Shown here: one piece after another, positions 1 to 64,000 of the stretch | How the letters are laid out: each line of letters begins with the position of its first letter | How positions within the stretch are numbered: position 1 is the first letter of the stretch | Assembly: GCA_963725875.1 (NCBI GenBank) | Contig: CAVRZZ010000003.1 | Span: 336,817 to 400,816 of the forward strand | Source: an uncultured Chloroflexia bacterium | GTDB lineage: Bacteria; Chloroflexota; Limnocylindria; Limnocylindrales; CSP1-4 | DNA length: 64,000 bases | Reading direction: 5' to 3' | The notes under the pieces: generated by a model | The model's input: the letters and a program-made list of their open reading frames with translations, nothing else | Told to the model about the DNA's origin: nothing | Databases searched by the model: none | Position numbers and translations under genes: made by a program

Positions 1-1
1 C

Positions 2-322
2 GGATCCCCGCTCGCGATGCCCTCGATCTACCGGCGGGTGGAGGCCACGGCCCCCCGCGGCATGCGGCCCCGCACGCCGTTCCCCAAGCAGCTGCGGCTG
101 TGGGTCAACGCCTGGACCAAGGACGACCCTGCGACCGCCGGGCACCACGACATGGCCGCCCGCTTCCCGGCCCCGGACCCCAATGCGCAGCACGTCCAGG
201 ATCTCGAGACGTGGGGTCGGTCGGCGGCTCCGACCGCCCCGGCCGGGGCCCACGACGCGCTCGACTACCTCAGCTCGCGGGTCGTCGGCACCGCGGTCGA
301 CGCCGCGCTGCGCGTGCTGTGA
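2..322 (+). CDS. 3' end of a CDS entering from upstream of the window; function unknown
   Basis: Open frame runs from the window edge to TGA at 320-322 (ORF 17..322 is in the same frame). No recognisable motifs. Confidence 0.3.
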   Translation, partial: GSPLAMPSIYRRVEATAPRGMRPRTPFPKQLRLWVNAWTKDDPATAGHHDMAARFPAPDPNAQHVQDLETWGRSAAPTAPAGAHDALDYLSSRVVGTAVDAALRVL

Positions 323-655
323 ACGGTAGGATGCGCGGGTGAGGATCATCGTCGACGTCGTGGCGGATCCCGCGGACCGGCCGCCCTGCGGCGCCCGCGT
401 CCGCGTCGAGGCGCGCGACACGACGTACGAGGACGCCCCGGCCGAGACCGTCGCGGCGGCCGACGGAATCGTGCGCGACGACGAGGGCGCCGCGCTCGAG
501 ACCGTGGAGCTGGAGCTGACCGTCGTCCCCGCCGTCTCCACGATCTGGGTCCACGTCGACGTGGACGGCGACGGGCGCGTGAGCCTCGGCGACTACGTGA
601 CGATGGCCTCGTTCCCGGTCCCGGCCCATGGACGGCGGGCGCGTGACCGTCGCGG

Positions 656-1600
656 TCAGGCGGGTCTGACCAGCCAGTCGGCGAGGGCCTGCGTGATCGG
701 CTGGCCGGTCCGCTGCTCGATGAAGAGGAACTCGCCGGCGGTGTTGACCTCGAGGAAGACGTGGTCGCCGGCCGGGGTCCGGCGCAGGTCGATGGCGCCG
801 TACACCAGGCCCAGCCGGTCCATGAGCGCCCGCAGCCGGGCTTCGACGTCGGCCGGGAGGTCGGTCGCGGTCGTGCTCGCCTGGCCGAGGGACATCCGGA
901 AGTCCACCGGGTAGTCGGTCGCCCGGGCGTCGATGGCGGCCGGAAAGATCCGGTCGCCCACGATGGTCACGCGCAGGTCGGCCTCGGCCTCGATGTACTC
1001 CTGGAAGATGACCGGGGCCACCCGGACCGCGTCCAGCATCTCCATCTCGGTCTCGCGCACGAGGCGCGTCTCGCGCCACACCTGGTGAGTGGCGGAGAAG
1101 GTCTTGAAGATCGTGCGTCCGATCTCCCGGGACTCGATGAACGCCCGGGCGGCGATCGGGTCGGACGTGATCAGGGTGCGCGGCACGGTCAACCCGATCT
1201 CCGAGGCGACCCGCAGCTGCCACGCCTTGCGGCCCGCGATCTCGTCGCGGTCCGGCGGGTTGCACCACGGGACGTCCAGCAGCAGCCACAGGCCGTTGAT
1301 CGCCTCGTTCCACTCGTTGGCCGTGAACATCCGCGTATCGAAGTCGCTCACCTCGGAGACGTCGGCCACCTGGGGCCGACGCCACCAGACGGCGTGCACG
1401 TTCCCGAGATCGACCGGCGGCCCGTCCGCCGGTCGATACTCGAGCGCCGGGCGGCGCGGGTCCGCGTAGTCGATCGTCAGCGCCGCCCGGCCGGGGAGCT
1501 CGGACAGGTCCAGCAGCAGGACCTCGTGCCCCCCGGCCCGGAGGACGTCGATGACGTGCGCGGCGTGGGGGTCTCCCGGGTGAGAGACGACCAGGATCAC
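656..1600 (-). CDS. ATP-grasp ribosomal-peptide maturase (MdnC/MvdD-type graspetide macrocyclase)
   Basis: 314 aa. Matches microviridin MdnC along its length: N-terminal 'ILVVSHPGD', 'AVWWRRP', 'LRVTIVGDRIFPAAI', 'YGAIDLRRTPAGDHVFLEVNTAGEFLFIE'. GTG start 12 nt after the upstream astacin stop. Confidence 0.85.
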   Translation of the reverse strand: MILVVSHPGDPHAAHVIDVLRAGGHEVLLLDLSELPGRAALTIDYADPRRPALEYRPADGPPVDLGNVHAVWWRRPQVADVSEVSDFDTRMFTANEWNEAINGLWLLLDVPWCNPPDRDEIAGRKAWQLRVASEIGLTVPRTLITSDPIAARAFIESREIGRTIFKTFSATHQVWRETRLVRETEMEMLDAVRVAPVIFQEYIEAEADLRVTIVGDRIFPAAIDARATDYPVDFRMSLGQASTTATDLPADVEARLRALMDRLGLVYGAIDLRRTPAGDHVFLEVNTAGEFLFIEQRTGQPITQALADWLVRPA

Positions 1601-1612
1601 GCCCGTGGGGGC

Positions 1613-2923
1613 TCAGCCACCGGTGGCTCGATCGTGGGCGTCCAGTGCCTGGCCGAGCGCCCCGGACGTCTCGTCGAACTGCGCCTGGAGCTGCTCGCGC
1701 AGGGCGTCGACCTGGGCGATCTGCTCGGCCAAGGCTCCGAGCTGGGCGTCGAGTGCCGCGGCGGCCGGCTCGAGGTCCGCGACATCGCCGGCGGCCGGCG
1801 CCTGGTGCGGCGCCACGACGGCGAAGGGCAGGCCTCCGCCGAGGCGCCCACCGAGACCCGGCTGCACGACGGGATTGACGACCGGGTTGACGAGCGGGCC
1901 GGGGTTGATCACCTCGACCAGGGTGCCGATCGGGTCGCGGCCCGCCTCCTTGATCGTGTCGAGGGCCAGCTCCTTCCGGGTGTCGGTGATGGCCTCCTTG
2001 CGCGTGTCGAAGGCGATCTCCTTCCGGGTGTCCAGGCGGAGGTCCTTGATCTGCTCCTTGCGCGTGTCGAAGATCTGGTCCTTGGGGATCTCCTTGAAGG
2101 TCGTGACGGGGCACATCGCGTTGGCGGAGGCGATGTCACCCGCGCTCAGGGCGGTGCGCTGGCCGATCGTCGCGGCCGGGTTGAGCGGCGTGATCGTGTC
2201 GCTGCCGTCGGTCGAGAACGCGTTCCGCGGGTAGTGCATGATCGAGCCGTAGTCGTACGGCCCCACGTCGTCGCCGTCCGCGATGTGCTGGTTGAAGTTG
2301 TGCTCGAGGCCGGCCTGGATCTTGTCCCAGTGGATGGTGACGAATGCGTCGCGATCCTCCCGGCTCTGCTCGTGCCAGAACCCGATCGTGTGGCCGATCT
2401 CGTGGATCGTGTTGCCGGTCGTGCAGCCGGCCGCCAGGTTGACGAACTGCTGGCCGCCGCGCCGCCCGACCGACGAAGAGCAGCCGGTCGACGGGCGGAA
2501 CGTGACGAAGTCCGCCTCGCCTGTCCGCGCCACGAACCGGAAGCCGGTGTTCGCCTGCCAGTGGGCGATCGCGTCGGTGACGCGGGCCTGGTTCGGCAGC
2601 GCCGGGTCGACGGTGAAGGGGACGGTGCAGTTGGGCCAGCGGAACTGCGCGCCGCTGATGATCACGCTCTCGGGCAGCGCCCCGCTGACCTGGGCCCGCA
2701 GCGCCTCGCTGGCCCGCTCGACCTCCTCGACCGTGCCCAGGACGATGTCGCCCTCGAACATGGCCAGCCCGTCGACCGCCACGTACTGGACGGCCCGGTG
2801 GTGGAAGGTGTTCCCCGCGATCAGGGCGGTGCGGACGTCGTTGCCCGTACGCTGCTCGCCGGGATCGTCGGAACTGGCGTTGCCGCCACGCTTCGGAGCC
2901 ATGGCCCCCCCTTTCGGCCGCAC
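1613..2923 (-). CDS. Astacin-family (M12A) zinc metalloprotease with C-terminal DTRKE tandem repeats; no signal peptide
   Basis: Zinc motif 'HEIGHTIGFWHEQSREDRD' and Met-turn 'SIMHY'. No N-terminal hydrophobic signal. Residues ~276-326 read 'KDQIFDTRKEQIKDLRLDTRKEIAFDTRKEAITDTRKELALDTIKEAG', followed by a coiled-coil-like tail. Start could instead be the ATG at 2903 (SD-like AAAGGGGGGG just upstream). Confidence 0.8.
   Translation of the reverse strand: MRPKGGAMAPKRGGNASSDDPGEQRTGNDVRTALIAGNTFHHRAVQYVAVDGLAMFEGDIVLGTVEEVERASEALRAQVSGALPESVIISGAQFRWPNCTVPFTVDPALPNQARVTDAIAHWQANTGFRFVARTGEADFVTFRPSTGCSSSVGRRGGQQFVNLAAGCTTGNTIHEIGHTIGFWHEQSREDRDAFVTIHWDKIQAGLEHNFNQHIADGDDVGPYDYGSIMHYPRNAFSTDGSDTITPLNPAATIGQRTALSAGDIASANAMCPVTTFKEIPKDQIFDTRKEQIKDLRLDTRKEIAFDTRKEAITDTRKELALDTIKEAGRDPIGTLVEVINPGPLVNPVVNPVVQPGLGGRLGGGLPFAVVAPHQAPAAGDVADLEPAAAALDAQLGALAEQIAQVDALREQLQAQFDETSGALGQALDAHDRATGG
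1946..2098 (-). repeat. Tandem direct DNA repeats encoding the (F)DTRKE(xI) peptide repeats inside the astacin gene
   Basis: Plus strand shows repeated 'ctccttgcgcgtgtcgaag' and 'ctccttccgggtgtc' units. Coordinates are approximate (+/-3). Confidence 0.7.
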
Positions 2924-2981
2924 GGAGGGGCCCCCTTGGCATGGTCACCCGTGGAACGGACCCCCCACCGCGCCTCTTGCG

Positions 2982-3010
2982 ACGATAGGGCGCGACGCGG
3001 ATCCGGTCAA
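2982..3010 (-). promoter_or_regulatory. Candidate sigma-70-like promoter for the astacin/ATP-grasp operon
   Basis: Minus strand reads TTGACC, 17-nt spacer, TATCGT, about 60 nt upstream of the astacin start. It lies in the 210-nt gap after the cytosine deaminase gene. Confidence 0.3.
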
Positions 3011-3133
3011 CCCGGGACGATGGTCCAGGGGCCTTGGTGGGACCCGCAACGGAGGCGCGGGTGGCGGGCGGGGCCCGGGTGGGACCCGCGTGACCGGACC
3101 GCAGCGCCCGCCCGGCACCACGGCCGGCGCGCC

Positions 3134-3622
3134 TCACTCCTCCCCGATGTCCTCGTTCCAGAGATCGGGGTGCCCGGCGATGAACTCGCGCATCAGCTCG
3201 ACGCACGCGTCGGAGTCGAGGACGGCCACCGCCACGCCGCGCGAGCGCAGGTAGTCCTCCCCTCCGACGAAGCTCCGGCGCTCCCCGATGACGACGCGGG
3301 GGATCCCGTAGAGGAGGATCGCGCCCGTGCACATGTCGCACGGCGAGAGCGTCGTGTACATCGTCGACCGGCGGTACACCGACGCGGGCAGGCGTCCGGC
3401 AACCTCGAGCGCATCGGTCTCGCCGTGGCGGATCGCGCTCCCCTGCTGGACCCGCCGATTCCGACCGGCCCCGAGGACCCGCCCGTCGGCGACGAGCGCC
3501 GCCCCGATCGGGACGCCGCCCTCGTCGCGCCCGATCCGCGCCTGCTCGATCGCGACCTCCAGGAAGGCGCGGTCGACGGCCGCCTGGTCGGCGGGCGGCT
3601 CGCCGGCATGGAGGTCTTTCAT
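3134..3622 (-). CDS. Cytosine deaminase, yeast Fcy1-type (CDA fold, zinc-dependent)
   Basis: 162 aa from the internal ATG at 3622. Near-identical blocks to S. cerevisiae Fcy1: 'GGVPIG', 'GSAIRHGE', 'MYTTLSPCDMCTGAI', 'YGIPR', C-terminal 'WNEDIGEE'. The N-terminal extension of the long ORF 3134..4357 is Arg/Pro-rich junk. Confidence 0.85.
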   Translation of the reverse strand: MKDLHAGEPPADQAAVDRAFLEVAIEQARIGRDEGGVPIGAALVADGRVLGAGRNRRVQQGSAIRHGETDALEVAGRLPASVYRRSTMYTTLSPCDMCTGAILLYGIPRVVIGERRSFVGGEDYLRSRGVAVAVLDSDACVELMREFIAGHPDLWNEDIGEE

Positions 3623-3660
3623 CTCGGGCCGGGCTGCGGCGTTGCCGGCATGACCCCTCC

Positions 3661-3999
3661 TCAGTGCCGGAAGCCCGCCGCGGCGTACGGGTCGACGAGC
3701 GGCTCGCGCTGGCGTTCGAGGCGCGGCAGCTGCCGCTTCAGGTCCGCCAGGAACAGGTCGGCCACGTCGTGGCTGAAGCCGCGCTTCACGACCACCCGCA
3801 GCGCGGCGAGGTCGGTCCGGTTGGCCGGGAACGTGTACGCCGGGACCTGCCAGCCGCGCTCGCGGACGGCGTTCGAGACGTCGAAGGCCGAGAAGTTCCG
3901 CACGTCGTCCCGGAGCGTGAAGGCGAAGACGGGCAGCTCGTCGCCGCGGGTGAGCAGCTCGAAGGCGCGCGCTGGAGCCGGGGACAGGATCGCAGCCAT
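3661..3999 (-). pseudogene. Glutamate decarboxylase C-terminal fragment (about 110 aa remnant)
   Basis: 'RGWQVPAYTFPANRTDLAALRVVVKRGFSHDVADLFLADLKRQL' matches the GadA/GadB C-terminus 'RLRGWQVPAFTL...RIMCRRGF...'. Upstream in the same frame is low-complexity, so only the last ~110 of ~460 aa are present. Confidence 0.55.
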
Positions 4000-4175
4000 C
4001 GAGCGGGGCGGCGACCGGGCCGGGCGGCCGTTCGGGGAGGACGGCCATCCAGGCCCGGTCGCCGCGGGAAGCCCCGCAGGGGGCGTCGACCATGGCGCCG
4101 ACACGATCGGCCGCCATGCCCGTTCTCGCTCCGGGCACCGGGCAGACGGCGTCGGCCTGGCGGTGGCGGGAGTGA

Positions 4176-6147
4176 TCACCTCCAGGCGGTGACCGTCCCG
4201 CTGCTCGCGGATACGCTGCCGCCGGCGTAGAAGTAGACGGTGTAGGTCCCTGGCGGCCGTGAGGTCGTCGCGGCGCTGAAGCTCTTCTTCCTGCCCGAGG
4301 AGGTCGCGAGAGCACCCGACGGCGGGCTCCGACGCACCGGGTTCGCGCCCCCGGCAAACGGGTTGCCGGCGTAGACGGCCAGGGTGCCCTGGACTGTCGT
4401 GGGCGTCGTCCATGTTGCGCTCACGGGTCCGGCGGCGGTGCTCGTGACCGTGTACCAGTACCCGTAGCCAGTGCCGAGACCCGGGACCGACACCTGCGCG
4501 GACGTGGGCCCAGGCGTGGGCGTCGGGGTCGGCGTGGGCGTCGGCGGTCGGCGTCGGGTCGGGTGTCGGGGTCGGCGTCGGGTCGGGTGTCGGGGTCGGC
4601 GTGGGCGTCGGGGTCGGCGTCGGGTCGGGTGTCGGGGTCGGCGTGGGCGTCGGGGTCGGCGTCGGGGTCGGGGTCGGGGTCGGCGTCGGGGTCGGGGTCG
4701 GCGTCGGGGTCGGCGTGGGCGTCGGCGTCGGACCGGGTCCGCCCCCGAGTGCGTTGTGCGCCGCGAGGACATCGAGGCGGCCATGGCCGTAGCTGCTGTC
4801 CGCGCCGGCAGCTCCCAGGTCGCGCGCGGCATCGGTGAGCGCCGCCGACTGGGCGGCCGGGCTCATCTCGGGATGGGCGCTCAGCAGGAGCGCAAGGGCT
4901 CCGGCGACGTGCGGCGCCGCCATGGAGGTTCCCGTCGCCGACTGGTACGTGCCGAAGAGGTCGGCCGTGCGGATCTTCACCCCCGGGGCGACGATCTCCG
5001 GGTATGTGGTGGATGCTTCGCCGCACGCCGACGGGCCGCGGCTCGAGGTTGCGTCAATGACGTCGGTGATCTTCGTGTCGCCCACGGCGAGCGCTTCCGG
5101 GTAGTTCGCCGGGCTGACGCTCGTCGAGGCGCCGGGGCCGTAGTTGCCGGCCGCGAAGACCGGCACGATCCCGGCTGAGAGCAGCGCCTGGAGGTCCGGC
5201 TGGAAGGCCAGGTTGCAGCCCGGCGTGCCGTACGCCCACGAGTTGTTCACCACCTCGGGAGCGTCGGCCGTGGCAGGGTCGCCGTCCGGGTCGAGCACCC
5301 ACTGGAAGGCGGCGTGGATGGCCGTGGCGGTCGCCGTACCACTGTCGTTGAAGATCTTCGCGGCGATCCAGGTAGCCCCCGGCGCCATGCCGATCGACGT
5401 CCCGCCGGCGTCGCCGCCGACGATCACGCCCATGGTGGCCGTCCCGTGGCCGCTCAGGTCGGTCGGCACGCTCGGATGCTGGCCGTAGGGATCGAACCAG
5501 GAATCGGCGCCGCCGCGCCAGCGGCCCGCGAGGTCCGGGTGACCGACGTCCACGCCGGAATCCAGGTTCGCGACGACCACGCCCTGGCCGGTGTACCCGA
5601 GGGCCCACATGGCTGGCGCGTTGACGAGCGCGACGTTGGGCTCGTTGGGCGCCGACGACATCGGGTCCACTGGTGCCGGCGCGCGTGGCGCAACGGCCCC
5701 GGCGGGCACGATGGGGATCTCATCGGGGGTGACGCTGGCCACGTCGGCCCGCGCCGCGATCTCCGCGATCACGTCGGGCGTCGCCGTGACGGACAGCCCG
5801 TTGAAGATCCAGAAGGGCGTCTGCCAGGCGACGCGGCCCTGCGCCGCGCGCAGGCGGAGGATCGCCAGCAGCAGACGCTGCGACGCGAGGGCGTGGTCGC
5901 GGAGTGCCCGGATGACGGCTGCCAGCCGAGTTCTGCGGTCGGCCCCGCCGATCGACTGCAGGTCGGCTCGCGTTCGCATTGTGACGATGACCGTGGACAT
6001 TCCGGCCGGCGTGGACCCGCCGGCCGGAGCGTCGGTGAACGTGGCCGGGCCGCGGACGCCCTGGACCGAGGAGTTCGTGCTCGCGGCCACGGGCACGGCC
6101 GAGACCAGCAGGACGGCCCCCAGGGCCAGGGCGATGATCCGCCGCAT
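4176..6147 (-). CDS. Secreted subtilisin-like (S8) serine protease with PT-repeat linker and C-terminal beta-rich domain; apparent frameshift inside the PT linker
   Basis: Signal peptide 'MRRIIALALGAVLLVSAVPVAAS'. S8 catalytic blocks 'VVVANLDSGVDVGHPDL', 'HGTATMGVI', 'GTSMAAPHVAGALALL'. A long (PT)n tract follows. The C-terminal domain ('GYGYWYTVTSTAAGPVSATW...TYTVYFYAGG') is in a different frame (ORF 4176..4832), so a frame change near ~4520-4560 is needed to join them. Confidence 0.75.
4540..4745 (-). repeat. GC-rich dinucleotide-codon repeat encoding the (Pro-Thr)n linker
   Basis: Plus strand is a (ggcgtcggggtc)n-like repeat. It reads PTPT in one minus frame and RRPRRP or DADP in the others. 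Confidence 0.8.
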
Positions 6148-6160
6148 CGGGAATCTCCTG

Positions 6161-6739
6161 TCAGCTCTGGGCGTCGAGGGGCGCCAGGCGAACGCTGCCG
6201 ATCACGACGGACACCGAGGTGCCGCGCTGGATCGCGCCGCCGGGGTTCGGGTAGAGGATGAAGTAGTTGCCACCGTCGAGGAGCGTGACCTTGTGCCGCA
6301 TCCCCGTCGGCGCGCGGACGACGGCCCCGCTCGACTCGACGAACAGCTCCGGCATGGCCGTCGCGTCGTGGAGGACGTGGGCCGCCTTCTCCTTGTCGGT
6401 GACCGTGAAGCGCAGGTCGATCATGCCCCCGGCCGCGCTGACCGCCACCAGGTTGACCCTGATGCCGTAGTCCTGCTCCATCTTCGCCGCGGACACGACG
6501 CGCGCCGCGGCGACATCGGCATCGGATTCGAGGCCGGTTCCCGCCGACCACGTCAGGCCGGCGGCCACGGCCATCGGCAGGATGAGGACGGCCGCGAGGG
6601 CCGCAATCCAGGTCCGTCGCCGCATGCCGCGTGGTGGGGTGGCCCCGGCCGGCTCGGGCGGAGCCGGCACGGGACCCTGGGCTTCCGGGACCGCAGCCGC
6701 GAGGCTGCGGTCCCGCTCGGAACGCTCGATGCTCGTCAT
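6161..6739 (-). CDS. Hypothetical membrane-anchored protein
   Basis: Single TM stretch 'WIAALAAVLILPMAVAAGL'. Sits between the Ig-repeat protein (4-nt gap) and the S8 protease (13-nt gap). The start may be the internal ATG near 6625. Confidence 0.45.
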   Translation of the reverse strand: MTSIERSERDRSLAAAVPEAQGPVPAPPEPAGATPPRGMRRRTWIAALAAVLILPMAVAAGLTWSAGTGLESDADVAAARVVSAAKMEQDYGIRVNLVAVSAAGGMIDLRFTVTDKEKAAHVLHDATAMPELFVESSGAVVRAPTGMRHKVTLLDGGNYFILYPNPGGAIQRGTSVSVVIGSVRLAPLDAQS

Positions 6740-6743
6740 GGCA

Positions 6744-9668
6744 CTACGGCCCGAAGAGCGGCGACACCGATCGCTTGGAGGCGAAGGCGTCGAAGTACAT
6801 CAGGATGCTGCTGCCGCCGCTGGTGACCGAGCCCAGGCGGACCGCTCCCACGGAGCCCGCGCTGGTCGTGGCCAGCGTCTGCGACACCGCACCATCGACG
6901 TAGAGCGCGAGCGTGCCCGGGTTGGGGCCGACGCTGCCCACGGCCTGCCACACCACCTCGATGCGGTGAGCCGCGTTCGTGACGTTGACCCACGCCGGGT
7001 TGGCAGTGGCGCCCACCTGGATCTGCACCTGCGTCTGCCCCGCACTGAGGCGGTACCGAACGTGGAACAGCTGGGTGCCGAAGGTGTTGGACGTCGCAGC
7101 AGCGAGGATGTCCTGGCCGCTGGACGCATTGGCACGGGGATTGAAGGAGAACTGGGCGTCGTACGTCGGCCATGCCGGGTTGGCGGCCGTGCCGAAGTTG
7201 TACTGGACGTAGTTGGTGTTGTTGCCCTGGGCCTGCAGGCCGCGGGCGCCAACGAGCGCCGCTGCAGTCGACACATTCAGGCGGTTGGTCGTGTTGGTGG
7301 ACCGGCTGGTCCAGCCCCACGGGGCGCCGCCCGTGTCGAAGCCGTTCGAGAAGATGGCGACCGCGACGAGGGACACGGTCGCGCTGCTGGTGGTCGTGCT
7401 CCAGTTGCCCGCCGCGTCACGGACGCGGACGCCCACCGTGTGGTTGCCCGTGGTGAGCGAGCCCGCAGGGATGGCGGCGGCCAGGCCGGCAAAGGGCGTC
7501 CCTCCGCCCGGCGCCGGAGCGGCCGTGTCGATCCAGTACTCGCCGCCGGCAACGCCGCTAGCGAGGCCCGCGACGGGCGGGTCGGCAGCGCCGTCTACCG
7601 TCACGTTGATGCCGCCACCGAGCGTCGGGTTGACGGCCGCAAGGGTGATGCCCGTGAACGTGGGCGCGGTCTTGTCGATGAGGAGGACGACGGAGGCCGT
7701 CGCACCCCAGTTGCCCACCGCGTCCCTGCCGTGGACGTAGATCGTGTGGTTGCCGGCAGTGAGCAGGTCGATCGTGGTGAGCGGGACGTCGGCGTAGCCG
7801 GTCTCGCTCGCGGCATTGAAGACGCCGTCGTTGGCGACGAACGGGAAGCCGGAGCCGTTGGCGCCGACGGTGTCGATGAAGCCCTCGCCGGCGGCGACGG
7901 TGCTGGTGGCGCTGCTGAAGGCCGCGCTGACGCGCACCGACGGGTTGCTGGTGCTCTGACCGTATTGCCCGTTGTTGGCGGCGGGCGGGTTGGTCACGAC
8001 GCCCGAGGTCGTCGGACCGGTGGCCACCACCTCCAGGGTGATCGTGGTGAAGGGACCCCAGTTGCCCGCTGCGTCCTGGGCATGGACCGAGACCACGCCG
8101 CTCTGGCCGGCCGGGATGGTCGCCGAGAGGCTGACGATCGGGGCCGTGTTGTTGCGAGCCACGGTGATGCCGGTGCCGTTTGCACCCGGCGTGCCGATGA
8201 AGTACTCGGCCGCGACAACGTTGCCGTTGCCGGTGGCCGCGTCGCTGGCGGTGCCACTGAGGGCGACGGAGACGGTCCCGCTGGACGGGTTCGGGTTGAG
8301 CACGAGCGCGCTCGTGGCGGGACCCGTCGTGTCGATCGTGAAGTTGGTGGAGCTGAAGGCGCCCCAGTTGCCAGCGGAGTCCTGGCCGTGGACGTAGACG
8401 GCATGCGAGCCGCTCGACAGCGAGCCGAGCGTGATCGAGGCGTTGACCGAGGCGGTCGGCGACCCGAACGTGCCCGACATCGCCGTGCCCGACCCAGCCG
8501 CGCCGGTGGTGTCGATGAAGTACTCGGCGCCCGTGACACTGCTATTGCCCGTGTCGACGTCGCTGACCGAAGCGGCCAGGGCGCCGGACGAGACGGTGAA
8601 GGCCACACCGCTCGTGAGCGGACCGACGGTGTCGCCCGTCGACGAGCCGCTCGGCGCGGCGTCGATGAAGGCGAGCATCCCGCCGATCCCGGACGCGGTG
8701 CTGTTGTTCAGGGTCATGCTCGCGTCGTAGATCGCGTACTTGGTGGAGACCGCGGTCGTCGCCGGAAGCGTCACGAGCACGTCGGCCGTCTGGCCCGGGG
8801 CGATCGTCTCGGCGACCATTCCCCGCGGGACGATCGGGCTGCCGTCCGCGGCGAGCACGGACTGGCGCAGGCCGAGCACCCCGATCGAGTGATGCTGGAT
8901 CCCCGCGTTGGCGTAGCGCAGCAGGAGCCTGTTGCCGGAGGTCACGTTGATCGCCGGGGCCGTGCCGGAGTACGCCACGCCGTTGAGCAGTGAGTACTTC
9001 GGCGCGAAGTACCGCAGGTCGACGGTCCACGGCGTGAGACTGTTGTTCAGGGTCGGGTCGACCTCACCGAGGACGACCATCGCCTCGTCACTGAACGCCG
9101 TGGCGGCATCGGCGTAGGCCTGGCCGGGAGCCCCGGCCGGCTGGACGACGAGGACGCCGTACAGGCCCATCGCCACCTGGTACTCCGAGCCGGGGATGAG
9201 CCCGGCCTCGTAGAGGTAGGTCCCGGGGGCGCCGGCGACGAATGTGTATGACGTGGAGCCGCCCGCCACCACCCCGGTCAGGTCCGGAGCCATCGCCTGG
9301 CCGTCGAAGAGGATCGACGTCGGCCGGGCAAGGTGGTTGACCAGGTTGACGGTGACGGTGTCGCCCGCGGTGGCGACGAGGACGGGACCCGGCAGGGTCG
9401 GGCTCCCGCCGTCGGTGGCGCTGAAGCCCCAGACCGTGACGTTCGCCGGTGTGCCGGGCAGCGCAGCGCCGGTAAGGCTGCCGGTCTCGGCCCACAGGTT
9501 GCAGGTGACGGTCACCGGCGTGGCACCGCCGGGAGCCGAGCACGCCGTCGAGGTGATCGGCCCGGCGGCAGCCGCCGCCCCCGGGATCAACAGCGCCGCG
9601 ACGAGCAGCGCCGGACCCAGGACCAGCGAGGAGAGGAGGGTTCGCTTCATCGTTCGATCCGATCTCAT
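6744..9668 (-). CDS. Secreted multidomain protein: N-terminal multicopper-oxidase-fold region, about five Ig-like repeats, C-terminal LamG/ConA-like domain
   Basis: ATG at 9668 has an SD (GAGGTAGGGGA) and a signal peptide 'MRSDRTMKRTLLSSLVLGPALLVAALLIPGAAAAA'. The N-terminal region resembles MCO domains but has no HxH copper motifs. Repeats of 'GAEYFIDTTG...HAVYVHGQDSAGNWG' follow. The C-terminus is Asn/Thr-rich and beta-rich. Confidence 0.75.
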   Translation of the reverse strand: MRSDRTMKRTLLSSLVLGPALLVAALLIPGAAAAAGPITSTACSAPGGATPVTVTCNLWAETGSLTGAALPGTPANVTVWGFSATDGGSPTLPGPVLVATAGDTVTVNLVNHLARPTSILFDGQAMAPDLTGVVAGGSTSYTFVAGAPGTYLYEAGLIPGSEYQVAMGLYGVLVVQPAGAPGQAYADAATAFSDEAMVVLGEVDPTLNNSLTPWTVDLRYFAPKYSLLNGVAYSGTAPAINVTSGNRLLLRYANAGIQHHSIGVLGLRQSVLAADGSPIVPRGMVAETIAPGQTADVLVTLPATTAVSTKYAIYDASMTLNNSTASGIGGMLAFIDAAPSGSSTGDTVGPLTSGVAFTVSSGALAASVSDVDTGNSSVTGAEYFIDTTGAAGSGTAMSGTFGSPTASVNASITLGSLSSGSHAVYVHGQDSAGNWGAFSSTNFTIDTTGPATSALVLNPNPSSGTVSVALSGTASDAATGNGNVVAAEYFIGTPGANGTGITVARNNTAPIVSLSATIPAGQSGVVSVHAQDAAGNWGPFTTITLEVVATGPTTSGVVTNPPAANNGQYGQSTSNPSVRVSAAFSSATSTVAAGEGFIDTVGANGSGFPFVANDGVFNAASETGYADVPLTTIDLLTAGNHTIYVHGRDAVGNWGATASVVLLIDKTAPTFTGITLAAVNPTLGGGINVTVDGAADPPVAGLASGVAGGEYWIDTAAPAPGGGTPFAGLAAAIPAGSLTTGNHTVGVRVRDAAGNWSTTTSSATVSLVAVAIFSNGFDTGGAPWGWTSRSTNTTNRLNVSTAAALVGARGLQAQGNNTNYVQYNFGTAANPAWPTYDAQFSFNPRANASSGQDILAAATSNTFGTQLFHVRYRLSAGQTQVQIQVGATANPAWVNVTNAAHRIEVVWQAVGSVGPNPGTLALYVDGAVSQTLATTSAGSVGAVRLGSVTSGGSSILMYFDAFASKRSVSPLFGP

Positions 9669-9685
9669 GGTCGTTCCCCTACCTC

Positions 9686-11089
9686 TCATTGCGGACAACT
9701 GTTGGGCAGGGGCGGATCGACCCGCGTGTAGGTGATCGGCCCGGTCATGTTCACGCCCCACGACGTGATCTGGTAGAGCGCGTGGTTGTGGGCGATGATG
9801 TAGAACTCGCCGCACTCGTTGAGCGTGGAGATGCCAGGCGGCATCGGCTCCGTGACGCCCAGGTACGGGCTGCCGCTGTAGAACATGCCGACGGTGAGGT
9901 TCTGCAGGTTCGGCTCGCTGGCAGGCACCGGGTTCGCCGGCGAGTAGTCCTCGTTGTCCCTCCAGTTGAACAGCACGTCCCAGGTCTGGCCGGGGCCGAT
10001 GTTCACGGAGAACTTGTCGAAGGACATGTCCTGGCCGGTCGGACCCTCGAGCGGTGCGCCGTCGCGGCCGATCACCTTGCCGTTGTTCCCGTGCGGATGG
10101 AACGGGTAGTCCTCGGTCCCGACGGACAGGTAGCGGTCGAGGGCCGGATCGGGGTTGGCCGCCGCGTCGTACGGGTGGATCGTCGCCAGCGAGCCGTACG
10201 GCTGGCTGGGCAGCCACGAGGCGAAGTTGTCGGCGATGCTGTCGGGGAACCCGCGGCCATTGATCAGCCAGTAGCGCGGGTGGTAGGTGTTCATGTTGAA
10301 GGCCTTGGTGCCCTTCAGGACCGCAGCGTTCAGGTACGGGTCGATCTCGGAGAGCAGGACCAGGAACTCGGTGTCAGGGTTGAACTTCGAGTCGACCCGG
10401 TCGTTGGCCCAGTCGGGGTGGTCCGCCGGCCGCACGATCAGCGCTCCGAAGAGGCCCATGCGCACCTGCACCTGCGGGCTCGAGAAGAAGCTCGAGCCGC
10501 TGGTCCGCTGCCCGCCGCCGCTCTCGTAGAGGAACGTGCCGGGCTTGGAGGCGACGAAGCTGTAGGTGACCGTGCCGCCGCCCGGCTGCGCGGCCTGCGC
10601 GAGCGAGGTGAGCGCCCCGCCGACGAACTGCGGCTGTGAGGGCACGCCGTCCGCGGTGACGTTCTCCTGGCCCGGGAAGATGATCGACACGGCCGGCGCG
10701 CTCTTCGGCGACGACGTCGTGAACGCGTTCTTCAGGATGACCGTGACGGTGTCGCCCTCGGTGACGCACAGCACGGGCCCCGGGTGCTGGAAGGGCCGGC
10801 TGCCCTCCGAGAAGCCCCACATGTACGCCGTGGTCCCGTCCGGCAGGTTGATGTACCCCGCCTTCGTCGTCAGCGTGAACGTCGGGTTCGGGCCGGCGCT
10901 TGTCGTGCAGGCGATGCCGGTCCGGTTCGCGGACTCCGTGGCCGCCAGGGTCGGCCGCACGGCCGCCGACGACAGCAGCACGCTGGAGACCAGGACCGAC
11001 GAGACCGCGAGCGCCAGCGCCGGGTGGGCGCGCGGGCGCGAGAATCGTCTCATCGTCATCACTCCGCTCTTCGCAAACGGTCTCATCAC
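9686..11089 (-). CDS. Multicopper-oxidase-like protein with degenerate copper sites
   Basis: 467 aa. A TAT-like 'MRRFSRP' is followed by a hydrophobic signal. The domain-1 HWHG position reads 'SIIFPGQ'. Domain 3 has 'HPFHPHG' and 'AHNHALYQ' in place of HCHxxxH, so the T1 Cys is Asn. Start ATG overlaps the upstream gene's stop (ATGA). Confidence 0.75.
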   Translation of the reverse strand: MMRPFAKSGVMTMRRFSRPRAHPALALAVSSVLVSSVLLSSAAVRPTLAATESANRTGIACTTSAGPNPTFTLTTKAGYINLPDGTTAYMWGFSEGSRPFQHPGPVLCVTEGDTVTVILKNAFTTSSPKSAPAVSIIFPGQENVTADGVPSQPQFVGGALTSLAQAAQPGGGTVTYSFVASKPGTFLYESGGGQRTSGSSFFSSPQVQVRMGLFGALIVRPADHPDWANDRVDSKFNPDTEFLVLLSEIDPYLNAAVLKGTKAFNMNTYHPRYWLINGRGFPDSIADNFASWLPSQPYGSLATIHPYDAAANPDPALDRYLSVGTEDYPFHPHGNNGKVIGRDGAPLEGPTGQDMSFDKFSVNIGPGQTWDVLFNWRDNEDYSPANPVPASEPNLQNLTVGMFYSGSPYLGVTEPMPPGISTLNECGEFYIIAHNHALYQITSWGVNMTGPITYTRVDPPLPNSCPQ

Positions 11090-12519
11090 AGGCCCCAGTC
11101 GTTCGGGTACTTCTGGGGTGCCAGGGCGGCGTTCGCCGGGTAGACGTGCACCTCGGTGCGCTGGCCCCCGCCGCCGGCCAGGTTGTCGGCCCGGATGTAC
11201 GTGCGGTTGTAGAGCACGTACGTGTCCGGGCCGGTCCCGCCCGAATGGGCCGGTGCCGTGAAGATCGCGTCGAAGCTCTCGCCGGCGCCCAGGGCGACGG
11301 TGTTCGTGGCGTAGCTCGAGTCGGTGTTGTCGCGGCCGCGGAGGTGGGTCGCGTCCCGGCCGACGACGTGCAGCTTGATGCCGGTGAGCGTCATCGCGGC
11401 TTCCTTGAAGCCGAGGTTGGCGAACCGCAGGAGCACCCGCTCACCCGCCTTGCACGTCACCAGGGACGACATCGGCTGGTTTCCGAGGTCGGCGCTCCGC
11501 GGCCCGGCCGGCGGGGTCAGGTCGTAGCTGCCGTCTCGCACGACCTCGTACGGGTAGGTCGCGTTCGGCAACCCGGTGTCGGAGAAGATCGCCCCGTTCG
11601 GCTCCAGGGTGTCGGGATAGACCCGCCCGTTGAGGAGGCTGAAGTCGGCGTGGTAGTCGCTCCACTCGGGGAGCTGGATGTGGGCGTCGGCCCAGTGGGC
11701 CTCCGCCCAGAGCTCGCTCAGGAACATCGCGTACTCGCGATCGAAGGCCGTCGACGCCGGATGGTTGACCCCGACACTGTCGTTGTAGACGTATCCGAGC
11801 GGGGCGCCCGGAGCCAGGTTGCCCCCGAGCCGGGCGACCGGTGCTCCGGCCGAGTTCCCCTGCTGGTCCTGGGCCGGCCGCACGAAGACGAGGCCGGTCA
11901 TCCCCATGTGCACGTGCTCCACGTCCTCGACGTGGCAGTGGAACATGTAGGTGCCGGGGTCGTGCGACTTGTACACGTAGGTGAAGGTCTGGCCCTGGGG
12001 GATCGACACCGAGCCGGTCGGCTCGCCGTCGAAGAACGGGATGACGTTCTTGAAGCCGTGCCAGTGGAGGGTGTGCGCGTCGAACAGGTCCGGGCGCTGG
12101 GCCAGGCCCACGTTCGTCAGCTGGATCCGGAACGTCGTCGGCGCGTACTCCGTGCCCAGAACAGCGGGGCGGAGTGCTGCGCCTTGTTCTTGAGCTGGTA
12201 CTGGTCGCCGTCGGGGAGGCCGTTCCGTTGGCGAACCCGAAGATGTAGTCGGTGCGCTTGGGCGGCGCGTAGGTGTCCGGGTGGAACACGCCGTAGGCGG
12301 CGGAGCTGATCGCTCGGGTCGGGCGGCAGGGAGATCCAGCCGTCCGTGCCCGACGAGCTTCAGGTCGGGTGGCCGGTCGGCCGCGAGGGCCCGGCCCGGC
12401 TGGAGGATGGTCCCCACCAGCCGGGGCCCGAGGCCCACGGCGGCGGTCGCCGCCGCGGTCAGCCCTCCGTACTTGAGCAGGTGCCGCCGGCTCAGCAGCA
12501 ACCTTCTCTGGTCGCTCAT
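11086..12519 (-). pseudogene. TAT-secreted multicopper-oxidase-like protein with apparent frameshifts in its N-terminal region
   Basis: Clear TAT signal 'MSDQRRLLLSRRHLLKYGGLTAAATAAVGLG'. Contains 'HTLHWHGF' and 'FHCHVEDVEHVHMGM' (HCH...H...M-like). Between ~12120 and 12340 plausible MCO sequence ('TDGWISLPPDPS', 'AYGVFHPDTYAPPKRTDYIFGFANG', 'QHSAPLFWA') sits in the other two frames. At least four frame changes are implied. This could equally be indel sequencing error. Confidence 0.6.
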
Positions 12520-12570
12520 GACGTTCTCTCCCTCGGCGACGATTGGACGGGTGGTTCGCGATCAGGCGTC

Positions 12571-15480
12571 TCACGGCAGGGTCCCGCCGCTGAAGTTGTC
12601 GACCCGGGCGTCGGCCGGGAGCTGGATGCCGATCCGGCCGCCGCCGGTGCCGAACGTCCAGGCGCCCGCGCCGGTGGTGGGGATGGTCACGGTGCCGACC
12701 AGCGTCGTGGTGGCGCCAGACGTCTTCCAGACGTTGACCGTGCCGGTCTCGAGAGCGACGGCAGTGAGCGTGTCGCCGATCGCGAACGTCGCCGCGAACG
12801 TGGCGCGGCGTGGTGAAGAGCGCACCGCTGTTGGTCGTCGTGGACACACGACCACGCTGCCGGTCCCGCGTAGCCCACGCGGATGAAGTTCGTCGGGTTG
12901 TTGGCCGTGCCGCCGCTCGCCTTGAGGATCAGGGTCGCTCGGGATGTTGCCGCCGACCGGCGCGTTGGCGAACGTGAACGCCGCGCCCTGGTGGGCCCCG
13001 AAGCCCGCGACCGCCGTTCCAGATCGCCTGGCCGAGCGCAGGTTCGCGAACGCCTGGTTGCCGTTGACCCGGATGCGGCGGCGCCGAGCGAGGTTCGACC
13101 TGGCTCCAGTTCGCGCCGAGCGTGTTCGCGTTGGCCCGGTTGAAGTTGTCGAGGATGGACATCGTCGGCAGCGGCGAGTCGGCGGCACGATCGTGTCCGT
13201 GTCGGTGGCGCTGTTGTTGGCCGCGGTCGGGTCGGTGATGCCACCCGGCGCCGCGACGGTGGCGGTGTTGACCAGAGTCCCGGCCGCGCTGGCGGAGAGC
13301 GTGGTCGTGGCGGTGAAGGTCGCGCTGCCGCCGTTGAGCAGGGTGACCGTGCCCGGTGCGGCTGTTGCCGCTGCCGGCCGCGGTGCAGCTCGACCCGGCC
13401 GAGGCCGTGCAGGTCCAGGTGCCGACGGTGAGCGACGGCCGGGAACGTGTCGGTCACCGGCGCGCCGTGACGGCCTCGGACCGGCGTTCGAGACGACGAT
13501 GGTGTAGCGTGACGGCGCCGCTCCGGCGGTGACGCTCGTCGCCCCGTCGGTCTTGGTGATGGAGAGGTCGGCCGACGGCGGGCGCGGCGATCTCGTCCGC
13601 GCCGACGTCGAAGCCTCCGAGTCGCCGGGCGAGCCTGGCCGTCGATGTCAGCGGTGGGTGCGGCCAGGGGCGTGGGCGGCTGCTGGTAGGCCGGCACCGC
13701 CTTGCTCGCCGCGCCGGCGTTGTACGCCGGCGACCCGGTGCTGAGGAGGTGGTAGTCGCCGAGGAGGCTCGGCGGGAGGTCGGCGGCGACGAGGATCGCG
13801 CCGACGAAGTTCGGGTTGGTCCGCCACGGGGCGAACGCCGAGCACCGTGTCGTAGGCGGCGACGACGAGCGGATCGGCCGACCGAGTTGGTCGGGCTCGA
13901 GGCGTACGGCGTTCGTGCCCGTCGTCTCTGCTGGAGGACCGAGTTGGTCGGCGACAGCAGGATCGCCGCCGTCGGCGACGCCGAGGTCCCAGTGGTTGGC
14001 GTCGGTCCGTCGCCGATGCCGGTCACGGCAGCGCCGAGCGCGGGTGCCCGCCCGGTTGTCCCAGAAGATGTTGTTGAAGAGCAGCGGGTTGCTGAAGAGC
14101 GGCGAGCCGGCCGGCAGCGTGGCCTGGAGCAGGGTGCTGTTCTGGCCGGTCGACAGGCCGGCCGGGGCCGGCTGAGCCGTTGCTGGTCACGGCCGTGGCG
14201 GTCGTGACGTTCTTCATGATCGTGTTGTTGTAGAACCGCACGTTCGGCGCGTCGTCGAGGGCGATGCCGCCGCCCTCGTGGGTCGACACGTTGTTGACGA
14301 TCATGTTGTTGTAGACGTTCATCGGGAAGTTGCCGGCCATCAGGAACCGGATCCCGCCGCCGTCGTCGTTGGCCAGGTTGGCCTGGATCAGGTTGTCGTA
14401 GATGTCGACCGGGCCGGAGCCCGGCGAGAGCGATCGCGGGGTCGGCCGGCAGCTCGCCGGCGACCATGATCCCGCCGCCCTCGTCGTACGACTGGTTGTA
14501 GTAGATCCGGTTGTCGGTGGATCGGAGCCGTTCGGGCTGAGGCCGTAGACGGACGAGGCCGCCGCCGTACTCGGCCGAGAAGTTGCCGCAGATGTCGTTG
14601 CCGGCGACCTCGTAGTTGTCGGCGCCGGCGAAGAGGCCGACACCGCCGGCCAGGTTGGTGCCGGCGTTGGCGATGATCCGGTTGTTGAGCGATCCGGACG
14701 TCCTCGTTGTGGTTGTTGGTGTCCGGCGCCGGCAGGTCCGGCGTCCCGATGCGGATCGTCCCGTACGTGCCGCCGTTGTTCTGGACCACGTTGTTCGTGA
14801 TCTGCAGGTTGCGGGCGTAGGCGTTGGCGAAGATCGCGCCGCCCTGGGTGACCAGGCCGGCCGGCAGGCCGGTGGGCCCGCCGCCGATCTCGTTGATGTT
14901 GCCGGGGAAGCCCTGCTGGTCGCCGCCGCGGAGGTCGAAGCCGTCGATCGACGGCGCCGTGGTGGCGCTGTAGGTGGCCGGGAAGGCATTGCGCCCGGCG
15001 CTCGGCACGAAGATCGAGATCACCGCGCCGTCGTAGACGGTCTGGTTGCCGTCCCACGTCAGGGCGCCGATCTTGGTGTACCAGTCGGTCAGCCACGGGG
15101 CTGTCGCCGCCGAAGGCGCCGCCGTCGATGATCGAGCCGCGCACGGTTGCCGTCGGGGCTGCCCGGGCCGACGCCCTGCAGCTTCACCTTGCGCGGAGAT
15201 GATCAGGTTCTCGTAGTACGCGCCGCGCGGGTTCTGCCGCGGGTTGGCGCTCGGGTTGTTCGGGTAGACCACCACCAGGGCGTCCCGGTTGTTGCCTCCC
15301 GCCACGTACGAGGCCGCGGCGTCCAGCGCGCGCTGGATCGCGTGGTCGGCCGCGGCCGGGAGCGTCTCAGCCGGCGTGAACCACCGCCCTGCGCTTGCCT
15401 TGGCCGCTGTGTAGCTCGGGTTGCTGGTCGGACCCACCTCGAAGAGCTGCGGGTTGTAGGACCCGCCGAATTCGATAGAA
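12571..15480 (-). pseudogene. Fragmented continuation of the upstream giant adhesin, or a separate gene: parallel beta-helix (NosD-like) repeats plus LamG-like C-terminal domain, broken by multiple frame changes
   Basis: Protein-like stretches are spread over all three minus frames: 'SIEFGGSYNPQLFEVGPTSNPSYTAAKASAGRWFTPAETLPAAADHAIQRALDAAASYVAGGNNRDALVVVYPNNP' (ORF 14388..15437), 'GPVDIYDNLIQANLANDDGGGIRFLMAGNFPMNVYNNMIVNNVSTHEGGGIALDDAPNVRFYNNTIMKNV' (ORF 14023..15144), 'RIIANAGTNLAGGVGLFAGADNYEVAGNDICGNFSAEYGGG', 'SILDNFNRANANTLGANWSQ' (ORF 12929..13162), and 'TVNVWKTSGATTTLVGTVTIPTTGAGAWTFGTGGGRIGIQL' (ORF 12571..13188). They are separated by Arg/Pro-rich nonsense. Confidence 0.5.
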
Positions 15481-18400
15481 GGTGAGGCCGTTGACCGTGC
15501 TCTTGCCGTTGGCGGACGTCACCTTCAGCTGGTGCGGACCCTGGCCGACGGACGGCGAGATCGTCGCGGTCACCGTGATCTGGGTGTCGTTCCACGTGGC
15601 CGTGGTGATCGGGGTGCCGTCCAGCGTCAGCTGGCCGGTGCCCTTGGCGGCGCCGAAGCCCCGGCCGTAGATCGTGAACGCCGGCTGCGTGCCGGTCGTG
15701 TACGGCCGCGAAACCGCATAGAGCTCCGGGGCGCGGGTCGCGGCAGTGCCCGCCGGGTCGTTCACCGAGCAGGAGACCGCCTGGAACGTCGTGGTGCCGG
15801 GCAGCTGGATCGTCACGCCGACCTGGGTCGGCGCCGTGTCGGCCGGGACGATGATGCCCGGCCAGGCCTCGAAGTCGGCCGCGATCGTCCGGAACTGCGG
15901 GTTGTAGTTGGGGTTGAGCCGGCCCGGGATCCCCGGGTCGTTGCCGACGAAGCGGTAGACGTTGCCGCACACGCCCGACGGGGTCGGGCAGTTGATCCGG
16001 TCCGTCGACGGCAGGAGGACGTCGAACAGGCCGTTGTAGTCGGTCTCCACCGTGGTGATCAGGCGGTTGGCGAAGTCGTAGATGCCGACCGGGGTGAACG
16101 GAAGGCCCGCCTTCTCACCGTAGAGCAGCGACTTCGGGTCGGTCGAGAAGTTGAGGTCGTCGACGTTGTAGGCGAAGAAGCGGCCCGGGAGCGGCACGTC
16201 GGTGAAGACGTTGAACATCGGGACGACCGACTTGCCGTTCTGGAGCGTGACGAGCTTCGTGTCGCACAGCGGCTTGGCCTGGCCCTCGAAGGGCGAGCCG
16301 CCGAGCCGGTCGGCGAACGTCGGGTTGTCGGTGGGCGTCGAGGCAGCCACGGCGACCGTGGCGCTGCCGATGCCGGACGGGTCGACGATCGTGGTCGCCG
16401 GGTAGACGTCGATGCCGGTGGGGTCGTTCGCGACGTCGACCTGGTGCAGAGGGCCGACGCACGCGGGCGGCGGGACCTGCGGGACGAAGCTGTCGCCCGT
16501 CGCGATGTTGATGTCCTCTTCGCGGGTGACCTTGTAGACCGGATCGCCGTTGTTGTCCGTCACGCCCGGGAGGTCGACATGGACGAGGTAGTCGGCCGCG
16601 GGGAGCGCCGTGAAGGTGCCGCCGACACAGACCGGGTTGGCCGGGTCGGTGGCGTCGAGCGTGCCGTCGAAGCAGCCGTCGCCGAAGCCGTAGTTGCCGT
16701 CGACGGCGGCGCCGAAGTTGGCGTCGGCGGTCCCCTGGTCCGTGGCGTACGTCCCGAACTGGACGCCCATCAGCGGACCCTCGAGGCAGCCCTTGCCGTC
16801 GCCGACCGGCAGGACCTGCTGGTCCGCCGGGTTGGCGAGAGGCGTCCCGTCGACGTCGCGGGCGATGCAGTCCGTCGGCCGCTGCCAGGTCTCGGTGACG
16901 TACGTGTTCAGGAGCTTGCCCTGGGCATACGACCCGTCGGCCGGGTTGAGCGCGTAGTCGCCGTTCGCGTCGCACGGCACGGTGCCGTACTCCGGGCTGC
17001 CTTCGAGCGGGCAGTCGACCGGGGCGTAGAGGTTGACCGTCAGCCCGGAGACGCCGGGCTGCCAGTCCTCCGCCGCCGCGTACCGCGGATCGAGCTCGTT
17101 GCGGGTCGTGTCGTAGCTGACCGATCCGACGATGCCGCCGTTCTGCGGGTCGACCCCGTTCGCGCCGGTCGGGTCGTAGGCATGGACACCCCAGTCGAGG
17201 GTGCCCGAGAGGCCGATGATCGGCAGGACGCTGACGTCGACGCCCGCACCGAGCACGGTCGTGGGCGTCGGCTGGTTGTCGGCCTGGTAGGTGACGCCGG
17301 TCGTGTAGTAGCGATCGTCGTAGGCCTCGAGGACGAGCCACTCCGTCAGCGGGTAGGCGTTCTCCATCACGTAGTAGCCGCTGGCGTTGGTGGTGACCAG
17401 GGTCGCGCCGCGATCCATCAGCGAGTTCTCGCGCTTGCGGAGCGTCAGCGTGATGTTCGGGACGCCCTGCTCTCCGGCGTCGCGCCGTCCGTTGCGGTTC
17501 GCGTCGTTGAAGACGTAGCCGTCGAACTTGGTGAACCAGCCGGTCAGGGGCCGGACCCCCATGTCGACGGTCTCGCCGTTGGCGACGGTCACGTTGAGCA
17601 GGTCGAGGATGTAGTTCTGGGGCTCGTCCCAGTACGTGATCGTGTAGCTGCCGGCGGGGACGTTCGGGATCGTGAACGTGCCGTCGGCGCCGCCGCGACC
17701 CATCCACACGGCCGTGTCGCCGTTGTTGAGGTCGGACAGGGTGATCCACGGCTTGTCGATCGGCTTGTCGACCTTGCCGCCGCAGAGGCCGCCCCAGATG
17801 GTGCCCGGCAGGCAGGCCCCGCCCGTGGTCGGGACGTAGACCTTCATGGCGTCGATGACGCCCTTGATCGTGCCCGTGCCTCCGGCCCACGAGTCGCCGT
17901 AGGACTTCGACGCGGTGGCGGGATGCGTCCAATGGCTGGCGGCCGGTCCCGGGACGAAGCCGAAGATCTGGGCCGGGAACGGCTCGCCGGCGACGACGAA
18001 CTCCGTGTCGAGGCCGGTCGAGCCCTCCATCTCCCAGGCGTCCCAGTCGTGGTTGCCCTCGAGGGTCGTCGTCTGGACCCAGTTCGAGCCCGTCGGCGGG
18101 ACGGCGGACAGGGCATACCGGTTCGGCCCCAGGTTCGGGATCGTCAGGAGGCCCGGGTCGAGCTGCGGGTCCGAGTAGAGCACGCCGTCGGTGCCGGTCC
18201 AGGTGTTCGTGCTCGGGTGGTAGGTTGCGTCGACGACGCCGTCCATGTTGATGTCGCCGGACAGGCACTTGCCGCCCAGGTGGGTGACGATCGGCGCGTT
18301 GTCGGCGTCGAGGACGATCTCGTCGCCCGGGTCCTGGACCCCGTTGTTGTTCAGGTCGTTGAACTGGTACTTGGTGCACAGCGGGTTGCCGAAGACGTCG

Positions 18401-19125
18401 GTCGTGACCTGCCCGATGTAGTCCGCGATGAAGCCCTGGAACCCGGTCAGGCCGTCCTCGCCGGGGTCGTACTGGCCGTTGGCCGAGGTGATGTCCGCGA
18501 AGACCTGCGCCTTGATGGTCGCGGTCGGCAGGGGGCTCGGCTGCAGGGGCACCTCGACCACACCGGGTGCCTCCATCGGGATCGTGAACGGGGTCCCGTC
18601 GAGCTTGAATCCGTCGGCCAGCACGGAGATGAGGTACCGGCCCGGCGCCAGGTTGGAGATCCCGGTCGTGGTGTTGAGGGTCGTCTCGTCACCCTGCGCG
18701 GCGACCGGCGCGGAGCTCGCAAGCCCAGCGATCGAGGTCCACGTGCAGGAGTCCGGGTAGGCGGTGTTTGGCTGCGTATGGGCCGCGTCGAGCCACGCGG
18801 AGCAGTCCCCGCCCGGGTTCGCGTTCCGCGCGGTGTTCTGGCCGGTGTTGTCCTTGTTGATGATCCACTTGTACGTCGCGACGGGGTCGCCCTCGGTCAC
18901 GCCGGCGCCGCCGAGCGCCCTGGGCTCCGTGCGGGCGGCCTTGACCGCGAGCTTGATGGTGCTGGTCGGGGCGGCCGGCGCCGCCGCCGGGGCGGCGGCG
19001 GTGGTGATCGGAGCGGCCTGTGCCACCGGCACGGCCAGCTGCGTCACGATCATCGCCGCGCTGGCGAGCCAGATGCCCAGGAACCGGAGCGTCCGGTGCC
19101 GCTGGCCAAATCGCGAATGACCCAT
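15367..19125 (-). CDS. Giant secreted cell-surface protein with SdrD-B/CnaB-type and carboxypeptidase-regulatory-like repeats (adhesin-like)
   Basis: ATG at 19125 has an SD (GGAG 9 nt upstream) and a signal peptide 'MGHSRFGQRHRTLRFLGIWLASAAMIVTQLAVPVAQAAP'. One uninterrupted ~1250-aa frame with Asp/Asn/Gly/Thr-rich beta-repeats such as 'FDGYVFNDANRNGRRDAGEQGVPNITLTL' and 'TFTIPNVPAGSYTI'. The frame stops at 15367. The +1 frame continues from ~15475 ('...LTF|SIEFGGSYNPQLF...') into beta-helix sequence, which suggests a frameshift into the next feature. Confidence 0.75.
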   Translation of the reverse strand: MGHSRFGQRHRTLRFLGIWLASAAMIVTQLAVPVAQAAPITTAAAPAAAPAAPTSTIKLAVKAARTEPRALGGAGVTEGDPVATYKWIINKDNTGQNTARNANPGGDCSAWLDAAHTQPNTAYPDSCTWTSIAGLASSAPVAAQGDETTLNTTTGISNLAPGRYLISVLADGFKLDGTPFTIPMEAPGVVEVPLQPSPLPTATIKAQVFADITSANGQYDPGEDGLTGFQGFIADYIGQVTTDVFGNPLCTKYQFNDLNNNGVQDPGDEIVLDADNAPIVTHLGGKCLSGDINMDGVVDATYHPSTNTWTGTDGVLYSDPQLDPGLLTIPNLGPNRYALSAVPPTGSNWVQTTTLEGNHDWDAWEMEGSTGLDTEFVVAGEPFPAQIFGFVPGPAASHWTHPATASKSYGDSWAGGTGTIKGVIDAMKVYVPTTGGACLPGTIWGGLCGGKVDKPIDKPWITLSDLNNGDTAVWMGRGGADGTFTIPNVPAGSYTITYWDEPQNYILDLLNVTVANGETVDMGVRPLTGWFTKFDGYVFNDANRNGRRDAGEQGVPNITLTLRKRENSLMDRGATLVTTNASGYYVMENAYPLTEWLVLEAYDDRYYTTGVTYQADNQPTPTTVLGAGVDVSVLPIIGLSGTLDWGVHAYDPTGANGVDPQNGGIVGSVSYDTTRNELDPRYAAAEDWQPGVSGLTVNLYAPVDCPLEGSPEYGTVPCDANGDYALNPADGSYAQGKLLNTYVTETWQRPTDCIARDVDGTPLANPADQQVLPVGDGKGCLEGPLMGVQFGTYATDQGTADANFGAAVDGNYGFGDGCFDGTLDATDPANPVCVGGTFTALPAADYLVHVDLPGVTDNNGDPVYKVTREEDINIATGDSFVPQVPPPACVGPLHQVDVANDPTGIDVYPATTIVDPSGIGSATVAVAASTPTDNPTFADRLGGSPFEGQAKPLCDTKLVTLQNGKSVVPMFNVFTDVPLPGRFFAYNVDDLNFSTDPKSLLYGEKAGLPFTPVGIYDFANRLITTVETDYNGLFDVLLPSTDRINCPTPSGVCGNVYRFVGNDPGIPGRLNPNYNPQFRTIAADFEAWPGIIVPADTAPTQVGVTIQLPGTTTFQAVSCSVNDPAGTAATRAPELYAVSRPYTTGTQPAFTIYGRGFGAAKGTGQLTLDGTPITTATWNDTQITVTATISPSVGQGPHQLKVTSANGKSTVNGLTFYRIRRVLQPAALRGGSDQQPELHSGQGKRRAVVHAG

Positions 19126-19193
19126 TGCCTGGTACTCCTCGTTCCTGATTGCCCGTCGAATGCCGGCCCCGGAGGCGCGGCGGTCACCTGTGC

Positions 19194-19841
19194 TCATCGA
19201 TCGCCTCCGGCGTGGGTGGTTCCCGCGGTCGCGGGAGACTCGAACGGCCCATCCGACGCGGCCAGCGCCGGTGCGGATGCCTGGGCCGGGTGCATGGATG
19301 GGGCCGCCCGCCACGCGCCTCGCCAGGGCATGCCGGCGAGCAGCGAGATGGGGGCGAGGACGAGAACCGCCGCCTCCAGCGCATACAGGGCGTCGGCCGC
19401 GAGGTCGTCGAGGAGGCTGACGCCCGCCTCTTCCTCTGCGCCGAACAGCAGGCCGTGAAGCTGGTTGCCGGGGATGCTGAGGGCGGCGAACAGCAGTGCG
19501 GCGAGCACCCCCCAGAGGGCCATGGTCGTCAACGACGCGCGCTCCCCCGGCTCCGTTGGTCGGAGCCTGGCGACGAGGAGCGCGGCGATGACGACCGCGA
19601 CGGCCCCGAACGGCACGGCCAGCGCCGTGTCACGGAGCCAGTGCAGAACTGGCGGCAGCTCGTGGTGCTCGTGCACGCCCGCGTGGACGAGCTGCAGAAG
19701 GGCGATCGGCACGGCCGCGAGCAGCCACGCGTACACGACCACCCGGCCCGGCAGCAGGCGGAACCCCGCGCCGGCAGAACCCTCGCCGGGTTCAGGCGCG
19801 CGAGCGCGGGCGTCGACCTGGTCCATCATCGTCGCGGTCAT
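19194..19841 (-). CDS. Hypothetical polytopic membrane protein
   Basis: 215 aa with about four hydrophobic TM segments. Lies directly upstream of the giant adhesin on the same strand. No recognised domain. Confidence 0.4.
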   Translation of the reverse strand: MTATMMDQVDARARAPEPGEGSAGAGFRLLPGRVVVYAWLLAAVPIALLQLVHAGVHEHHELPPVLHWLRDTALAVPFGAVAVVIAALLVARLRPTEPGERASLTTMALWGVLAALLFAALSIPGNQLHGLLFGAEEEAGVSLLDDLAADALYALEAAVLVLAPISLLAGMPWRGAWRAAPSMHPAQASAPALAASDGPFESPATAGTTHAGGDR

Positions 19842-21790
19842 TGGCCATCTCCCTGCTCGGCCCTGGTCGGGTCGCTGACACCTGGTGTTGGGGTTGGGGT
19901 TGGGTCGAATTGGGTCACGGGCCAGCTCACGGTCACGCGGACCACGACCGGCTCGCCGCCGGCCGCCGTGATCGACCCATCGATGGCGCTCATCAGGTCC
20001 AGGACGAGGAGGTACTCGCCGGGCAGGTCGGGCGCCGTCAGGCGGAGGGAGACGCGCTCAGTGGCTCCCGGGGCGAGGTCCAGCTTCGCCCACGCCGCCG
20101 CCGTCTCCGGCGCCGACGTCGCCAGGTCGAGGCGGACCCAGTGCCCGACGAGCAACGCCTTCGGGTCCGCCGGGGCGGCGTCGAACTCGTCGGACGAAAC
20201 GGTGGCCGGCGGCGCGACCCACGGCACGGCGCCGCTGTTCGAGACGGCGACCGGGAGTTCGATGGTGGACCCCGTCGCCAGGTCGAGGTGGTTCGGGGCG
20301 CTGATCGACGCCGAGAGCGGCCTCGTCACCCGGACCATCACGGCAGGCACGGGCGCCTGGGTCGTGGCCGGGAACGCGGCTCCCTCGGGATCATGGACGG
20401 TGGTCACCAGGCGGTACAGGCCCGGGGCATCCGGCGCGACGATGCTGGCCGTCAGGCGCCGCTTGCCCGACGTCACGTCCGCGAGCACCACGACCGCGCC
20501 GAGCACCTCCGGAGTCACGAGCGGCGTCACGGATGGCGCCTCGATCGGGACGGCCAGGGGCCCGGCCGGGGTCGGGGACGGGGCGTCCACCGCGGCCGAG
20601 GTCGGGGCCGGGGCCGACGTGGCGGCCGGGATCGGGGCCGGGGCGTCCACCGCGGCCGGGGCCGGGGCCGGCGCGTCGGCCGGGATCGGGGCCGGGGCGT
20701 CCACCGCGGCCGGGGTCGGGACCGGGGCGTTCACCGCGATCGGATCCCACCGGACGCCCAGGCCGAGCGATGCGACCGGATCGGTGCCCGGCTGGGAGAA
20801 CGTGACGACGAGCTCGACCGACGTGCCGGCGACCGGGATCCCGCGCAGGCGGACGGACTCGACGGTCGGCGGGATCCGCGGCTCGGGGGTCGGGAGCGCC
20901 GCCGGGCTGGCCCCGGCCGTGCCCGGGTCGGCGCGCAGGGCGGCTCCCCGGGCGACCTCGCCGGCGCGCAGGTCGGCCCGCGTCACGAGGGAGCGGTAGA
21001 ACTGGCTGCGGGGCCGGGTCGGGTCGAGGAGCGCCGTCAGGCCCGGGGTCCGGACGCTGGGGAAGGCGATGACGTGGTCGTGGAAGGTGGGCGCGGCCCG
21101 CCAGATCCCCTCGACCGTCCCCTTCCCGGCGAGGATCGCCTCGACGTAGTAGGCCGGGCCGAGGTACCCGTCGGCGATGACCGCCGAGGCCCCCGCGGCC
21201 AGGAACCCCGCCGCGAAGTTGTCGACCCGCTGCCGGGCGACGTCGAGGGTCCCCTCGGGCAGGCCCGGCTCCGAGTTGCCCGAGGCGTAGCACAGGTGGG
21301 AGAGGACGACGACGGCGTTGGGGGCGAGGGTCACCGAGCGGGCCAGGTGCCACTCGCCGAAGTACTGGTGGGCCACGTCGTCGACGCCGGCCACCGGGTT
21401 GAGGCCCAGGCCGTCCTGGGTCCGCGGGTTCAAGGTCCGGCTGTAGCGGCTGGGCCAGCCGTTGCCGTGGCCCAGGTAGACGACGACCGACGCGCCGGCC
21501 AGGGCGGCCCTGGCGGCCTTCCACGTCGCGTCCGGGGAGTAGACCGTGACGACGTCGTCGGTGAACCGGCGCGCCGCGGCGGCGGCCTTCTCCGCGTCGG
21601 CCCGGTAGCTGTCCGTCAGCGCGCCCACCGGGCCGACGATGATCGCCACCCTGGGAGCCGCGGCCCGGACGCCCGGCTGCGCGAAGGGGGCGACGCCGAA
21701 GAGCATCGCGAGCGCCAGGAGCACGACGATCGACAGGCGGGGACCGAGGCGCCGAGCCGCGCGGCTCTGGTCGCCGTGAACGACCTCCAT
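19838..21790 (-). CDS. Secreted protein, paralog A: N-terminal caspase-like (clan CD-like) His/Cys domain, Ala/Pro-rich linker, C-terminal Ig-like domains
   Basis: Signal peptide after the ATG at 21790 ('MEVVHGDQSRAARRLGPRLSIVVLLALAMLFGVAPFA'). Domain blocks 'RVAIIVGPVG', 'VVVYLGHGNGWPS', 'HQYFGE', 'VVLSHLCYASGNSEPG'. About 60% identical over the N-terminal domain to the CDS at 25863-27734. The peptidase assignment rests only on the spacing of the GHG and CxxG motifs. Confidence 0.65.
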   Translation of the reverse strand: MEVVHGDQSRAARRLGPRLSIVVLLALAMLFGVAPFAQPGVRAAAPRVAIIVGPVGALTDSYRADAEKAAAAARRFTDDVVTVYSPDATWKAARAALAGASVVVYLGHGNGWPSRYSRTLNPRTQDGLGLNPVAGVDDVAHQYFGEWHLARSVTLAPNAVVVLSHLCYASGNSEPGLPEGTLDVARQRVDNFAAGFLAAGASAVIADGYLGPAYYVEAILAGKGTVEGIWRAAPTFHDHVIAFPSVRTPGLTALLDPTRPRSQFYRSLVTRADLRAGEVARGAALRADPGTAGASPAALPTPEPRIPPTVESVRLRGIPVAGTSVELVVTFSQPGTDPVASLGLGVRWDPIAVNAPVPTPAAVDAPAPIPADAPAPAPAAVDAPAPIPAATSAPAPTSAAVDAPSPTPAGPLAVPIEAPSVTPLVTPEVLGAVVVLADVTSGKRRLTASIVAPDAPGLYRLVTTVHDPEGAAFPATTQAPVPAVMVRVTRPLSASISAPNHLDLATGSTIELPVAVSNSGAVPWVAPPATVSSDEFDAAPADPKALLVGHWVRLDLATSAPETAAAWAKLDLAPGATERVSLRLTAPDLPGEYLLVLDLMSAIDGSITAAGGEPVVVRVTVSWPVTQFDPTPTPTPGVSDPTRAEQGDGQ

Positions 21791-22099
21791 TGCCCGCGAC
21801 GAACCGCGCAGCAACCACCCCGTCTCGCCACGTCCGGTCGTGGCCGGCCCACCCAGGCGCAACCTGCAACTCCCCTGCGCCGCCGCGGCTCACCCGGCAG
21901 GTGGCCCCCCGGCCACCGTCGGCGCCGGGTGTCATCCGCGGCGGTATCGCACGTCCGGATGCTGCACGCGCCGGGGGGCAGTGAGCATCGGGGCCGCTCT
22001 GCATTCGACCCCGGGTGGGGCCCCGGAACCCGCCGCGGCTCGACCCGGTTTCGCTGGGGGTCAAGACCTGAGGCCGTGGGCCCGAAGCGGGCCGACGCC

Positions 22100-22768
22100 C
22101 TAGCGGTTGGCCGGGATGAGACCCGAGCGGATCGCGTACCGCACGAGACCGGCGACATCGTGGATGTCGAGCCGCTCCATCAGCTGCGCGCGATGCGTCT
22201 CGATCGTCTTGACGCTGAGGTTCAGCGTGGTCGCCATCTGGTGGTTCGTCCGGCCCTCGGCGACGAGCTGCAGGATCTCGCGCTGCCGCCGCGTCAGGCC
22301 GTCGGACGTGCCGTCGCCGTCGTCCGGGGCGCGCCGGAGGTAGTCGGACACGACGTGCCGCGACACCATCGGGCTGAGGTAGGAGCCGCCCTGGGCCACG
22401 GCCCGGACTGCCAGCTCCAGCTCCAGCGGGCTCGAGTCCTTGAGCAGGTAGGCGGCCGCGCCCGCGCGCAGCGCCTGGCGAACGTACTCCTCGTTGTCGT
22501 GCATCGAGAGGACGATCACGCGGACGTGCGGGTACTCGACACGCACATGGGAGATGACCTGGATGCCGCTCAGACCCGGCATCGTGATGTCGAGGACGGC
22601 AACGTCGGGCAGGTGCTCCGCGATCACCGAGAGCGCCTCCCGGCCGTCGGCGGCCTCCGCGACCACCCGGACCCCCGGGATTGCCGACAGGAGGGCACGG
22701 AATCCCGCCCGCACGAGCGCGTGATCCTCCGCCAGGACCACGTTGATCGCCGGCGGCGGGTATGTCAT
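22100..22768 (-). CDS. Two-component response regulator, NarL/LuxR family
   Basis: Receiver domain ('VVLAEDHALVRAGF', 'VAVLDITMPGLSG') plus C-terminal LuxR HTH ('LTRRQREILQLVAEGRTNHQMATTLNLSVKTIETHRAQLMERL'). Start ATG overlaps the kinase stop (ATGA). Confidence 0.9.
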   Translation of the reverse strand: MTYPPPAINVVLAEDHALVRAGFRALLSAIPGVRVVAEAADGREALSVIAEHLPDVAVLDITMPGLSGIQVISHVRVEYPHVRVIVLSMHDNEEYVRQALRAGAAAYLLKDSSPLELELAVRAVAQGGSYLSPMVSRHVVSDYLRRAPDDGDGTSDGLTRRQREILQLVAEGRTNHQMATTLNLSVKTIETHRAQLMERLDIHDVAGLVRYAIRSGLIPANR

Positions 22769-23580
22769 CGGACGATGACCGGCCGGCCAACGGGGAAGCG
22801 CGCGATCACGCGGGTTCCGTCGCCGATCCCCGCCCGGACCTCGACCGCCCCGTCGACGAGCGCGGCACGCTCGGCCATGCCGGCGATCCCGACACACGTG
22901 GCCCCCGTGCAGCGTGTCGGGTCGAATCCGACGCCGTCGTCGGAGACGTCCAGGACGAGGACGCCTGTCCGCGGTCGCAGCCCCACGCGCACGCGCAGCC
23001 GCCGGGCATCGGCGTGCCGGACGGCGTTCGTGATCGCCTCCTGGGCAACCCGGAAGCACGTCGTCTCGACCTCCGCCGAGAGCCGCACGTCCCCGAGCGT
23101 AACCAGGCACGAGATGGCGAGTCCCGATCGTTGAGCGACCTGACGGCACAGCGCCCGCAGGGCGGGGCTGAGCCCGACGTCGTCGAGGAGGGCGGGACGC
23201 AGGTCGAAAGCCGCCGTGCGGACCTGCAGGAGCGCCTCGTCGATCGCGGCGATGCTGTCGAGGAACTCGGCGCTCTCGACGAGCTCGGCCCCGCTTGCGC
23301 CTGTCCACGCATTGACGTGCGCCAGCGACGTGAGGTTGAGGCGAACCAGGGTGAGCGCCTGCCCGACGACGTCGTGGAGGTCGCGCGCGATCCGCGCCCG
23401 CTCGGCCTCCTGGGCGGCCACCAGGCGCGCCCGCGTGGCGCGGTCGTGGCCCTCCAGCCCGTCGTTGGGTCGGTGGATCCCGGTGCCGGGTCGTCCCGGC
23501 CCCAACGTCACGGACTCCCGTGCACCGGCCCGACCCGGGACGAACGTGATCGGCCCCGCCTGGGGCATGTACGCGGCCAT
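22765..23580 (-). CDS. Sensor histidine kinase, HisKA_3/NarX-DesK type, apparently cytoplasmic with no TM segments
   Basis: H-box 'IARDLHDVVGQALTLVRLNL' and HATPase_c blocks 'EAITNAVRHA', 'DDGVGFD', 'GIAGMAERAALVDG'. Start chosen at the ATG of 'MAAYMPQ'. The ORF could extend upstream to 23751. Confidence 0.8.
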   Translation of the reverse strand: MAAYMPQAGPITFVPGRAGARESVTLGPGRPGTGIHRPNDGLEGHDRATRARLVAAQEAERARIARDLHDVVGQALTLVRLNLTSLAHVNAWTGASGAELVESAEFLDSIAAIDEALLQVRTAAFDLRPALLDDVGLSPALRALCRQVAQRSGLAISCLVTLGDVRLSAEVETTCFRVAQEAITNAVRHADARRLRVRVGLRPRTGVLVLDVSDDGVGFDPTRCTGATCVGIAGMAERAALVDGAVEVRAGIGDGTRVIARFPVGRPVIVR

Positions 23581-23843
23581 CCGAATGCTCCTCCATTCCC
23601 GCGACGACTGAGCCTCCCCTGGCTCCCGGCCACCCAGCCTGTCGACCGCCACGGGTCTGCGGCCGACCTCCCCGCCGAGTCCCAGGCAAGCCCACTCCGA
23701 CGGGTGGCCGCAAGGATCGGGTGGGCTGGACACGGCGTCTATAGTCGTCAACGACCATTCGGAAGGTCCGCGGCTTGGTCACGGTGGGGTGGGACGACAG
23801 GCGGTGCCGGCGGCCGAGCCGGCCCGCTCGATGGGGGCGCACG

Positions 23844-24968
23844 ATGTCCCGAGTGGGGTGGGGCGCGAGAGGACCGCAGCGGGGGCCCTGGCTGATCGCA
23901 CGCCCGCTACGGTTGCTGGTGGTGCTCGACGCAGCCGGGATCGCGCTCGCCGCCGCCGTCGTCGCCCAGCTCGGCGATCCGGACATCCTGCTCCACCTGG
24001 TCTGGATCGTCCTCGCGATCGAGGCCTTCGCCTTCGGCCTGCGCATCGTGTCCGTGCGGATCGCCGCCGCGGCGATCTTCGTGGTCGGCTATGGCGTCGC
24101 GAGCAACGGGGACGCCACGCCCCTGGCTGCCGCCCTGTCCGACCTCGACTTGAAGGAGTGGCCGCTCATGGCCGTGATCGCCGTCCTCGTGGCGGTCATG
24201 GCCGATCGCGTGCTCGTCAAGGGGCGGCGCTACGCGGCGCTGTACCGCGCGGCCAGCGATCGGCTGCTGACGGCCCAGGAAGACGAGCGACGACGCCTGG
24301 CGACCGACCTGCACGACGGCGTCGGGCAGACCCTGACTGCCCTCGCCCTCACGCTCGACGCGGCGGAGACGGCCCTCGCGAACCCGCAGGAGTCCGGTGC
24401 GGCGGGGATGGCAGATGTCCACCGGGCACGCGAGATGGCCGGCCTGGCGCTCGAGGACGTCCGCGGCGTCGCCATGCGCCTGCGCCCGGCGCGGTTCCAG
24501 GAAACCGGGCTCGTGGCAGCCATGCGCGAGCTCGCTGCCGCGGCGGGGGTGCCCGTCGAGTTCTCCGCCGACGTGTCTCTCATGCGTCCGGAGCTGCTGG
24601 ACCCCGATCGCGAGGTTGACGTGTACCGGATCGTCCAGGAGGCACTCGGGAACGCCACGCGTCACGGGAAGCCGCGTCGGGTCCGGATCACCGTCGCGCG
24701 CGTCGACCTCCTGCTGCGGGTCGAGGTGGCAGATGACGGCGCGGGGTTCGACCCCGACAGGACCGATGAACGAGGCCTCGGGCTCACGAGCATGCGCGAC
24801 CGCGCGTCGGCAGTCCGCGGAACGCTCCACGTTCGTTCGCGACCCGGCACGGGAACCGTCGTGCGGCTGGAGGTCCCGCTCTCCGCGGACGTCGTGGCGT
24901 CGGTGGTGGACGGAGCCGCGAGCCCGGCGTCGGCCACGGCCGCCCAGTCGGGAGCGCAGGCAGGGTGA
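23844..24968 (+). CDS. Membrane sensor histidine kinase, HisKA_3 type
   Basis: Four hydrophobic segments, then 'RRRLATDLHDGVGQTLTALAL' and HATPase blocks 'QEALGNATRHG', 'DDGAGFD', 'GLTSMRDRASAVRG'. Alternative upstream start at 23775. Divergent from the minus-strand kinase. Confidence 0.8.
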   Translation: MSRVGWGARGPQRGPWLIARPLRLLVVLDAAGIALAAAVVAQLGDPDILLHLVWIVLAIEAFAFGLRIVSVRIAAAAIFVVGYGVASNGDATPLAAALSDLDLKEWPLMAVIAVLVAVMADRVLVKGRRYAALYRAASDRLLTAQEDERRRLATDLHDGVGQTLTALALTLDAAETALANPQESGAAGMADVHRAREMAGLALEDVRGVAMRLRPARFQETGLVAAMRELAAAAGVPVEFSADVSLMRPELLDPDREVDVYRIVQEALGNATRHGKPRRVRITVARVDLLLRVEVADDGAGFDPDRTDERGLGLTSMRDRASAVRGTLHVRSRPGTGTVVRLEVPLSADVVASVVDGAASPASATAAQSGAQAG

Positions 24969-25678
24969 TGGAGGACGGCAACCGCCGTCCCGCCGCGCCG
25001 CCGGGCTCCCGCCGGGTTCCCGCCGGGGCCGGGGTCACGCCCCAATCGCCCCTGCGGGTCGCGCTCGTGGACGACCATCACCTCGTTCGCGAGGGCCTGC
25101 GCCACGTCCTCGACCTGCAGCCCGGGATCCTGGTCGTCGGCGAGGCGGCCGGTCGCGTCGAGGCCTTCGACCTGCTCGCCAGCGGCCAGCCCGACATCGT
25201 GCTTCTCGACATCACGTACCCCGACGACGACGGCCTCGCGATGCTCCGCGAGATCGCTGCCCGCCGGCCCGACGTGCGCGTGCTCGTGCTGACCATGCAT
25301 CGCGATGCCGAGACCGTGCGGCAGGCGCTCCGCGCGGGTGCGGCGGGCTACGTCGTGAAAGGCGCGCGCACCAGCGAGCTCCTCGAGGCCATCTGGGCGG
25401 TCGCCCGCGGAGAGCGGTACCTCCACAGCAGCATCGCGGGCGTCATCACCGACGACGCGCGCTGGATGGAGGCGGGCAGCCCGCTCAGCCCGCGCGAACG
25501 CGAGATCCTGGCCCACATCGCGGCGGGGGCATCGGCCGCGGAGGTCGGGCGAACCCTCGGGATCAGCCCGTACACGGTCCGCCGCCACGTGGCCAACCTC
25601 TCGGCGAAGCTCGGGCTGAGCGGCCCCAAGGCGCTGACCCGGTATGCCGTGGAGCACGGGCTGATCCGCGACGCCTGA
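24965..25678 (+). CDS. Two-component response regulator, NarL/LuxR family
   Basis: 'RVALVDDHHLVREGLRHVL', 'DIVLLDITYPDDDGL', C-terminal 'LSPREREILAHIAAGASAAEVGRTLGISPYTVRRHVANLSAKL'. ATGA overlap with the kinase stop. Confidence 0.9.
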   Translation: MMEDGNRRPAAPPGSRRVPAGAGVTPQSPLRVALVDDHHLVREGLRHVLDLQPGILVVGEAAGRVEAFDLLASGQPDIVLLDITYPDDDGLAMLREIAARRPDVRVLVLTMHRDAETVRQALRAGAAGYVVKGARTSELLEAIWAVARGERYLHSSIAGVITDDARWMEAGSPLSPREREILAHIAAGASAAEVGRTLGISPYTVRRHVANLSAKLGLSGPKALTRYAVEHGLIRDA

Positions 25679-25862
25679 CCGGCTGGGGTCGACCGGGCGC
25701 CGGTGATGCGCCGCGCGCTCCTCGGCCGGCCGGTCAGGGGGTGCGCTGCGCGCTCGACGAGGAATGCCGGGACATGGCAGGCCGGCACGCCAGGGTGCAG
25801 CGCACGCGACCAGTAGCGTGTCGCGCGCGCGGCTGGCCCTGCAGCGTGGCCGGCGCCCCGTT

Positions 25863-27734
25863 TCAGTCGCCGGCGGGCGTCGGGACCAGCGGAGCGGAGA
25901 CCACGACGACCGTCACCGTGATCGGGCGGCCGAGCACCTGGGGTGAGCCCTCGCCCGAGGACCGCTCGAGGCTGGCCACCAGGAGATACGTCCCCGAGTC
26001 CGTGGGTACCGGGCCCGAAAGCCAGCTCGACTGCGCGCTCGCCGCCGGGATCGCGAGCTCCCGCACGATGGGAGGCGCTCCCCCGATGCCCTCGAGGGGG
26101 ACCCAGCGGCCGACCAGGCGGACAGCCGAGCAGACCGTGCCGTCGTCCGGCCCATAGCGGCGCGGATCGGAGGTGCAGCCGCCCCACGGGGCCGCCTCGC
26201 CGTTCGTGACGACGACCTGCACCGATGCCAGCGTGCCGGCGGTGACCGACACGGCCGGCGGAGCGTCGAGCCAGGCGGCGCCCGGGCCGCCCACGTGGAC
26301 CACGAGACCCGGGATCGCGGCCTGGACCGCGTACGGGAAGGCGACGCCGTCGCGGTCGTGGATCGTGACCTCGAGGCGGTAGCGCCCGATCGCGGCCGGC
26401 AGCGTGACCGCGCCGACGAGCCCGCCGGCGGCGACGGTCGCCGGGACGACGTCGACGCGCGAGGCGGTCGACTCACGCGCGACGAGGGTCGGGTCGTCGG
26501 CCGGCGCTGGCTCCGTGCCGGCGGGATCCGGGCTGGCCGTGGCCCCGCCCACGGGCGGCGTGGTGGCCGGGCCCGGGCTGGCCGTGGCCGGCTCCGCGCC
26601 GGCGGGCGCCGGTTCGGCCGTCACACCGGCGGAGGGCGGCGGGCTGCCCGAACCCGGCTCCGCGCCGTCCGAGGGCGCCGGTTCGGCCGTCACACCCGTC
26701 TCGTCGAGCGGCACCCAGCGGGTGCCGAGTCGATACGCGGTCCCGAGCGCGACCCCGGCGGGCACGTCGACGGGGAGCCGGAGCGCGACGTTGGCGTCGG
26801 CGAGCGGCATCCCCGCGAGCGTCGGGGCGCCGGGCTGGGCCCCCAGGTCGAAGGCGTCCGGCGCGACGGACGGCTGTGGCGGCAGGATGAACTCCCAGGC
26901 GCCCGGGTCGCTCTCTCCCGGCGCCGGGCCGGACGGGACGATGCCACCCGTGCCGGCCGCCATCACGAGCGACCGCGCGAAGCCGCCGGACGCGCTCTTC
27001 GGGTCCATCAGCGCGATCGCGCCGGGCGTTCGCGTGCTCTCGAAGGCGCGGACATTGCCGTTCGACGTCGCAGCGCGCTCCCACGCGGTGCGGGCCGACG
27101 CGCGCTTCCCGAGCAGGGTCCGGAGGTACGGGGCGGGAGACGCGTAGGCGTCGGCCACGACCGCCGACGCTCCCGCGGCCAGGAAGCCGGCGGCGTAGTT
27201 GTCGACGCGCTGGCGCGCCGTGGCCTCGCTGCCCTCGGCAACACCGGGCTCCGCGAGGCCCGACGCGTAGCACAGGTGGAGGAGCAGGACGACGGCTCCC
27301 GGCGCCAGGCGCACCTGCTCGGCGACGATCCCCTCGCCGAAGTACTGGTGCGTGGCGTCACCGCGCCCGCCGACCGGGTTGAGCCCGAAGCCGTTCTGGA
27401 CGGAGGCGCGGAGCTTCGTCCCGTAGGGGCTCGGAAACCCGTTCCCGTGCCCGAGGTAGACGACGACCGAGGCGCCCTGGAGGGCCGCGCGAACCCGCGG
27501 CCACGTCGCGTTCGGGGAGTAGATCTCGACGACGTCGTCGGTCCACCGGCGCGCCTCTGCCGCTCCGGCGCGCCCCCAGCTCCGGTACGTCTCCGTGAGC
27601 CCTCCGACGGGGCCCACGACGATCACGACCCGCGGATCGGGCGCCGCCGCCCACGCGGTCGCAGGCGCCGAGCCGACCAGGAGCAGGCCCGAGAGCAACA
27701 GCCCGATGGTGAGGCGGACCCGACGTCCGGTCAT
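25863..27734 (-). CDS. Secreted protein, paralog B of the 19838-21790 gene: caspase-like His/Cys domain plus Ig-like C-terminal domains
   Basis: Signal 'MTGRRVRLTIGLLLSGLLLVGSAPATAWAAAP'. Blocks 'RVVIVVGPVGG', 'VVVYLGHGNGFPS', 'HQYFGE', 'VLLLHLCYASGLAEPG' align with paralog A. Confidence 0.65.
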   Translation of the reverse strand: MTGRRVRLTIGLLLSGLLLVGSAPATAWAAAPDPRVVIVVGPVGGLTETYRSWGRAGAAEARRWTDDVVEIYSPNATWPRVRAALQGASVVVYLGHGNGFPSPYGTKLRASVQNGFGLNPVGGRGDATHQYFGEGIVAEQVRLAPGAVVLLLHLCYASGLAEPGVAEGSEATARQRVDNYAAGFLAAGASAVVADAYASPAPYLRTLLGKRASARTAWERAATSNGNVRAFESTRTPGAIALMDPKSASGGFARSLVMAAGTGGIVPSGPAPGESDPGAWEFILPPQPSVAPDAFDLGAQPGAPTLAGMPLADANVALRLPVDVPAGVALGTAYRLGTRWVPLDETGVTAEPAPSDGAEPGSGSPPPSAGVTAEPAPAGAEPATASPGPATTPPVGGATASPDPAGTEPAPADDPTLVARESTASRVDVVPATVAAGGLVGAVTLPAAIGRYRLEVTIHDRDGVAFPYAVQAAIPGLVVHVGGPGAAWLDAPPAVSVTAGTLASVQVVVTNGEAAPWGGCTSDPRRYGPDDGTVCSAVRLVGRWVPLEGIGGAPPIVRELAIPAASAQSSWLSGPVPTDSGTYLLVASLERSSGEGSPQVLGRPITVTVVVVSAPLVPTPAGD

Positions 27735-27924
27735 GGTGCGATACCGACCCCCTGTCCACGCTCCGCCGTCGTCCCGGTCCGACCCGGGCGACCGTCGCGC
27801 CGCGTCACGTCCTCCCGACATTCTGCACCAGTCCGCTGCACGCGCGGTTACCCGCCATCGTGCCGGACGCCGGCAGTCTCTGCCAGCCCGGCGGCGAAAC
27901 GCAAGGGCCGTTCGGCCGCTGCTG

Positions 27925-27985
27925 GAAGTGTCGCCCGGGTCCGGGTGGACCTGCGCGGACCGGGCGACGTCGCCCGACGGGATCC
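27925..27985 (-). terminator. Candidate stem-loop terminator downstream of rbsK
   Basis: Just after the rbsK stop the minus strand carries the perfect palindrome CGGGCGACGTCGCCCG, nested in a longer imperfect inverted repeat (GCCCGGGTCC...GGACCGGGCG). There is no U-tract, which is usual in high-GC genomes. Confidence 0.25.
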
Positions 27986-27992
27986 GCGGGCC

Positions 27993-28910
27993 CTACTCGC
28001 CGAGGGCGGCCGCCAGCTCCGCGGCCGTCGGCATCCCGTCGCGCGCTCCCGGCCGCGTGGTCGAGAGGCCCGCCGCGGCAACCGCCCGCGCCGCAGCCTC
28101 CGCCAGGCCGCGACCCGCGGCCAGCCCCGCCGCGAGCGCACCGTTGAACGTGTCCCCGGCGCCCGTCGTGTCGACGGGGGCGACCGGCCGGGCCGCGATC
28201 ATGAGCGCCGCGCCCCCGGCGGGCACCAGCAGCGCTCCCGCCGCCCCCAGCGTCACCAGGATCGCCCGGCCGGCCGGCACGCCACCGAGGACCGACCGGG
28301 CGGCCGCCTCCGTCGGGAGGTCGCCCGCAATCGCGGCGAGCTCGGTCTGGTTCGGCGTGAGCACGTCGGCGAGCGCGAGCGTGGCCACCTCGAGCCCGTC
28401 GGCAGGGGCCGGGTTGAGGACCGTCGTGGCACCGGCGCGGCGGGCCGCGCCCAGGGCCGCCCGGACGGCGGCGGTCGGGATCTCGCGACAGGCCAGGACG
28501 ACGTCGCCCGGACCGACCGCCAGCGCCGTGAGCGCCGCCTCCGCGGCTGCCGCGGTCAACGCCCCGTTCGCGCCGGGAGCCACCGCGATCAGGTTCTCGG
28601 CGTGCTCGTCGACCACGATGAGGGCCACGCCGGTCGGTCGCTCGACGGTCGCAAGGTAGGCGACGTCGATCCCCTCCCCCGCGAGCGCCGCCCGCGCAGC
28701 GACGCCGAAGTCGTCGGCACCGATCGCCCCGACGAAGGCGACGCGAGCTCCCAGGCGCGCGGCCGCCACGGCCTGGTTGCCACCCTTCCCGCCGTGGTGG
28801 CGGGCGACGTCCCCGCCGGTCACCGTCTCGCCGGGGCCGGGGAGGCGCGGGGCGACGACCACGAGGTCCACGTTCACGGATCCGACGACGACGACACGAC
28901 CCGGCCTCAC
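27993..28910 (-). CDS. rbsK: Ribokinase
   Basis: 'VVVVGSVNVDLVV', 'GETV', 'GGKGGNQAVAAARLGA', and the anion-hole motif 'DTTGAGDTFNGA'. GTG start overlaps the upstream stop (GTGA). Confidence 0.85.
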   Translation of the reverse strand: MRPGRVVVVGSVNVDLVVVAPRLPGPGETVTGGDVARHHGGKGGNQAVAAARLGARVAFVGAIGADDFGVAARAALAGEGIDVAYLATVERPTGVALIVVDEHAENLIAVAPGANGALTAAAAEAALTALAVGPGDVVLACREIPTAAVRAALGAARRAGATTVLNPAPADGLEVATLALADVLTPNQTELAAIAGDLPTEAAARSVLGGVPAGRAILVTLGAAGALLVPAGGAALMIAARPVAPVDTTGAGDTFNGALAAGLAAGRGLAEAAARAVAAAGLSTTRPGARDGMPTAAELAAALGE

Positions 28911-30427
28911 GCCTCCACCCCCTCGGCCTTCCAGTCCCGGACGAACTCCTCCTGGGCGCGTCGCTCCACCGTGCCCGGCCGAACCGCGCGGACGCGCGTG
29001 ATCGCGTCGCGCGGGTCGACGCCGCCGTCCACGAGGAGGCAGGCGACGGCGGTCCCGGTCCGCCCCAGCCCGCCGCGGCAGGCCACGACGACGCGCTCGC
29101 CTGCCCGGACCCGGCCCGAGACGTCGTCGAGGGTCGCCCGGAACGCCGAGCGGTCGCGCGGCACCTCCATGTCGCGGACGGGATGCCGGATCACGCGGAT
29201 GCCGGCTGCCTCCAGCGCCGGGATCGTGCCCCACGCGCGGCTGATGTCGAGGTCGATGTCCTCCACGAGGAGGAGGAGCGTGGTGCAGCCGTGGACGTCG
29301 CGAAGCCGCTGCGCGTCGGCGGCCGCGTCGCGCCACTGGGGCCCGCCGTAGCCGCGGCGCTTCTTGCCGGGCAGGAGCGTCATCCCGAGCGCACCGCCGG
29401 TGCCGGCCAGCCCGGGAACCCGATCGAGGGGCACCCAGTCGACCCGCAGCGGGTTGACGGTCGAGGTCCGCCACCCGGCCTCGGCCAGGAGCCGGTCCAG
29501 CAGCTCGCCCACGATCTCCCGGCCGCGCAGCCTGGCCAGCCAGACCTGGGGGATGCTTCCCACGCCCCAGCGGATCCCGGCCAGGCCGCCGGCGATCGCC
29601 GCCGTCGTGTCGGTGTCGTTGCCGAAGCGCACGGCACGGACGACCGCGTCCTGGTAGCAGTCCGCCGTGGTGGCGGCCTCCCACGCCGACCAGAAGGCGT
29701 CCGCGGCGTGGCCGCCGCCCGTCCGCCGGCTCCAGGCGAGGAGCCCGGCGAGGGCCGGCGCGAGCGGAGAGCCCGCCACGACCTCGCCCATCGCCTTCCG
29801 GGCGGACGCGAGTGCCGCCCCGGGGTCGTCCGACCGCTCGAGGAGGCGCCGGGCGAGCAGGACGTAGAGCGCGCAGGCGACCCGTGCCAGGGGATCGCCG
29901 TGGGTCACGCCGGACGCGGCGCTCGCCCATCCGACCAGGGTTGCGTCGTCCCGGCCGCGTCCCGCGAGGGCCACCGGGAGGATCCGCATGAGCGACCCGT
30001 TGCCCAGCGCGTGCGGCGTCACGCTCCCCGACCGGTCGGCCGGCACGCCCGCCTGGAGGGCGTGCACGGCGGCGAGCGTCGCGCCTCCGACGTCGAATGC
30101 CCCGTCGCCGTCCGGCGTGTAGGCGCCGTGCTCGTGCCACGCCCGGATCCGGCGCCCCTGGTCCTCGGGATCGAAGCGGACGACCGGCCGGCCACCGGCC
30201 GGATCCGCCACCAGGAGGGAGTCCAGCAGCGCGAGCATGAGCGCGCCGTCGTCGCTCCACGTGCCCGGGGGCTGGCCGTGCGTGCCCGGCGCCCCGAACC
30301 GCACCTCGCCGATGGACTCGGGTGGGCGGAACTCGTATGGGACGCCGAGAGCATCCCCGACGAGATGGCCCCAGACGGCGCCCTCCAGGCGCTCGGCCTC
30401 CTGCTCCAGCCGGTCCATGCACGCCAG
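28907..30427 (-). CDS. ADP-ribosylglycohydrolase (DraG/ARH-like) fused to a C-terminal Cys-based protein-tyrosine/dual-specificity phosphatase-like domain
   Basis: N-terminal 'LVGDALGVPYEF' and 'FGNDTDTTAAIAGGLAG' are ARH family signatures. C-terminal 'VVVACRGGLGRTGTAVACLL' is a CX5R P-loop. About 506 aa from the ATG at 30427. Confidence 0.8.
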   Translation of the reverse strand: MACMDRLEQEAERLEGAVWGHLVGDALGVPYEFRPPESIGEVRFGAPGTHGQPPGTWSDDGALMLALLDSLLVADPAGGRPVVRFDPEDQGRRIRAWHEHGAYTPDGDGAFDVGGATLAAVHALQAGVPADRSGSVTPHALGNGSLMRILPVALAGRGRDDATLVGWASAASGVTHGDPLARVACALYVLLARRLLERSDDPGAALASARKAMGEVVAGSPLAPALAGLLAWSRRTGGGHAADAFWSAWEAATTADCYQDAVVRAVRFGNDTDTTAAIAGGLAGIRWGVGSIPQVWLARLRGREIVGELLDRLLAEAGWRTSTVNPLRVDWVPLDRVPGLAGTGGALGMTLLPGKKRRGYGGPQWRDAAADAQRLRDVHGCTTLLLLVEDIDLDISRAWGTIPALEAAGIRVIRHPVRDMEVPRDRSAFRATLDDVSGRVRAGERVVVACRGGLGRTGTAVACLLVDGGVDPRDAITRVRAVRPGTVERRAQEEFVRDWKAEGVEA

Positions 30428-30512
30428 CGTAGCGGGCCGCGGGCGAGCGCGGGGCGTACGATCGGACACCACGTCCCTCGTCGCCGCCCCGTCTCGCCAC
30501 CCGGAGGTCAGG

Positions 30513-31064
30513 ATGTTCCGGCTCCTCTCGACGCTCCTCGCGAAGCGCCTGGCCCGGCGCTTCGCGAAGCTCCTCGCCCTTCTCCTCGGCGCCTCGATCG
30601 GGGCCGGCGTCGCCAGCGCGCTGGCCGCGCTGAACCTCAAGAAGAAGGCACCGCCGCTCCCGGACCCGGCCGACGACGTCATCGACGTCGTCGCGATCAT
30701 GGAAGGCGCGCAGCTCGCCAGCCGCGCGACCGCCTTCCGCGGCGGCCGGCTCGTCTGCTGGTACGCGGGGGTCGACCTGGACCTGCGCGACGCGACGCTC
30801 GCCCCCTCTGGTGCGCATCTCGAGGTGCGGACCGTGTTCGGCGGCACCCGCGTCGTCGTCGCCCAGGGCGTGCCGGTCCGCGTCGGCGGACCCGCGATCT
30901 TCGGCGGCACGATGAACTCGACGGGTGCGCCCCAGCCGTCGGCCGACGCCCCGGGGCTGGAGATCACCGGCTTCACGATCTTCGGCGGGCTCCAGGTCAT
31001 CGCCGCCGAGCAGGGCGAGGAGATCCCCGGCTGGACCGGCGAGCGCGACCGCCCGCCGGCCTGA
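30513..31064 (+). CDS. Membrane-anchored beta-rich protein, LiaF/DUF2154(DUF4097)-like
   Basis: GGAGG 6 nt upstream of the ATG. N-terminal TM 'LLALLLGASIGAGVASALAAL', then 'LVCWYAGVDLDLRDATL...FGGTRVVVAQGVPVRVGGPAIFGG' repeats typical of LiaF-C-like domains. Confidence 0.5.
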   Translation: MFRLLSTLLAKRLARRFAKLLALLLGASIGAGVASALAALNLKKKAPPLPDPADDVIDVVAIMEGAQLASRATAFRGGRLVCWYAGVDLDLRDATLAPSGAHLEVRTVFGGTRVVVAQGVPVRVGGPAIFGGTMNSTGAPQPSADAPGLEITGFTIFGGLQVIAAEQGEEIPGWTGERDRPPA

Positions 31065-31094
31065 CCTGCGCGGCAGGAGCCGTAGACTCCGCGG

Positions 31095-31775
31095 GTGACC
31101 ACCGTCCTCCTCGTCCGCCACGGGCTCACCCCCCTGACCGGCCCCGTGCTGGCCGGCCGGGCCCCCGGCGTCCATCTCGACGAGCGCGGCCGCGCGCAGG
31201 CAGCCGCGCTGGGCGAGCGCCTGCGCGCCGTTCCCCTGGCCGCCGTCGTGTGCTCGCCGCTGGAGCGCTGCCGCGAGACGGCCGACGTCATCCTTGCCGG
31301 GCGCGACCCCGCGCCGCCCTTGCACGTCGAAGCGGGCGTCGCCGAGGTCGACTATGGGACCTGGACCGGCCGTGATCTGAAGGCACTTCGCCGGGAGCCG
31401 CTCTGGGCGGTGGTCCAGGGCCACCCGTCCGGCGCGGTCTTCCCCGGCGGCGAGGGTCTCGCCCAGGTCAGCGCGCGGGCGGTGGCGGCCGTGCGCCGCT
31501 GGAACGCGACGCTGGGGCCGGACGCGACGTACGTCCTCGTCAGCCACGGGGACGTCATCAAGGCGATCCTCGCCGACGCCCTGGGCCTGCACCTCGACGG
31601 CTTCCAGCGGATCGGTGTCGGTCCCTGCGCCCTCTCCGTCGTGCGCTACGGGACGGCTGCCGTGGCCGTGGAACGGGTCAACGACACCGGGGGAGGCGTG
31701 GCTGCCCTCGTGCCCGCACCCCCGCGAAGCCGGCGCGGCACGCGCGCCCCGGCGACCGGGCGTCCGGCGCGGTAG
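31095..31775 (+). CDS. Histidine phosphatase family protein (phosphoglycerate-mutase-like)
   Basis: GTG start. 'VLLVRHGLT' RHG motif, 'LERCRETA', 'LVSHGDVIKAIL'. Confidence 0.8.
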   Translation: MTTVLLVRHGLTPLTGPVLAGRAPGVHLDERGRAQAAALGERLRAVPLAAVVCSPLERCRETADVILAGRDPAPPLHVEAGVAEVDYGTWTGRDLKALRREPLWAVVQGHPSGAVFPGGEGLAQVSARAVAAVRRWNATLGPDATYVLVSHGDVIKAILADALGLHLDGFQRIGVGPCALSVVRYGTAAVAVERVNDTGGGVAALVPAPPRSRRGTRAPATGRPAR

Positions 31776-31784
31776 AGTCCCTCC

Positions 31785-32366
31785 ATGTCTCGTCGCGTCT
31801 ACGACTACGGCCTCCCCGATCAATTCGTCGCCGGCACCGTGGGCCTGCCCGGCGACCGGACGTTCTTCCTGCAGGCGAAACGAGGCGGCTCGCTCGTCTC
31901 GGTCGTGCTGGAGAAGGTCCAGGTGCAGGTGCTGGCCGAGCGGATGACACTCCTGCTGGCCGAGGTGTCGCGGCGGGGCGTGCGCGTCCCCGAGGCCCTG
32001 CTGCCCGGCGACGACGACACCGCGCCCCTCGACGAGCCGCTCGTCGAGGCGTTCCGGGTCGGGACCATGACCCTCGCCTGGGACGGCGAAAGCGACGAGA
32101 TCGTCGTCGAGGCTCGGGCCCAGGTCGAGGCGGACGACGACGAGGACGAGGAGGAGGACGAGGCGGACGAGGAGCTCGAGCTGTCCGACGATGATCCCGA
32201 CGGCCCGGACGTGCTCCGCGTACGCCTGACGCCCACGCGGGCGCGCGCCTTCGCCGAGCGGTCCCTGCGCACGGTCGCGGCCGGCCGCCCGCCGTGCCCG
32301 GTGTGCGGCCAGCCCCTGGACCCGTCCGGCCACCTCTGCCCGCGCCGCAACGGGTACGTGCACTGA
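31785..32366 (+). CDS. DUF3090-family protein with acidic insert and C-terminal Cys4
   Basis: 'MSRRVYDYGLPDQFVAGTVGLPGDRTFFLQA...', C-terminal 'CPVCGQPLDPSGHLCPRRNGYVH'. Its usual actinobacterial neighbours are present on both sides. Confidence 0.7.
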   Translation: MSRRVYDYGLPDQFVAGTVGLPGDRTFFLQAKRGGSLVSVVLEKVQVQVLAERMTLLLAEVSRRGVRVPEALLPGDDDTAPLDEPLVEAFRVGTMTLAWDGESDEIVVEARAQVEADDDEDEEEDEADEELELSDDDPDGPDVLRVRLTPTRARAFAERSLRTVAAGRPPCPVCGQPLDPSGHLCPRRNGYVH

Positions 32367-32403
32367 CCGGCACCCCGGTCCCGCGCCCCGCCGGACGGGC
32401 CGG

Positions 32404-33240
32404 ATGGTGCCCGTGACCGACGAGACGCGCCGTCCGGACGAGGCTGGAGAGCCCTGGCCCTCGGAGCCGTCCGTCCCCGACGAGGCGGAGCCCACACTTC
32501 CGCCCGCCGTCGCGCTGGCGCCGGCCACGGCCCTCCCGTTCCTCGAGACCGGCGAGATCGAGCTCGTCGGACGCCTCGTCGCGGCCTCGAACGTCACGCT
32601 CCTGGTCGCGGTCCACGGCCACGTCCCCGGGCGCGGCGAGACGGTGGCCGCTGCCGTCTACAAGCCGATCCGCGGCGAGCGGCCGCTGTGGGATTTCCCC
32701 GACGGCACGCTGGCCCATCGGGAGGTTGCCGCGTTCACCGTGTCGCAGGCCAGCGGCTGGGACGTCGTCCCGCCCACCGTCTTCCGCGAGGACGCGCCGG
32801 TCGGGCCCGGGATGCTGCAACTGTGGGTGCAGGTCCGGGAGGACCGAGACGTCGTGGAGCTCGTGCGCGCCGCCGACCCACGCCTGCGCCGGATCGCCCT
32901 GTTCGACGCGGTGGTGAACAACGCCGACCGGAAGGGGGGCCACCTGCTGGTCCGCGACGACGGGATCGTCCAGGGGGTCGACCACGGCGTGACCTTCAGC
33001 GTGGACCCGAAGCTGCGGACGGTCCTCTGGGGCTGGCGCGGAACGAAGCTCGCGGACCGCGAGATGGAGACGCTCGCCCTCCTGCGCCGCGCGCTCCCTC
33101 GCCTGCGCGGCGCCCTCGACCCTCACCTCGCCGCCGACGAGCTGGACTCGGTCCGCGAGCGGATCGAGGGCCTGCTGCGGGCCGGCCGCTTCCCCCAGCC
33201 GCACCCCGACTGGCCCGCCGTGCCCTGGCCCTGGTACTGA
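32404..33240 (+). CDS. SCO1664-family protein (PI3/4-kinase-like fold)
   Basis: 'LVGRLVAASNVTLLVAV', 'AAVYKPIRGERPLWDFPDGTLAHREVAAF', 'FDAVVNNADRKGGHLL'. Conserved trio with the two preceding genes. Confidence 0.7.
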   Translation: MVPVTDETRRPDEAGEPWPSEPSVPDEAEPTLPPAVALAPATALPFLETGEIELVGRLVAASNVTLLVAVHGHVPGRGETVAAAVYKPIRGERPLWDFPDGTLAHREVAAFTVSQASGWDVVPPTVFREDAPVGPGMLQLWVQVREDRDVVELVRAADPRLRRIALFDAVVNNADRKGGHLLVRDDGIVQGVDHGVTFSVDPKLRTVLWGWRGTKLADREMETLALLRRALPRLRGALDPHLAADELDSVRERIEGLLRAGRFPQPHPDWPAVPWPWY

Positions 33241-33303
33241 CGACGGGCTGAGGGTCCGCCGCCGCCTGCCCCATCCGCGCCGCGGGCCCGCCCGAACAGG
33301 AGG

Positions 33304-34395
33304 ATGCCGGCGGCACCCGACACGCCGGGCAGCGAGGTTCCCATGCTCGACCACGCGATCTCCGCCGAGGGGCTGCGCAAGTCCTACGGCGATGTCCACG
33401 CCCTGCGGGGCATCGACCTGGCCGTGCCGGCCAGCACGATCCTCGGCCTCCTCGGCCCCAACGGCGCCGGCAAGACGACGGCGGTCCGCATCCTCACGAC
33501 GCTGCTCCACCCGGACGGCGGCAGCGCCACGGTTGCCGGGCACGACGTGCTGCGCGAGCCGGACGCCGTCCGCGCGTCGATCGGCCTCACCGGGCAGTAC
33601 GCCGCCGTCGACGAGAACCTGACCGGCCGCGAGAACCTCGAGCTGGTGGGGCGCCTGCTTCACGTCGGGCGGAGCGCGGCACGCGTCCGCGCGGACGAGC
33701 TCCTGGCGACCTTCGACCTCGCCGACGCCGGGGGCCGCCCGGCGCGCACCTACTCGGGCGGCATGCGCCGCCGACTCGACCTGGCCGCCAGCCTCGTCGG
33801 GCGACCGGCCGTGCTCTTCCTCGACGAGCCGACGACCGGCCTCGACCCCGCCAGCCGGCTCGGCCTGTGGGACGTCATCGAGGGCCTCGTCGCCGACGGG
33901 ACGACGATCCTGCTCACGACCCAGTACCTCGAGGAGGCGGATCGCCTGGCCGACCGGATCGCCGTCATCGACGACGGTCTCGTGATCGCCGAGGGCACCG
34001 CCACGGAGCTCAAGGACCGCCTCGGCGAGGACGTCGTCGACGTTCGCGTGACCGATGCCGGGCGCACGGCCACGGCGCTCGAGCTCCTCCGTCCGCTCGC
34101 GGCGACCGAGCCACGGGCCGACCTCGCCAGCGGCAGGATCAGCCTGCCCGTCCACCATGGGGCCGGCACGCTCGCCGAGGTCGTCCGGCGCATCGACGGG
34201 GCCGGGATCGAGGTTGCCGAGCTCTCGCTGCACCGGCCCAGCCTCGACGACGTCTTCCTGACCCTCACCGGCCGCCGGGCCGACGCGGAGCCCGGCGCTC
34301 CCGGCGCCGCCTCTGACGGCCCCGGCGACGACATCACCCCCGCCACCGTTCAGCGCCGCCGCTTCGGTCGGCCGACCCGGGAGAAGGCCGCATGA
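33304..34395 (+). CDS. ABC transporter ATP-binding protein (DrrA-like exporter ATPase)
   Basis: Walker A 'GPNGAGKTT', signature 'YSGGMRRRLDLA', Walker B 'VLFLDEPTTGLD'. Alternative start near 33343. Confidence 0.85.
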   Translation: MPAAPDTPGSEVPMLDHAISAEGLRKSYGDVHALRGIDLAVPASTILGLLGPNGAGKTTAVRILTTLLHPDGGSATVAGHDVLREPDAVRASIGLTGQYAAVDENLTGRENLELVGRLLHVGRSAARVRADELLATFDLADAGGRPARTYSGGMRRRLDLAASLVGRPAVLFLDEPTTGLDPASRLGLWDVIEGLVADGTTILLTTQYLEEADRLADRIAVIDDGLVIAEGTATELKDRLGEDVVDVRVTDAGRTATALELLRPLAATEPRADLASGRISLPVHHGAGTLAEVVRRIDGAGIEVAELSLHRPSLDDVFLTLTGRRADAEPGAPGAASDGPGDDITPATVQRRRFGRPTREKAA

Positions 34396-35216
34396 CCGCG
34401 ACGATCGCCCCCACCGCCACGGCCGGCCGCAGGCCCGCTCCCAGCGTCGGCCGCTCGCCCGGCTGGATCGTCTCCGACTCGCTCACGATCGCCTGGCGGA
34501 ACATGCTGGCGGTCGTCCGGAACCCCCAGCTGCTCGTGGTCGACACGATCACGCCGATCATGTTCGTGCTGCTCTTCGCGTTCGTGTTCGGGGGCGCGAT
34601 CCAGACGCCGGGCGTCAGCTACATCACGTTCCTGATGCCGGGGATCTTCGTCCAGACGGTGGTGTTCGGCGGCACGAGCACGGCGGTCGGCCTCGCCGAG
34701 GACATGCAGAAGGGCATCATCGACCGCTTCCGGTCCCTGCCCATGGCGCCCTCCGCGGTGCTCATCGGCAAGACCTTCGCCGACCTGCTGCGCAACGCCT
34801 ACACGGTCCTGATCATGACGGTGGTCGGCTTCGCGATCGGGTTTCGGTTCACCGGCAGCCTGCCAGAGTTCCTCCTCGCCCTGCTGCTCGTCACGCTCTT
34901 CGGCTACTCGATCAGCTGGCTGTCGGCCAACGTCGGCCTGCGGGCGAAGTCGGCCCAGGCCGCGCAGGGCGCGATCTTCATCCCGGTCTTCCCGCTGACC
35001 TTCGTGAGCTCTGCGTTCGTGCCGATCGCGACGATGCCAGAGTGGCTGCAGCCGATCGCCGAGGCCAATCCCGTGACGGTCGTCGTGAACGCCGCCCGCG
35101 GCCTCATCGTGGGCGCCCCCGACGCCTGGACCGTCCTGCTGGCCGCCGGCTGGATCGTCGGCCTCGTCGCGATCTTCGCCCCGCTCGCCATCTGGAGCTA
35201 TCGCCGCAAGCGGTAG
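34392..35216 (+). CDS. ABC-2 type transporter permease (DrrB-like)
   Basis: Six TM segments. ATGA overlap with the ATPase stop. Confidence 0.8.
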   Translation: MTATIAPTATAGRRPAPSVGRSPGWIVSDSLTIAWRNMLAVVRNPQLLVVDTITPIMFVLLFAFVFGGAIQTPGVSYITFLMPGIFVQTVVFGGTSTAVGLAEDMQKGIIDRFRSLPMAPSAVLIGKTFADLLRNAYTVLIMTVVGFAIGFRFTGSLPEFLLALLLVTLFGYSISWLSANVGLRAKSAQAAQGAIFIPVFPLTFVSSAFVPIATMPEWLQPIAEANPVTVVVNAARGLIVGAPDAWTVLLAAGWIVGLVAIFAPLAIWSYRRKR

Positions 35217-35249
35217 GCAGTGGACCCCCCCGGCCCGGGAACGCCCAGG

Positions 35250-35681
35250 TCAGGCGGTCGGCGCCTCCACCTTGAGGCCCTCACGCTCGGCGGCCAGGGC
35301 CAGCCGGTCGTCGAGCGTGACCAGCACGAGCGACGCGGGATGGCCCTCCGATGCTGCCAGGGCGGCGGCGAGCTGCAGCGCGTCCCCGGCGCGCAGGGCG
35401 TGAACGCGCAACAACCGCGACGCCAGGGCTCGCACCTGCTCCGACGGCTGGACCTCAGCCCAGGCCAGCTCGAGTGCGTCGAGCCGCTCGTACGCCTGGC
35501 GCGTCGCGACCGGGTCCAGGGCGCCCTCGCGCTCGAGTCGAGCGAGGGCCGACACGCACTCGATCGCCGTGCCCCACCACGTGATCACCTGCGGGTCGGC
35601 CTCGAAGCCCGCCGCGGCCGACGCGCTCGTCGCCTCGTGGACGAGCAGCGGGACCAGGGCGGACGTGTCCCAGAACCTCAC
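35250..35681 (-). CDS. vapC: Type II toxin VapC (PIN-domain ribonuclease)
   Basis: 'MRFWDTSALVPLL' is a PIN N-terminus with the conserved Asp. Size and the overlap with the upstream antitoxin fit a VapBC pair. Confidence 0.75.
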   Translation of the reverse strand: MRFWDTSALVPLLVHEATSASAAAGFEADPQVITWWGTAIECVSALARLEREGALDPVATRQAYERLDALELAWAEVQPSEQVRALASRLLRVHALRAGDALQLAAALAASEGHPASLVLVTLDDRLALAAEREGLKVEAPTA

Positions 35682-35971
35682 CAGCCCGACCGTCGCTCTT
35701 CCAGGACCACGTCGACGATGCTCCTGGCCTCGCGGGGCCGAGGCGCGGGCGAGCGGAGGAGCTCGACCGGCGGTGCGGCGCGGCCGACCCGCACGGCGCC
35801 GGCCCGTTCGAGACGCGCGAGGCGCCCGGCCGGGTCCGGCCCCACCGCTGCCGGCTCGAGACGCGCGACCACGACCCCGCGGTCTGTGACGAGAACGCTC
35901 TCGCCGGCCCGGACGTGGTCGACATAGGCGCTCAGGCCGTTCTTGAGCTGGCTGATCGAAGCGGTCTTCAT
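35678..35971 (-). CDS. Type II antitoxin (Phd/YefM-like), VapB partner
   Basis: 'MKTASISQLKNGLSAYVDHVRAGESVLVTDRGVVVARLE', 97 aa. 4-nt overlap with vapC. Confidence 0.7.
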   Translation of the reverse strand: MKTASISQLKNGLSAYVDHVRAGESVLVTDRGVVVARLEPAAVGPDPAGRLARLERAGAVRVGRAAPPVELLRSPAPRPREARSIVDVVLEERRSGW

Positions 35972-36066
35972 GTGGCTAGTATGGCCATGTCCACGTGGCC
36001 TGTCTAGAGTCGTGCGTCCACGTGGCACCTGACGGGCACCGTGCCTGCCGTCGCGGGGGCACGCTT

Positions 36067-36822
36067 CTACGGTCGCGGGGGCACCGTGCCGACGTGGATC
36101 GTGACGATGCCGCCCGACATCCCGATCCAGCGGGTCCCCACGAGACCCGCCTCGCGCATGACCTCGGCAATCCGCTCCGGTGCCGGGTAGTTCTGGACGC
36201 TGCGCACGAGGTAGGCATAGGCGCCGCCCTGCCCGGCGACCTTCCCGATGAGGGGCACGATCCGGTCGAACCACCAGCGCATGACGCGGGCGAGACGGCT
36301 CCGCGGCCGGGCGATCTCGAGGCACACGACCTTGCCTCCCGGGCGGACGACCCGGGCCATCTCCGCGAACCCCTTCGCGTAGTCGGGCAGGTTGCGCATC
36401 CCGAACGCGATCGTGGCGGCGTCGAAGCCGTCGTCGGCCGCCGGCAGGGCCAGCGCGTCGCCGACCACGAACGTAAGCCCCGGCTGACCATCGTACCGGT
36501 TTCGGGCGACGCCGATCATCCCGGGGCTCAGGTCCACCCCGAGGACCTCGCCGCCCGGCTGGGCCGAGCGCAGGAGGTCGGCCGCCACCTTGCCGGTGCC
36601 GGTCGCGACGTCGATCGCGCGCCCGCCGGCCCTGAGCCCGGCGAACGCGACCGCCCGCCTCCGCCAGCGCGGCTCCTGGAACGCGCTGACGACCAGGTTC
36701 ATCGGGTCGTAGACGCCGCTGATCCGGTCGAACATCGCGCCGACCTCGGCGGGCGCGGCGGCGTTGCCGCGCTCGGTGGCGAGGCCGGACGGGGCACCGT
36801 CGCGCGGGTCGGGGGTGGTCAT
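36067..36822 (-). CDS. ubiE: Demethylmenaquinone methyltransferase (UbiE/MenG, class I SAM methyltransferase)
   Basis: 'VLGVDLSPGMI', 'VVGDALALP', 'FDAATIAFGMRNLPD', 'PGGKVVCLE'. AGGAG 9 nt upstream. Start overlaps the menE stop. Confidence 0.9.
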   Translation of the reverse strand: MTTPDPRDGAPSGLATERGNAAAPAEVGAMFDRISGVYDPMNLVVSAFQEPRWRRRAVAFAGLRAGGRAIDVATGTGKVAADLLRSAQPGGEVLGVDLSPGMIGVARNRYDGQPGLTFVVGDALALPAADDGFDAATIAFGMRNLPDYAKGFAEMARVVRPGGKVVCLEIARPRSRLARVMRWWFDRIVPLIGKVAGQGGAYAYLVRSVQNYPAPERIAEVMREAGLVGTRWIGMSGGIVTIHVGTVPPRP

Positions 36823-39110
36823 GCGAGTCTCTCCTGGGGCTGCGGCGGGCGGGCGGGCGGCCCGGGGTGTGCGGATCCCGGCGGCCCGGGCGGTGTGGAT
36901 GCGGGAGCCGCGGGGAGCGCCAGCGCCTCGCGCAGGGCGGCCGCGATCGGCACGGGATCGGTGATCGGCGCGGTATGGCGTAGCCCCGGCAGGTCGCGGC
37001 GGCGCGCGCCGGGGATCCGGGCCGCGAGCGCGTCGGCGATCGGGGCATAGAAGGGCTCCGACGACGCCCCGGCCAGGATCGTGACCGGGCAGGCGATGCC
37101 GGCGAGCCCGGCGGGGTCGACTCCCTCCATCGCCGCGTCGGCCACCGCGCCGCCGCCCTCCTCCTCGAGGAACGCCCGGGACCGCTCCGGCAGCGCCTCC
37201 CAGGCGCCGGGGCCGGCCACGCCGCGCATGAACGCGCGGGCGGCGGCCGCGGCCCCGCCGCGCGCCAGCGCCTCCGTCGTGGCCTGCGCCACCCGCGCGA
37301 AGGCGCGCCGGGCCCGCTCGCCGGCAACCGGTCCGTACGGCGGCTCGTAGGCGACGACCGCGGCCACGCGCTCCGGGAGGCGCGCCGCCGCCTCGAGCGC
37401 CACGACGCCCCCGAAGCTGTGCCCGAGCAGGACCGCGCGGTCGACCCCCTCCACGTCGAGGAGCGCGGCCAGGTCGGCCACGTGCTCCGCGATCGAGACC
37501 GCGCGCGGTGGATCGAGACGCCGGTGGCCGCTGCCCAGCCGATCGGGGGCCAGGACGCGCAGGTCGCCCGGTGCGGCGAGCGCTCGTGCGAGCGGCGCCA
37601 GCTGGCGACCCGTGGAGAGCGTCGCGTGGAGGACGACGACGGCCGGCGTGAGTCGGTCGCGGAGCTCGCCGCGCCGCAGCTTGCCGGCCGCGGTGCGCGG
37701 CAGCGCGTCGAGGCGGACGAAGGCGGCCGGCACTTCGTACGGGGCCAGCCGCTCGCGGCACCAGGCCCGGAGCCGCTCGTCGCCGGGGTCGCCCGGGTCG
37801 CCTGCGCCCTCGCGGAGGACGATGCCGGCCACCGGCACGGCGCCCCAGGTCGCGTCCGGCCGGCCGGCGACGCCGGCCTCGACGACGGCCGGGTGGGCCT
37901 CGATGACGGCCTCCACCTGCGCCGGGTAGACGTTCTCACCACCGCTGACGACGAGGTCGGCCCGCCGGTCGGCGACGAAGAGCCGCGCCGCCGCGTCGAG
38001 ACGTCCGAGGTCGCCCGTCCGCAGCCAGCCGTCCAGGGTGAAGGCCGCCGCGGTCCCCGCCTCGAGCCCGAGGTAGCCGCCGAACGCCGCCGGCGTCCGG
38101 ACCTGGATCTCCCCGACCCCGTCCGCGCCCGGCTCGGCGATCCGGACAACGACCCCGGGCAGGGGCCGGCCGGCGGAATCCGGCAGGACGGCGGCTTCCC
38201 CGGCCGGCAGCGCCGTCACGCCCGAGCCGGCCTCGGTGAGGCCGTAGGTCGGGACCACCGGCCAGCCCGCGGCTGTCGCCCGCCGCACGAGGTCCGGCGA
38301 GATCGGGGCCCCGCCCAGCAGCACGGCCCGCAGGGTCGTCGGCAGTCGCTCGCCCGCGGCGGCGGCCAGGAGCCGCTCGAGCTGCGCGGGGACGAGCGAG
38401 ACGTGGCTCGGGGCGTTGGGCTCGCCGAGCGCGGCGAGCACCGCGGCCGCGTCGAACGGGTCGACGACGTGGAGCGGCACGCCTGCGCCGACGGCCCGCC
38501 ACGCCACCCCGAGCCCGGCGACGTGGGCAAGGCCGAGGCACAGGAGCCAGCCGGTCGCCGGCGGGAGCGCGGCAGCCCAGGCGAGGGCGCTGGCGGCCAG
38601 CGAGGCATGGGAGAGGATCGCCGCCCGTGGCGTGCCGGTGGTTCCCGAGGTGAGGACGGCGACCGCCGGGGCGGCCGGATCCACGGGGATCGCGCGGCGG
38701 TCGCCGACCCGGGCGCCGGCGACGAGGCCCGCCGGGTCGCGCGCGGGCACGCCGTGACCGGCTGCCGCGGCCGCCAGCCCGGGGTCGTGGACGAGCAGCC
38801 GGGGCGCGGCCGCCGTCAGGGCCGCGGCGATCTGCGGGCGGGCGAGGCGCGTCCCGAGCGGGACGGCGACGGCGCCGGCCCGGCCGATCGCCGCGAGGAG
38901 CGCGACGGCCCCGGCCGACGGGCCGGCGAGGAGCGCCACCCGGTCGCCGGGCTCGATCCCGGCCGCCTGCAAGCCGGCGGCCGCGAGGTCGGCCAGCCGA
39001 TCGACTTCCGCCCAGGGGTGGTCGCCGGCAGCGTCGCGCACCGCGAGGGCACGCGGTCGCGCAGCCGCATGCCGCCGGAGATCGAGGGCGAGGATCGGCC
39101 CGAGGCTCAC
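36819..39110 (-). CDS. menE: o-Succinylbenzoate-CoA ligase (MenE) fused in frame to a C-terminal alpha/beta-hydrolase domain
   Basis: AMP-binding motifs 'LTSGTTGTPRAAIL', 'TYGLTEAGSG', 'GWLRTGDLGRLD', 'PRTAAGKLRRGELRDRL'. The frame then continues without a stop into 'VVLHATLSTG...LLGHSFGGVVALEAAARLP' (GxSxG nucleophile elbow). About 763 aa in total. GTG start overlaps the menC stop (GTGA). Confidence 0.85.
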   Translation of the reverse strand: MSLGPILALDLRRHAAARPRALAVRDAAGDHPWAEVDRLADLAAAGLQAAGIEPGDRVALLAGPSAGAVALLAAIGRAGAVAVPLGTRLARPQIAAALTAAAPRLLVHDPGLAAAAAGHGVPARDPAGLVAGARVGDRRAIPVDPAAPAVAVLTSGTTGTPRAAILSHASLAASALAWAAALPPATGWLLCLGLAHVAGLGVAWRAVGAGVPLHVVDPFDAAAVLAALGEPNAPSHVSLVPAQLERLLAAAAGERLPTTLRAVLLGGAPISPDLVRRATAAGWPVVPTYGLTEAGSGVTALPAGEAAVLPDSAGRPLPGVVVRIAEPGADGVGEIQVRTPAAFGGYLGLEAGTAAAFTLDGWLRTGDLGRLDAAARLFVADRRADLVVSGGENVYPAQVEAVIEAHPAVVEAGVAGRPDATWGAVPVAGIVLREGAGDPGDPGDERLRAWCRERLAPYEVPAAFVRLDALPRTAAGKLRRGELRDRLTPAVVVLHATLSTGRQLAPLARALAAPGDLRVLAPDRLGSGHRRLDPPRAVSIAEHVADLAALLDVEGVDRAVLLGHSFGGVVALEAAARLPERVAAVVAYEPPYGPVAGERARRAFARVAQATTEALARGGAAAAARAFMRGVAGPGAWEALPERSRAFLEEEGGGAVADAAMEGVDPAGLAGIACPVTILAGASSEPFYAPIADALAARIPGARRRDLPGLRHTAPITDPVPIAAALREALALPAAPASTPPGPPGSAHPGPPARPPQPQERLA

Positions 39111-40276
39111 CCGGCCGCCTCCACGACCTCGACCGCGAACCGCCGCAGGGCCGCGTCGTCGAGGGCGATCCCGAGGCCGCCGGTGCCCACCCCGCCGGGC
39201 GCTGCCAGCCGGCCGTCCTCGACGAGCAGCGGCGTCCGGAGCAGGTCGTGCTCGAGGAGGCCGGCCGTCGCGAGGCCATGCGGGAGCGGGCCGGCAGCGC
39301 CGCGCCACCGGACTGCCGGCAGCGCCGCGGCGGCGGCCCGGGCGGCCGCCACGCCGATCCCCGTCTCGAACAGCGTGGAGAGGACCACGGGCACGCCGCG
39401 CGCCGCGGCCCCCGCGGCAATCTCCGCCACCGCGACCGGGCCGCCGACCCGTGCCGGCTTCACGACCAGGACGTCGGCCGCCTCGGCAGCCAGGACGGCG
39501 CGCGCGCCTCCCGGCGAGTAGACCGCCTCGTCGGCGGCGATCGGGACCGCGACCCGGCGGCGCAGCTCGGCCGCGCCCTCCGTGTCGTCCGCCGCGAGCG
39601 GCTGCTCGGCGTACTCGAGGTCGAACCGCGCCACCGCCTCCAGGCGGTCCTCGGCCGTCGCGAGGTCCCAGGCCCCGTTGACGTCGAGCCGGAGCCGGAT
39701 CTCGGGGCCGACGGCCTGCCGGATCGCGCGAACACGCGCAACGAGGTCCTCGGTCTCGCGCTCGGCGCCGGCCTTGAGCTTGAGGGTCCGGAAGCCCGCC
39801 TCCATCGCCTGGAGGGCAGCTTCGGCACCTTCGCGGGGAGCGGCGAACCCGATCGTGCCGTTGACGGGGACGGCGGCCCCGTCGGGGTCGAGCGCCAGGT
39901 CGAGCCTTGCGGCGTCGAGGGCCGCCCGGAAGGCCCGGCCCGGCCCACCCAGCAGCTCCAGCTCCTCCGGGTCCGGGAGATCCCCCTCGCGAGCGCCGCC
40001 GGTCGCATCCCGGATCGCCCGCGCCAGGATCGTCTCCTCGACCTCGGTCGCGTCGGGCTCGAGGACCGCCTCGCCGGCCGCGAGCCGGCCGTCGGCACCC
40101 TCCAACAGCACGATCCACGCCTCGCGGTGGAGCCACATCCCGGTGGCGGTGGCGAACGGCCGCCGGAACGGAACGCGGACGCGGAGCGCGGAGAGGCCGC
40201 CGACCTTCACCGCCTCGAGGAGGTCGCGCAGGGCGGCGGCATCGCCCGGGTGGGCCCGCTCCCGGGTGTCGCTCAT
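39107..40276 (-). CDS. menC: o-Succinylbenzoate synthase (MenC, enolase superfamily)
   Basis: 'LKLKAG', 'LRLDVNGAW', 'LEYAEQP', 'ADEAV', and its position in the men operon. Confidence 0.9.
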   Translation of the reverse strand: MSDTRERAHPGDAAALRDLLEAVKVGGLSALRVRVPFRRPFATATGMWLHREAWIVLLEGADGRLAAGEAVLEPDATEVEETILARAIRDATGGAREGDLPDPEELELLGGPGRAFRAALDAARLDLALDPDGAAVPVNGTIGFAAPREGAEAALQAMEAGFRTLKLKAGAERETEDLVARVRAIRQAVGPEIRLRLDVNGAWDLATAEDRLEAVARFDLEYAEQPLAADDTEGAAELRRRVAVPIAADEAVYSPGGARAVLAAEAADVLVVKPARVGGPVAVAEIAAGAAARGVPVVLSTLFETGIGVAAARAAAAALPAVRWRGAAGPLPHGLATAGLLEHDLLRTPLLVEDGRLAAPGGVGTGGLGIALDDAALRRFAVEVVEAAG

Positions 40277-41235
40277 GTCGCGGGGCCCCCGATCTGCACC
40301 CCGGCGAGGGCCAGGCCGGCCCCGAAGAGCACGCCGAAGACGAGCGCCAGCCGCGCCGTGCCCTTGAGCACCGCGTTCAGCTCGCCCGGCCGCTCGAAGT
40401 CGCGGACGGTCCGCATGAGGGACACCGCGAGTGGCAGGGTGAGGAGCGGCAGGCCCTGGACGAGGGCCGGGAGGCCGCCACCGGCTGCCAGCCCGGCCGC
40501 GGCGAGGGCCGCCGGGACGGCGAAGGCGATGCCCAGCAAGAGCGCGTACTCGAGCGCCGTGCGCTCCCGGCCGAGGATGACGGCGAGCGTACGCTTGCCG
40601 GCCGTGGCATCGGTCGGGATGTCGCGCAGGTTGTTCACGACGAGGATCGCGGTGACCAGCGCCCCGACCGGGATGGCCGCGAGGAAGAAGAGCGGGTTGA
40701 GGCGCAGGGCCTGGAGATAGGCCGTGCCGGCCACAGCGACGAGCCCGAAGAAGATGAAGACGAAGACCTCGCCGAGGGCCCGGTAGCCGTACGGGAAGGG
40801 CCCGCCCGTGTAGGCCAGCGCGGCGACGATGGCCAGCGCCCCGAGCGCCAGGATCACCGGCCCGCCCACGACCACCAGCCACAGCCCCACGAGGCCGGCG
40901 ATGGCGATGACGAGCCCGATCGCGACCTCCAGCTGGCGTTCGGTGACGAGGCCCGAGGCGGCCACCCGCGTCGGGCCGGCGCGATCGGGCGTGTCGGCGC
41001 CGCGGCGGTGATCCGAGAGGTCGTTGGCGAGGTTCGCAAGCACCTGGAGCAGCAGGGCCACCGCGAGGCATCCGAGCGCGGTGTCGAGGCGGAACGGCGT
41101 CCCGACCGCGAGCGCGGCCCCGAGCCCGACCACGACCCCAGACGCGGCCGCCGGCAGGGTCGCCGGGCGGATCGCGAGGAGCCAGATGCGGAGCGCGGAC
41201 GGGCGATCGACCCGCGGCGAGGACCCGCTGCTCAC
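40273..41235 (-). CDS. menA: 1,4-dihydroxy-2-naphthoate polyprenyltransferase (MenA, UbiA family)
   Basis: Polytopic membrane protein. '[11 protein letters not shown]' Asp-rich motif. GTG start overlaps the menB stop. Confidence 0.85.
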
Positions 41236-42080
41236 GGACGACGCGGGAACTTCGTGAAGTCCGGCCTCCGCTTCTCGAGGAAGGCGCGCGATCCCTCGTG
41301 CGCCTCGTCGGTCGTGTAGTACAGGCCGGTCGTGTTGCCGGCGAACTCCTGGAGCCCGGCCAGCCCGTCGGTCGCCACGAGGAAGGCCGACTTGAGGAAG
41401 CGGATCGCCGTCGGGCTCATGGCCAGGATCTCGTCGGCCCAGGCGACCCCCTCGGCCTCGAGATCGGCCAGCGAGACGACCCGGTTCACGAGCCCCATCC
41501 CCAGGGCCTCGTCGGCCGTGTACTGGCGGCACAGGAACCAGATCTCCTTGGCCTTCTTGTCGCCCACCAGCCGGGCCAGCAGGCCGATTCCGAAGCCGGC
41601 GTCGAAGCTGCCGACGCGGGGGCCGACCTGCCCGAAGACCGCGTTGTCGCTGGCGATCGAGAGGTCGCACACGACGTGGAGGACGTGGCCGCCGCCGATC
41701 GCGTAGCCGTTGACCAGGGCGATCACCGGCACCGGCAGCGACCGGATCTGGCGCTGCAGGTCGAGCACGTTGAGGCGGGCGATCCCGTCCTCGCCGACGT
41801 ACCCGCCGGCGTGGCTCTTGTAGTTCTGGTCACCGCCGGAGCAGAAGGCCGCGTCGCCCGCCCCGGTAAGCAGGACGCAGCCGATGGAGGGGTCGTCGCG
41901 GATCCGCGCGAAGGCGTCGATCAGCTCGGCGACGGTCTGCGGGCGGAAGGCGTTGCGGACCTCCGGCCGGTTGATCGTGACCTTCGCGATCCCGGTCCCG
42001 GAGTGCTCGTGGCGGATGTCGCGGTACTCCCGGACGGGGGTCCAGGTGACGGGCGACGGGGATGGGGCGGGCGTGGTCAT
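41232..42080 (-). CDS. menB: 1,4-dihydroxy-2-naphthoyl-CoA synthase (MenB, crotonase fold)
   Basis: '[15 protein letters not shown]', '[13 protein letters not shown]', '[22 protein letters not shown]', '[10 protein letters not shown]'. Confidence 0.95.
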
Positions 42081-43018
42081 GCGGCGGTCTCCAGGAGGAA
42101 GTCGAGGACGAGGGCGTGGAACCGGTCGGGTCGCTCGAGGTGCGGAGCGTGGCCCGCGCCGGCGACGACCGCGAGGCGCGCGCCGGGGATTGCCGCGGCG
42201 ACCTCCTCGGCCCGGGCCCGCGCGGGATCGGCGGCGCCGGCCACCACCAGCGTCGGGGCGGTGATCGCGGCGAGGCGGTCATGGAGCGGCTCCATCGCGC
42301 CCTGGCCGCCGTAGACGAGCGACGCAGCGAGGCCGAGCGGGGCGTTGGCGCGGCGGATCGCCGCCTGGCGGCTGCGGGCCGTGGCGGGGAGGGCCGCCTC
42401 GCCGGCGAGGACCGGCTCCGCCGCCCAGCGCGCGGCGAATGCCTCGATGCCCTCGGCCACGGCGAGCCGGGCCCACTCCGCGTCGGCGGCGGCGCGCTCG
42501 GCCCGTGCCGCGGGATCGGCGATCCCGGCGGACGGTGCCTCGAGCACCAGGCGCCGGACCAGCGGGGGGTGGGCCACGGCCAGGCGGAGGGCGATCCGGG
42601 CGCCCATCGAGTAGCCGACGACGTCCACGGGCCCGGCGCCGAGGCGCCGCACGAGCGAGGCCAGGTCGTCTGCCGTCCGCTCCACCGAGGTCCGGGGGCG
42701 GTCGTCGGGCGCGGCGGCGGCCGGCAGGCCCGCAGATGCCACGCCCGGGACGGCCGCGCCCGGGGCGGCCCCGCCCAGGGTGACCCCGTGCAAGGCGCCA
42801 GCCGCGACGGGCGCAACCGCGGTGGGGGCCCGAGCGACGTCGGCCTGCCAGCCCGTCCCCCCGTGGCCTGGCAGGTCGGGGACGATGGCCCGGACGCGGC
42901 TGCCCAGCCCCGCGATCGCGGCCCACGAGAGACCGCTGCCCGAGAAGCCGTGAAGGAACAGGACGGGCTGACCGTGGCCCGCGACCCGGACCGTCCAGCG
43001 CATCCCCGCGATCTGCAT
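42077..43018 (-). CDS. menH: 2-succinyl-6-hydroxy-2,4-cyclohexadiene-1-carboxylate synthase (MenH, alpha/beta hydrolase)
   Basis: '[13 protein letters not shown]', '[11 protein letters not shown]', C-terminal '[11 protein letters not shown]'. Sits between menD and menB. Confidence 0.8.
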
Positions 43019-43032
43019 CCGCAGGCGCTCGC

Positions 43033-44841
43033 TCACGGGGCCGTCTCCCCCGGGTCCCCGTCGAGCAGCTCGGCGAGCGCGGCCTGTACCGCGGCCGCAG
43101 CTTCGCGGTGAAGGGCGACGTTGCGGGCCCGCTCGGTCCGAAGCTCGAGGACCTGGATGCCCGGCGTCGCCAGCGAGGCTTCGAGTGAGGGACGCAGCTC
43201 GGCCGGTCCGACCCGCCGGTGCTCGGCCCCAAGCGCCGTCACCGCCGGCCCGAGGTCGATCCCGTGCGGCGTGCCGAAGAGCTCCTCGAAGTGGGCCGGC
43301 AGGCCGGCCGCCGGCACCGACGCCGTGGCCTGGGGCAGGAACGAGAAGATCCCGCCGCCGTCGTTGGCGATCGCCACGATCGTCGCGGAGAGGCCGTGCA
43401 GGCGCGCCGCCACGAGGGCGGTGAGGTCGTGGAGCAGGGCAACGTCGCCGATCACGAGCGCCGTCGGCGCCCCGGCGGCGGCCGCGCCGAGCGCCGACGA
43501 GAGCACGCCGTCGATCCCGTTGGCGCCCCGGTTGGCGAGCGGCCGGATGGCGCGCGGCCCGGCCGGCAGCCAGGCGTCCATGTCGCGCACGGGCATCGAG
43601 CTGCTGGCCCACAGGATGCCGCCGTCGGGCAGGAGGTCGCCGAGGATGGCGAACGGGGCGCCCTCGAACGCCTCGCCGGACCCGGTGAGCCCGGCGAGCC
43701 AGCCGCGCAGCGCCCGGTCTGCGGCGCGATCCGCGGCGAGCCAGCGGTCGAGCCACGCGCTCCGGCGCGCCGGACTCGGCCGGAGGCGGCTCCCGGCCGT
43801 GCGGCGGTCGTCCCCGGCGAGCGCGTCGGCGAGCGCGTGCGCCGTCGTGGTCGCGTCGGCTTGGACCATCGTCGCCGGGACGATCGCCGGCTCGCGCCAG
43901 CCCGCCTCGCCGTCGACGACGACAAGGTCCGGACGGCGCTCCTCCAGCAGGGTGAGCAGCGCCTTGGAGGTGGACATCGCCCCGAAGCGGAGGACGAGGT
44001 CTGGCTCGTTCGCCTCGCGCCACGGCCCGGGGCGCATGAGCTGGTCGCCGCGCGCCATCACGAGGGATCGGTCGTGCGGGCCGCACCGCGCCAGCGAGAG
44101 CGGATCCGCAAGGACCGGCCAGCGCAGGGCCGCGGCGAGGCGACCCAGCGCGGCCGGAAGGGCGGGGTCGTCCTGCGGCCCCGCTGCGATGAGGCCGCGC
44201 TCGACGCGGGCGAGCCGGCGGGCCAGGTCCTCCGCGTCGCCGTCCGCGAGCACGCGCCGGCCGGCAACGACCCGGATGGACGGCTCGCCCGGCAGCGGGC
44301 CCAGCGGCCCGTCCGGGACGAGCGGCTCGCGGAACGGGACGTTGAGGTGGACGGGGCCGGCCGGGCCGGCCGCGGCGGTGACGACGGCGCGGGCCGCGAC
44401 ACCCGCGACGTGGCGCCGCGTGACGTCCTCGCCGTCGAGGAGCGGCAGGTCGGCGAACCACTTCGCGTGGGTGCCGAAGAGCCCCACCTGGTCGATCGTC
44501 TGCGGGGCGCCGCGGTCGCGCAGCTCCGGCGGCCGATCCGCGGTGAGGATCACCAGCGGCACCCTGCCCAGGGAGGCCTCGACGACAGCCGGCAGGAGGT
44601 TCGCCGCGGCCGTGCCGGAGGTCGTGAGGACCGCCACGGGCCGCCGGCCGGCCTTCGCGATCCCGAGCGCGAAAAAGCCTGCGCTCCGCTCGTCGAGCAG
44701 GACCCGGACGCGGATCCCGGGGTGGGCGCGCAATGCCAGGGCGAGCGGCATGGAGCGGGAGCCCGGGCAGACGACCGCGTCGGCGACGCCCGCCGCGGCG
44801 AGCTCGTCGACGAACCCGCGCAGGGCGAGGGTGTCGGTCAT
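43033..44841 (-). CDS. menD: 2-succinyl-5-enolpyruvyl-6-hydroxy-3-cyclohexene-1-carboxylate synthase (MenD, ThDP enzyme)
   Basis: 'AVVCPGSRSMPLALAL', 'LLDERSAGFFALGIAKA', 'GNDGGGIFSFLPQ'. Strong SD (GGAGGAGGCGGAGG) before the ATG at 44841. Confidence 0.9.
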   Translation of the reverse strand: MTDTLALRGFVDELAAAGVADAVVCPGSRSMPLALALRAHPGIRVRVLLDERSAGFFALGIAKAGRRPVAVLTTSGTAAANLLPAVVEASLGRVPLVILTADRPPELRDRGAPQTIDQVGLFGTHAKWFADLPLLDGEDVTRRHVAGVAARAVVTAAAGPAGPVHLNVPFREPLVPDGPLGPLPGEPSIRVVAGRRVLADGDAEDLARRLARVERGLIAAGPQDDPALPAALGRLAAALRWPVLADPLSLARCGPHDRSLVMARGDQLMRPGPWREANEPDLVLRFGAMSTSKALLTLLEERRPDLVVVDGEAGWREPAIVPATMVQADATTTAHALADALAGDDRRTAGSRLRPSPARRSAWLDRWLAADRAADRALRGWLAGLTGSGEAFEGAPFAILGDLLPDGGILWASSSMPVRDMDAWLPAGPRAIRPLANRGANGIDGVLSSALGAAAAGAPTALVIGDVALLHDLTALVAARLHGLSATIVAIANDGGGIFSFLPQATASVPAAGLPAHFEELFGTPHGIDLGPAVTALGAEHRRVGPAELRPSLEASLATPGIQVLELRTERARNVALHREAAAAVQAALAELLDGDPGETAP

Positions 44842-46292
44842 GCCTCCGCCTCCTCCAGGCGACCGAGGGCCGAGGCGACCGGGCGCAGCTTGATCCGCGA
44901 CTCCTCCCACTCGAGCGCCGGGTCGGAGTCGGCGACGATGCCGCAGCCCGCGAAGAGCGTCGCCGCCCGGCCGTCGACCAGCCCGCACCGCAGGGCGACC
45001 ATCAGCTCACCGTCGCCGTCGGCGCCGAGCCAGCCCACGGGCCCGGCGTACCAGCCCCGGTCGAAGCCCTCGTGCTCGGCGATGAGGTCGAGCGCAGCGC
45101 CGCGCGGCTCGCCGCCGACGGCCGGCGTCGGGTGGAGGCGTTGCGCCAGCGCCAGGATGCCCGTCTCGTCGCGCAGCAGGCCCTCCATCGGCGTGACGAG
45201 GTGCTGGACGTGGCGAAGCGCGAGGATCCCGGGCTCGGGGGCCACCTCGAGGCGCTCCGCGATGGGCCGGAGGGCGTCGCGGAGCATCGCCACGACCACG
45301 GCGTGCTCCTCCCGGTCCTTGTCGCTCACGAGGAGGCCGGCGGCGAGCCGGGCATCCTCGGCGGCATCGGCTCCCCGCGGGGCAGAGCCGGCGATGGCAA
45401 CCGTGCGAAAAGCGCGTCCCTCCGTGCGGGCGAGCCGCTCGGGCGTCGCGCCGAGGAACGTCACGCCGTCCCGGACGAAGGCGAAGGTCGTGCTCTCCGG
45501 GCCCGCAGCCGCGAGGCGCCGCAGGGCGTTGAGCGGGTCGAGCTCGAGTGGCGAGAGGACGGCCACGCGGCGGGCCAGGACCACCTTGTCGAGGCGGCCG
45601 CGGCCCACCGCGCCCGCGAAGAGGCCGACGAGCCGGTCCCACGCGGCGCGGTCGGGCTGCTCCCCGGTGATCGCGAGCGGGGCGCCGGCCGGCCGGGCCA
45701 CGAGCGCGCCCGGCGCCGGCGTGAGCTCACGGGCCCGCGCGGCCAGCCTGTCCCAGAGCCGGGCGTGGGAGCGCGCCGACGAGCTCGCCCCGCCCACGGC
45801 CGCGGCCGTGACGAACGTCCCGTCGGCGGTGCGCGCGACCGCGAGGGCGGGCAGGACGAGCGAGGACGCCCCGAAAGCCGCCCACGCGTCGCCGGCGCCC
45901 GGGAGGGTGCCGGTGAACCCGAGGCCGCCGAGCAGCACGGGCCCTGCACCCCGCGGCAGGCCGGCAGGATCGCCCGCCGGGCCACCGAGCGCCGCCCCGT
46001 CCAGCAGCTCGCGCCAGGCGTGCGCTGCCGTCTCGAACCGGTCGGGCCCTGCCGGCTCGACGGCCCACGCCCGGCCGATCGCCACGATCGCCGTTCCCTC
46101 GGCCGGCTGCAGCCAGAGCCCGGCCTCCAGGTCCGCCTCGCGGGCCGCCGCGAAGAGCGCCAGCGGATCGACCTCCTCGACCCGCGCCGTGGCCGCCCGC
46201 AGGCGTCCCGGCGCGACCCCGGACAGCGCCTCGAGCGCCCGACCGAGGTCCTCGTCGCCGAGGTCGAGGCCAGGCCGGTCCACGACGGTCAT
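44838..46292 (-). CDS. menF: Isochorismate synthase (MenF)
   Basis: Chorismate-binding blocks 'KVVLARRV', 'TTFAFVRDGVTFLGATPERL', 'GGEPRGAALDLI', 'GWYAGPVGWL', 'ALRCGL', 'AGCGIVADSDPALEWEESRIK'. Confidence 0.9.
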   Translation of the reverse strand: MTVVDRPGLDLGDEDLGRALEALSGVAPGRLRAATARVEEVDPLALFAAAREADLEAGLWLQPAEGTAIVAIGRAWAVEPAGPDRFETAAHAWRELLDGAALGGPAGDPAGLPRGAGPVLLGGLGFTGTLPGAGDAWAAFGASSLVLPALAVARTADGTFVTAAAVGGASSSARSHARLWDRLAARARELTPAPGALVARPAGAPLAITGEQPDRAAWDRLVGLFAGAVGRGRLDKVVLARRVAVLSPLELDPLNALRRLAAAGPESTTFAFVRDGVTFLGATPERLARTEGRAFRTVAIAGSAPRGADAAEDARLAAGLLVSDKDREEHAVVVAMLRDALRPIAERLEVAPEPGILALRHVQHLVTPMEGLLRDETGILALAQRLHPTPAVGGEPRGAALDLIAEHEGFDRGWYAGPVGWLGADGDGELMVALRCGLVDGRAATLFAGCGIVADSDPALEWEESRIKLRPVASALGRLEEAEA

Positions 46293-46960
46293 CGGCCGGA
46301 CCCCCCCGCGCCCCAGGCGCCGCCGATCCGCGCCTCGGGAACCCCGACGCTCCGGAGCAGCAGCGCACGGAGCGTGGGATAGGCGTCCTCCAGGAGCCCG
46401 GGGTCGTCGGCGAGGAGCCAGCGGGCGACAACCTCGTTGAGGGCGCCGAACCAGGCCACGCCGGTGATCGCCGTGTCGATCGGCGGGATCGAGCCGTCGG
46501 CGACCGCCTCGTCGAGATACCCGGCGATGAGGCGCGCGAAGCGGTCGTGCAGGGCGTTCGTCTCGGCGTTGAACGCGCGGCCGGCGCCGAGGGCGTCGAG
46601 GAACAGGAGCCGGGCCATCGTGCGGTGCCCGGCGAACGTCGTCAGGACCGTGTGGAGCGCCGCTTCCGCCCTCGCGATGGGGTCGGTCTCGGCGGCCACT
46701 GCGCGGTCCACCTTCACCGCGAGCCGGTCCGCCGTCGAGCGCATCAGCTCGCGGAAGATCGCCTCCTTGGTCGCGAAGTGGAAGTAGACGCCGCCCTTGG
46801 AGGTGTCGGCGGCCGCGGCGATGTCGTCGACGGCCGTGTCGCGATACCCGCGGCGCGCGAAGGTGTTGAACGCGGCATCCAGGATCTGCTCGCGCCGCGT
46901 CCGGCTCTTCTCGGCCTGGGCCGTCGTCCGCGTGTCCGTCGTCCGCTTGTCGGTGGTCAT
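46289..46960 (-). CDS. TetR-family transcriptional regulator, first gene of the men operon
   Basis: HTH 'REQILDAAFNTFARRGYRDTAVDDIAAAADTSKGGVYFHFATKEAIF'. Its stop overlaps the menF start (ATGA). Confidence 0.85.
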   Translation of the reverse strand: MTTDKRTTDTRTTAQAEKSRTRREQILDAAFNTFARRGYRDTAVDDIAAAADTSKGGVYFHFATKEAIFRELMRSTADRLAVKVDRAVAAETDPIARAEAALHTVLTTFAGHRTMARLLFLDALGAGRAFNAETNALHDRFARLIAGYLDEAVADGSIPPIDTAITGVAWFGALNEVVARWLLADDPGLLEDAYPTLRALLLRSVGVPEARIGGAWGAGGSGR

Positions 46961-47077
46961 GGGCCGGCTCTCGTGCACCTTGCGTCGGATGACCCGCAAA
47001 ACCGACCGACCGGTCGGTTTGCTCACTATACGTCGTTCGGGGGCGCGCTCCCGGCGGATGCCCGGCACGCCCGCGCC

Positions 47078-48376
47078 TCACCCGGCGGGCAGCTCGAGGA
47101 CGAACCGGGCCCCGCCTCCGGAGCCGTCGGCCACCGTGAGGGTCCCCTCGTGCAGCTCGACGAGGCGGCGCGCGATCGCGAGGCCCAGCCCGGAGCCCGC
47201 GTCGGCACGCGACCGCGACCCAGGCATCCGGGCGAACGGCTCGAAGATCTTCTCGCGCATTGCCGCCGGCACGCCGGGCCCCTGGTCCACGACCTCCACG
47301 CGCCCACGCCGGTCCCCGACGACGGCTGCCGTCACGGCCACGGTCCCGCCCTCCGGCGAGTGCCGGAAGGCGTTGTCCAGGAGGATCAGCAGGACCTGCA
47401 GGAGGCGGTCGGGGTCGCCCTCCGCGGCGATCGGGGGCGCGACGTCGTCCGGCCCGACCAGGCGCAGGCCGCGGTCCTCGGCGAGGGGCGTGGCGCGCCG
47501 CACCGCGGTGCGCGCCAGCGCAACCAGGTCGAGCGGCGAGGTCTCGATTGCGAGCGCGCCCTGCTCCGACGCAGCCAGGGCGAGCAGGTCCTCGACGAGC
47601 CGTCCGAGCCGATCGGCCTCGCCCACGATGTCGGCGACCAGCGGGCGGCCAGCGGGCGCGACGAGCTCCTCGCGCTCGAGGACCTCGGCCGAGGACCGGA
47701 TCACCGCGGCGGGCGTCCGGATCTCGTGGGAGGCATCCGCGACGAAGCGCCGCTCGGTCTCGAAGGCCGCCCGGATCGGCACGAGGGCACGGCCGGTGAT
47801 CCACACCGTCGCCAGCGCCGCGCCGACGAGGCCGACCGCGCCGACCACGAGAATGGCGAGCATGAGCGCCTGCGTCTGCCGATCGTGGAGCGTGAGCACG
47901 ATCCCGGCCTGGAGCCAGCCGGTGATCGCATTGTCGTGCGTGACCGGCGCCGTCAGGAGGCGGACCCGGGTGCCGCCGGCGTCCACGGTCCGCAGGTCGC
48001 TCCCCGCCGCCCGGGCGGCAGACACCGCGGCCTGGTCGGGAAGCCCCTCCAGCGAGACCCCGGACGGGTTGGAGACCAGGGCGCCCGAGGCGTCCAGGAC
48101 GAGGTAGAACGTGTCCGACGCCTGCGGCACGTGGCTCTCGGAGTCCTCTCCGCCCTCGGTCTTGACCTCGCCATCGAGCTGCGCGAGGTACGCCGCCGAT
48201 GCCGCGGCCAGGGCACGGTCGACCTCCGAGCGCAGGATCGAGGTGCCGACGAGCGCCGTCGCGACGCCGATCGCCAGGACCAGGGTGCCGATGACCGCGA
48301 GCGTCCCGACGGCCAGCCGCCGTCGCGTCCGCGCCAGGAGCGCCGCGTTGGGGCCGGCGGCGGACGTCCTCCTCAC
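47078..48376 (-). CDS. Sensor histidine kinase (HisKA/HATPase_c; partner of the OmpR-family regulator)
   Basis: TM, extracytoplasmic region, TM, then 'FVADASHEIRTPAAVIRSSAEVL' and 'LLDNAFRHSP', 'DQGPGVP', 'GSGLGLAIARRLVELHEG'. GTG start overlaps the regulator stop. Confidence 0.8.
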   Translation of the reverse strand: MRRTSAAGPNAALLARTRRRLAVGTLAVIGTLVLAIGVATALVGTSILRSEVDRALAAASAAYLAQLDGEVKTEGGEDSESHVPQASDTFYLVLDASGALVSNPSGVSLEGLPDQAAVSAARAAGSDLRTVDAGGTRVRLLTAPVTHDNAITGWLQAGIVLTLHDRQTQALMLAILVVGAVGLVGAALATVWITGRALVPIRAAFETERRFVADASHEIRTPAAVIRSSAEVLEREELVAPAGRPLVADIVGEADRLGRLVEDLLALAASEQGALAIETSPLDLVALARTAVRRATPLAEDRGLRLVGPDDVAPPIAAEGDPDRLLQVLLILLDNAFRHSPEGGTVAVTAAVVGDRRGRVEVVDQGPGVPAAMREKIFEPFARMPGSRSRADAGSGLGLAIARRLVELHEGTLTVADGSGGGARFVLELPAG

Positions 48377-49065
48377 GAGGGGTCGACCCGGAGCGCATAG
48401 CCCACGCCGCGGACCGTCCGCACCAGGCGTTCGCGGCCGAGCTCCGCAAGCTTCCGGCGTACGTAGCTCACGTACAGGTCGACGACGTTGGAGTAGACGT
48501 CGGGCTCGGCGCCCCAGACCGCGTCGAGGATCTGCTGGCGCGTGACGACCCGGCCCTCGTGGCGGATGAGGTAGGCCAGGAGCGCGAACTCGCGCGCCGA
48601 CAGGTCGACCGCCCGCGTGCCGACGCGCGCGACGTGGCGCTCCTGGTCCAGCTCCAGGTCGCCGGCCGTGAGCGGGCCCGGCGCGCTGACGGCCGGGCGA
48701 CGGCCGAGGGCCCGGACCCGGGCGAGCAGCTCGGAGAAGGCGAAGGGCTTGCCGAGGTAGTCGTCGGCACCGGCGTCCAGGCCGGCGACCCGCTCGTCGA
48801 CACCGCCGAGCGCGGTCAGGATGAGTGCCGGGGTGGCCACCCCGCGCGAGCGGAGGAGGCGCAGGAGCTCGAGACCCTCCAGGTCGGGAAGCATGCGATC
48901 GAGCACCAGGACGTCGTACGGCTCGCCCGTGCCGCTCGCGAACGCGAGGGCGCTCACGCCGTCCGGGGCGAGGTCCACCGCGTGGTTCTCCGCCACCAGG
49001 ACGCGCCGGAGGAGCTCGCCCATCCGGGGCTCGTCTTCGACCACGAGGATCCGCATCGGCCCCAT
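48373..49065 (-). CDS. Response regulator, OmpR/PhoB family
   Basis: 'MRILVVEDEPRMGELL', 'DVLVLDRMLPDLEGLELLRLLR', winged-helix 'LSAREFALLAYLIRHEGRVVTRQQILDAVWG...VVDLYVSYVRRKL'. Start could be the ATG at 49056. Confidence 0.85.
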   Translation of the reverse strand: MGPMRILVVEDEPRMGELLRRVLVAENHAVDLAPDGVSALAFASGTGEPYDVLVLDRMLPDLEGLELLRLLRSRGVATPALILTALGGVDERVAGLDAGADDYLGKPFAFSELLARVRALGRRPAVSAPGPLTAGDLELDQERHVARVGTRAVDLSAREFALLAYLIRHEGRVVTRQQILDAVWGAEPDVYSNVVDLYVSYVRRKLAELGRERLVRTVRGVGYALRVDPS

Positions 49066-49214
49066 CCTCGCGGCCGTGCGGGCGACCGTCAACGGCCGGA
49101 GGGCATTCCTGTGAGAACGCACATCCCGGGCACATGAGGGGTTCAGCGTCACGCGCGACACTCGCAGCATCCCGAACCGATCGCGGGCTCGACCCGCCGC
49201 ACCGGAGCTGACCC

Positions 49215-49532
49215 ATGAACTCCTCCCCCACGCCTCGCAGGATCCCCGGAGCCAGCCGCCTCGGCCTGGCCGTGGCCGCCCTCGCCGCGGCCGGCACGTT
49301 CGCCGCGGCCGTCGTCGTCGCGGGCCTCCCCGCCGCCCCCACCGCCGATGCTGCGGCTACGGCCCCGACGACGTCCCAGGTCCTCGTCGACCCGACGACC
49401 GGCGAGCGGGTCGTGCTCGACACGGTCTACGTCGTCACGCCCGCGCCGGCCGCGGCCGCGCAGGCGCCGTCGGGGGGCGAGGACGAGCATGCCGACGGCC
49501 GCGAGCACGAGCACGAGGGCGGAGACGACTGA
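49215..49532 (+). CDS. Small secreted protein; function unknown
   Basis: Signal-like 'LGLAVAALAAAGTFAAAVVVAGLPAAPTADA', acidic His-rich tail 'EDEHADGREHEHEGGDD'. Divergent from the response regulator. Confidence 0.4.
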   Translation: MNSSPTPRRIPGASRLGLAVAALAAAGTFAAAVVVAGLPAAPTADAAATAPTTSQVLVDPTTGERVVLDTVYVVTPAPAAAAQAPSGGEDEHADGREHEHEGGDD

Positions 49533-49533
49533 C

Positions 49534-49980
49534 ATGGCCGTGCGACACGACCCCCAGGCACGGAAGGCCGCTCCTCCCCCTGTCCGCGCCTCCTCCCCGG
49601 CCGCCCCGACGGGCGGCCGGGGAGCCGACCTGCCGCCGCGCGGAGCCGACGTGCCGCGCCGGCGCCCCGACCCCCGTCCCATGCGCGTTGCCATCGCCGC
49701 CGGGGGCGTGGCGGCCATGTCGGCCCTGCTGGCTCTGATCGGCAGCTCGGCGCTGCCCACCACGGCGACGTCCTCCACCGCCGCCTCCGGCTCGCCCGGC
49801 GGCGGGGCCGGCGACGTCGCCCCAGTGCGGCACGTGGTCCGCTACGTCGTCCTCGCGCCCGGCCAGCAGCCCCCCGCGAACGCTACGACGCGCACGTCGC
49901 CGACGGTCGGCGCCCCCGTGGCGGCACCCCAGGTGCGCCAGCGGCCCGCGATCGTCACGAGCCAGTCGGGCAAGCCGTAG
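49534..49980 (+). CDS. Membrane-anchored protein, possible FMN-binding-domain flavinylation substrate
   Basis: ATG sits 1 nt after the preceding stop. TM 'MRVAIAAGGVAAMSALLALIGSSALP', followed by a 'TTATSSTAASGS' Ser/Thr tract. Immediately followed by apbE. The assignment rests on context only. Confidence 0.4.
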   Translation: MAVRHDPQARKAAPPPVRASSPAAPTGGRGADLPPRGADVPRRRPDPRPMRVAIAAGGVAAMSALLALIGSSALPTTATSSTAASGSPGGGAGDVAPVRHVVRYVVLAPGQQPPANATTRTSPTVGAPVAAPQVRQRPAIVTSQSGKP

Positions 49981-50970
49981 ATGCCGGCCGACGTGATGGC
50001 GACGCCCAGAACGCGGCCGTCGCCGGCGGAGCTGCCGCTCGAGCACACCACCCTCGCCGCACGGGCGATGGGCGGGCGGCTCGGCATCCACCTGGCGACC
50101 ACTCGCGGGGATCGCGCGACCGCCGCCCGGGATGCGCGCCGCGCGGCCGATCGCGTGGTCGCCTGGTCGCGGCTCCTCACGCGCCACGATCCCGGCTCGC
50201 CCCTGGTCCGCCTCAACGACGACCCGCGCGACGCCGTGCCCGTGGGACCGACCCTCGGCGCCGCGCTCGCGTGGGCCGACGACGCGGGCCTGATGACCGG
50301 CGGGCTCGTCGACGTCACGCGCCTCGCCGAACGCCTCGCGGCAGAAGCCGGCGACGCCGCCCTCGACGGCCCCGTCGCGCCGGCAGGCCAGTCCCCCGCG
50401 AGCTGGCGCGTCGACCGACGGGACCCGAGAACGGCCACGGTGGTCCGGGTTCCCGGCACGCGCTTCGACCTCGACGGCATCGGCAAGGGCTGGCTGGCGG
50501 ATCGCGCGCTGCGCCTCCTCGCGGGCCACCCGGGCGCCGTCGTGGACGCCGACGGCGACGTCGCGGCGCGGATCGCGCCCGGCGACCGGTGGGAGATCGG
50601 CGTGGCGGACCCGCGGAGCGACGACGCCATCCTGGCGCTGCTCGTGCTAGCCGACGAGCCCGGCACGTCCGCGCCGGGTCGCCGCACCTGGGGCGTGGCG
50701 ACCTCGGGCACGAGCATCCACCGTTTCGGCGTGCAGGCCCACCACCTGATCGACCCACGCACCGGTCGGCCCGCAGTGACGGACGTCGTCCAGGCGACGG
50801 TTGTCGCGTCCGGGGCGGCGGTGGCCGAGGTGTTTGCCAAGAGCGCCGTCATCCTCGGGTCCGCCGCTGGGCTCGACTTCCTCGACCGATCGGGCGTGGC
50901 CGGCGCGATCGTCCTCCTGGAGGACGGCAGGGTGCTCGCCCTGCCGCGCACCGCGGCGTTCCTCGCATGA
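49981..50970 (+). CDS. apbE: FAD:protein FMN transferase (ApbE family)
   Basis: 'TRFDLDGIGKGWLAD', 'GGLVDVTRL', 'WGVATSGTSIHRFG', 'HLIDPRTGRP'. Confidence 0.85.
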   Translation: MPADVMATPRTRPSPAELPLEHTTLAARAMGGRLGIHLATTRGDRATAARDARRAADRVVAWSRLLTRHDPGSPLVRLNDDPRDAVPVGPTLGAALAWADDAGLMTGGLVDVTRLAERLAAEAGDAALDGPVAPAGQSPASWRVDRRDPRTATVVRVPGTRFDLDGIGKGWLADRALRLLAGHPGAVVDADGDVAARIAPGDRWEIGVADPRSDDAILALLVLADEPGTSAPGRRTWGVATSGTSIHRFGVQAHHLIDPRTGRPAVTDVVQATVVASGAAVAEVFAKSAVILGSAAGLDFLDRSGVAGAIVLLEDGRVLALPRTAAFLA

Positions 50971-51704
50971 TCTACCGCGGCCTCGACCCCCGCCTGCGCC
51001 TGCTCCGCTGGGGCCTCTTCGGCCTCGCCGTCGCCTTCGTCCTGCTGGTGACGCTCCCGGCCGCCGCGGGGGCCCTCGTGCAGGTGGCGCAGACGGCCCC
51101 GGATCGCCTCCCGTGGGTCGCGACGCGCCTGATCGGGTTTCTCTCCTACTTCGCGGTCGCGGGCTCGGTCATCTACGGGCTCCTCCTGTCGACCAAGATC
51201 CTCGACGCCATCGCCCACCGTCCCGTGAGCTTCGCGCTCCACCAGGACCTGTCGGCGATCGGCCTGGGCCTGGCAGGCGTGCATGCCGTCCTGCTGGGCC
51301 TGGACGGGAAGGTGCCGTTCTCGCTGGTCGAGATGGTGGTGCCCTTCGCGGCCCCGTACCGGCCGCTCTGGGTCGGCGTGGGCCAGGTTGCGCTGTACCT
51401 GGTGGCGATCGTGTACGGCAGCTTCTACGTGCGGCGCCGGATCGGGCAGCGATCCTGGCGGGTGCTCCACTACGTCACGTTCCTCGCCTTCGCCGGGGCG
51501 ACGGCGCACGGCATCCTCTCGGGCACGGACAGCGGCACGGCCTGGGCCTGGTGGAGCTACGTCGTCGCGACCGCATCGGTCGTCTTCCTGACCGCCTACC
51601 GGATCATCCTCGCGATCGAGGCGCGCCGGGCGGTCTCCGGCGCTTCCGGATCAAGGCCCGCCCCTCGTCCCTCGCCCCTCGAACTCCGCGCTCCGGGCGG
51701 CTGA
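50967..51704 (+). CDS. Ferric-reductase-like transmembrane domain protein (six TM, bis-heme His pattern)
   Basis: ATGA overlap with the apbE stop. His residues spaced inside TM helices ('LHQDLSAIGLGLAGVHAVLLGL', 'LHYVTFLAFAGATAHGILSG'). Confidence 0.65.
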   Translation: MIYRGLDPRLRLLRWGLFGLAVAFVLLVTLPAAAGALVQVAQTAPDRLPWVATRLIGFLSYFAVAGSVIYGLLLSTKILDAIAHRPVSFALHQDLSAIGLGLAGVHAVLLGLDGKVPFSLVEMVVPFAAPYRPLWVGVGQVALYLVAIVYGSFYVRRRIGQRSWRVLHYVTFLAFAGATAHGILSGTDSGTAWAWWSYVVATASVVFLTAYRIILAIEARRAVSGASGSRPAPRPSPLELRAPGG

Positions 51705-51971
51705 GCCCGGCCGCGCGACCCGCGGCGAGACGGCTCGGCGGCACGAGCACGGCCGTGCTCGACACCTTCTACGGCTTCTTCTCGCCGGGAAGCTCCCCGC
51801 GGAAGAGCTCGTGCCCGCGGCGGGCGCCCGGGTCCTGCTCCACGCGTTCCTGCAGGACGCCTGCCGCTTCATCTCATCCGGATGGTGCGACGCGCATACC
51901 GCGGTGCCATCATTCGCGGCAGGCGCGGCAGGCGCGCACGAGGGGATCGACACCAGACCCGGAGGTACCGA

Positions 51972-52436
51972 GTGCGCGAGATCGTGGGCTTCGTGATGGG
52001 GGCCGCTGCCGGAGCCGCGGGCGCGCTGTTCGCCACGTCGACCGAGGGCCGGGCGCTGATCGAGCGCCTGCGGGAGGAGGCGCGGCCGGAGGTCGATCGC
52101 GCGGCGACCGAGTGGGAGCCGGTGCTGAAGGAGGTCGCGCGGGCCGTCCGGCTCGCCGCTCGTGAGGTGGAGACGGCGACCGCCGACCTGCGCACCCGCA
52201 TCGGGGAGATCGCCGCGGCGCTGCCCGACGACGATCTGGCCGCCGCCCCGGCCGGAGACGACCTGGTCGCGGTGTCGACGGCGGCCGCACCGGTTGAGCT
52301 CGGGACACGGACGGCAGGCAAGGGAGGCGTGGGGCCCCGTGCAGTCGAGGCCCCCGTGGAGGCGTCGGCGCGCGACGACGCGAACCCCACGCTCGACGCC
52401 GGCGCCTCCGGCATCGACCCCCAGCCCGGCGCCTAG
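51972..52436 (+). CDS. Hypothetical protein (small membrane anchor plus coiled-coil region)
   Basis: GTG start with GGAGG 6 nt upstream. 'VREIVGFVMGAAAGAAGALFA' then a charged helical region. Confidence 0.4.
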   Translation: MREIVGFVMGAAAGAAGALFATSTEGRALIERLREEARPEVDRAATEWEPVLKEVARAVRLAAREVETATADLRTRIGEIAAALPDDDLAAAPAGDDLVAVSTAAAPVELGTRTAGKGGVGPRAVEAPVEASARDDANPTLDAGASGIDPQPGA

Positions 52437-52464
52437 GCGCCCACCGAGCCCGGAGGCCGCCCCG

Positions 52465-54654
52465 ATGCGTCGGTTCATCGCCCAGGTCGTCGTCAACACG
52501 CTGACGATCCTGATCGTCCTCGCCCTGTTCACGCTCGTCAAGGTCGACTACACGGACCCGTTCACGGGAGCGCGGTTCACGGGACCGGCCCTCGCGCTCG
52601 GGGCCAACCCGGTCCTCACGCTCGTCTTCATGGCGCTGTTCGTCGCGCTCGTGGGGGCGTTCGTCCGGCCGATCGTCCTGGTGCTGGCCGGCCGCCTCCT
52701 GCTGCGCTCGATGGGCCTGATCCTGATCGTGGTGAACGTCCTCCTCGTGTTCGTCGCCGGCTGGCTGGCGCCCGGGGAGTTCGTCGTCGCGCCGCCGACC
52801 TGGGTCTGGGGCACGCTGATCGCGCTCGTCTTCACGCTCATCGCCAGCGGCATCCAGATCGTCGTCGGCATCGACCGGCCGCAGATCGACATGAGCGACC
52901 GCCAGCGCGCGATCTGGCGGCTCCTGGATCGCCTGCCGACGCCGCGCCGCAGCAAGATGGTCGAGAACCTGCGCCTCCTGCAGGTCTACAACACCGTGGC
53001 CAGCTTCGGCCTCGAGATCGGGTTGGAGTCGACTCCGGTGGCGGTCATCCGCGACCGTTTCCAGAAGTACGTCGGCGGGATGAACCGCGAGCTGGCCGAG
53101 CTGAGCACGCCGGCCAAGGTGCGGGTCATGCTGCAGCAGCTCGGCCCCACCTACGTGAAGATCGGCCAGATGGTCTCCAGCCGGGCGGAGGCACTGCCGC
53201 CGGAGTGGCAGGACGAGCTGGCGAAGCTCCAGAACACCGTCCCGCCGTTTCCCACCGAGAAGGCGCACGCGGTCGTCGAGGCGGAGCTGCGCCACCCGAC
53301 CTCAGAGCTCTACGCCTCGTTCGACGAGGAGGCGCTCGCCGCGGCGTCGCTGGCCCAGGTCCACCGCGCCACGCTCCCCGACGGCCGCGAGGTCGTGGTC
53401 AAGATCCAGCGGCCCGACGTCCAGACGATGGTGGCCGCCGATCTCGGGGTCATGCAGGACCTCGCGGGCGTCATGGAGGAGCGCTTCGAGCTGGCGCGGC
53501 GCCTGGACGCCAGGGGGATCCTCCAGGAATTCGCGGCCGGCGTCCTCATCGAGCTGGACTACCGCAACGAGGCGTACCACATGCGGCGCCTCGACGAGAA
53601 CATGGCCGGGATCGAGGGCGTTCGCGTCCCGCTCGTGGACGGCGCGCGCAGCGCCCGGCGGGTCCTCACGATGGAGTTCATCCGCGGCGTCAAGATCAAC
53701 GACGTCGCCGCGATGGAGGCCGCCGGCATCGACCGGGACGACGTCGCGCGACGGCTCCTCCGGGCAGTCATCAAGCAGATCCTCGTCGACGGCTTCTTCC
53801 ACGCCGATCCGCACCCCGGGAACGTGCTCGTCGACACGCGCGACGGCACGATCGTCTTCCTCGATCTCGGTCTCATCGGGCAGCTGGACCGGGACCAGCG
53901 CTTCGACCTGCTCGACCTGATGTGGTCCGTGGTCCAGAAGGATGCCGCCGGCATCGCGGCCGTCATGACCCGGATGAGCATCCAGCGCGGCAAGGTGGAC
54001 CCGGGGCGGGTCCGGGCGGCGATCGACGCGATCGTCTACCAGTACCTGAAGTACGGCGGCGAGGGCGGGGGCGACTTCGGCGCCGCGATCTCGGGCATCC
54101 TCGGGACGCTCTACGACAACGGCCTCAAGCTCAACCAGGACTTCACGCTCGCCCTCAAGGCGATCGTCCAGGTCGAGGAGATCACCCGGACGTTGAGCCC
54201 GTCGTTCGACCTCCTCGACGAGGGCCTGCGCAACGCCAGGGAGCTCCTGACGACCGAGGTGAGCGCCGAGAAGATCGTCGCGGCGCTGCGCCAGACGACG
54301 ATCCAGACGGGCAAGGAGCTCGGCCGCCGCCTCCCGGAGCTGCAGTCCGCCACCCTGTCGTGGCTGGACCAGTACCAGAAGGGGAAGATCGTCGTCGAGG
54401 TCAACACGGCCGACCTCTCCCGCGAGATCGGGAAGGTCGGCCGGGTCGGCCAGACGCTGGCGGCGGGCATCATCCTCGCCGGGGCGATCATCGCGACAGG
54501 GATCGTCTTCACGGCCACGCTCCTCTCCGGCGCAAACATCGTGATCTTCCTGCCCCTGCCCGTGATCCTCCTGATCATCTTCGTCGCCCTGCTCGTGGTC
54601 GGCGTGCGGGTGACCAACCGCATGCTGAGCGGTCCCGTCGAACCCGACGAGTAG
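52465..54654 (+). CDS. UbiB/ABC1-family atypical kinase with a ~200-aa N-terminal four-TM domain and a C-terminal TM
   Basis: GGAGG 9 nt upstream. Kinase blocks 'AAASLAQVHRATL', 'VVVKIQRPDV', 'DYRNEAYHMRRL', 'FFHADPHPGNVLV', 'VFLDLGLIG'. N-terminal 'MRRFIAQVVVNTLTILIVLALF...' polytopic region. Confidence 0.85.
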   Translation: MRRFIAQVVVNTLTILIVLALFTLVKVDYTDPFTGARFTGPALALGANPVLTLVFMALFVALVGAFVRPIVLVLAGRLLLRSMGLILIVVNVLLVFVAGWLAPGEFVVAPPTWVWGTLIALVFTLIASGIQIVVGIDRPQIDMSDRQRAIWRLLDRLPTPRRSKMVENLRLLQVYNTVASFGLEIGLESTPVAVIRDRFQKYVGGMNRELAELSTPAKVRVMLQQLGPTYVKIGQMVSSRAEALPPEWQDELAKLQNTVPPFPTEKAHAVVEAELRHPTSELYASFDEEALAAASLAQVHRATLPDGREVVVKIQRPDVQTMVAADLGVMQDLAGVMEERFELARRLDARGILQEFAAGVLIELDYRNEAYHMRRLDENMAGIEGVRVPLVDGARSARRVLTMEFIRGVKINDVAAMEAAGIDRDDVARRLLRAVIKQILVDGFFHADPHPGNVLVDTRDGTIVFLDLGLIGQLDRDQRFDLLDLMWSVVQKDAAGIAAVMTRMSIQRGKVDPGRVRAAIDAIVYQYLKYGGEGGGDFGAAISGILGTLYDNGLKLNQDFTLALKAIVQVEEITRTLSPSFDLLDEGLRNARELLTTEVSAEKIVAALRQTTIQTGKELGRRLPELQSATLSWLDQYQKGKIVVEVNTADLSREIGKVGRVGQTLAAGIILAGAIIATGIVFTATLLSGANIVIFLPLPVILLIIFVALLVVGVRVTNRMLSGPVEPDE

Positions 54655-54790
54655 CGGCCGGCTCGCCGCGGCGCTCCTGTTCGTGGCGAATCCAGCCCGC
54701 GCCTTCGCCTTCGCCCCCGTGGCCGGCTGAGCGGGAGCCACCGTCGGCCCGGGCCGGCCCGGTGCGGCCCGCCCCGCGCTGGGTCCCCGG

Positions 54791-55828
54791 TCAGCTGCCC
54801 CGCGGCTCGCCGGGCGCGCGGACCCGCAGCGTCGCCGACCAGGCCACCCGCTCGGCCGGCGCCAGCACGAGCGCCCGGTCGGCCGCCATCGCCGAGGCCA
54901 GGTCGTCGTCCGGCGAGGTCGTCGGCTCCAGGGCGTGCTGGACGCGGGGCTCCGCGGGCAGGCCCGGCCAGCCCCCATCGGAGAGCCAGATCCCCAGGTT
55001 GGGGGCGATGGGGGCGTACCAGGTGAGCTCCAGCCGGGCGCCGTCGGGCTGGACGGCCGCCGCGACTCCCGGCAGACCCTCCCCGCTGGCGCTGTCCCAG
55101 CTGCCGTAGAGCTCCCAGCCACCGAAGGCCTTCAGAGCGGTCCCCGCCGCCGCGTCGCGGACCACGTCGAGCGCGACCGGTCGGCCGTCGGTGCCCGGCG
55201 TCTCCGGCCAGTCGGCGCGGCCCGGGACCGGCGCGATCGGCAGGCCGGTCGCCTGCGTCACCCGAACCGAGACGAGCCCCTCCACGTCCAGCCGCGCCCC
55301 CGCCTCGAGGGCCAGGAGCGGGTGCATCGACCAGAGCACCGGCAGGTCGGCCGGCCCGCGGTTCTCCAGCTCGTAGTCGGCGACCACGCGCCCGCCGTCG
55401 AGGCGCAGGCGCCGCGTGAAGCGATACGGGCTCCCTCCCCCGGCCGGGCGCTCGACGACCCACGTCGCCGCGAGCACGGGACCCTCGGGGCGGACCTCCG
55501 CCGGGCGGCCCCACAGGTCGCCGTGGTCGCGAAGCGGGCGTCCCGCCGGGTCGCCCGGGTCGGGGCACGGCGCCACCGTCGGAAGGCACTCGTCCCAGCC
55601 GAACGCGACCGCCCCCCCGTAGACGGCGTCGGGGCCGCTCCAGGCCGGGGCGTCGCCGTTCGGTCCGCTGCTCGGCGGCTTGCCCGCCACGAGCCACTCG
55701 CGGCCGGTCCACAGGTCGACCAGCGAGAGGACGCGCGCCCCGAGCGCCGGGCACACGACGATCCGCACGCGGTCGCTGGCGTTCTCGAAGGTGGCGAAAG
55801 GCCCGAATGGCGGCCCCGGGCGAATCAT
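54791..55828 (-). CDS. Aldose-1-epimerase-like (galactose mutarotase fold) protein
   Basis: Beta-rich 345 aa, 'HGDLWG', 'VADYELENRG', 'LWSMHPLL'. Downstream of a sugar-binding lipoprotein gene. The family call is tentative. Confidence 0.45.
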   Translation of the reverse strand: MIRPGPPFGPFATFENASDRVRIVVCPALGARVLSLVDLWTGREWLVAGKPPSSGPNGDAPAWSGPDAVYGGAVAFGWDECLPTVAPCPDPGDPAGRPLRDHGDLWGRPAEVRPEGPVLAATWVVERPAGGGSPYRFTRRLRLDGGRVVADYELENRGPADLPVLWSMHPLLALEAGARLDVEGLVSVRVTQATGLPIAPVPGRADWPETPGTDGRPVALDVVRDAAAGTALKAFGGWELYGSWDSASGEGLPGVAAAVQPDGARLELTWYAPIAPNLGIWLSDGGWPGLPAEPRVQHALEPTTSPDDDLASAMAADRALVLAPAERVAWSATLRVRAPGEPRGS

Positions 55829-55885
55829 CGGGCCACCGCCGGCGCGGCGCGGCGTGCGAGCTTCATCGCTGGTCGACCTCCGGTT

Positions 55886-56926
55886 TCAGGGCGAGGCCGG
55901 GCCGGCGCACGCGGCGGCGAAGGAGGCCGGGACGAGATCCTCGTAGCTCTCCGGGGTCACGACCGTCCCATGGACGATCGTCTCCGCGGGTGGCGGATCG
56001 CCGCTCTGCGCGGCGTCCCAGAGGACCCGGGCCGCCGCCGCGCCGACATCGCCACCATACACGAAGAGGGCCGCCCGGAAGCCTGTCTCCTCGTCGCGCG
56101 CCCAGGCGCGGCAGGCGAGGTCGGCGCCCAGCCCAACGCCGATGACGTCGGGCGGGGCGAAGCCGGCCGTGGCGAGCGCGTTCAGCCCGCCCTGGACGCC
56201 CTGGTCGGTGCAGCCGACCACGACCCACCGGGCGACCTGCGGGCCGGCCGTGATGAGCGGCAGCGCGGCGTCCTCGGCGGAGCGCACCTCGCCGGAGAAG
56301 GGCACCGCGACGACGTTCGCCGGCGGGATGCCGGCGACCCGGAGGGCCTCCTGCTGGCCCACCGCACGGGCGGCGCACGACGCCAGCGTCTGGACCTCGA
56401 CCGAGAGGACGCCGACCTCCGTCGCCTTCCAGCGGCTCGCGGCGACGAGATCAGCGGCCGTCGCGCCGACCGTCGTGCCGAGGTCGCGGTCGTCGATCCC
56501 GACGAAGGGCACCGGCCGCCCGGCCTCGTCGAGGATCCGCGCCTGCGTGGCCACGAGCGGGACCCCGGCGCCCGTCGCCACCGTCGCCAGCGCCGGCCCG
56601 ATCGACGCGTCGGGGGCTGTCACGCTGATCCCGCGCGCCCCGGCGGCGACCGCCCGCTCCACGAGGCGGACGGCAATCCGCGGATCGCGTCGGGCATCGC
56701 CGACGGTCGACCTCCCACCCAGCTCCCCGATCGTGGCGGCGAAGGCGGCCGCCTCGGCCGCCGGCCCCTCGCCGGCCGAGGCGAACACGGCGACGAAGAG
56801 CGGCCCCGCCGGTGCCGACGGCCCGGCCGTGCCGCCGGCGGGCCCGGCGGGGCTCGGCGACGCGGCCCCGCCGCAGGCGGCCAGGAGAACCGCCACGACG
56901 CCGAGCGCCCAGGTTGAGCGGGGCAT
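55886..56926 (-). CDS. Sugar ABC-transporter substrate-binding lipoprotein (periplasmic-binding-protein type I, RbsB/LacI-like)
   Basis: Lipobox 'VAVLLAACGG'. 'LFVAVFASAGEG', 'VPFVGIDDRDLG', 'VVGCTDQGVQGGLNAL'. Confidence 0.7.
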   Translation of the reverse strand: MPRSTWALGVVAVLLAACGGAASPSPAGPAGGTAGPSAPAGPLFVAVFASAGEGPAAEAAAFAATIGELGGRSTVGDARRDPRIAVRLVERAVAAGARGISVTAPDASIGPALATVATGAGVPLVATQARILDEAGRPVPFVGIDDRDLGTTVGATAADLVAASRWKATEVGVLSVEVQTLASCAARAVGQQEALRVAGIPPANVVAVPFSGEVRSAEDAALPLITAGPQVARWVVVGCTDQGVQGGLNALATAGFAPPDVIGVGLGADLACRAWARDEETGFRAALFVYGGDVGAAAARVLWDAAQSGDPPPAETIVHGTVVTPESYEDLVPASFAAACAGPASP

Positions 56927-57103
56927 GCCTACCTCCGCGGCGAGGGGTGGCCGGTGTGGCCCCGGTCGACGCCCGTCGACACCAACCGTACCAAGCCGGC
57001 GGTTCCGGGGCTCCGGGCTCCGGCGGCGCGCCCGTGGGCGCGTGGCCGCCGGCGGTGATCCGCGCGGGGACGGCCCACGCGGCCGGGCGGCGCCGGCCTA
57101 CCG

Positions 57104-57946
57104 TTGACGCACACCACTCCGCAGGGAGGAGCCCACGTGGGCGACCGGCCGGCCCGCATCGCTTCGGCGTGGCTTCCCGTCGCGCTCGTGGCGGCAGCCG
57201 CGCTCATCCCCGAGCTGCGCATCCCCGTGCTCGTCGCCGTCGTCCTGACGGCCGTGGTCGTCCTTCGCCGACCGGGCCGGCCCGCCGGCCCCGGCGTCGC
57301 CTGGGTCGCCGTGCTGCCGGTGGCGGCCGGGCTCGTCGTGGGCCTCCTGCCGGACCCGCGGGTCCCCGATCCGGGCACCTGCGCCGACGTCCTCGCCCCG
57401 CCCGTCCTGCGCCGGCTGCTGCAGGCGGGCGTCGTCCTGGGAACCGCCGGCGTCCTCGCCGTCCGCATGGGCGGGCGGCGCTCGCTCGGGATCGTGCTCC
57501 CGACCGACCGCCGGGTCATCGTCCTCGCGGCGGCGTGCCCGCTCCTGGTGCCGATCGGGCTGCTCCTCGGCCCCATCCTGGCCGAGCCGTTCTTCGACGA
57601 GGTCCGGCTGGCGGTCCCGTCGCCGGCGGCCCTCGTCCCGGCCGCGATCCTCGCGATCATGAACGCGGCCCTCGAGGAGACCGCCTATCGCGGGGCCGTG
57701 CAGCGCTGGGCAGCGCCGGCCCTCGGCCGGGGCGGCGCGATCGCAGCGCAGGCCGTCATCTTCGGATGCGCCCACCAGGGCTCCGACATCGTCGCCGGCG
57801 GCCTCCTCATCCTCGCCGGCATGATGCTGGCCGGCCTGGTCGCGGGCGTCATCGCCGACCGGACCGGGTCGCTCCTCCTGCCGTTCGCGGCGCACGCGGC
57901 GATCGACATCCCGATCGCCCTGGCGCTCACCTGTCGGCTCGCCTGA
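57104..57946 (+). CDS. CPBP-family intramembrane metalloprotease (CAAX protease/bacteriocin-processing type)
   Basis: 'MNAALEETAYRGAV' (EExxxR), 'VIFGCAHQG' (FxxxH), 'PFAAHAAID' (HxxxN/D-like). Confidence 0.8.
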   Translation: MTHTTPQGGAHVGDRPARIASAWLPVALVAAAALIPELRIPVLVAVVLTAVVVLRRPGRPAGPGVAWVAVLPVAAGLVVGLLPDPRVPDPGTCADVLAPPVLRRLLQAGVVLGTAGVLAVRMGGRRSLGIVLPTDRRVIVLAAACPLLVPIGLLLGPILAEPFFDEVRLAVPSPAALVPAAILAIMNAALEETAYRGAVQRWAAPALGRGGAIAAQAVIFGCAHQGSDIVAGGLLILAGMMLAGLVAGVIADRTGSLLLPFAAHAAIDIPIALALTCRLA

Positions 57947-58096
57947 CCCCAGGCGGGCCGGACGTCCCGGGACGGCGGGCCGGTTCTCCCCTATCCGGCG
58001 CGGCGCACACCTGCGACGATCGGACCCGCCACGGGTCCTGTCGTGTCCCGTGGCGCCCTGCGCCGTGCCGTCCCAAGCCGCTCGGGAGAGAAGAGC

Positions 58097-58810
58097 ATGA
58101 AGGTCGCGGACGTGATGACCCGCGGTGTCGTCTCGGTGCGCCCGGAGACGCCGCTCAAGGACGTCGCGCTGCTGATGATCGAGAGGGGCATCAGCGGCGT
58201 GCCGGTCGTGGACGACGCGGGCGCCGTGATCGGTGTCGTCTCCGAGGCCGACTTCGTCATCAAGGAGCGCGGGGTGGGGGCCGTCCGGCACCGCCTGCTC
58301 GCCGGGATCTTCGGCAAATCGAAGCGCACGCAGGCCGAGCTCGCCAAGATCGAGGCGACGACCGCCGGCGAGGCGATGACGCGCCCGCCGATCACCATCG
58401 ACGCCGCCGACACGCTCCAGCTGGCCGCCGGCCTGATGGCGGACCGCAAGGTGAACCGGCTCCCGGTCATCCGCGACGGCCTCCTCGTCGGGATCGTGAC
58501 GCGTGCCGACGTGGTGCGGGCCTTCGTCCGGACCGACGCGGATCTCGAGCGTCTCGTCCGCGAGGAGGTCCTCGCCAAGACGGCCTTCGCGCTGGAGCCC
58601 GATACGTTCGACGTGGCCGCCAGCGGCGGCGTCGTCCGGCTGGCCGGACGCGTCGACCGGCGCTCCCTGGCCGACACGATCGTGGAGGTCACGCGCGGGC
58701 TCGGCGGCATCGTGGGCGTGGAGTCCGAGCTGACCTGGGAGATCGACGACGTCGGCGGCCCTCCGCAGCCGCCCGAGCCGGAAGTCCTCATGACGCTCCG
58801 CCCGCACTGA
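58097..58810 (+). CDS. CBS-pair plus BON domain protein
   Basis: Two CBS motifs ('VMTRGVVSVRPETPLKDVALLMIERGISGVPVVDDAGAVIGVVSEADF', 'AMTRPPITIDAADTLQLAAGLMADRKVNRLPVIRDGLLVGIVTRADV') and a C-terminal BON-like 'VVRLAGRVDRRSLADTIVEVTRGLGGIVGV'. Confidence 0.75.
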   Translation: MKVADVMTRGVVSVRPETPLKDVALLMIERGISGVPVVDDAGAVIGVVSEADFVIKERGVGAVRHRLLAGIFGKSKRTQAELAKIEATTAGEAMTRPPITIDAADTLQLAAGLMADRKVNRLPVIRDGLLVGIVTRADVVRAFVRTDADLERLVREEVLAKTAFALEPDTFDVAASGGVVRLAGRVDRRSLADTIVEVTRGLGGIVGVESELTWEIDDVGGPPQPPEPEVLMTLRPH

Positions 58811-59097
58811 CCCGGCGGTGCGGAACCGGGCGCCGGGGCGTGCTGCCGGGGATGCTGCCGGGCCGGCGACGCCGCTCGCTCACGGCCTCGTTTGACAGGT
58901 CGGCCCCGAGCGGCGATGCTTGGCGGGTCGAGACGACGCGCCCAGCTGGGTCCGAGCACCGAATGCCCCGCTCTCCGCTCCGCGTCGTCCCCTTCGATCG
59001 CCCCGGCACCACCATCCGCCGGACGAGCGATCGCGCAGCTACCACGACGATCGACCCAACTCGATTCGGGCGATCGTCACGAAAGGATTCCAGGGAC

Positions 59098-59307
59098 ATG
59101 ATGTCCAGGCTCTCCCCGGCGCGGCGTCCAGCCGCTCCGCTCGCGCTCGCCGCGCGAACCGCAGACGCGCGCCGGCGACGGCGGCGCGGCGGCGTCGACG
59201 CGCGCCTCTATTGCGGCACCAACGGGTGCCCCACCACGCTCCAGCTCGACGCCCGAACCGGCGTCGCCGCCTGCCCCATCTGCGGGTTCCAGCGCCGACT
59301 CGCCTGA
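59098..59307 (+). CDS. Small Cys4 zinc-ribbon protein (69 aa)
   Basis: 'YCGTNGCPTTLQLDARTGVAACPICGF'. ATG preceded by AAAGGA. Confidence 0.35.
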   Translation: MMSRLSPARRPAAPLALAARTADARRRRRRGGVDARLYCGTNGCPTTLQLDARTGVAACPICGFQRRLA

Positions 59308-59499
59308 GCCGACCCGGCCGGGCCGACAGCCCGGCATGCGCCGGGGACGGCCTCGGTGTGGACGGGGCTCGTGGACGGACCGTGGACAACCCGTCCGGCG
59401 GGCCGGATTCTCGTGGACAGAACCCCTTGCGGCCGGCGGCGCCGGCAGGCCATCATCTGGTCAGCCCGAAGGGGCCGTGATGAACGGACCGCGGTGCCG

Positions 59500-59690
59500 C
59501 CGCAAGGCGGCCGGGTTCCTCGCAAGGGGAGCCGGGCCCTCCGTCAGGAGGGTCGGCCCTTCCGCAAGGGAGGCGAAGCGGTTCGACGGTCGCACCGGTG
59601 CCGCAAGGTATCGGGCCCGCTCGCAAGAGCGGGAGGTGCTCCGCAAGGAGCGCCACAGCCGCCCGCAAGGGTGGCGAGTCCCCCGCAAGG
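59500..59690 (+). repeat. Array of nine direct copies of YCGCAAGG with ~20-21-bp phasing, upstream of the NitT/TauT ABC operon
   Basis: Copies start near 59500, 59520, 59541 (CCGTCAGG variant), 59562, 59601, 59621 (TCGCAAGA variant), 59641, 59663 and 59683. Spacings are 20, 21, 21, 39, 20, 20, 22, 20. No credible ORF covers the array. Confidence 0.7.
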
Positions 59691-59786
59691 GGGGCGTGGC
59701 GACCGGGTCGGCGGTCCTTTCGGGCGCTTCCTTGCCCTGCGCCCCCCGGGGGGCGCCGCGGCTTCCCGGATGTAGACTCGACCGCG

Positions 59787-60713
59787 ATGGTCCCGCGCGC
59801 CGCCGGCGCGCCCGTTCCGCCCGTCGAGGAGCCCGTGTCCGACGCGCCACTGTCCGACGCGCCACCGTCAGCTGCGCCGCGGTCGGCCGCGACGGCGATC
59901 CGCCTGGCCGCCCTGCGCTTCTCGTTCCCCATCGACGGGCAGCCGGTCCCCGTCCTCGACGGCATCGACCTCGAGGTCGGACCGCGTTCCGTCGTCGCCC
60001 TCGTGGGCCCAAACGGGTGCGGCAAGAGCACCCTCCTCAGGGTCATCGCCGGCCTGCTCCCGGCTGCGGCCGGCACGGTCGAAGTAGAGGGGCGCCCGGT
60101 CGCCGGGCCTGATCCCCGCGTCGGGCTCGTGTTCCAGGAATCGCGGCTGCTCCCCTGGCGCACGGCGCTCGCGAACGTCTCCTTCCCGTTGGAGGTCGCC
60201 GGCCACCCTCGCGCGGCGCGCGAGGCGCGCGCCCGCGACCTCCTGGCGCTCGTCGGCCTCCGCGAGTGGGAGGGGGCGCGCCCCGGGGAGCTCTCCGGCG
60301 GCATGCGGCAGCGGCTGGCGATCGCGCGGGCGCTGGCCCTCGAGCCGTCCGTCCTGCTCCTCGACGAGCCGTTCAGCGCCCTCGACGCCCTGACCCGCGA
60401 GCGCTTCAACGTCGAGCTCCTGCGCCTCTGGGAGCGGATCGGGACGACGATCGTCCTCGTCACCCACAGCATCCCCGAGGCGGTCTTCCTCGCAGACCGC
60501 GTCATCGTGCTGTCGCCGCGCCCGACGGTCGTGGCCGCCGACGTGCCGGTGGACCTGCCGAGGCCGCGCCGGTTGGCGGACCTCGACGCCGCCGCCCTGA
60601 CCCGCACTGCGGCGGTGATCCGGGCCCAGCTCGGTGGCGCCACCGACGACGCCTTCGCGGTCGCCACGGGAACCGTCGGCGAGCATGCCGAGCCCGACGA
60701 GGTCGTGGAATGA
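59787..60713 (+). CDS. ABC transporter ATP-binding protein, NitT/TauT (SsuB/TauB-like) family
   Basis: Walker A 'GPNGCGKST', 'LSGGMRQRLAIARAL', 'LLLDEPFSALD'. First in-frame ATG after the repeat array. Confidence 0.85.
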   Translation: MVPRAAGAPVPPVEEPVSDAPLSDAPPSAAPRSAATAIRLAALRFSFPIDGQPVPVLDGIDLEVGPRSVVALVGPNGCGKSTLLRVIAGLLPAAAGTVEVEGRPVAGPDPRVGLVFQESRLLPWRTALANVSFPLEVAGHPRAAREARARDLLALVGLREWEGARPGELSGGMRQRLAIARALALEPSVLLLDEPFSALDALTRERFNVELLRLWERIGTTIVLVTHSIPEAVFLADRVIVLSPRPTVVAADVPVDLPRPRRLADLDAAALTRTAAVIRAQLGGATDDAFAVATGTVGEHAEPDEVVE

Positions 60714-61465
60714 GCGACACGCGCGGGCGCGTCGTGCTGCCGGCCGTCGCCTTCGTCGGGTTCCTGCTGACCTGGCAGGCGATCGTCTGGATCGGCAGCT
60801 ACCCGACGTTCATCCTGCCCGGCCCGCTCGTCGTGGCCCAGCGCTTCGTCGAGGCGTGGCTCGAGGGGATCTTCTGGCCGCACCTCGTGACGACGCTCGC
60901 GCAGATCGCCGTCGGCTTCACGGTCGGCGCCGCGGCCGCCCTGCCCACCGGGTATGTCCTGGCCCGCTCGCGGCTGGCCAACCGGATCATGTCGCCGTAT
61001 CTCGTGGCGGCCCAGGCGGTCCCGATCCTCGCCCTGGCGCCGCTCATTGCCCTCTGGTTCGGCACCGGGCTGCTGGCCCGCTCGATCATCATCGCCCTGG
61101 TGGTCTTCTTCCCGGTGGCCATCAGCGTGATGGTCGCCATCCGCGGGGTCGATCGCCGCCTCCTCGAGATGGCCCGCAGCTACCGGGTGACTCGCCGGCA
61201 GCGGATCCGCCTCGTGGAGATCCCGGCGGCGCTGCCCGGCATCGTGGGCGGCCTGCGGATCGGGATCACGCTGGCCGTGGTCGGGGCAATCGTCGCCGAG
61301 TGGACCGGCGGCGAGCAGGGCCTGGGCGTCCTGATCAACCTGGCCCGCGGCAGCCTGTTCGACATCCCTCTCCTCTTCGCCACGCTGGTCCTGATCGCCC
61401 TCCTCGGGATCGCGCTCTACGCCAGCGTGCTGGTCGTCGAGCGCCGGGTGCTGGCCCGGTCCTGA
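60710..61465 (+). CDS. ABC transporter permease, NitT/TauT (SsuC/TauC-like) family
   Basis: ATGA overlap with the ATPase stop. Six TM segments and an EAA-like loop 'EMARSYRVTRRQRIRLVEIPAALPGI'. Confidence 0.85.
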   Translation: MSDTRGRVVLPAVAFVGFLLTWQAIVWIGSYPTFILPGPLVVAQRFVEAWLEGIFWPHLVTTLAQIAVGFTVGAAAALPTGYVLARSRLANRIMSPYLVAAQAVPILALAPLIALWFGTGLLARSIIIALVVFFPVAISVMVAIRGVDRRLLEMARSYRVTRRQRIRLVEIPAALPGIVGGLRIGITLAVVGAIVAEWTGGEQGLGVLINLARGSLFDIPLLFATLVLIALLGIALYASVLVVERRVLARS

Positions 61466-61750
61466 CGGCCGGCCGCGCCGCCCCGTCCGGCGGTGCTACG
61501 ATCGCCGCGCCTTCGGGGCAGGGTGCAATCCCCGACCGGTGGTAGCGCCCCCAGGGGCCGAGCCCACGAGTGCCTCGCCGACCGCGACGAGGCGCAGACC
61601 CGACCGCGACCGGTCCGCCGGACGCGCCAGCGGGGCCGACGGTCAGAGTCCGGATGGAAGAAGGCGACGGTGCACGCTCGCGAGCGTGCCGCCGTCCCGT
61701 GTTGCCCCGGGGCCGCATCGCGAGCACGGGAGACACGCGTGACCACCTCG
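61466..61750 (+). promoter_or_regulatory. 285-nt structured spacer inside the ABC transporter operon; candidate cis-regulatory RNA or operator
   Basis: Perfect 18-bp palindrome GCACGCTCGCGAGCGTGC at ~61672-61689, flanked by GGCGACGG/CCGCCGTCC. Further downstream CCCGTG...(GCCCCGGGGC)...CACGGG stem-loop. An earlier 'GGTGCAATCC' resembles part of the cobalamin-riboswitch core, but the B12 box is absent. Confidence 0.25.
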
Positions 61751-62857
61751 ATGAACGACTTCCCGGCGGCCCGGCGCCGCGCCCGCGGCCGGCTGGCCCC
61801 GCTCCTCGGCGGGCTGGCGATCATCGCCGCCGCGTGCGGCGGCGCCGGCTCCGCCACCCCCGGAGCCTCGCCGTCCCCCGCGGCATCCACGCCGGGAGCA
61901 TCCCCAACGCCCGCGCTGCCCTCCCCCACCCCGGCCGAGGCGGTCAAGCTCACCGTCGGGCTGGGCTACATCCCCAGCGTCCAGTTCGCCCAGTTCTACC
62001 TTGCCGACCAGGCGGGCTACTACCGGGACGCTGGCCTCGAGGTCACCTTCCAGAACAAGATCGACCCCGAGCTGATCACCCTCGTCGGCCAGGGCGCCCT
62101 GGACGTGGGGATCGCGGACGGGACGAGCGTCATCCCGGCAGTCAGCCAGGGGATCCCGGTCCGCTACGTCTTCACGGTCTACGCCGACTTCCCGAGCATC
62201 GTCTTCGCCAAGGCGTCGTCGGGGATCCGGACGGCGGCCGACCTGAAGGGCAGGAAGATCGGGATTCCCGGCAAGTACGGGTCGTCGTGGATCCAGCTCC
62301 AGGCGCTCCTCGCCGGCGTGGGGCTCACGCCCGACGACGTCGACGTCGTCCCGTTCCCCGACTTCGGCCAGCTGGCCGCGCTCCAGCAGGGGGTCGTCGA
62401 CGCGGCGACGGGGTTCGTCAACAACGAGCCGGTGCAGATGGAGCTCGCGGGGACGCCGGCCGTCGTGCTGGCCCTGCCGGCCGACGCCCAGCTCCCCGGC
62501 AACGGCCTCATCGTGAGCCAGGCGGCCATCGACGGCCCGAAGGCGGACGCGATCCGCGCCTTCATCGCGGCGACACGGCGGGCGATGGACGAGATCTCCG
62601 CCACCCCCGAGGTCGGCCTCGACGCGGCCGTCGCCCGCATCCCCGAGCTCGCCACCGACCAGGAGACCCAGCTCGCGGTGCTGCAAGCCACGATCGACAC
62701 GTGGCAGAACGATTACACGGCGGCGAACGGGCTGGGGGCGGTCGACGTCACCGCCTGGGAGCGCTCCATCGCGTTCATGAGCAGCCTGCCGGATTCGCCG
62801 GTCGCGAAGCCGGTCACCGCGGCGGACTGCGTCGACGCGACCTTTACCGCGCGATAG
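61751..62857 (+). CDS. ABC transporter substrate-binding lipoprotein, NMT1/THI5-like (SsuA/ThiY-like) family
   Basis: Lipobox 'LLGGLAIIAAACGG', Ser/Pro/Thr-rich linker, then 'KLTVGLGYIPSVQFAQFYLADQAGYY', 'KIGIPGKYGSSW'. Confidence 0.8.
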   Translation: MNDFPAARRRARGRLAPLLGGLAIIAAACGGAGSATPGASPSPAASTPGASPTPALPSPTPAEAVKLTVGLGYIPSVQFAQFYLADQAGYYRDAGLEVTFQNKIDPELITLVGQGALDVGIADGTSVIPAVSQGIPVRYVFTVYADFPSIVFAKASSGIRTAADLKGRKIGIPGKYGSSWIQLQALLAGVGLTPDDVDVVPFPDFGQLAALQQGVVDAATGFVNNEPVQMELAGTPAVVLALPADAQLPGNGLIVSQAAIDGPKADAIRAFIAATRRAMDEISATPEVGLDAAVARIPELATDQETQLAVLQATIDTWQNDYTAANGLGAVDVTAWERSIAFMSSLPDSPVAKPVTAADCVDATFTAR

Positions 62858-62943
62858 GGCGGTCGGTGGGCGCCCGGCGGTCCGGAAACGGAAGGGCCGG
62901 CCCGACCGCCGCGAGGCGGCCGGGCCGGCCCAGGCACAGCAGG

Positions 62944-63504
62944 TCAGGCGGACGCGCCGACCTGCTCCCGGTCCGCGACGGGCGCGATCTCGTCGGCCGC
63001 GACCTCGAGCTCGATGGTGATGTCGTCCGAGACGAGCCAGCCGCCGGCCTCGAGCCCGACGTTCCAGGTCAGGCCCCAGTCGGAGCGCTTGATCCTCGTC
63101 GTTGCCTCGAAGCCCGCGTGGCGGCGCCCGTCCATGCCCTTCACGATCCCGAGGGCCTCGGCGTCGAGGACGACGGAGCGGGTGACGTCCCGGATCGTGA
63201 GGTCACCGGTGATCGCCCAGCGATCGCCCAGCGGCGCGATGCCAGTGCTGGCGAAGGTCAGCGTCGGGTACGTCTCGGCGTCGAGGAAGTCGGCCGAGCG
63301 CAGGTGGTTGTCCCGCGCCTCCATGCCGGTGTCGACCGTGGCCGCCGGGATGCTGACCTCGACCCGGGAGGCGGCCGGATCGGCCTCGTCGAACTCGAGC
63401 GTCCCGGTGACGCTCTTGAAGATGCCCCGCACCTTCGTGATCATCATGTGCTTCCCCGTGAAGCTCACGACGGTGTGGGCCGTGTCCAGCTGCCAGGTGC
63501 TCAT
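62944..63504 (-). CDS. YceI-family protein
   Basis: 'MSTWQLDTAHTVVSFTGKHMMITKVRGIF', 'RDNHLRSADFLDAETYPTLTF', 'TIRDVTRSVVLDAE'. Confidence 0.8.
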   Translation of the reverse strand: MSTWQLDTAHTVVSFTGKHMMITKVRGIFKSVTGTLEFDEADPAASRVEVSIPAATVDTGMEARDNHLRSADFLDAETYPTLTFASTGIAPLGDRWAITGDLTIRDVTRSVVLDAEALGIVKGMDGRRHAGFEATTRIKRSDWGLTWNVGLEAGGWLVSDDITIELEVAADEIAPVADREQVGASA

Positions 63505-63564
63505 GTGCGTTTCCCTGCTCCTGTCCCTGTGCTCGGGCCGGGACCCTGCGCCCCGGCTCGGTGG

Positions 63565-63590
63565 TAGTTGACTGCGCAACTATATCACGG
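63565..63590 (+). promoter_or_regulatory. Candidate MarR operator in the divergent yceI-marR intergenic region
   Basis: Inverted repeat CGCAACTAT, 8 nt, ATAGTTGCG, between the divergently transcribed yceI and marR starts. Confidence 0.35.
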
Positions 63591-63627
63591 CATAGTTGCG
63601 TGTGCAACAACTCGTTCGCAGGAGCGC

Positions 63628-64000
63628 TATGATGCGGATCGCTCGAGCGGCCATCCGACCAGGAGACCCGATGACGCAGACAACCGCGCGTTCCCGCGCC
63701 AGCCGGGACGTCGCCGGCGCGCCCAGCCCCGACGACCCGCGGCTGCGCGCCTGGATCGCGTTCCTCCAGGCGTACGCGGTCGTGACGCGCCGGCTGGAGG
63801 CGGAGCTCCAGGCCGAGCGGCGACTCTCGCTCGCCGACTATGACGCCCTCGTCCAGCTCGCGATGGCCGAGGATCGACGGCTGCGGATGAGCGAGCTCGC
63901 GGACCGAGTCGTCCTCTCGCGCAGCGGGGTCTCGCGCCTGGTGGACCGCCTCGTCGCCGACGGGCTCGTCGCCCGGCGCGCCTGCCCGACGGACGCGCGC
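63628..64000 (+). CDS. MarR-family transcriptional regulator (5' part; continues beyond the window)
   Basis: AGGAG 5 nt upstream of the ATG. 'LRAWIAFLQAYAVVTRRLEAELQAERRLSLADYDALVQLAMAEDRRLRMSELADRVVLSRSGVSRLVDRLVADGLVARR' is a winged-HTH MarR signature. Confidence 0.7.

Follow-up and report, generated by a model that had tools for sequence, protein, structure and literature searches.

The window analysed here, a stretch of 64,000 nucleotides from an uncultured Chloroflexia bacterium, contains genes for a LegP-like astacin metalloprotease, an ATP-grasp ligase of the graspetide type and a small convergent YscW-like protein (Table 1). The ATP-grasp gene begins 12 nt past the astacin stop codon and in the same frame; the initial annotation had described this gap and the GTG start, and we saw both. 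A search with Rfam found nothing within the 64-kb window, and no PADLOC defence model matched the astacin, the ATP-grasp or the YscW-like protein.

Table 1. Features of the astacin–ATP-grasp locus, with positions in the window and residue numbers of the astacin
Feature	Position	Strand	Remarks
YscW-like small protein, convergent, 109 aa	339..669	+	read as 339-626 + 628-669
Graspetide-type ATP-grasp ligase (MvdD/MdnC-like), 314 aa, GTG start	656..1600	-	Pfam, NCBIfam, PDB
LegP-like zymogen of the astacin family (M12A); C-terminal tail proposed to be modified	1613..2923	-	436 aa from GTG 2923
FEGDI motif, residues 56-60, N-terminal pro-segment	2744..2758	-	E57, G58 and D59 invariant
Astacin catalytic domain, residues 95-270	2114..2641	-	Pfam match
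Zinc site HEIGHTIGFWHEQSREDRD, residues 174-192	2348-2404	-	agrees with the consensus HExxHxxGxxHExxRxDRD
Core-like repeat region, residues 274-326	1946..2104	-	six TxK[D/E] units; proposed cross-linking sites
PFAVVAPHQAP motif, residues 366-376, preceded by a Pro/Gly-rich linker	1796..1828	-	proposed ATP-grasp recognition element
C-terminal amphipathic helix, residues 381-434	1622..1783	-	LDAQLxALAEQIAQxDAxRxQLQAQFDE, conserved

The protease, the ligase and the convergent gene

The protease matched the Pfam astacin model (PF01400) over its catalytic domain with an E value of 5e-49 and the NCBIfam LegP model (NF045530) with 317 bits (cut-off 300). Its true start is likely to be the ATG at 2902 (M8), which gives 429 aa; a public copy (P0001), 100% identical to the window astacin, has this length and also begins at M8. 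The Met-turn, SIMHY at residues 227-231, has the SxMHY form with its tyrosine zinc ligand, and over the 54 homologues considered H174, E175, H178, H184, E185, R188, D190, R191, D192, M229, H230 and Y231 were invariant in the alignments. The FEGDI motif, whose I60 was nearly invariant (alignments A1 and A3), is by its likeness to pro-astacin what we take to be a candidate aspartate-switch. A hydrophobic N-terminal stretch was found neither in the window astacin nor in any of 80 homologues. Judged from its sequence, the protein is an astacin zymogen without a signal peptide and is predicted to be proteolytic; the M12A astacin with an HExxH site and SIMHY and without a signal peptide, as listed in the initial annotation, was recovered in full. 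The protein had also been called cytoplasmic. The lack of a Sec signal is consistent with this, and nothing beyond that lack points to the location. LegP of Legionella likewise has no Sec signal, and its model covers, above the cut-off, residues 29-272 of the window astacin, that is, the pro-segment and the catalytic domain. However, the model stops at the start of the window tail and, unlike the situation in the window, no link to an ATP-grasp has been described for LegP. Nothing in the window data points to a Dot/Icm system. With astacin homologues of 60-90% identity, the alignments span 93-100% of the length, including the tail.

In the ligase, Pfam recognized the ATPgraspMvdD pre-ATP-grasp domain (PF21068), to which the leader binds in MdnC (5ig9), and the RimK ATP-grasp domain (PF08443). 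The NCBIfam scores were 235 bits for TIGR04187, 183 for MvdD, 182 for MvdC and 44.5 for the RimK family, all of them under the strict cut-offs of NCBIfam (143 for RimK). The best solved relatives are MdnB, 9bou, MdnC, AMdnB, CdnC and PsnB (2e-34 to 7e-17), whereas RimK structures matched with an E value of 4e-8 and over the C-terminal ATP-grasp half only. By these profiles the window ligase is of the graspetide type rather than the RimK type, with its catalysis predicted, and the profile check (182-235 bits for the graspetide models versus 44 for RimK) bears out the earlier description of this gene as an MdnC/MvdD homolog. A RimK/GshB-type amino-acid ligase, or RimK-like tailing, was rejected, as the RimK models and structures score far lower.

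The third gene is interrupted by a frameshift of 1 nt in the CCC at 625-627 and shares 14 nt with the 3' end of the ATP-grasp gene. The frameshifted copy stays under the threshold of the Pfam YscW model (PF09619), whereas its orthologues exceed it (29.3 and 27.7 bits versus 22.6), and the profile of the YscW-like proteins matches PDB 5wec with an E value of 8e-11. The locus has the gene set of graspetide group 30, i.e. a graspetide synthetase, a PF01400 astacin and a YscW-like gene, and almost certainly belongs to this group, which was catalogued and left uncharacterised by Carter, Ramesh, Saad, Mubarik & Mitchell (2026, ACS Chem Biol; PMC13097080), with about 65 clusters listed for it. The pairing of an astacin with an ATP-grasp is not new, having been catalogued there; the supplementary table and figure of that paper were all that we found in the literature on a graspetide–astacin or astacin–ATP-grasp pairing, and a search for the motifs DTRKE, DTLKE and DTxKE returned nothing relevant. 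In the survey, the precursor that RODEO predicted for group 30 is the YscW-like protein of about 110 aa. PF01400 co-occurs in 98.5% of the clusters of this group and PF09619 in 80%. The protease was thought there to serve, perhaps, in maturation or resistance, whereas we favour the astacin tail as the substrate. The window protein is homologous to this published 'precursor' (34% identity, E value of 2e-6), and the YscW-like gene lies immediately past the ATP-grasp gene, often overlapping it. The initial annotation had overlooked this ORF: it saw no small leader or core ORF on either side of the two genes and no separate precursor gene, and a conserved gene with a RODEO-named product does lie just downstream. 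From the comparisons described below, its assignment as the precursor is probably mistaken.

Repeats, motif and helix in the astacin tail

The six TxK[D/E] units of the tail start at residues 275, 287, 299, 307, 315 and 323, with a spacing of 8 or 12, and comprise one TFKE, four DTRKE and one DTIKE; four or five tandem repeats of the DTRKE type had been noticed before, and these were found again. In the DNA, Tandem Repeats Finder gave a match at 1946-2049 (period 24/48, score 118). Six units were reached in 0/20,000 shuffles of either the whole protein or the 60-aa repeat region, the maximum being 3. Across 514 units from 120 homologues the conserved positions were T0, K2, E3 98%, D7 94% and D-1 85%, and the number of copies varied among homologues from 3 to 12. 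The type of repeat differs by lineage (DTxKE; TIKEVRKDPIxDP; KFRDDP/KKIRDD; KELP), the constant being a Lys together with an acid. Because every unit of some variants (TIKEVRKDPIxDP, TGGIKKLRDD) contains Pro or Gly-Gly, a helical structure shared by all repeats is excluded, and the idea that they form a single alpha-helix spacer was rejected.

P366 and F367 of the PF motif were invariant among the aligned astacin homologues, and the logo over 120 homologues reads GGx[LRV]PFAV[AV]TPHQAP. The motif is missing from the tails of astacins without an ATP-grasp partner. The peptide GGLPFAVVAPHQAP is the one named for the question of whether the ATP-grasp recognizes the astacin tail. In the tail helix, D392, Q413 and Q415 are invariant. 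As the cross-linkable positions are near-invariant, the copy number and motif type variable and the PF motif fixed, the tail evolves like a precursor.

AlphaFold2 predicted the helix at residues 381-434 with pLDDT of 58-86 in the astacin alone and of 77-91 in an artificial fusion with the ATP-grasp, for which the input was an astacin–ATP-grasp read-through with X at the stop and an unpaired block alignment. In this read-through the C-terminal helix was the sole part of the tail which gained confidence compared with the astacin alone; the repeats appeared as a low-confidence helix (pLDDT 50-68) and the PFAV motif had pLDDT of about 31-33, with no confident docking, which we do not read as a negative result. 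Neither the prediction for the astacin alone nor that for the read-through put the tail in the astacin active-site cleft.

Tails and maturases across 80 loci

The comparison set consisted of 80 species-level loci, one genome per species, from at least ten phyla. An ATP-grasp gene directly follows the astacin gene in 70/70 of those with a K/T-D/E repeat tail and sequence downstream, and in 0/7 of those with other tails or no tail; since these 70 loci share ancestry and pass on the cassette as one piece, there are fewer independent events than the counts would imply. Repeat-tailed homologues of the astacin do therefore stand beside ATP-grasps elsewhere, a check which the initial annotation had proposed. 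The inferred gap between the two genes is mostly -4 to +30 nt in the 70 loci. Three astacins (L057, L060 and L067) have Cys/Pro tails of the form (CPPAPRxx)n, and in the slot of the ATP-grasp these loci have a peptide maturase with PqqD, radical SAM and SPASM. The catalytic domains of these three proteins are 62-65% identical to that of the window astacin, and are thereby as close to it as those of the ATP-grasp-linked relatives. Over the 80 loci the type of tail and the type of maturase co-vary perfectly. Close relatives of the astacin include some with a lectin-like tail, some with a Cys-repeat tail and some with none at all. The cassette of astacin, ATP-grasp and YscW-like genes recurs across at least ten phyla, and group 30 is far wider than the clusters listed for it. 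The hosts of the cassette are soil and water bacteria, among them the cultured carriers Pseudoxanthomonas sp. LH2527, Cellulomonas pakistanensis and Alicycliphilus denitrificans; in total, the genome loci number at least 543.

The repeats are also found outside the astacins. About 80 non-astacin proteins carry DTLKE/KDPIxD repeats and a PFV(M/L)ATPH(H/Q)AP motif on an unrelated N-domain of about 100 aa, and in 5/5 contigs examined an ATP-grasp, 41-44% identical to that of the window, is encoded directly downstream of them. In these carriers the PF motif lies between two repeat blocks, whereas in astacins it is C-terminal to the repeats, and the C-terminal helix is missing. The module of repeats and PF motif is portable to a non-astacin protein and stays beside the same ATP-grasp clade.

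The YscW-like gene has a different distribution. A purpose-built HMM found it in nearly every locus, including those free of ATP-grasp: it stands beside astacins without an ATP-grasp (L078, L079, L081 and L082) and beside astacins with a radical SAM maturase (L060 and L067), and it is absent from all five loci of the non-astacin repeat carriers. The invariant residues of its product are D27, D32, H70, G82 and D83, in which there is no Thr/Lys-acid pattern, and the Asp-rich DxDGDG loop has been lost in many ATP-grasp loci. The gene probably belongs with the astacin and not with the ligase, and its product is probably not the graspetide precursor; our guess is that this beta-sandwich protein serves as a chaperone or as an inhibitor or immunity partner.

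A conserved small ORF (18-100 aa) was found neither upstream of the astacin nor past the cassette in the 80 loci, the output of this search being GC-rich noise of low complexity and reading frames antisense to the YscW-like gene. This speaks against the earlier alternative of the astacin as a leader peptidase for an unseen precursor. Clustering of the larger ORFs across the loci revealed no other conserved neighbour such as a transporter or a second protease. The S8 protease gene in the neighbourhood of the window and Pseudoxanthomonas loci is not conserved.

The tail as a candidate substrate

Which protein is the substrate of the ligase? We consider it probable that this is the astacin from the gene just upstream, modified by the ATP-grasp on its C-terminal tail, and not a separate small peptide. 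The tail would resemble a RiPP precursor in reverse order, with cores, a Pro/Gly-rich linker, the PFAV(A/V)(T/A)PHQAP motif and an amphipathic helix. According to this model, the ligase would dock on the PF motif, with possible assistance from the helix, and activate the side chains of Asp and Glu with ATP. Each TxKExxxD unit, present in six copies in the window, would offer Thr and Lys as nucleophiles and Glu and Asp as carboxylates, and Lys-to-acid isopeptide rings and/or Thr-to-acid ester rings would be closed in each unit. Candidate pairings are T0–E3 with K2–D7, or T0–D7. What the sequences show is the identity of the genes, the make-up of the tail and its co-variation with the maturase; the formation of the cross-links, the pairing of the residues and the role of the modified tail are what we infer from them. 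The protease would end up with a tail braced by cross-links, and this tail might be a protease-resistant appendage for targeting or stabilisation, or its cross-linked units might be freed by the astacin.

A modifiable substrate with Thr/Lys and Asp/Glu thus appears to be encoded beside the ligase, as a protein tail and not as a short peptide. The leaders of graspetides typically hold a Pro-hydrophobic-hydrophobic motif, 'Phhx(1,2)h', which engages the ligase (PMC8939145), and PFAVV would fit this pattern. The PFAV-type motif is invariant and moves with the ligase, whereas a graspetide leader is expected to be N-terminal. A recognition motif placed C-terminally to the cores is unusual for graspetides and counts against the proposed mechanism, as do the scores of the ligase under the curated cut-offs of the named graspetide families and the chance that the charged repeat is a mere spacer. 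The initial annotation had offered the repeats as a fused multi-core substrate. This reading is strongly favoured by the comparative evidence, because the types of tail and maturase co-vary over the 80 loci and the module is portable beside the ATP-grasp; the cross-links in it are our inference.

Is it possible that the tail is simply a flexible charged spacer with a coiled-coil oligomerisation helix, and that the ATP-grasp is RimK-like or modifies a peptide encoded elsewhere? The low confidence of the repeats and the long C-terminal helix in AlphaFold2 would suit such a tail, E/K/R-rich repeats are able to form single helices, and the ATP-grasp scores under the cut-offs mentioned above. We nevertheless regard this as unlikely: the variants with Pro or Gly-Gly cannot share one helix, yet all keep Lys and an acid; tail and ligase occur together and are swapped together, and the repeat module travels with the ligase to another protein. 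Moreover, the RimK-type models lie far under the graspetide models, and the 80 loci have no conserved small ORF.

It seems still less probable that the cross-linked repeats are a graspetide-type inhibitor, the removal of which, along with the tail, would release the activity of the astacin or of a target protease. Characterised graspetides such as microviridins and plesiocin do inhibit proteases, with a potency that rises with the number of repeats (PMC13097080), and the tail and a protease form one covalent chain. However, the known graspetide inhibitors act on serine proteases, the tail was not predicted to enter the active-site cleft, and the astacin already has a canonical N-terminal pro-segment with FEGDI. 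Since close relatives carry other tails or none, latency cannot depend on the repeat tail, and the self-inhibitory pro-domain suggested initially found no support. Least probable of all is that the YscW-like protein is the graspetide precursor and the astacin a leader peptidase or resistance gene whose tail is unrelated to the ligase: against its naming by RODEO, its homology to the group-30 'precursor' and its place past the ligase stand its presence beside astacins which lack an ATP-grasp, its absence from 5/5 loci where an ATP-grasp follows a non-astacin repeat carrier, its lack of a Thr/Lys-acid pattern and its character as a folded domain.

The modification of the astacin tail which we favour has partial counterparts in known systems. 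Corallotide (group 15) is made from the 22-kDa precursor CorA with five KxxxD ('KIVADDP') repeats, in each of which CorB, an ATP-grasp of the TIGR04187 family, forms a Lys-Asp isopeptide bond (PMC13097080). The tail variants KFRDDP/KKIRDD of the window family resemble KxxxD, and TIGR04187 is the best family of the window ligase. CorA, however, has no enzyme domain, its gene is accompanied by those for a 2OG oxygenase and a protein of the beta-lactamase fold, and the system is restricted to Corallococcus. The TxKExxxD units of the window, with two nucleophiles and two acids, would need a ring pattern other than that of corallotide. In plesiocin (PsnA/PsnB) and the multi-core microviridins, one ATP-grasp of the MdnC/MdnB/PsnB fold serves several repeated cores per polypeptide, as is proposed for the window. 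Their precursors, however, are small peptides encoded on their own, in which a leader of the PFFARFL type forms the N-terminus, whereas in the window a protease of 270 aa bears the cores and is followed, beyond these, by the candidate recognition motif. Borosins of the OphMA type are the precedent for a RiPP core joined to the C-terminal end of a complete enzyme. That enzyme is the methyltransferase which carries out the modification, whereas in the window it is a protease and the modifying enzyme comes from a separate gene.

We lean, with some hesitation, towards a wider reading in which LegP-like astacins are a modular platform whose tails are RiPP-like substrates of interchangeable neighbouring maturases, the precursor assignment of group 30 is wrong and the recognition motif follows the cores. 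The ATP-grasp would serve the Lys/Thr-Asp/Glu repeats and the PqqD-radical-SAM-SPASM enzyme the Cys/Pro repeats, so that a chemistry of small secreted peptides would be installed on a full-size protease.

Work on graspetide ligases has centred on the small cyclic peptides which they make under the guidance of a leader. Should the substrate here be the tail of a protease of 430 aa, graspetide chemistry would extend to natural protein substrates. A natural recognition motif downstream of the cores would then be useful for engineering the cyclisation or stapling of proteins, and a corrected precursor assignment for group 30 would spare experimenters the wrong gene. Lastly, because the sister loci with Cys-rich tails have a radical SAM/SPASM maturase in place of the ATP-grasp, our results suggest that astacins of this widespread family generally carry enzyme-tailored tails, a trait that has not been described before.

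The repeat-tailed astacin and its neighbouring genes

The initial annotation described an astacin with a repetitive tail and an ATP-grasp protein in the same operon, and Pfam, NCBIfam, repeat and shuffle results bear this out. Both the zinc site HEIGHTIGFWHEQSREDRD and the Met-turn SIMHY of the astacin are intact, and residues 29-272 score above the cut-off of the NCBIfam LegP model (317 vs 300 bits). FEGDI, which we take to be the aspartate-switch motif of astacin pro-segments, is invariant in the N-terminal part of the aligned homologues. The public record of this protein has M8 as its first residue, which makes ATG 2902 the likelier start. Of the six TxK[D/E] units in the tail, five are DTxKE; no shuffle out of 20,000 matched this number, and the repeats are also seen in the DNA. 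The ATP-grasp gene opens 12 nt beyond the astacin stop and in the same frame. Its assignment to the graspetide ligases was upheld by HMM comparison, in which the maturase models TIGR04187, MvdD and MvdC reached 235, 183 and 182 bits vs 44 for the RimK family. The closest solved structures are MdnB, MdnC, AMdnB, CdnC and PsnB (2e-34 to 7e-17), ligases of the microviridin, chryseoviridin and plesiocin pathways, and a RimK structure was matched only at 4e-8.

Features of the cassette, of adjacent genes and of variant astacin loci in other genomes
Feature	Locus	Position	Strand	Remark
YscW-like ORF, 109 aa	window	339-626 + 628-669	(+)	convergent; 1-nt frameshift
ATP-grasp, 314 aa, GTG start	window	656-1600	(-)	MvdD pre-ATP-grasp domain present
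Astacin ORF, 436 aa	window	1613-2923	(-)	Pfam Astacin, residues 95-270, E 5e-49
DNA tandem repeat in astacin tail	window	1946-2049		score 118
Cytidine/deoxycytidylate deaminase-family gene	window	3134-3600	(-)	between S8 protease and astacin
828-aa ORF	window	3661-6147	(-)	begins as secreted-looking S8 subtilase
DNA tandem repeat in 828-aa ORF	window	4513-4731		long Pro-Thr linker
1157-aa protein	window	6744-10217	(-)	multicopper-oxidase domains, bacterial Ig-like (Big_13) repeats
PqqD + Radical_SAM + SPASM protein	L057	2455-3747		in the ATP-grasp's slot
PqqD + Radical_SAM + SPASM protein	L060	7657-8997		in the ATP-grasp's slot
PqqD + Radical_SAM + SPASM protein	L067	2575-3885		in the ATP-grasp's slot
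Astacin with ricin-B-like QxW repeat tail	L079	5986-7587		Niabella
Astacin with ~45-aa Trp-rich repeat tail	L081	4887-6779		Streptomyces; propeller-lectin look

The view that the locus holds no other candidate gene did not stand, as a convergent YscW-like ORF sharing 14 nt with the 3' end of the ATP-grasp gene had been missed. Its frameshift lies at a CCC run (625-627), and with one C fewer the product is colinear with the orthologue of the closest genome, L004, which is intact at 109 aa; the frameshift thus probably reflects either misassembly of the homopolymer or a recent lesion (pseudogenisation). Orthologues pass the Pfam YscW threshold, the family profile matches the solved 'lipoprotein' 5wec (E 8e-11), and the protein is a small folded domain. 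The family has no invariant Thr/Lys–acid pattern, and its Asp-rich loop is missing in many ATP-grasp loci. In Pseudoxanthomonas (L001-L003, L014, L015) the convergent gene and the 3' end of the ATP-grasp gene share ~70 nt, and in other lineages it is co-directional, so the small gene stays closely attached, with its orientation flipping between clades.

Elsewhere in the window, the final ~130 residues of the 828-aa ORF resemble a glutamate decarboxylase C-terminus, and this ORF is probably two genes fused via a frameshift or assembly error. The 1157-aa protein appears unconnected with the cassette, and the deaminase-family gene is not kept beside it in other genomes. No Rfam family reached its gathering score across positions 1-64000.

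Repeat tails and the ligase in other genomes

For astacin and ATP-grasp alike, homologues at 60-90% identity number in the thousands, those of the astacin spanning the tail too. We surveyed 80 loci, one genome per species, from Chloroflexota, Nitrospirota, Acidobacteriota, Gemmatimonadota, Actinomycetota, Alpha-, Beta- and Gammaproteobacteria, Bacteroidota and Planctomycetota among others, calling ORFs and searching them with the window proteins and our own HMM of the small protein. The pairing seen in the window recurred wherever an astacin had a Lys/Thr–Asp/Glu repeat tail and the contig continued: the ATP-grasp followed directly in 70/70, which are not 70 independent events because the loci share descent. 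Three more such tails stop at a contig edge and are outside this count. The inferred gap between the two genes is mostly -4 to +30 nt. Where the astacin had a different tail or none, and room downstream, no ATP-grasp was found (0/7). Neither a small ORF nor any further neighbour is conserved across the 80 loci.

Across 514 units from 120 homologues, the pattern consists of T0 and K2 together with D(-1) in 85%, E3 in 98% and D7 in 94%, at a spacing of 8 or 12 residues and with 3 to 12 copies per tail. Repeat counts for the astacin tails of L050 and L057 are underestimates, owing to masked N runs within their repeat regions. Other tails are built of TIKEVRKDPIxDP, of KFRDDP/KKIRDD/TPNKFIDDG or of KELPKELQ, and the sole constant across unit types is a Lys with an acidic residue. 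A helix shared by all repeats could be ruled out, as each unit of several variants contains Pro or Gly-Gly. Beyond the repeats, all these tails retain GGx[LRV]PFAV[AV]TPHQAP (the PF motif) and a Q/A/L/E-rich helix. Judged from these alignments, the repeats evolve in the manner of RiPP cores.

Exchanged tails and astacin-free carriers

The astacins of L057, L060 and L067, whose catalytic domains share 62-65% identity with that of the window astacin, have tails of (CPPAPRxx)n Cys/Pro repeats and a Tyr/Asp/Glu/Cys-rich end. The domains of the protein replacing their ATP-grasp form the usual architecture of peptide-modifying radical SAM maturases, and these loci appear to show a second kind of modified tail, so far undescribed, within the one protease family. 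The YscW-like gene lies downstream in L060 and L067 and was undetected by our HMM in L057. It also adjoins the astacin in L079, L081 and the tailless L078 and L082, four loci in which we found neither of the two maturases sought, ATP-grasp or radical SAM.

Searching the tail alone against 1.8 billion representatives, we found astacin-free proteins in which an unrelated N-domain of ~100 aa is followed by DTLKE or KDPIxD repeats and PFV(M/L)ATPH(H/Q)AP, often with a second repeat block. In all five contigs inspected (L084-L088) the gene directly following is an ATP-grasp that shares 41-44% identity with the one in the window, split over two frames in L087, and no YscW-like ORF was detectable even at E 10. 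These carriers probably represent large graspetide precursors themselves. The family (P0254, P0260, P0276, P0277, P0349 and ~80 relatives; 290-390 aa, no Pfam domain) has a conserved N-domain with KSFADFVKEAPSVTEAAR, a conserved C-terminal NPPIWNLPGLMF and two DTLKE/KDPIxD blocks on either side of PFVMATPHHAP, each member on the five contigs being followed by an MvdD-type ATP-grasp.

Taken together, the sister tails and the astacin-free carriers settle the choice between tail and small protein: the module of repeats and PF motif goes with the ATP-grasp, and the YscW-like protein with the astacin. The radical SAM swap and the module transfer, as reconstructed from these loci, are independent events and carry the heaviest weight.

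The tail as candidate substrate and graspetide group 30

The main reading of the initial annotation, that the repeats are a fused multi-core substrate, is well supported by comparative genomics, and would make this a graspetide-type system with its cores on the protease. The ligase would recognise the astacin tail, most likely via the PF motif, and would then form rings between side chains within every unit. For graspetide leaders, Makarova et al. 2022 described a Pro-hydrophobic-hydrophobic signature, equated there with microviridin PFFARFL (PMC8939145); the PF motif agrees with it, although here it is placed after the cores. In an AlphaFold2 model of an artificial astacin–ATP-grasp read-through with unpaired alignment, which weighs neither for nor against such recognition, the PF motif remained at pLDDT ~31-33, and the C-terminal helix alone gained confidence (from 58-86 to 77-91). 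Among characterised chemistries, the closest is that of corallotide, whose 22-kDa precursor has five KIVADDP repeats in which Lys is bonded to Asp (i+4) by a TIGR04187-family ligase (PMC13097080); the KFRDDP-type tails resemble these repeats. The TxKExxxD unit of the window offers two nucleophiles and two acids, and candidate pairings would be K2–D7 with T0–E3, or T0–D7.

Two further claims, self-inhibition by the tail and a cytoplasmic astacin, are not supported. All three proteins of the locus lack a hydrophobic N-terminal stretch, and no export route is evident. The lectin-like sister tails suggest for tails in this family a role in targeting or stability beyond the cytoplasm of the producer.

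In our literature search, no paper that could be searched coupled astacin with graspetides in its main text. The pairing is, however, already catalogued as graspetide group 30, which Carter et al. 2026 define in their supplement, with a synthetase whose clusters contain PF01400 astacin in 98.5% and PF09619 YscW in 80% of cases (PMC13097080). The group is uncharacterised, and its proteases are only said to be possibly for maturation or resistance (PMC13097080). Its RODEO-predicted precursor is a 112-aa protein (PMC13097080), which matches YscW weakly and is 34% identical to the small ORF of the window (E 2e-6). In the literature that we could read, the astacin tail is not proposed as a substrate. 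A tail that serves as the substrate would contradict the published precursor assignment of group 30.

Follow-up and report, generated by a model that had tools for sequence, protein, structure and literature searches.

The minus-strand genes described here belong to a widely conserved operon, which probably encodes a cell-surface oxidase complex whose multicopper oxidase (MCO) core is split over three paralogous two-domain subunits, M1, M2 and M3. Because the copper-binding residues are divided between two of these proteins, the three are most likely active only in combination, as a single enzyme fixed to a giant secreted protein (G). The genes lie in a window of 64,000 nucleotides from an uncultured Chloroflexia bacterium, in the following order:

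19838 to 21862, minus strand: up674, the gene that opens the block; at most 674 aa, including a signal or membrane segment (GC3 phase and ORF).
19194 to 19841, minus strand: TM215, a 215-aa membrane protein with a His-rich loop, HAGVHEHHE (ORF and translation).
12571 to 19197, minus strand: G, one secreted protein of about 2,200 aa.
11086 to 12519, minus strand: M1, two-domain MCO subunit with putative Tat signal; ligands in domain 1, none in domain 2.
9686 to 11089, minus strand: M2, two-domain MCO paralog with a signal of apparently Sec type; start at 11089, 11086 or 11053.
6744 to 9668, minus strand: M3, 974 aa, with two-domain MCO fold, Ig-like (Big_13) repeats and a C-terminal domain of about 190 aa.
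6161 to 6739, minus strand: sm, a 192-aa single-pass membrane-anchored protein (ORF).
4176 to 6147, minus strand: S8, secreted subtilisin-like protease (Pfam Peptidase_S8, PF00082, 5.9e-42).

Minus-strand coding is unbroken from 21862 down to 4176, as judged by GC3 frame analysis and ORF lists. An earlier note on this DNA had described a tightly packed minus-strand run of secreted and surface protein genes between 19841 and 4176. The run is real by both lines of analysis, but its upper edge has to be moved, since up674 lies further upstream and shares with TM215 a 4-nt overlap (ATGA, 19841-19838, read directly). TM215 and G are joined by another ATGA if G starts at ATG 19197, or separated by 68 nt with ATG 19125. 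The 51 nt between G and M1 contain a ribosome-binding site, GAGGGAGAG. At the M1/M2 junction, previously reported as ATGA, direct reading gives an overlap of GTGA (4 nt) or TGATG (1 nt); with M2 starting at ATG 11053, as in the 455-aa database copy P0121, there is a gap of 32 nt. The short gaps further downstream were read exactly as claimed: 17 nt for M2/M3 (M3 starts at ATG 9668, preceded by a ribosome-binding site), 4 nt for M3/sm and 13 nt for sm/S8.

Pfam Cu-oxidase families match all three of the presumed MCO-fold paralogs (Cu-oxidase_3, Cu-oxidase_2 and Cu-oxidase in M1, Cu-oxidase_3 in M2, Cu-oxidase_3 and Cu-oxidase together with Big_13 in M3), and M1 and M2 are paralogous in both domains (hhalign, 97%). 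The losses in M1 and M2 mirror each other. Where M1 has HWHG and HCH, M2 shows IFPG and YES; where M2 has HPHG and HNH, M1 shows TLTG and YNR. Each of the two lacks exactly the ligands kept by the other, and their sum is 4 type-1 and 8 trinuclear-cluster ligands, as in one chain of type-C MCOs (3G5W, 2ZWN). The eight cluster histidines do not occur together in one polypeptide: M1 has two of the motifs (HWH, HCH), M2 the two others (HPH, HNH) and M3 none. The type-1 ligand set is present in M1 only, being absent from M2 and M3. The four motifs are:

12055 to 12075, minus strand: HTLHWHG of M1, 100% kept in 120 homologs; aligns with HTIHWHG in domain 1 of 3G5W.
11899 to 11940, minus strand: HCHVEDVEHVHMGM of M1, its H, C, H, H and M 100% kept; aligns with HCHVNVNEHVTMRGM of 3G5W.
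10088 to 10102, minus strand: FHPHG of M2 (H331, H333), 100% kept, and in 61-63 of 65 distant representatives; aligns with IHTHG in domain 2 of 3G5W.
9779 to 9793, minus strand: AHNHA of M2 (H434, H436), 99% kept, and in 58-59 of 65 distant representatives; aligns with FHDHV in domain 2 of 2ZWN.

In HTLHWHG, the first histidine is predicted to be a type-1 ligand and the other two to be trinuclear-cluster ligands. The second motif of M1 has the type-1 cysteine between two cluster histidines, followed by the type-1 histidine and, five residues on, by the axial methionine. Both patterns, H-x2-H-x-H and H-C-H-x5-H-x4-M, are present in 100% of the 120 homologs, and so are the individual residues H152, H155, H157, H197, C198, H199, H205 and M210 (corrected numbering). 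His152, Cys198, His205 and Met210 are the predicted type-1 ligands; His155, 157, 197 and 199 would serve the cluster. Domain 2 has no conserved histidine in the same homologs. The pattern first described for M1, with HWHG and HCH..H..M together in the N-terminal domain and no C-terminal HxH, is conserved in these homologs. M1 also has an invariant acidic type-1 loop, VEDVEH.

M2 presents the opposite picture. Its domain 1 has no conserved ligand, while H331, H333, H434 and H436 of domain 2, predicted to be cluster ligands, are conserved at 99-100% in 121 homologs (M2 homologs number 3,126; the 65 distant representatives are 36-60% identical). The absence of HWHG from domain 1 and the presence of HNH had been recognised correctly, but HNH had been taken for an HCH without its cysteine. 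It is in fact the expected motif, because domain 2 of type-C MCOs normally has H-x-H without cysteine (HDH in 3G5W and 2ZWN); the yardstick had been a three-domain laccase, and the right comparison is the type-C two-domain MCO. Searched alone, domain 2 of M2 matches 2 of 177,635 PDB sequences, those of 3G5W and 2ZWN, in both cases at their domain 2; HPH falls on HTH and HNH on HDH. This alignment is specific but weak (E 0.02 and 0.12). Domain 2 of 3G5W shows HAIHTHG and HDH in the alignment with M1. The AF2 model of M2 is poor (pLDDT 51, domain 2 below 50). In M3, there is no conserved copper ligand set among 82 sequences, which agrees with its initial description as a fold without ligands and with Ig-like repeats; its C-terminal domain has no Pfam match.

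A scan of a one-genome-per-species collection matched 330 genomic stretches, and 80 loci were fetched. M1, M2 and M3 are adjacent and in the same order in all 80, as well as in Cellulomonas sp. KRMCY2. The operon order across these loci, mainly from Chloroflexota and Actinomycetota, is G-M1-M2-M3-sm-(CopCD)-S8: G stands upstream of M1 in 73 loci, sm is found in 72 (nearly every locus has it downstream of M3, Burkholderiaceae versions included), a CopC/CopD gene lies inside the operon in 42 and an S8 gene closes it in 72. Among Chloroflexota and Actinomycetota of soil and freshwater the operon is common, and tractable strains of Cupriavidus and Ralstonia have it as well; in metagenomes, M1 and M2 have about 3,000 homologs each. 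In two proteins, P0242 and P0244, M2 and M3 are naturally fused; the histidines of M2 are retained, and an internal signal peptide is lacking. In Cupriavidus metallidurans CH34 and Paraburkholderia largidicola, M3 and G form a single ORF of about 2,700 codons, and the M1-like and M2-like proteins there show the same split of ligands at about 30% identity. Neither a curated family nor a paper on such a split oxidase was found in the searchable literature.

Odd as they are, the ligand patterns do not result from frameshifts, because 120 homologs each of M1 and M2 share them. They are conserved and not due to chance in 120 (M1) and 121 (M2) homologs, and correction of the frameshifts restores no four-motif MCO. 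The earlier note had gone on to suggest reuse of the fold for structural or binding modules instead of oxidases. That fits the ligand-free M3, but not M1 and M2, which keep complementary invariant ligands. We consider it very improbable that all three proteins are degenerate laccase-fold modules, purely structural or binding units of the surface with no oxidase chemistry. Such a view could draw on the lack of ligands and the Ig-like repeats in M3, on the four canonical motifs never occurring in one chain and on the large secreted proteins encoded by neighbouring genes. Nevertheless, the twelve ligand positions are 99-100% kept in the homologs of M1 and M2 and persist even in Burkholderiaceae, the two half-sets complement each other exactly, many operon versions have an embedded CopCD copper importer, and the allegedly inert M2 surpasses all other proteins of the operon in conservation (median identity 63%).

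The AF2 model of an M1 ortholog (P0001; pLDDT 81.9, pTM 0.81) has its best PDB folds in 2ZWN, 3G5W and 3GDC (E 1e-20 to 2e-17, target TM 0.70-0.73). By sequence, domain 1 of M1 is closest to 3G5W (1.9e-11) and 2ZWN, motif for motif. These best matches in both sequence and fold are type-C MCOs: the blue copper oxidase of Nitrosomonas europaea (3G5W), the metagenomic mgLAC (2ZWN) and an Arthrobacter protein (3GDC). Shared with them are the two cupredoxin domains and, in domain 1, the type-1 site with HxxHxH and HCH..H..M, all of which M1 has; their domain 2 carries two HxH motifs without cysteine, as in M2. M1 is not an ordinary type-C chain, its domain 2 showing MTLTG and YNR where M2 has HPHG and HNH.

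NirK structures also rank high in the fold search with the M1 ortholog and in sequence searches, and NirK resembles the predicted M1-M2-M3 assembly: its subunits, with two cupredoxin domains each, form a trimer, the type-1 site lies in domain 1 and another copper site at the interface. An identification as NirK was rejected: the NCBIfam model TIGR02376 gives 27-32 bits against a cutoff of 296, and the histidine pattern is of MCO type. NirK has a mononuclear type-2 site with three histidines, whereas M1 and M2 together have eight in MCO-type motifs. Alternatively, M1 and M2 might act separately, M1 as a homo-oligomer with type-1 copper and an incomplete or novel site formed by its own four histidines (NirK-like or with new chemistry) and M2 as a copper-binding protein or chaperone. 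The close structural neighbourhood of NirK-type enzymes, in which fewer interface histidines are needed, would allow for this, as would the apparently different export signals of M1 and M2 and the absence of M1-M2 fusions among the homologs. We still find it unlikely, for domain 2 of M1 has no conserved histidine to complete a type-2 site of the NirK kind, its HxxHxH and HCH are those of MCOs and not of NirK, the four-histidine set of M2 occupies the positions of cluster ligands in type-C domain 2, and M1 and M2 strictly co-occur and adjoin in every locus fetched.

The giant protein G consists of SdrD_B-like beta-sandwich repeats, an IPT/TIG domain, a right-handed beta-helix and an unassigned C-terminal domain. 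Pfam matches in G itself are SdrD_B and TIG; its orthologs match DUF11 and, below threshold, NosD and Beta_helix, and there is no sequence match of G in PDB. The adhesin and the beta-helix/LamG pieces had been listed as separate genes. A single 2,349-aa ortholog from locus L004 aligns over 19275-12574 in frames -2, -3, -1, -2, -3, -1 and -2, which makes them one gene with about six frameshifts (near 15440, 14685, 14480, 14120, 13630 and 13450); phase changes appear also in the GC3 plot. Pfam gives no support to the LamG label for the C-terminal domain of either M3 or G. We also rejected G as an MSCRAMM SdrD/CnaB adhesin: with NCBIfam MSCRAMM_SdrD it reaches 20.8 bits where the cutoff is 2500, Pfam finds just one SdrD_B-like stretch, and a median identity of 56% across phyla is unlike fast-evolving adhesins.

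As to the smaller genes, sm has no invariant Cys, His or Met in its conservation profile, and its CcmE-like matches in Pfam and NCBIfam are weak and below threshold. The Paraburkholderia copy was found by tblastn; in CH34, a downstream ORF of 167 aa is sm-like by eye only, with no tblastn match. S8 has the subtilase triad of Asp (DSGVD, 5562-5548), His (HGTA, 5448-5437) and Ser (GTSMA, 4932-4918). Its Pro-Thr linker extends from 4746 to about 4500 and contains a frameshift at about 4550; only past this shift does the C-terminal domain of about 110 aa come into frame. The first gene, up674, has no Pfam or NCBIfam match; it is an accessory gene, with homologs near the operon in two related loci only (L004 and L013) among the 80. 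A paralog of it lies at 25902-27599. TM215, also without a family match in Pfam and NCBIfam, is present in 5 loci and restricted to Chloroflexia versions of the operon; a role in copper handling is a guess.

With about 12 frame disruptions in G, M1 and S8, the copy in this window may be inactive, unless the disruptions are errors of the assembly. Compared with four orthologs, M1 has single-base indels at about 12348, 12313, 12226 and 12153 and four extra bases at 12133-12136. All five sites are located 5´ of the first copper motif, and residues from about 58 to 125 are scrambled. That the operon is here a decaying pseudogene cluster, a relic instead of an assembly with sequencing errors, we regard as possible rather than probable. 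About 11 of the disruptions crowd into 12.1-15.5 kb, with one more in the S8 linker, those in M1 are outside long homopolymers, and M1 of this genome is annotated in the database as a truncated protein of 341 aa (P0006). Decay would nevertheless have to be reconciled with the lack of in-frame stops and large deletions, with shifted G segments that are still 65-75% identical to the ortholog in five of the later segments, with GC3 remaining high within each local frame and with the M1 indels summing to +6, so that the frame is restored. Similar breaks are seen in related long contigs (in the Pro-Thr linker of S8 in L004 and in a split G in L006), and this fits consensus errors of long-read assemblies.

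Returning to the split oxidase, we cautiously favour an obligate 1:1:1 heterotrimer of M1, M2 and M3 with one type-1 and trinuclear centre shared by two subunits, mounted outside the cell on the beta-helix protein G (more than 2,000 aa) and possibly oxidizing Fe or Mn. Such an enzyme would represent, in living bacteria, the hypothetical stage between homotrimers and six-domain enzymes with a single site. In the type-C trimer, domain 1 of one subunit and domain 2 of the adjacent one together build the trinuclear cluster. All twelve ligands there are on one chain and the homotrimer has three active sites; here they are distributed over two paralogs and the third has none, which predicts a heterotrimer with one site. 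We infer the ring, its subunit contacts and stoichiometry from ligand complementarity, gene linkage and fusions together with the analogy to homotrimeric two-domain MCOs.

Domain 1 of M1 would provide the type-1 copper site and four cluster histidines, domain 2 of M2 the remaining four, and the cluster would form at the M1(D1)/M2(D2) interface, by analogy with type-C homotrimers. The ligand-free M3 would close the six-domain ring and bear the Ig-like repeats. Electrons from substrate would enter at the type-1 copper of M1 and pass through Cys-His bridges to the cluster, where O2 would be reduced to water. There would be one active site per heterotrimer, as in the six-domain ceruloplasmin. The twin arginines of the M1 motif SRRHLLK are invariant in 36 homologs (Pfam TAT_signal, 20.1 bits, cutoff 22.7), Burkholderiaceae M1-like proteins have a Sec-type signal, and the signal of M3 looks Sec-type. 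With M1 as a putative Tat substrate and M2 and M3 apparently Sec-dependent, assembly and copper loading of the interface cluster would have to take place outside the cell. This counts against the heterotrimer, as do the weak alignment of M2 domain 2, the poor model of M2 and the absence of M1-M2 fusions. G would be a physical partner of the complex, as a scaffold, stalk or substrate-binding platform, and S8 probably serves the maturation of the secreted proteins. Copper is probably delivered by CopCD in the Actinomycetota versions. As substrate we guess a metal ion, Fe(II) or Mn(II) for example, on the basis of the acidic type-1 loop and the extracellular location.

In ceruloplasmin and hephaestin, six cupredoxin domains form a ring; one interface holds the only trinuclear cluster, and the other interfaces are degenerate. 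The end state of ceruloplasmin, a six-domain ring with one cluster, is the one predicted for M1-M2-M3, but ceruloplasmin has all six domains in a single polypeptide, and type-1 sites in domains 2, 4 and 6, whereas here three chains have a lone type-1 site in a first domain. The manganese oxidase Mnx of Bacillus (MnxG with MnxE/MnxF) is an operon-encoded hetero-oligomeric MCO on the cell surface. Unlike in M1-M2-M3, all its MCO ligands are in MnxG, and the partners are small and not of the cupredoxin fold. Nmar_1354 of Nitrosopumilus maritimus (PDB 9CCK, PMC11761707) is a two-domain MCO trimer described as an ααα′ heterotrimer; its subunits come from the same gene and differ in having or lacking an additional cupredoxin unit, and every subunit has the full ligand set (PMC11761707). 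The subunits described here are about 130 aa longer than those of type-C MCOs, and M3 adds about 600 aa of Ig-like repeats.

The evolution of MCOs is explained by duplication and fusion of cupredoxin domains. To our knowledge, there is no living example of the proposed steps between three-site homotrimers and single-site multi-domain enzymes. If our assumptions are true, a heterotrimer with reciprocal ligand loss represents such an example, and two genes can share the coding of one catalytic metal cluster. Annotation misses the family, whose present labels are "multicopper oxidase domain-containing" or "hypothetical", and each subunit by itself would score as an inactive oxidase. The system is open to direct study in C. 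metallidurans CH34 and in cultured strains of Cellulomonas, Cryobacterium and Nocardioides, which have copies of it. Should Fe(II), Mn(II) or phenolics prove to be the substrate, soils could harbour in this complex a widespread extracellular oxidase that has gone unrecognised.

The window is 69-80% G+C and its raw ORF lists are therefore full of spurious frames, so real reading frames were chosen by third-codon-position GC (GC3). Minus-strand coding, judged in this way, continues unbroken from 21862 down to 4176 and comprises eight genes:

19838-21862, minus strand: up674, first gene of the block
19194-19841, minus strand: TM215, second gene of the block
19197 down to 12571, minus strand: G, giant secreted protein
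11086-12519, minus strand: M1, two-domain multicopper-oxidase (MCO) fold protein
9686-11089, minus strand: M2, second MCO-fold paralog
6744-9668, minus strand: M3, third MCO-fold paralog
6161-6739, minus strand: sm, small membrane-anchored protein
6147 down to 4176, minus strand: S8, subtilisin-like protease

The junctions were read directly. Both up674/TM215 and TM215/G are ATGA overlaps, 51 nt separate G from M1, and gaps of 17, 4 and 13 nt lie at M2/M3, M3/sm and sm/S8, respectively. Taken with the continuous GC3 coding, this bears out the block of close-packed minus-strand genes described in the earlier note, and Pfam Cu-oxidase profiles, which match M1, M2 and M3, do the same for its three MCO-fold paralogs. 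Other parts of that description need revision. The upper limit of 19841 moves to 21862, because up674 adds one more gene upstream; the adhesin and the beta-helix/LamG pieces, taken for separate genes, both belong to G; the M1/M2 overlap is GTGA or TGATG instead of ATGA; and the LamG domain is without profile support in Pfam at a relaxed threshold. At that threshold up674, TM215, sm and the C-terminal domains gave no Pfam match either, and no NCBIfam model reached its cutoff for any block protein. Scans for promoter-like sites (both strands) and terminator-like sites (minus strand) gave none within the block, and are uninformative in a genome of 72-78% GC. Directly upstream, across a gap of 237 nt, 22100-24968 encodes a HisKA_3 histidine kinase and a LuxR-type response regulator on the minus strand, and a second HisKA_3 kinase on the plus strand. 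Cellulomonas has an OmpR-type pair instead, downstream of the operon; since the pairs differ in type and place, no conserved regulator is evident.

Several of these reading frames are disrupted. An ortholog of G, 2,349 aa long and encoded on L004, the related contig nearest to the window, can be aligned from 19275 to 12574 in frames -2, -3, -1, -2, -3, -1 and -2, and this alternation implies about six frame changes in G between ~15,440 and 13,450; GC3 phase switches at matching places. Compared with four orthologs, M1 carries single-base indels at ~12348, 12313, 12226 and 12153, all outside long homopolymers, and four extra bases at 12133-12136. They sum to +6 and the ORF therefore stays open, with residues ~58-125 scrambled. 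S8 changes frame near 4550, within a Pro-Thr linker. Assembly errors are only somewhat likelier than real indels or recent decay as the source of these disruptions. Comparable breaks occur in related long contigs, L004 having one in the S8 linker and L006 a split G, and over most of the gene the shifted G segments still translate at high identity, 65-75% in five of the later segments and lower in the C-terminal part. What speaks for true mutation is their local density: about 11 single-base disruptions fall within some 3.5 kb (12100-15500), and none is seen in the 3.8 kb and 7 kb of operon on either side. Because every M1 indel lies 5´ of the first copper motif, and the motifs are unchanged in intact orthologs, the odd ligand patterns are not products of frameshifts.

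M1 and M2 have about 3,000 database homologs each, and the best 120 of each (58-86% identical) were analysed. Among those of M1, HTLHWHG and HCHVEDVEHVHMGM are kept, and conservation is 100% for each His, for the Cys and for the Met that follows His205 by five residues; H79, H115, H278 and H283 are additional invariant histidines, and the second domain has no conserved histidine. The best M2 homologs keep FHPHG and AHNH at 99-100% and have no conserved ligand in the first domain. Among 65 full-length cluster representatives of 36-60% identity, each of these four M2 histidines is still present in 58-63. M3 sequences from 81 loci contain no conserved ligand set. In profile-profile alignment M1 and M2 are paralogous domain for domain (97% probability each), and their losses are reciprocal: in domain 1, HWHG and HCH of M1 face IFPG and YES of M2, and in domain 2, TLTG and YNR of M1 face HPHG and HNH of M2.

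Type-C two-domain MCOs form homotrimers, and each of their trinuclear clusters is built jointly by domain 1 of a subunit and domain 2 of its neighbour. The nearest sequences to M1 domain 1 are two such enzymes, the Nitrosomonas europaea oxidase 3G5W (1.9e-11) and the metagenomic laccase 2ZWN; the motifs align one to one, and in the same search alignment domain 2 of 3G5W shows HAIHTHG and HDH. M2 domain 2 alone, searched against 177,635 PDB sequences, returned only two matches, domain 2 of 3G5W and of 2ZWN, placing HPH on HTH and HNH on HDH with weak E-values (0.02 and 0.12). The link from M2 to type-C domain 2 is drawn through these matches, because M1 domain 1 and M2 domain 2 could not be linked by a global hhalign comparison. 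When one M1 ortholog was modelled with AlphaFold2 (pLDDT 81.9, pTM 0.81) and compared with known structures, 2ZWN, 3G5W and 3GDC ranked first (target TM 0.70-0.73) and copper nitrite reductases came next. The model of M2, built on a 34-sequence alignment, was left out of the fold search, its domain 2 having pLDDT below 50. Type-C enzymes thus share the fold of M1 and M2, and the chemistry we propose is alike, but their defining ligand set lies on one chain, whereas M1, M2 and M3 each lack the full set. The ligands of M1 and M2 summed are exactly those of one type-C chain. From this, and by analogy, we infer that a single cluster would form at the interface of M1 domain 1 and M2 domain 2, and that M3 would close the ring as a third member without ligands.

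The gene order of the operon is conserved across genomes. A scan of one genome per species gave 330 related stretches, the best 80 of which were studied with 10-kb flanks. In all 80, M1, M2 and M3 are directly adjacent and in that order; among the same 80, G precedes M1 in 73, which is wherever the contig extends that far, and sm and S8 follow in 72. About half of the 80 (42 loci, mostly Actinomycetota) have a CopC/CopD gene between sm and S8; the window has none. Hosts are found in Chloroflexota (Chloroflexia, Caldilineaceae, Ardenticatenaceae, Anaerolineae, Limnocylindrales), in Actinomycetota (Cryobacterium, Cellulomonas, Nocardioides, Phycicoccus, Xylanimonas and others) and among a few Burkholderiales, 'delta-proteobacterial' and Acidobacteriota genomes; the nearest relatives of the window, with 78-83% M2 identity, are metagenome-assembled uncultured Chloroflexia. 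The window proteins and their counterparts share median identities of 63% (M2), 59% (M1), 56% (G), 49% (M3 fold) and 40% (sm), very high values for proteins of the cell surface. Cellulomonas sp. KRMCY2 has an intact layout of 2,280, 438, 443, 986, 169, 619 (CopC/CopD) and 1,011 aa. In three metagenome-assembled genomes the entire operon occurs twice, each copy on its own contig (L041/L063, L069/L080, L043/L082).

Gene fusions tie some of these proteins together. Two 50%-identity cluster representatives, P0242 (884 aa) and P0244 (1,156 aa), consist of M2, a linker domain and an M3-type fold, with the M2 histidines kept and no internal signal peptide. Three further candidates (P0270, P0284, P0374) were rejected as frameshift read-through, for they contain out-of-frame stretches and, in two cases, an internal signal peptide. 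The metagenomic representative P0356 (696 aa) joins two M3-type ligand-free two-domain folds in tandem, has no HxH motif and is, as far as its sequence tells, a four-domain copper-free relative. A distant system (~30% identity) resides on second replicons of Cupriavidus metallidurans CH34, Ralstonia and Paraburkholderia. In CH34 and P. largidicola the M1-like protein has HTVHFHG and HCHITPPEHLQMGM, the M2-like protein HPFHEHG and WHSH, and the M3-type fold is fused to the G-type protein in one ORF of ~2,700 codons; the short gene downstream, at the position of sm, matches sm by tblastn in P. largidicola and by eye only in CH34. The annotated Paraburkholderia record calls all of them 'hypothetical protein'. 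Each distant protein finds its best match in its own ortholog group, so triplication and ligand split are older than the separation of the lineages. Because fusions connect M2 with M3 and M3 with G, and the presumed shared metal site connects M1 with M2, the sequences argue for M1, M2, M3 and G belonging to one complex. On the CH34 chromid (L084, 6439-9177 and 21711-23903), secretin and pseudopilin genes lie just upstream of the distant operon, and two paralogous ~270-aa proteins follow it; this setting suggests a dedicated type II-like export route.

The accessory genes are more variable. TM215 (19194-19841) has a His-rich loop, HAGVHEHHELPPVLHW, and occurs only in Chloroflexia versions of the operon; none of the five loci with TM215 has CopC/CopD, and TM215 could be a membrane protein that offers another way of handling copper. 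A copper chaperone role for sm is unsupported, its conservation profile being without invariant Cys, His or Met. A paralog of up674 lies 4 kb upstream (25902-27599, minus strand; 40% identity over 582 aa). Neither matches any family, and both contain a …GHGNG… / …SHLCYASG… pair, which we take to recall the His/Cys dyads of clan-CD peptidases; up674 homologs adjoin the operon in L004 and L013, at differing positions.

At the 3´ edge, a long minus-strand ORF (3661-6147) runs past the S8 frameshift into ~110 codons (3661-3990) that resemble the C-terminal end of a glutamate decarboxylase. Pfam gave no match here; the stretch looks like a truncated gene remnant, possibly an insertion or deletion scar. 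Several Chloroflexota carry a region homologous to the M3 C-terminal domain just downstream of S8 (L004 16617-17882; also L006, L011, L041, L063, L071, L080), and Ig repeats accompany such a region in L006 and L012. By eye, the translated S8 C-terminus of L004 resembles it; that of the window is different and much shorter. A C-terminal module common to G and M3 was considered and dropped, as no relation is detectable (BLASTP E 0.79). Further along, an ATP-grasp protein with an MvdD-type pre-ATP-grasp domain (656-1600, minus strand), of the kind used in microviridin/graspetide maturation, adjoins an astacin-family metalloprotease (1613-2923, minus strand).

Known heteromeric laccases, to judge from the titles of papers on them, differ from the arrangement proposed here in that they combine one complete MCO chain with small non-cupredoxin subunits. 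Full-text literature searches turned up neither this operon nor any two-domain MCO described as heteromeric or split. The one 'heterotrimer' that they returned, in PMC11761707 (9CCK), bears on type-C trimer architecture and concerns a single gene product. G has no relatives among PDB sequences, and the names 'hypothetical' and 'SdrD B-like' are all that databases give for it.

Signal peptides, the many Cys pairs of G and the Ig-like repeats point to an extracytoplasmic location. There, a substrate would be oxidised, one electron at a time, at the type-1 copper of M1, as in ordinary MCO chemistry, and four-electron reduction of O2 would take place at the shared cluster. The type-1 loop of M1 is unusually acidic and invariant (VEDVEH); this loop, the extra invariant histidines and the axial Met make a metal-ion substrate a plausible guess. 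Gene linkage only suggests G as scaffold or substrate platform and S8 as maturation protease, and likewise any role of sm and TM215. We consider it probable that M1 and M2 act jointly as an active oxidase, and we lean slightly towards a full 1:1:1 M1·M2·M3 heterotrimer docked on G.

Follow-up and report, generated by a model that had tools for sequence, protein, structure and literature searches.

Gene content of the locus

The window, by which we mean the whole stretch of 64,000 nt analyzed here, carries on its minus strand a cluster of four genes, a giant secreted-protein gene and three multicopper-oxidase-like (MCO-like) genes (Table 1). The gene order of this cluster is identical in L081, the locus encoding the intact sister P0002 (2,160 aa), and the cluster is conserved in several phyla, among them Chloroflexota and Actinomycetota. 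Of 80 related loci, most encode the ortholog of the giant gene as a single open reading frame (ORF) of ∼1,900 to 2,350 aa. After frame correction, the giant gene was 81 to 84% identical to P0002, which is an intact JGI homolog, and MCO-like gene 1 was 66 to 73% identical to intact homologs of 450 to 500 aa. No same-species relative was available, as the best non-self match in a database of 5.8 billion proteins was 81% identical.

Based on Pfam searches, the corrected giant protein consists of a signal peptide, SdrD_B/prealbumin-like Ig folds, TIG, a right-handed beta-helix, DUF11, and a C-terminal jelly-roll-like domain. The original prediction that a giant adhesin is joined here to beta-helix sequence was right, in that the two form one continuous gene for a protein of ∼2,100 to 2,300 aa in the orthologs. 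The domains match those of an SdrD B-like/IPT-TIG/pectin-lyase-like beta-helix/DUF11 (TIGR01451) gene accompanied by three MCO genes, in the same order as in L081; we found no characterized member of such a gene cluster. Compared with NCBIfam, the three MCO-like proteins scored at best 20 to 51 bits against cutoffs of 296 to 615 bits and could not be assigned to CueO, CopA, laccase, or NirK; their family membership was evident only at the level of Pfam cupredoxin domains.

Table 1. Coordinates of genes, domains, and frame disruptions in the window.
Feature	Position	Strand	Description
S8 peptidase gene break	~4548		Extra G (+1) in PT-repeat linker
MCO-like gene 3	6744..9700	-	~985 aa, intact; single GC3 phase; Pfam Cu-oxidase domains; last gene of the four-gene cluster
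MCO-like gene 2	9686..11053	-	Intact; single GC3 phase; exact 455-aa public product P0127
MCO-like gene 1	11086..12519	-	TAT signal, cupredoxin domains, HWHG and HCHxxxHxxxxM motifs (Pfam); intact except for four 5'-end indels
Frameshifts in MCO-like gene 1	12145..12351	-	+1 at ~12351, +1 at ~12311, -1 at ~12222, +2 at ~12145
Probable error-rich span	12145..15471		3,327 nt; all 31 disruptions, ~1 per 107 nt; boundary between giant gene and MCO-like gene 1 lies inside the span
Giant secreted-protein gene	12571..19197	-	~2,197 aa after frame correction; as deposited, truncated at 15367
Further frameshift sites in giant gene	12808..15194	-	n = 26, after the first at 15468
DUF11 (PF01345) domain	13200..13569	-	Pfam on corrected protein, E = 8.5e-12, profile positions 1-113 of 114
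First frameshift and GAATTC	15468..15473	-	One extra T, 'cga atT c ggc'; relatives cgg atc ggc; protein YRI, then GGSYNP after the junction

Frame disruptions within the cluster

The frameshift-aware protein-to-DNA alignment that had been proposed for this region was run against intact orthologs with a dynamic program of our own, and the frame hops were confirmed in both genes. The intact ortholog P0002 served as the reference for the giant gene. L002 was unusable as a reference past ∼13170 because its C-terminal domain differs, and P0002/L081 was used instead. At least ten hops had been predicted within ∼3.4 kb; they are present there, but the number was an undercount, as the alignment placed 31 frame disruptions (27 in the giant gene and 4 in MCO-like gene 1) between 12145 and 15471. 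We regard 31 as the best estimate from these sequence comparisons; a conservative count would be ∼24, made up of ∼20 giant-gene sites that recur across references and the 4 sites in MCO-like gene 1.

Against P0002, the giant-gene shifts fall at 15468, 15194, 15148, 15090, 14687, 14554, 14522, 14431, 14175, 14036, 14007, 13961, 13879, 13839, 13622, 13588, 13470, 13436, 13354, 13184, 13099, 13040, 13015, 12945, 12865, 12854, and 12808. Nineteen of these are +1 nt, four +2, two −1, and two −2, and most sites have conserved flanking codons. When the frameshift penalty was made stricter, seven independent intact references each gave 14 to 23 shifts in the region and consistently none upstream. All 27 lie in the 3′ 43% of the gene, with none in the 3.7 kb upstream; the probability of this under uniform placement is 0.43^27.

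The four shifts in MCO-like gene 1 were agreed on by four references (L002, P0129, P0130, and P0132). They add up to +3, so that a 477-aa ORF remains open with ∼69 residues out of frame. Four hops had been placed inside 12120 to 12340; three of them do lie there, and the fourth (∼12351) falls 11 nt outside. The shifts stay within the first quarter, and the three quarters of the gene downstream of them are perfectly conserved. Taking both genes together, 26 insertions stand against 5 deletions (∼85% insertions), mostly +1, which amounts to a small-indel rate of ∼1% over the 3.3-kb span with single-base insertions predominating.

A reference-free view was given by a GC3 phase plot and a hidden Markov model (HMM), which divided 12159 to 15475 into 16 phase segments (median, ∼150 nt), compared with segments of mostly 0.3 to 3.6 kb in the remainder of the window. 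We found no events in 15480 to 19197 by frameshift-aware alignment and none in 6744 to 12144, where each gene keeps a single GC3 phase. The density of disruptions is thus ∼500-fold above background (31 events in 3.3 kb versus 1 detected across the other ∼60 kb). That one outside event, the insertion in the S8 peptidase gene, qualifies the claim that the disruptions are confined to this region, which otherwise was nearly right. The cluster disregards gene structure and spans a stop codon, an intergenic spacer, and a start codon. Two further stretches of GC3 phase hops, at 35251 to 36907 and 51860 to 52448, were rejected as candidates because real small genes lie there, a VapBC-like pair in the first and a small gene preceding that of a UbiB-like kinase in the second. 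The other phase changes checked in the window were ordinary gene boundaries.

The frame junction predicted at ∼15475 was located at ∼15470 and is a single extra T. The EcoRI site beside it had been considered a noteworthy rarity; GAATTC occurs 2 times in the window versus 3.45 expected by chance, which is not statistically unusual, and the inserted T itself makes this site, so its presence is uninformative and a by-product of the first inserted base. We rejected the idea that the region is a cloning fragment on the same two grounds and because the other end of the region has no such site.

Character of the disrupted sites

Inspection of the individual sites in alignment to L001, L002, L003, and L005 indicated that the inserted bases lie mostly outside homopolymer runs. 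Extension of a neighboring identical base cannot explain about half of the +1 events, and there were no long homopolymers at the sites. Site-by-site inspection also revealed no shared motif, self-BLAST and Tandem Repeats Finder gave nothing relevant in the window that would indicate a repeat or paralog as the cause, and the GC content of the affected region is not extreme. The sharp limit of the disruptions to 3.3 kb in an otherwise clean 64-kb window requires a special local cause, and no repeat or composition anomaly accounts for it.

Homopolymer indels are the classic consensus error of Nanopore sequencing. We rejected this specific model because the inserted bases are mostly outside runs; their position weakens the case for a classic homopolymer error and leaves a consensus error of another kind unaffected. 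We also rejected a model in which both alleles of a synonymous third-position single-nucleotide polymorphism are retained, since 15 or 16 of the 19 +1 sites are compatible with it versus an estimated ∼55 to 65% by chance, which is not significant. Codons ending in T precede 5 of the 19 +1 sites (background, 2.5%), and insertion of a random base fits equally well.

Recoding by programmed ribosomal frameshifts, or several short genes, independent or overlapping, that use different frames, would also produce hops between frames. High-GC DNA keeps long ORFs open in all frames, and several ORFs of 200 to 500 aa can be drawn here. However, the orthologs carry identical residues in one uninterrupted ORF, the conserved protein runs exactly through each shift without start or stop signals, and the raw ORF fragments are mostly Arg/Pro-rich out-of-frame translation without domain matches. 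With 31 sites in 3.3 kb, none of them conserved in relatives and no motif in common, we consider the chance of this explanation to be vanishingly small.

Coding constraint after frame correction

The deposited gene calls are compatible with genuine decay, in which the giant gene and MCO-like gene 1 have been inactivated and gather indels under relaxed selection. Large surface-protein genes are frequent targets of gene loss, and the frameshifts in the deposited sequence do shorten the calls. Public protein P0001 has 1,252 aa rather than ∼2,200 and terminates in an out-of-frame tail. P0128 has 341 aa rather than ∼470 and covers only approximately the C-terminal 71% of the 477-aa ORF; judging from this length, its start presumably lies close to 12110, immediately after the shifted part.

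The corrected reading frames do not have the properties of decaying genes, however. There were no stops in the 957 codons of the corrected affected part of the giant gene, and corrected MCO-like gene 1 was likewise free of in-frame stops. The erosion of codon bias typical of pseudogenes was absent, with GC content at the three codon positions of 0.60/0.56/0.960 in the affected part versus 0.62/0.51/0.958 upstream. In a relative-rate test, the corrected window protein and the intact sister P0002 were about equally similar to outgroups (75.7/76.1, 78.8/79.5, 76.3/76.3, and 60.3/60.2%); of the seven outgroups, one showed a gap in identity of 1.7 points, and for the other six the gap did not exceed 0.7 points. 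A three-way codon test with the DNA of L081 gave the same number of window-specific amino acid changes per codon upstream and in the affected part, whether the outgroup was L002 (0.055 and 0.055) or L003 (0.050 and 0.050), and the L081-specific changes in this test were 0.053 to 0.070. There was a marginal excess of window-specific changes at codon positions 1 and 2 in the affected part (65/121 versus 92/214 upstream; approximately P = 0.06 by a rough hand calculation). We attribute it either to ambiguous base removal beside the shifts or to a small number of substitution errors.

Base substitutions usually exceed indels several-fold. On that basis, 31 indels would predict ∼150 to 300 substitutions, several nonsense codons, and a drop in identity of 10 to 19 points, all of which are absent; we saw no excess of lineage-specific change in amino acids or nucleotides. 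The event spectrum also differs from that expected of pseudogenes, in which, as Mira, Ochman and Moran reportedly described in 2001, deletions prevail. Nor are the lesions spread over whole genes, given their restriction to one part of each. We therefore consider true pseudogenes highly improbable. The absence of stops, the unchanged GC3, and the lack of excess lineage-specific change suggest instead that intact, selectively maintained genes lie beneath the indels.

Frame correction also restored the DUF11 domain, which no raw ORF fragment matched. The domain spans five shift sites, three inside it (13470, 13436, and 13354) and two flanking it (13588 and 13184). Because a complete domain is restored across several shift sites, this result supports the reading of the shifts as errors.

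Disrupted loci in related long-read genomes

The Microflora Danica metagenome-assembled genomes (MAGs) were assembled with metaFlye from Nanopore reads only and received one round of Medaka (PMC12313526). Other loci from these MAGs with the same gene cluster also carry insertion-dominated frameshifts, at different positions. L080 has 22 shifts (14 of +1, 5 of +2, 3 of −2, and none of −1), confirmed by the reference-free GC3 HMM; L060 has five of +1, L005 three of +1 and one of −2, and L062 three of +1 and one of +2. When we classified the loci by data type and set this against ORF integrity, ∼7 of 32 Nanopore MAG loci were broken versus at most 1 of ∼35 short-read or isolate loci covering the whole gene.

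This recurrence bears on a further explanation, namely that one episode of mutagenic repair or recombination, for instance error-prone synthesis, placed many insertions in ∼3.3 kb almost instantaneously and too recently for substitutions to have followed. Such an event would explain why the boundaries are sharp, why only indels are seen, and why decay is absent. We know of no bacterial process, however, that inserts single bases at a rate of ∼1% over kilobases of non-repetitive sequence and leaves no substitutions. Independent long-read MAGs also show the pattern, at other positions, which points to the method and not to biology, and the isolated insertion at ∼4548 is consistent with a background error process. 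We consider real instantaneous mutagenesis highly improbable. Scarcely more probable is a broader biological reading, in which the indels or the underlying read heterogeneity reflect a hotspot of very recent localized insertion mutagenesis or intense strain-level allelic diversity in soil. If it were true, the frameshifts in L080, L060, L005, and L062 would be real population variability of the locus and not only a matter of sequencing depth.

Discussion

The original prediction framed the region as either a decaying locus or a stretch of poor consensus. The choice was well put, and decay is the option that the evidence speaks against, as there are no stops, codon bias is kept, and neither a substitution excess nor a deletion bias is seen. 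From the sequence comparisons, the frame hops are very probably consensus or assembly errors in the public MAG rather than mutations of the organism. Two intact genes would underlie these errors, affected in the 3′ part of the giant gene and the 5′ part of the TAT-exported MCO-like gene.

The closest relatives of the window are Nanopore MAGs from Microflora Danica, and the source contig probably belongs to a long-read-only metagenome assembly without short-read polishing. R10.4 consensus is near-finished only at ∼40× coverage (PMC9262707), and polishing, either guided by a reference or with short reads, removes long-read indel errors (PMC9262707, PMC12007338). As for the local cause, the 3.3-kb stretch may have had very low effective read depth, or its polishing may have failed, a guess to which we would give about half of the weight. 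About a third would go to coexisting strain alleles of a variable surface-protein region, collapsed into a mosaic consensus, and some other failure of the pipeline is possible. Collapsed allelic variants are documented to cause apparent frameshifts, with false ORF truncations arising from nearby variants and length-variable repeats (PMC8445201); the documented case is a diploid eukaryote, whereas strain heterogeneity in this contig is hypothesized. It is plausible here because close relatives differ in a C-terminal domain that lies within the affected region.

The apparent frameshifts, truncated gene calls, and protein sequence conserved beneath them resemble the indel errors of long-read (Nanopore/PacBio) data. 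Unlike in the usual form of these errors, the events here are concentrated locally and are single-base insertions outside homopolymers instead of classic homopolymer deletions. The multiple frameshifts and truncated but recognizable ORFs are also found in bacterial pseudogenes, such as those of Mycobacterium leprae, Rickettsia, and recent host-restricted pathogens. The locus differs from these in having no nonsense codons, relaxed constraint, loss of codon bias, or deletion bias and in that its events ignore gene boundaries.

The value of this result is mainly practical. The deposited calls in this region (the 1,252-aa truncated protein, junk ORFs, and the 341-aa MCO fragment) would be artefacts that, if uncorrected, would inflate pseudogene counts, conceal the DUF11 domain, and put false protein families into databases. 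Long-read MAG contigs can carry sharply local error clusters amid clean sequence that are invisible to average-quality metrics; a GC3 phase scan, or frameshift-aware alignment combined with a relative-rate test, can tell such clusters from true pseudogenes without recourse to the reads. If the hops are errors, as seems very probable, the surface-protein/MCO block is best regarded as four intact genes in a widely conserved cluster and not as a decaying block.

Frame disruptions in the window

Owing to the high GC content of the window (∼74%; third-codon-position GC [GC3], ∼0.95), GC3 marks the reading frame clearly, and frames were traced without a reference by a sliding GC3 plot and two phase HMMs. 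By plot and HMMs, genes nearly everywhere in the window held a single GC3 phase (for instance, 15476-19105, 9700-11087, and 6741-9699), and positions 12159 to 15475 held 16 phase changes, with a median segment of ∼150 nt. Thus, the frame hops are genuine and tightly localized, and no reference protein is needed to see them. Two further short phase segments, which could be mistaken for frameshifts, are accounted for by a small VapC/PIN-like gene and the Phd/VapB-like antitoxin gene ahead of it.

Features of the window discussed here, with strand in brackets
Feature	Position	Length	Content
Big gene	19197..12571 (-)	∼2,197 aa, frame corrected	Secreted; SdrD_B/prealbumin-like folds, TIG, pectin-lyase-like beta-helix, DUF11, C-terminal jelly-roll-like domain
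MCO#1	12519..11086 (-)		Next after big gene; MCO-like; TAT signal, HWHG and HCHxxxHxxxxM copper motifs
MCO#2	11053..9686 (-)		After MCO#1; MCO-like
MCO#3	9700..6744 (-)		After MCO#1; MCO-like
Error-rich span	12145-15471		Frame-disrupting events
S8 peptidase gene	4176-6201 (-)		Subtilisin-like
Glutamate-decarboxylase-like piece	3661-3960 (-)	∼100 residues	Last residues, without N-terminal part
Toxin-antitoxin-like pair	35250-35930 (-)		VapC/PIN-like (35250-35681), Phd/VapB-like

The big gene was aligned to intact relatives with a purpose-written affine-gap protein-to-DNA dynamic program that has explicit +1, +2, -1, and -2 nt moves. There were 22 shifts against the locus L002 and 27 against P0002 (a JGI homologue), all within 15468-12808, and none in the upstream 3.7 kb in either alignment. 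Under a stricter penalty with seven independent intact references, 14 to 23 shifts were kept, ∼20 positions recurred between references, and the upstream count was zero every time. In MCO#1, the first of three multicopper-oxidase-like (MCO-like) genes, four references agreed on shifts at ∼12351 (+1), ∼12311 (+1), ∼12222 (-1), and ∼12145 (+2). The original prediction of a cluster of frame hops here, for which frameshift-aware alignment was one of the proposed checks, was therefore confirmed by both the GC3 phase scan and the alignments. In total, the error-rich span contains 31 events (27 in the big gene and 4 in MCO#1), 26 of them insertions and 5 deletions (21 of +1, 5 of +2, 3 of -1, and 2 of -2). 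Nucleotide alignment with four relatives showed the inserted bases to be single and mostly outside homopolymers.

The junction between the predicted giant adhesin and its beta-helix sequence had been described as lying next to an EcoRI site that is rare in such DNA. The frame break there stands and consists of one extra T (cga atT c ggc; protein ...TFYRI/GGSYNP..., with the break at the slash), which itself creates the GAATTC. The site carries no signal, as the count of GAATTC is statistically ordinary (2 in the window versus 3.45 expected). In the related locus L001, a single +2 (an extra CG in a CGCG run, ∼13539) lies ∼60 nt downstream of the homologue of the window's first frameshift; the sites differ, and their closeness looks coincidental.

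Intact relatives of the four-gene cluster

When the upstream 1,165 aa were searched against one genome per species, 80 related loci emerged, the nearest of them in Chloroflexia MAGs from the Microflora Danica project (L001, L002, and L005; 78 to 82% identity); isolates of Actinomycetota and members of other phyla carry more distant ones. The adhesin and the beta-helix/LamG region form one ORF of ∼1,900 to 2,350 aa in most of these loci, as the predicted joining of the two implied. Next come two MCO-like genes, each of ∼460 aa, and a third of ∼1,000 aa. The protein database also held the intact P0002 (2,160 aa; 81 to 84% identical), whose contig, L081, carries the complete cluster. These uninterrupted orthologues contradict recoding or a series of separate small genes, to which we give practically no credence.

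The four-gene order is conserved in Chloroflexota, Actinomycetota, Acidobacteriota, Myxococcota, and some Proteobacteria MAGs (80 genome loci plus the JGI contig), a distribution that suggests horizontal spread. No characterized member of the cluster was found among L001 to L081, and neither the big gene product nor the MCO-like proteins reach the cutoff of any characterized NCBIfam family. In L001 and L002 (15706-16342), the giant protein ends in a C-terminal domain that differs from that of the window, P0002, and L005 and resembles the C-terminal domain of MCO#3 (window 6737-7362; ∼71% nucleotide identity), an apparent domain swap between cluster genes among close relatives. In L077, the giant gene has an additional segment of ∼1.5 kb (∼12335-13824), with window position 16608 aligning to both flanks; the segment may have arisen by duplication or as an inserted element.

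Frame-corrected sequence

Base substitutions usually exceed indels several-fold, so decay that left 31 indels would be expected to bring well over 100 substitutions, along with several nonsense codons and a marked drop in identity and GC3. None of these signs was seen in the corrected sequence. Its 957 codons contained no stop, and GC at the three codon positions was 0.60/0.56/0.960 in the affected part versus 0.62/0.51/0.958 upstream. Identity to outgroups was essentially equal for the corrected protein and its intact sister P0002 in every case (for example, 75.7 versus 76.1% for L002, 78.8 versus 79.5% for L003, and 76.3% for both with the outgroup protein P0008). In three-way codon comparisons with L081 DNA, window-specific amino acid changes per codon were the same upstream and in the affected part (0.055 and 0.055 with outgroup L002; 0.050 and 0.050 with L003), and L081-lineage changes were 0.053 to 0.070. 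DUF11 became full length after correction (E = 8.5e-12; profile positions 1 to 113 of 114), spanning several shift sites, and had no match in any raw ORF fragment. The frame-corrected sequence thus behaves as a gene under full purifying selection.

The events also ignore gene structure, covering the last 43% of the big gene and the first quarter of MCO#1; the rest of MCO#1, three quarters of the gene lying downstream of the shifts, is conserved. Bacterial pseudogenes show a deletion bias, the opposite of the insertion bias found here. Of six features tested that define true pseudogenes, five were absent, and we consider true pseudogenes very unlikely.

Similar disruptions in other loci and elsewhere in the window

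The Microflora Danica MAG locus L080 hops frame every ∼300 to 400 nt throughout its four-gene cluster (10086-23253). Its giant gene has 22 shifts (14 of +1, 5 of +2, 3 of -2, and none of -1), in agreement with the reference-free GC3 HMM; here, the same insertion-dominated artifact extends over a far longer stretch than in the window. By the same alignment method, shifts were found in L060 (five +1), L005 (three +1 and one -2), and L062 (three +1 and one +2), and in all four loci they lie at positions other than the window's. L002 is intact, as are almost all loci from short-read assemblies or isolates. One recent, local burst of insertion mutagenesis would accord with the absence of decay, but it has no known mechanism and is undercut by finding the pattern again in other assemblies, leaving it extremely improbable.

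Within the window, the S8 peptidase gene has an extra G at ∼4548, which changes frame in a (PT)n linker (ccg acc G ccg acg); the C-terminal beta-sandwich-like domain (...YWYTVTSTAAGPVSATW...GTYTVYFYAGG...) is then read in the other frame as far as a stop at 4176. This +1 is of the same insertion type as the cluster and is consistent with errors of this kind occurring at a low background level. The glutamate-decarboxylase-like piece (...VFAFTLRDDVRNFSAFDVSNAVRERGWQVPAYTFPANRTDLAALRVVVKRGFSHD...) shares an open frame with the out-of-frame tail of the peptidase ORF and represents either the remnant of a gene or a junction introduced by assembly.

Origin of the indels and annotation of the locus

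We regard it as highly probable that the 31 indels are a local consensus failure in a long-read metagenome assembly. The public record that matches the window follows the deposit pattern of the Microflora Danica MAGs, which are Nanopore-only metaFlye assemblies with one Medaka round (PMC12313526), and R10.4 consensus is near finished only from ∼40x coverage (PMC9262707). It is important to note that the non-homopolymer, insertion-rich spectrum is unlike classic Nanopore error and counts against the simplest version of this explanation. Neither repeats, nor an anomalous composition, nor a pattern of restriction sites was found in the window to explain the restriction to 3.3 kb. The stretch may have been backed by very few reads or left unpolished. 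Alternatively, coexisting strain alleles may have been collapsed, which is plausible because the C-terminal domain of the big protein varies even among close relatives and collapsed allelic variation creates apparent frameshifts (PMC8445201); a test for retention of both SNP alleles was not significant.

The public calls P0001 (big gene), P0127 (MCO#2), and P0128 (MCO#1) all lie on one public contig of 814,498 nt, present in NCBI and ENA, to which the window corresponds. P0001 is truncated at 1,252 aa and includes an out-of-frame tail, and P0128 (341 aa) covers only about the C-terminal 71% of its ORF. Since the four MCO#1 shifts sum to +3, the naive 477-aa ORF remains open with ∼69 wrong residues; this ORF and P0128 are both wrong, in different ways. 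Biologically, the cluster of frame disruptions is not a real feature; it is of use as an error flagged in a public MAG, and the proper annotation of the locus is an intact cluster of four genes.
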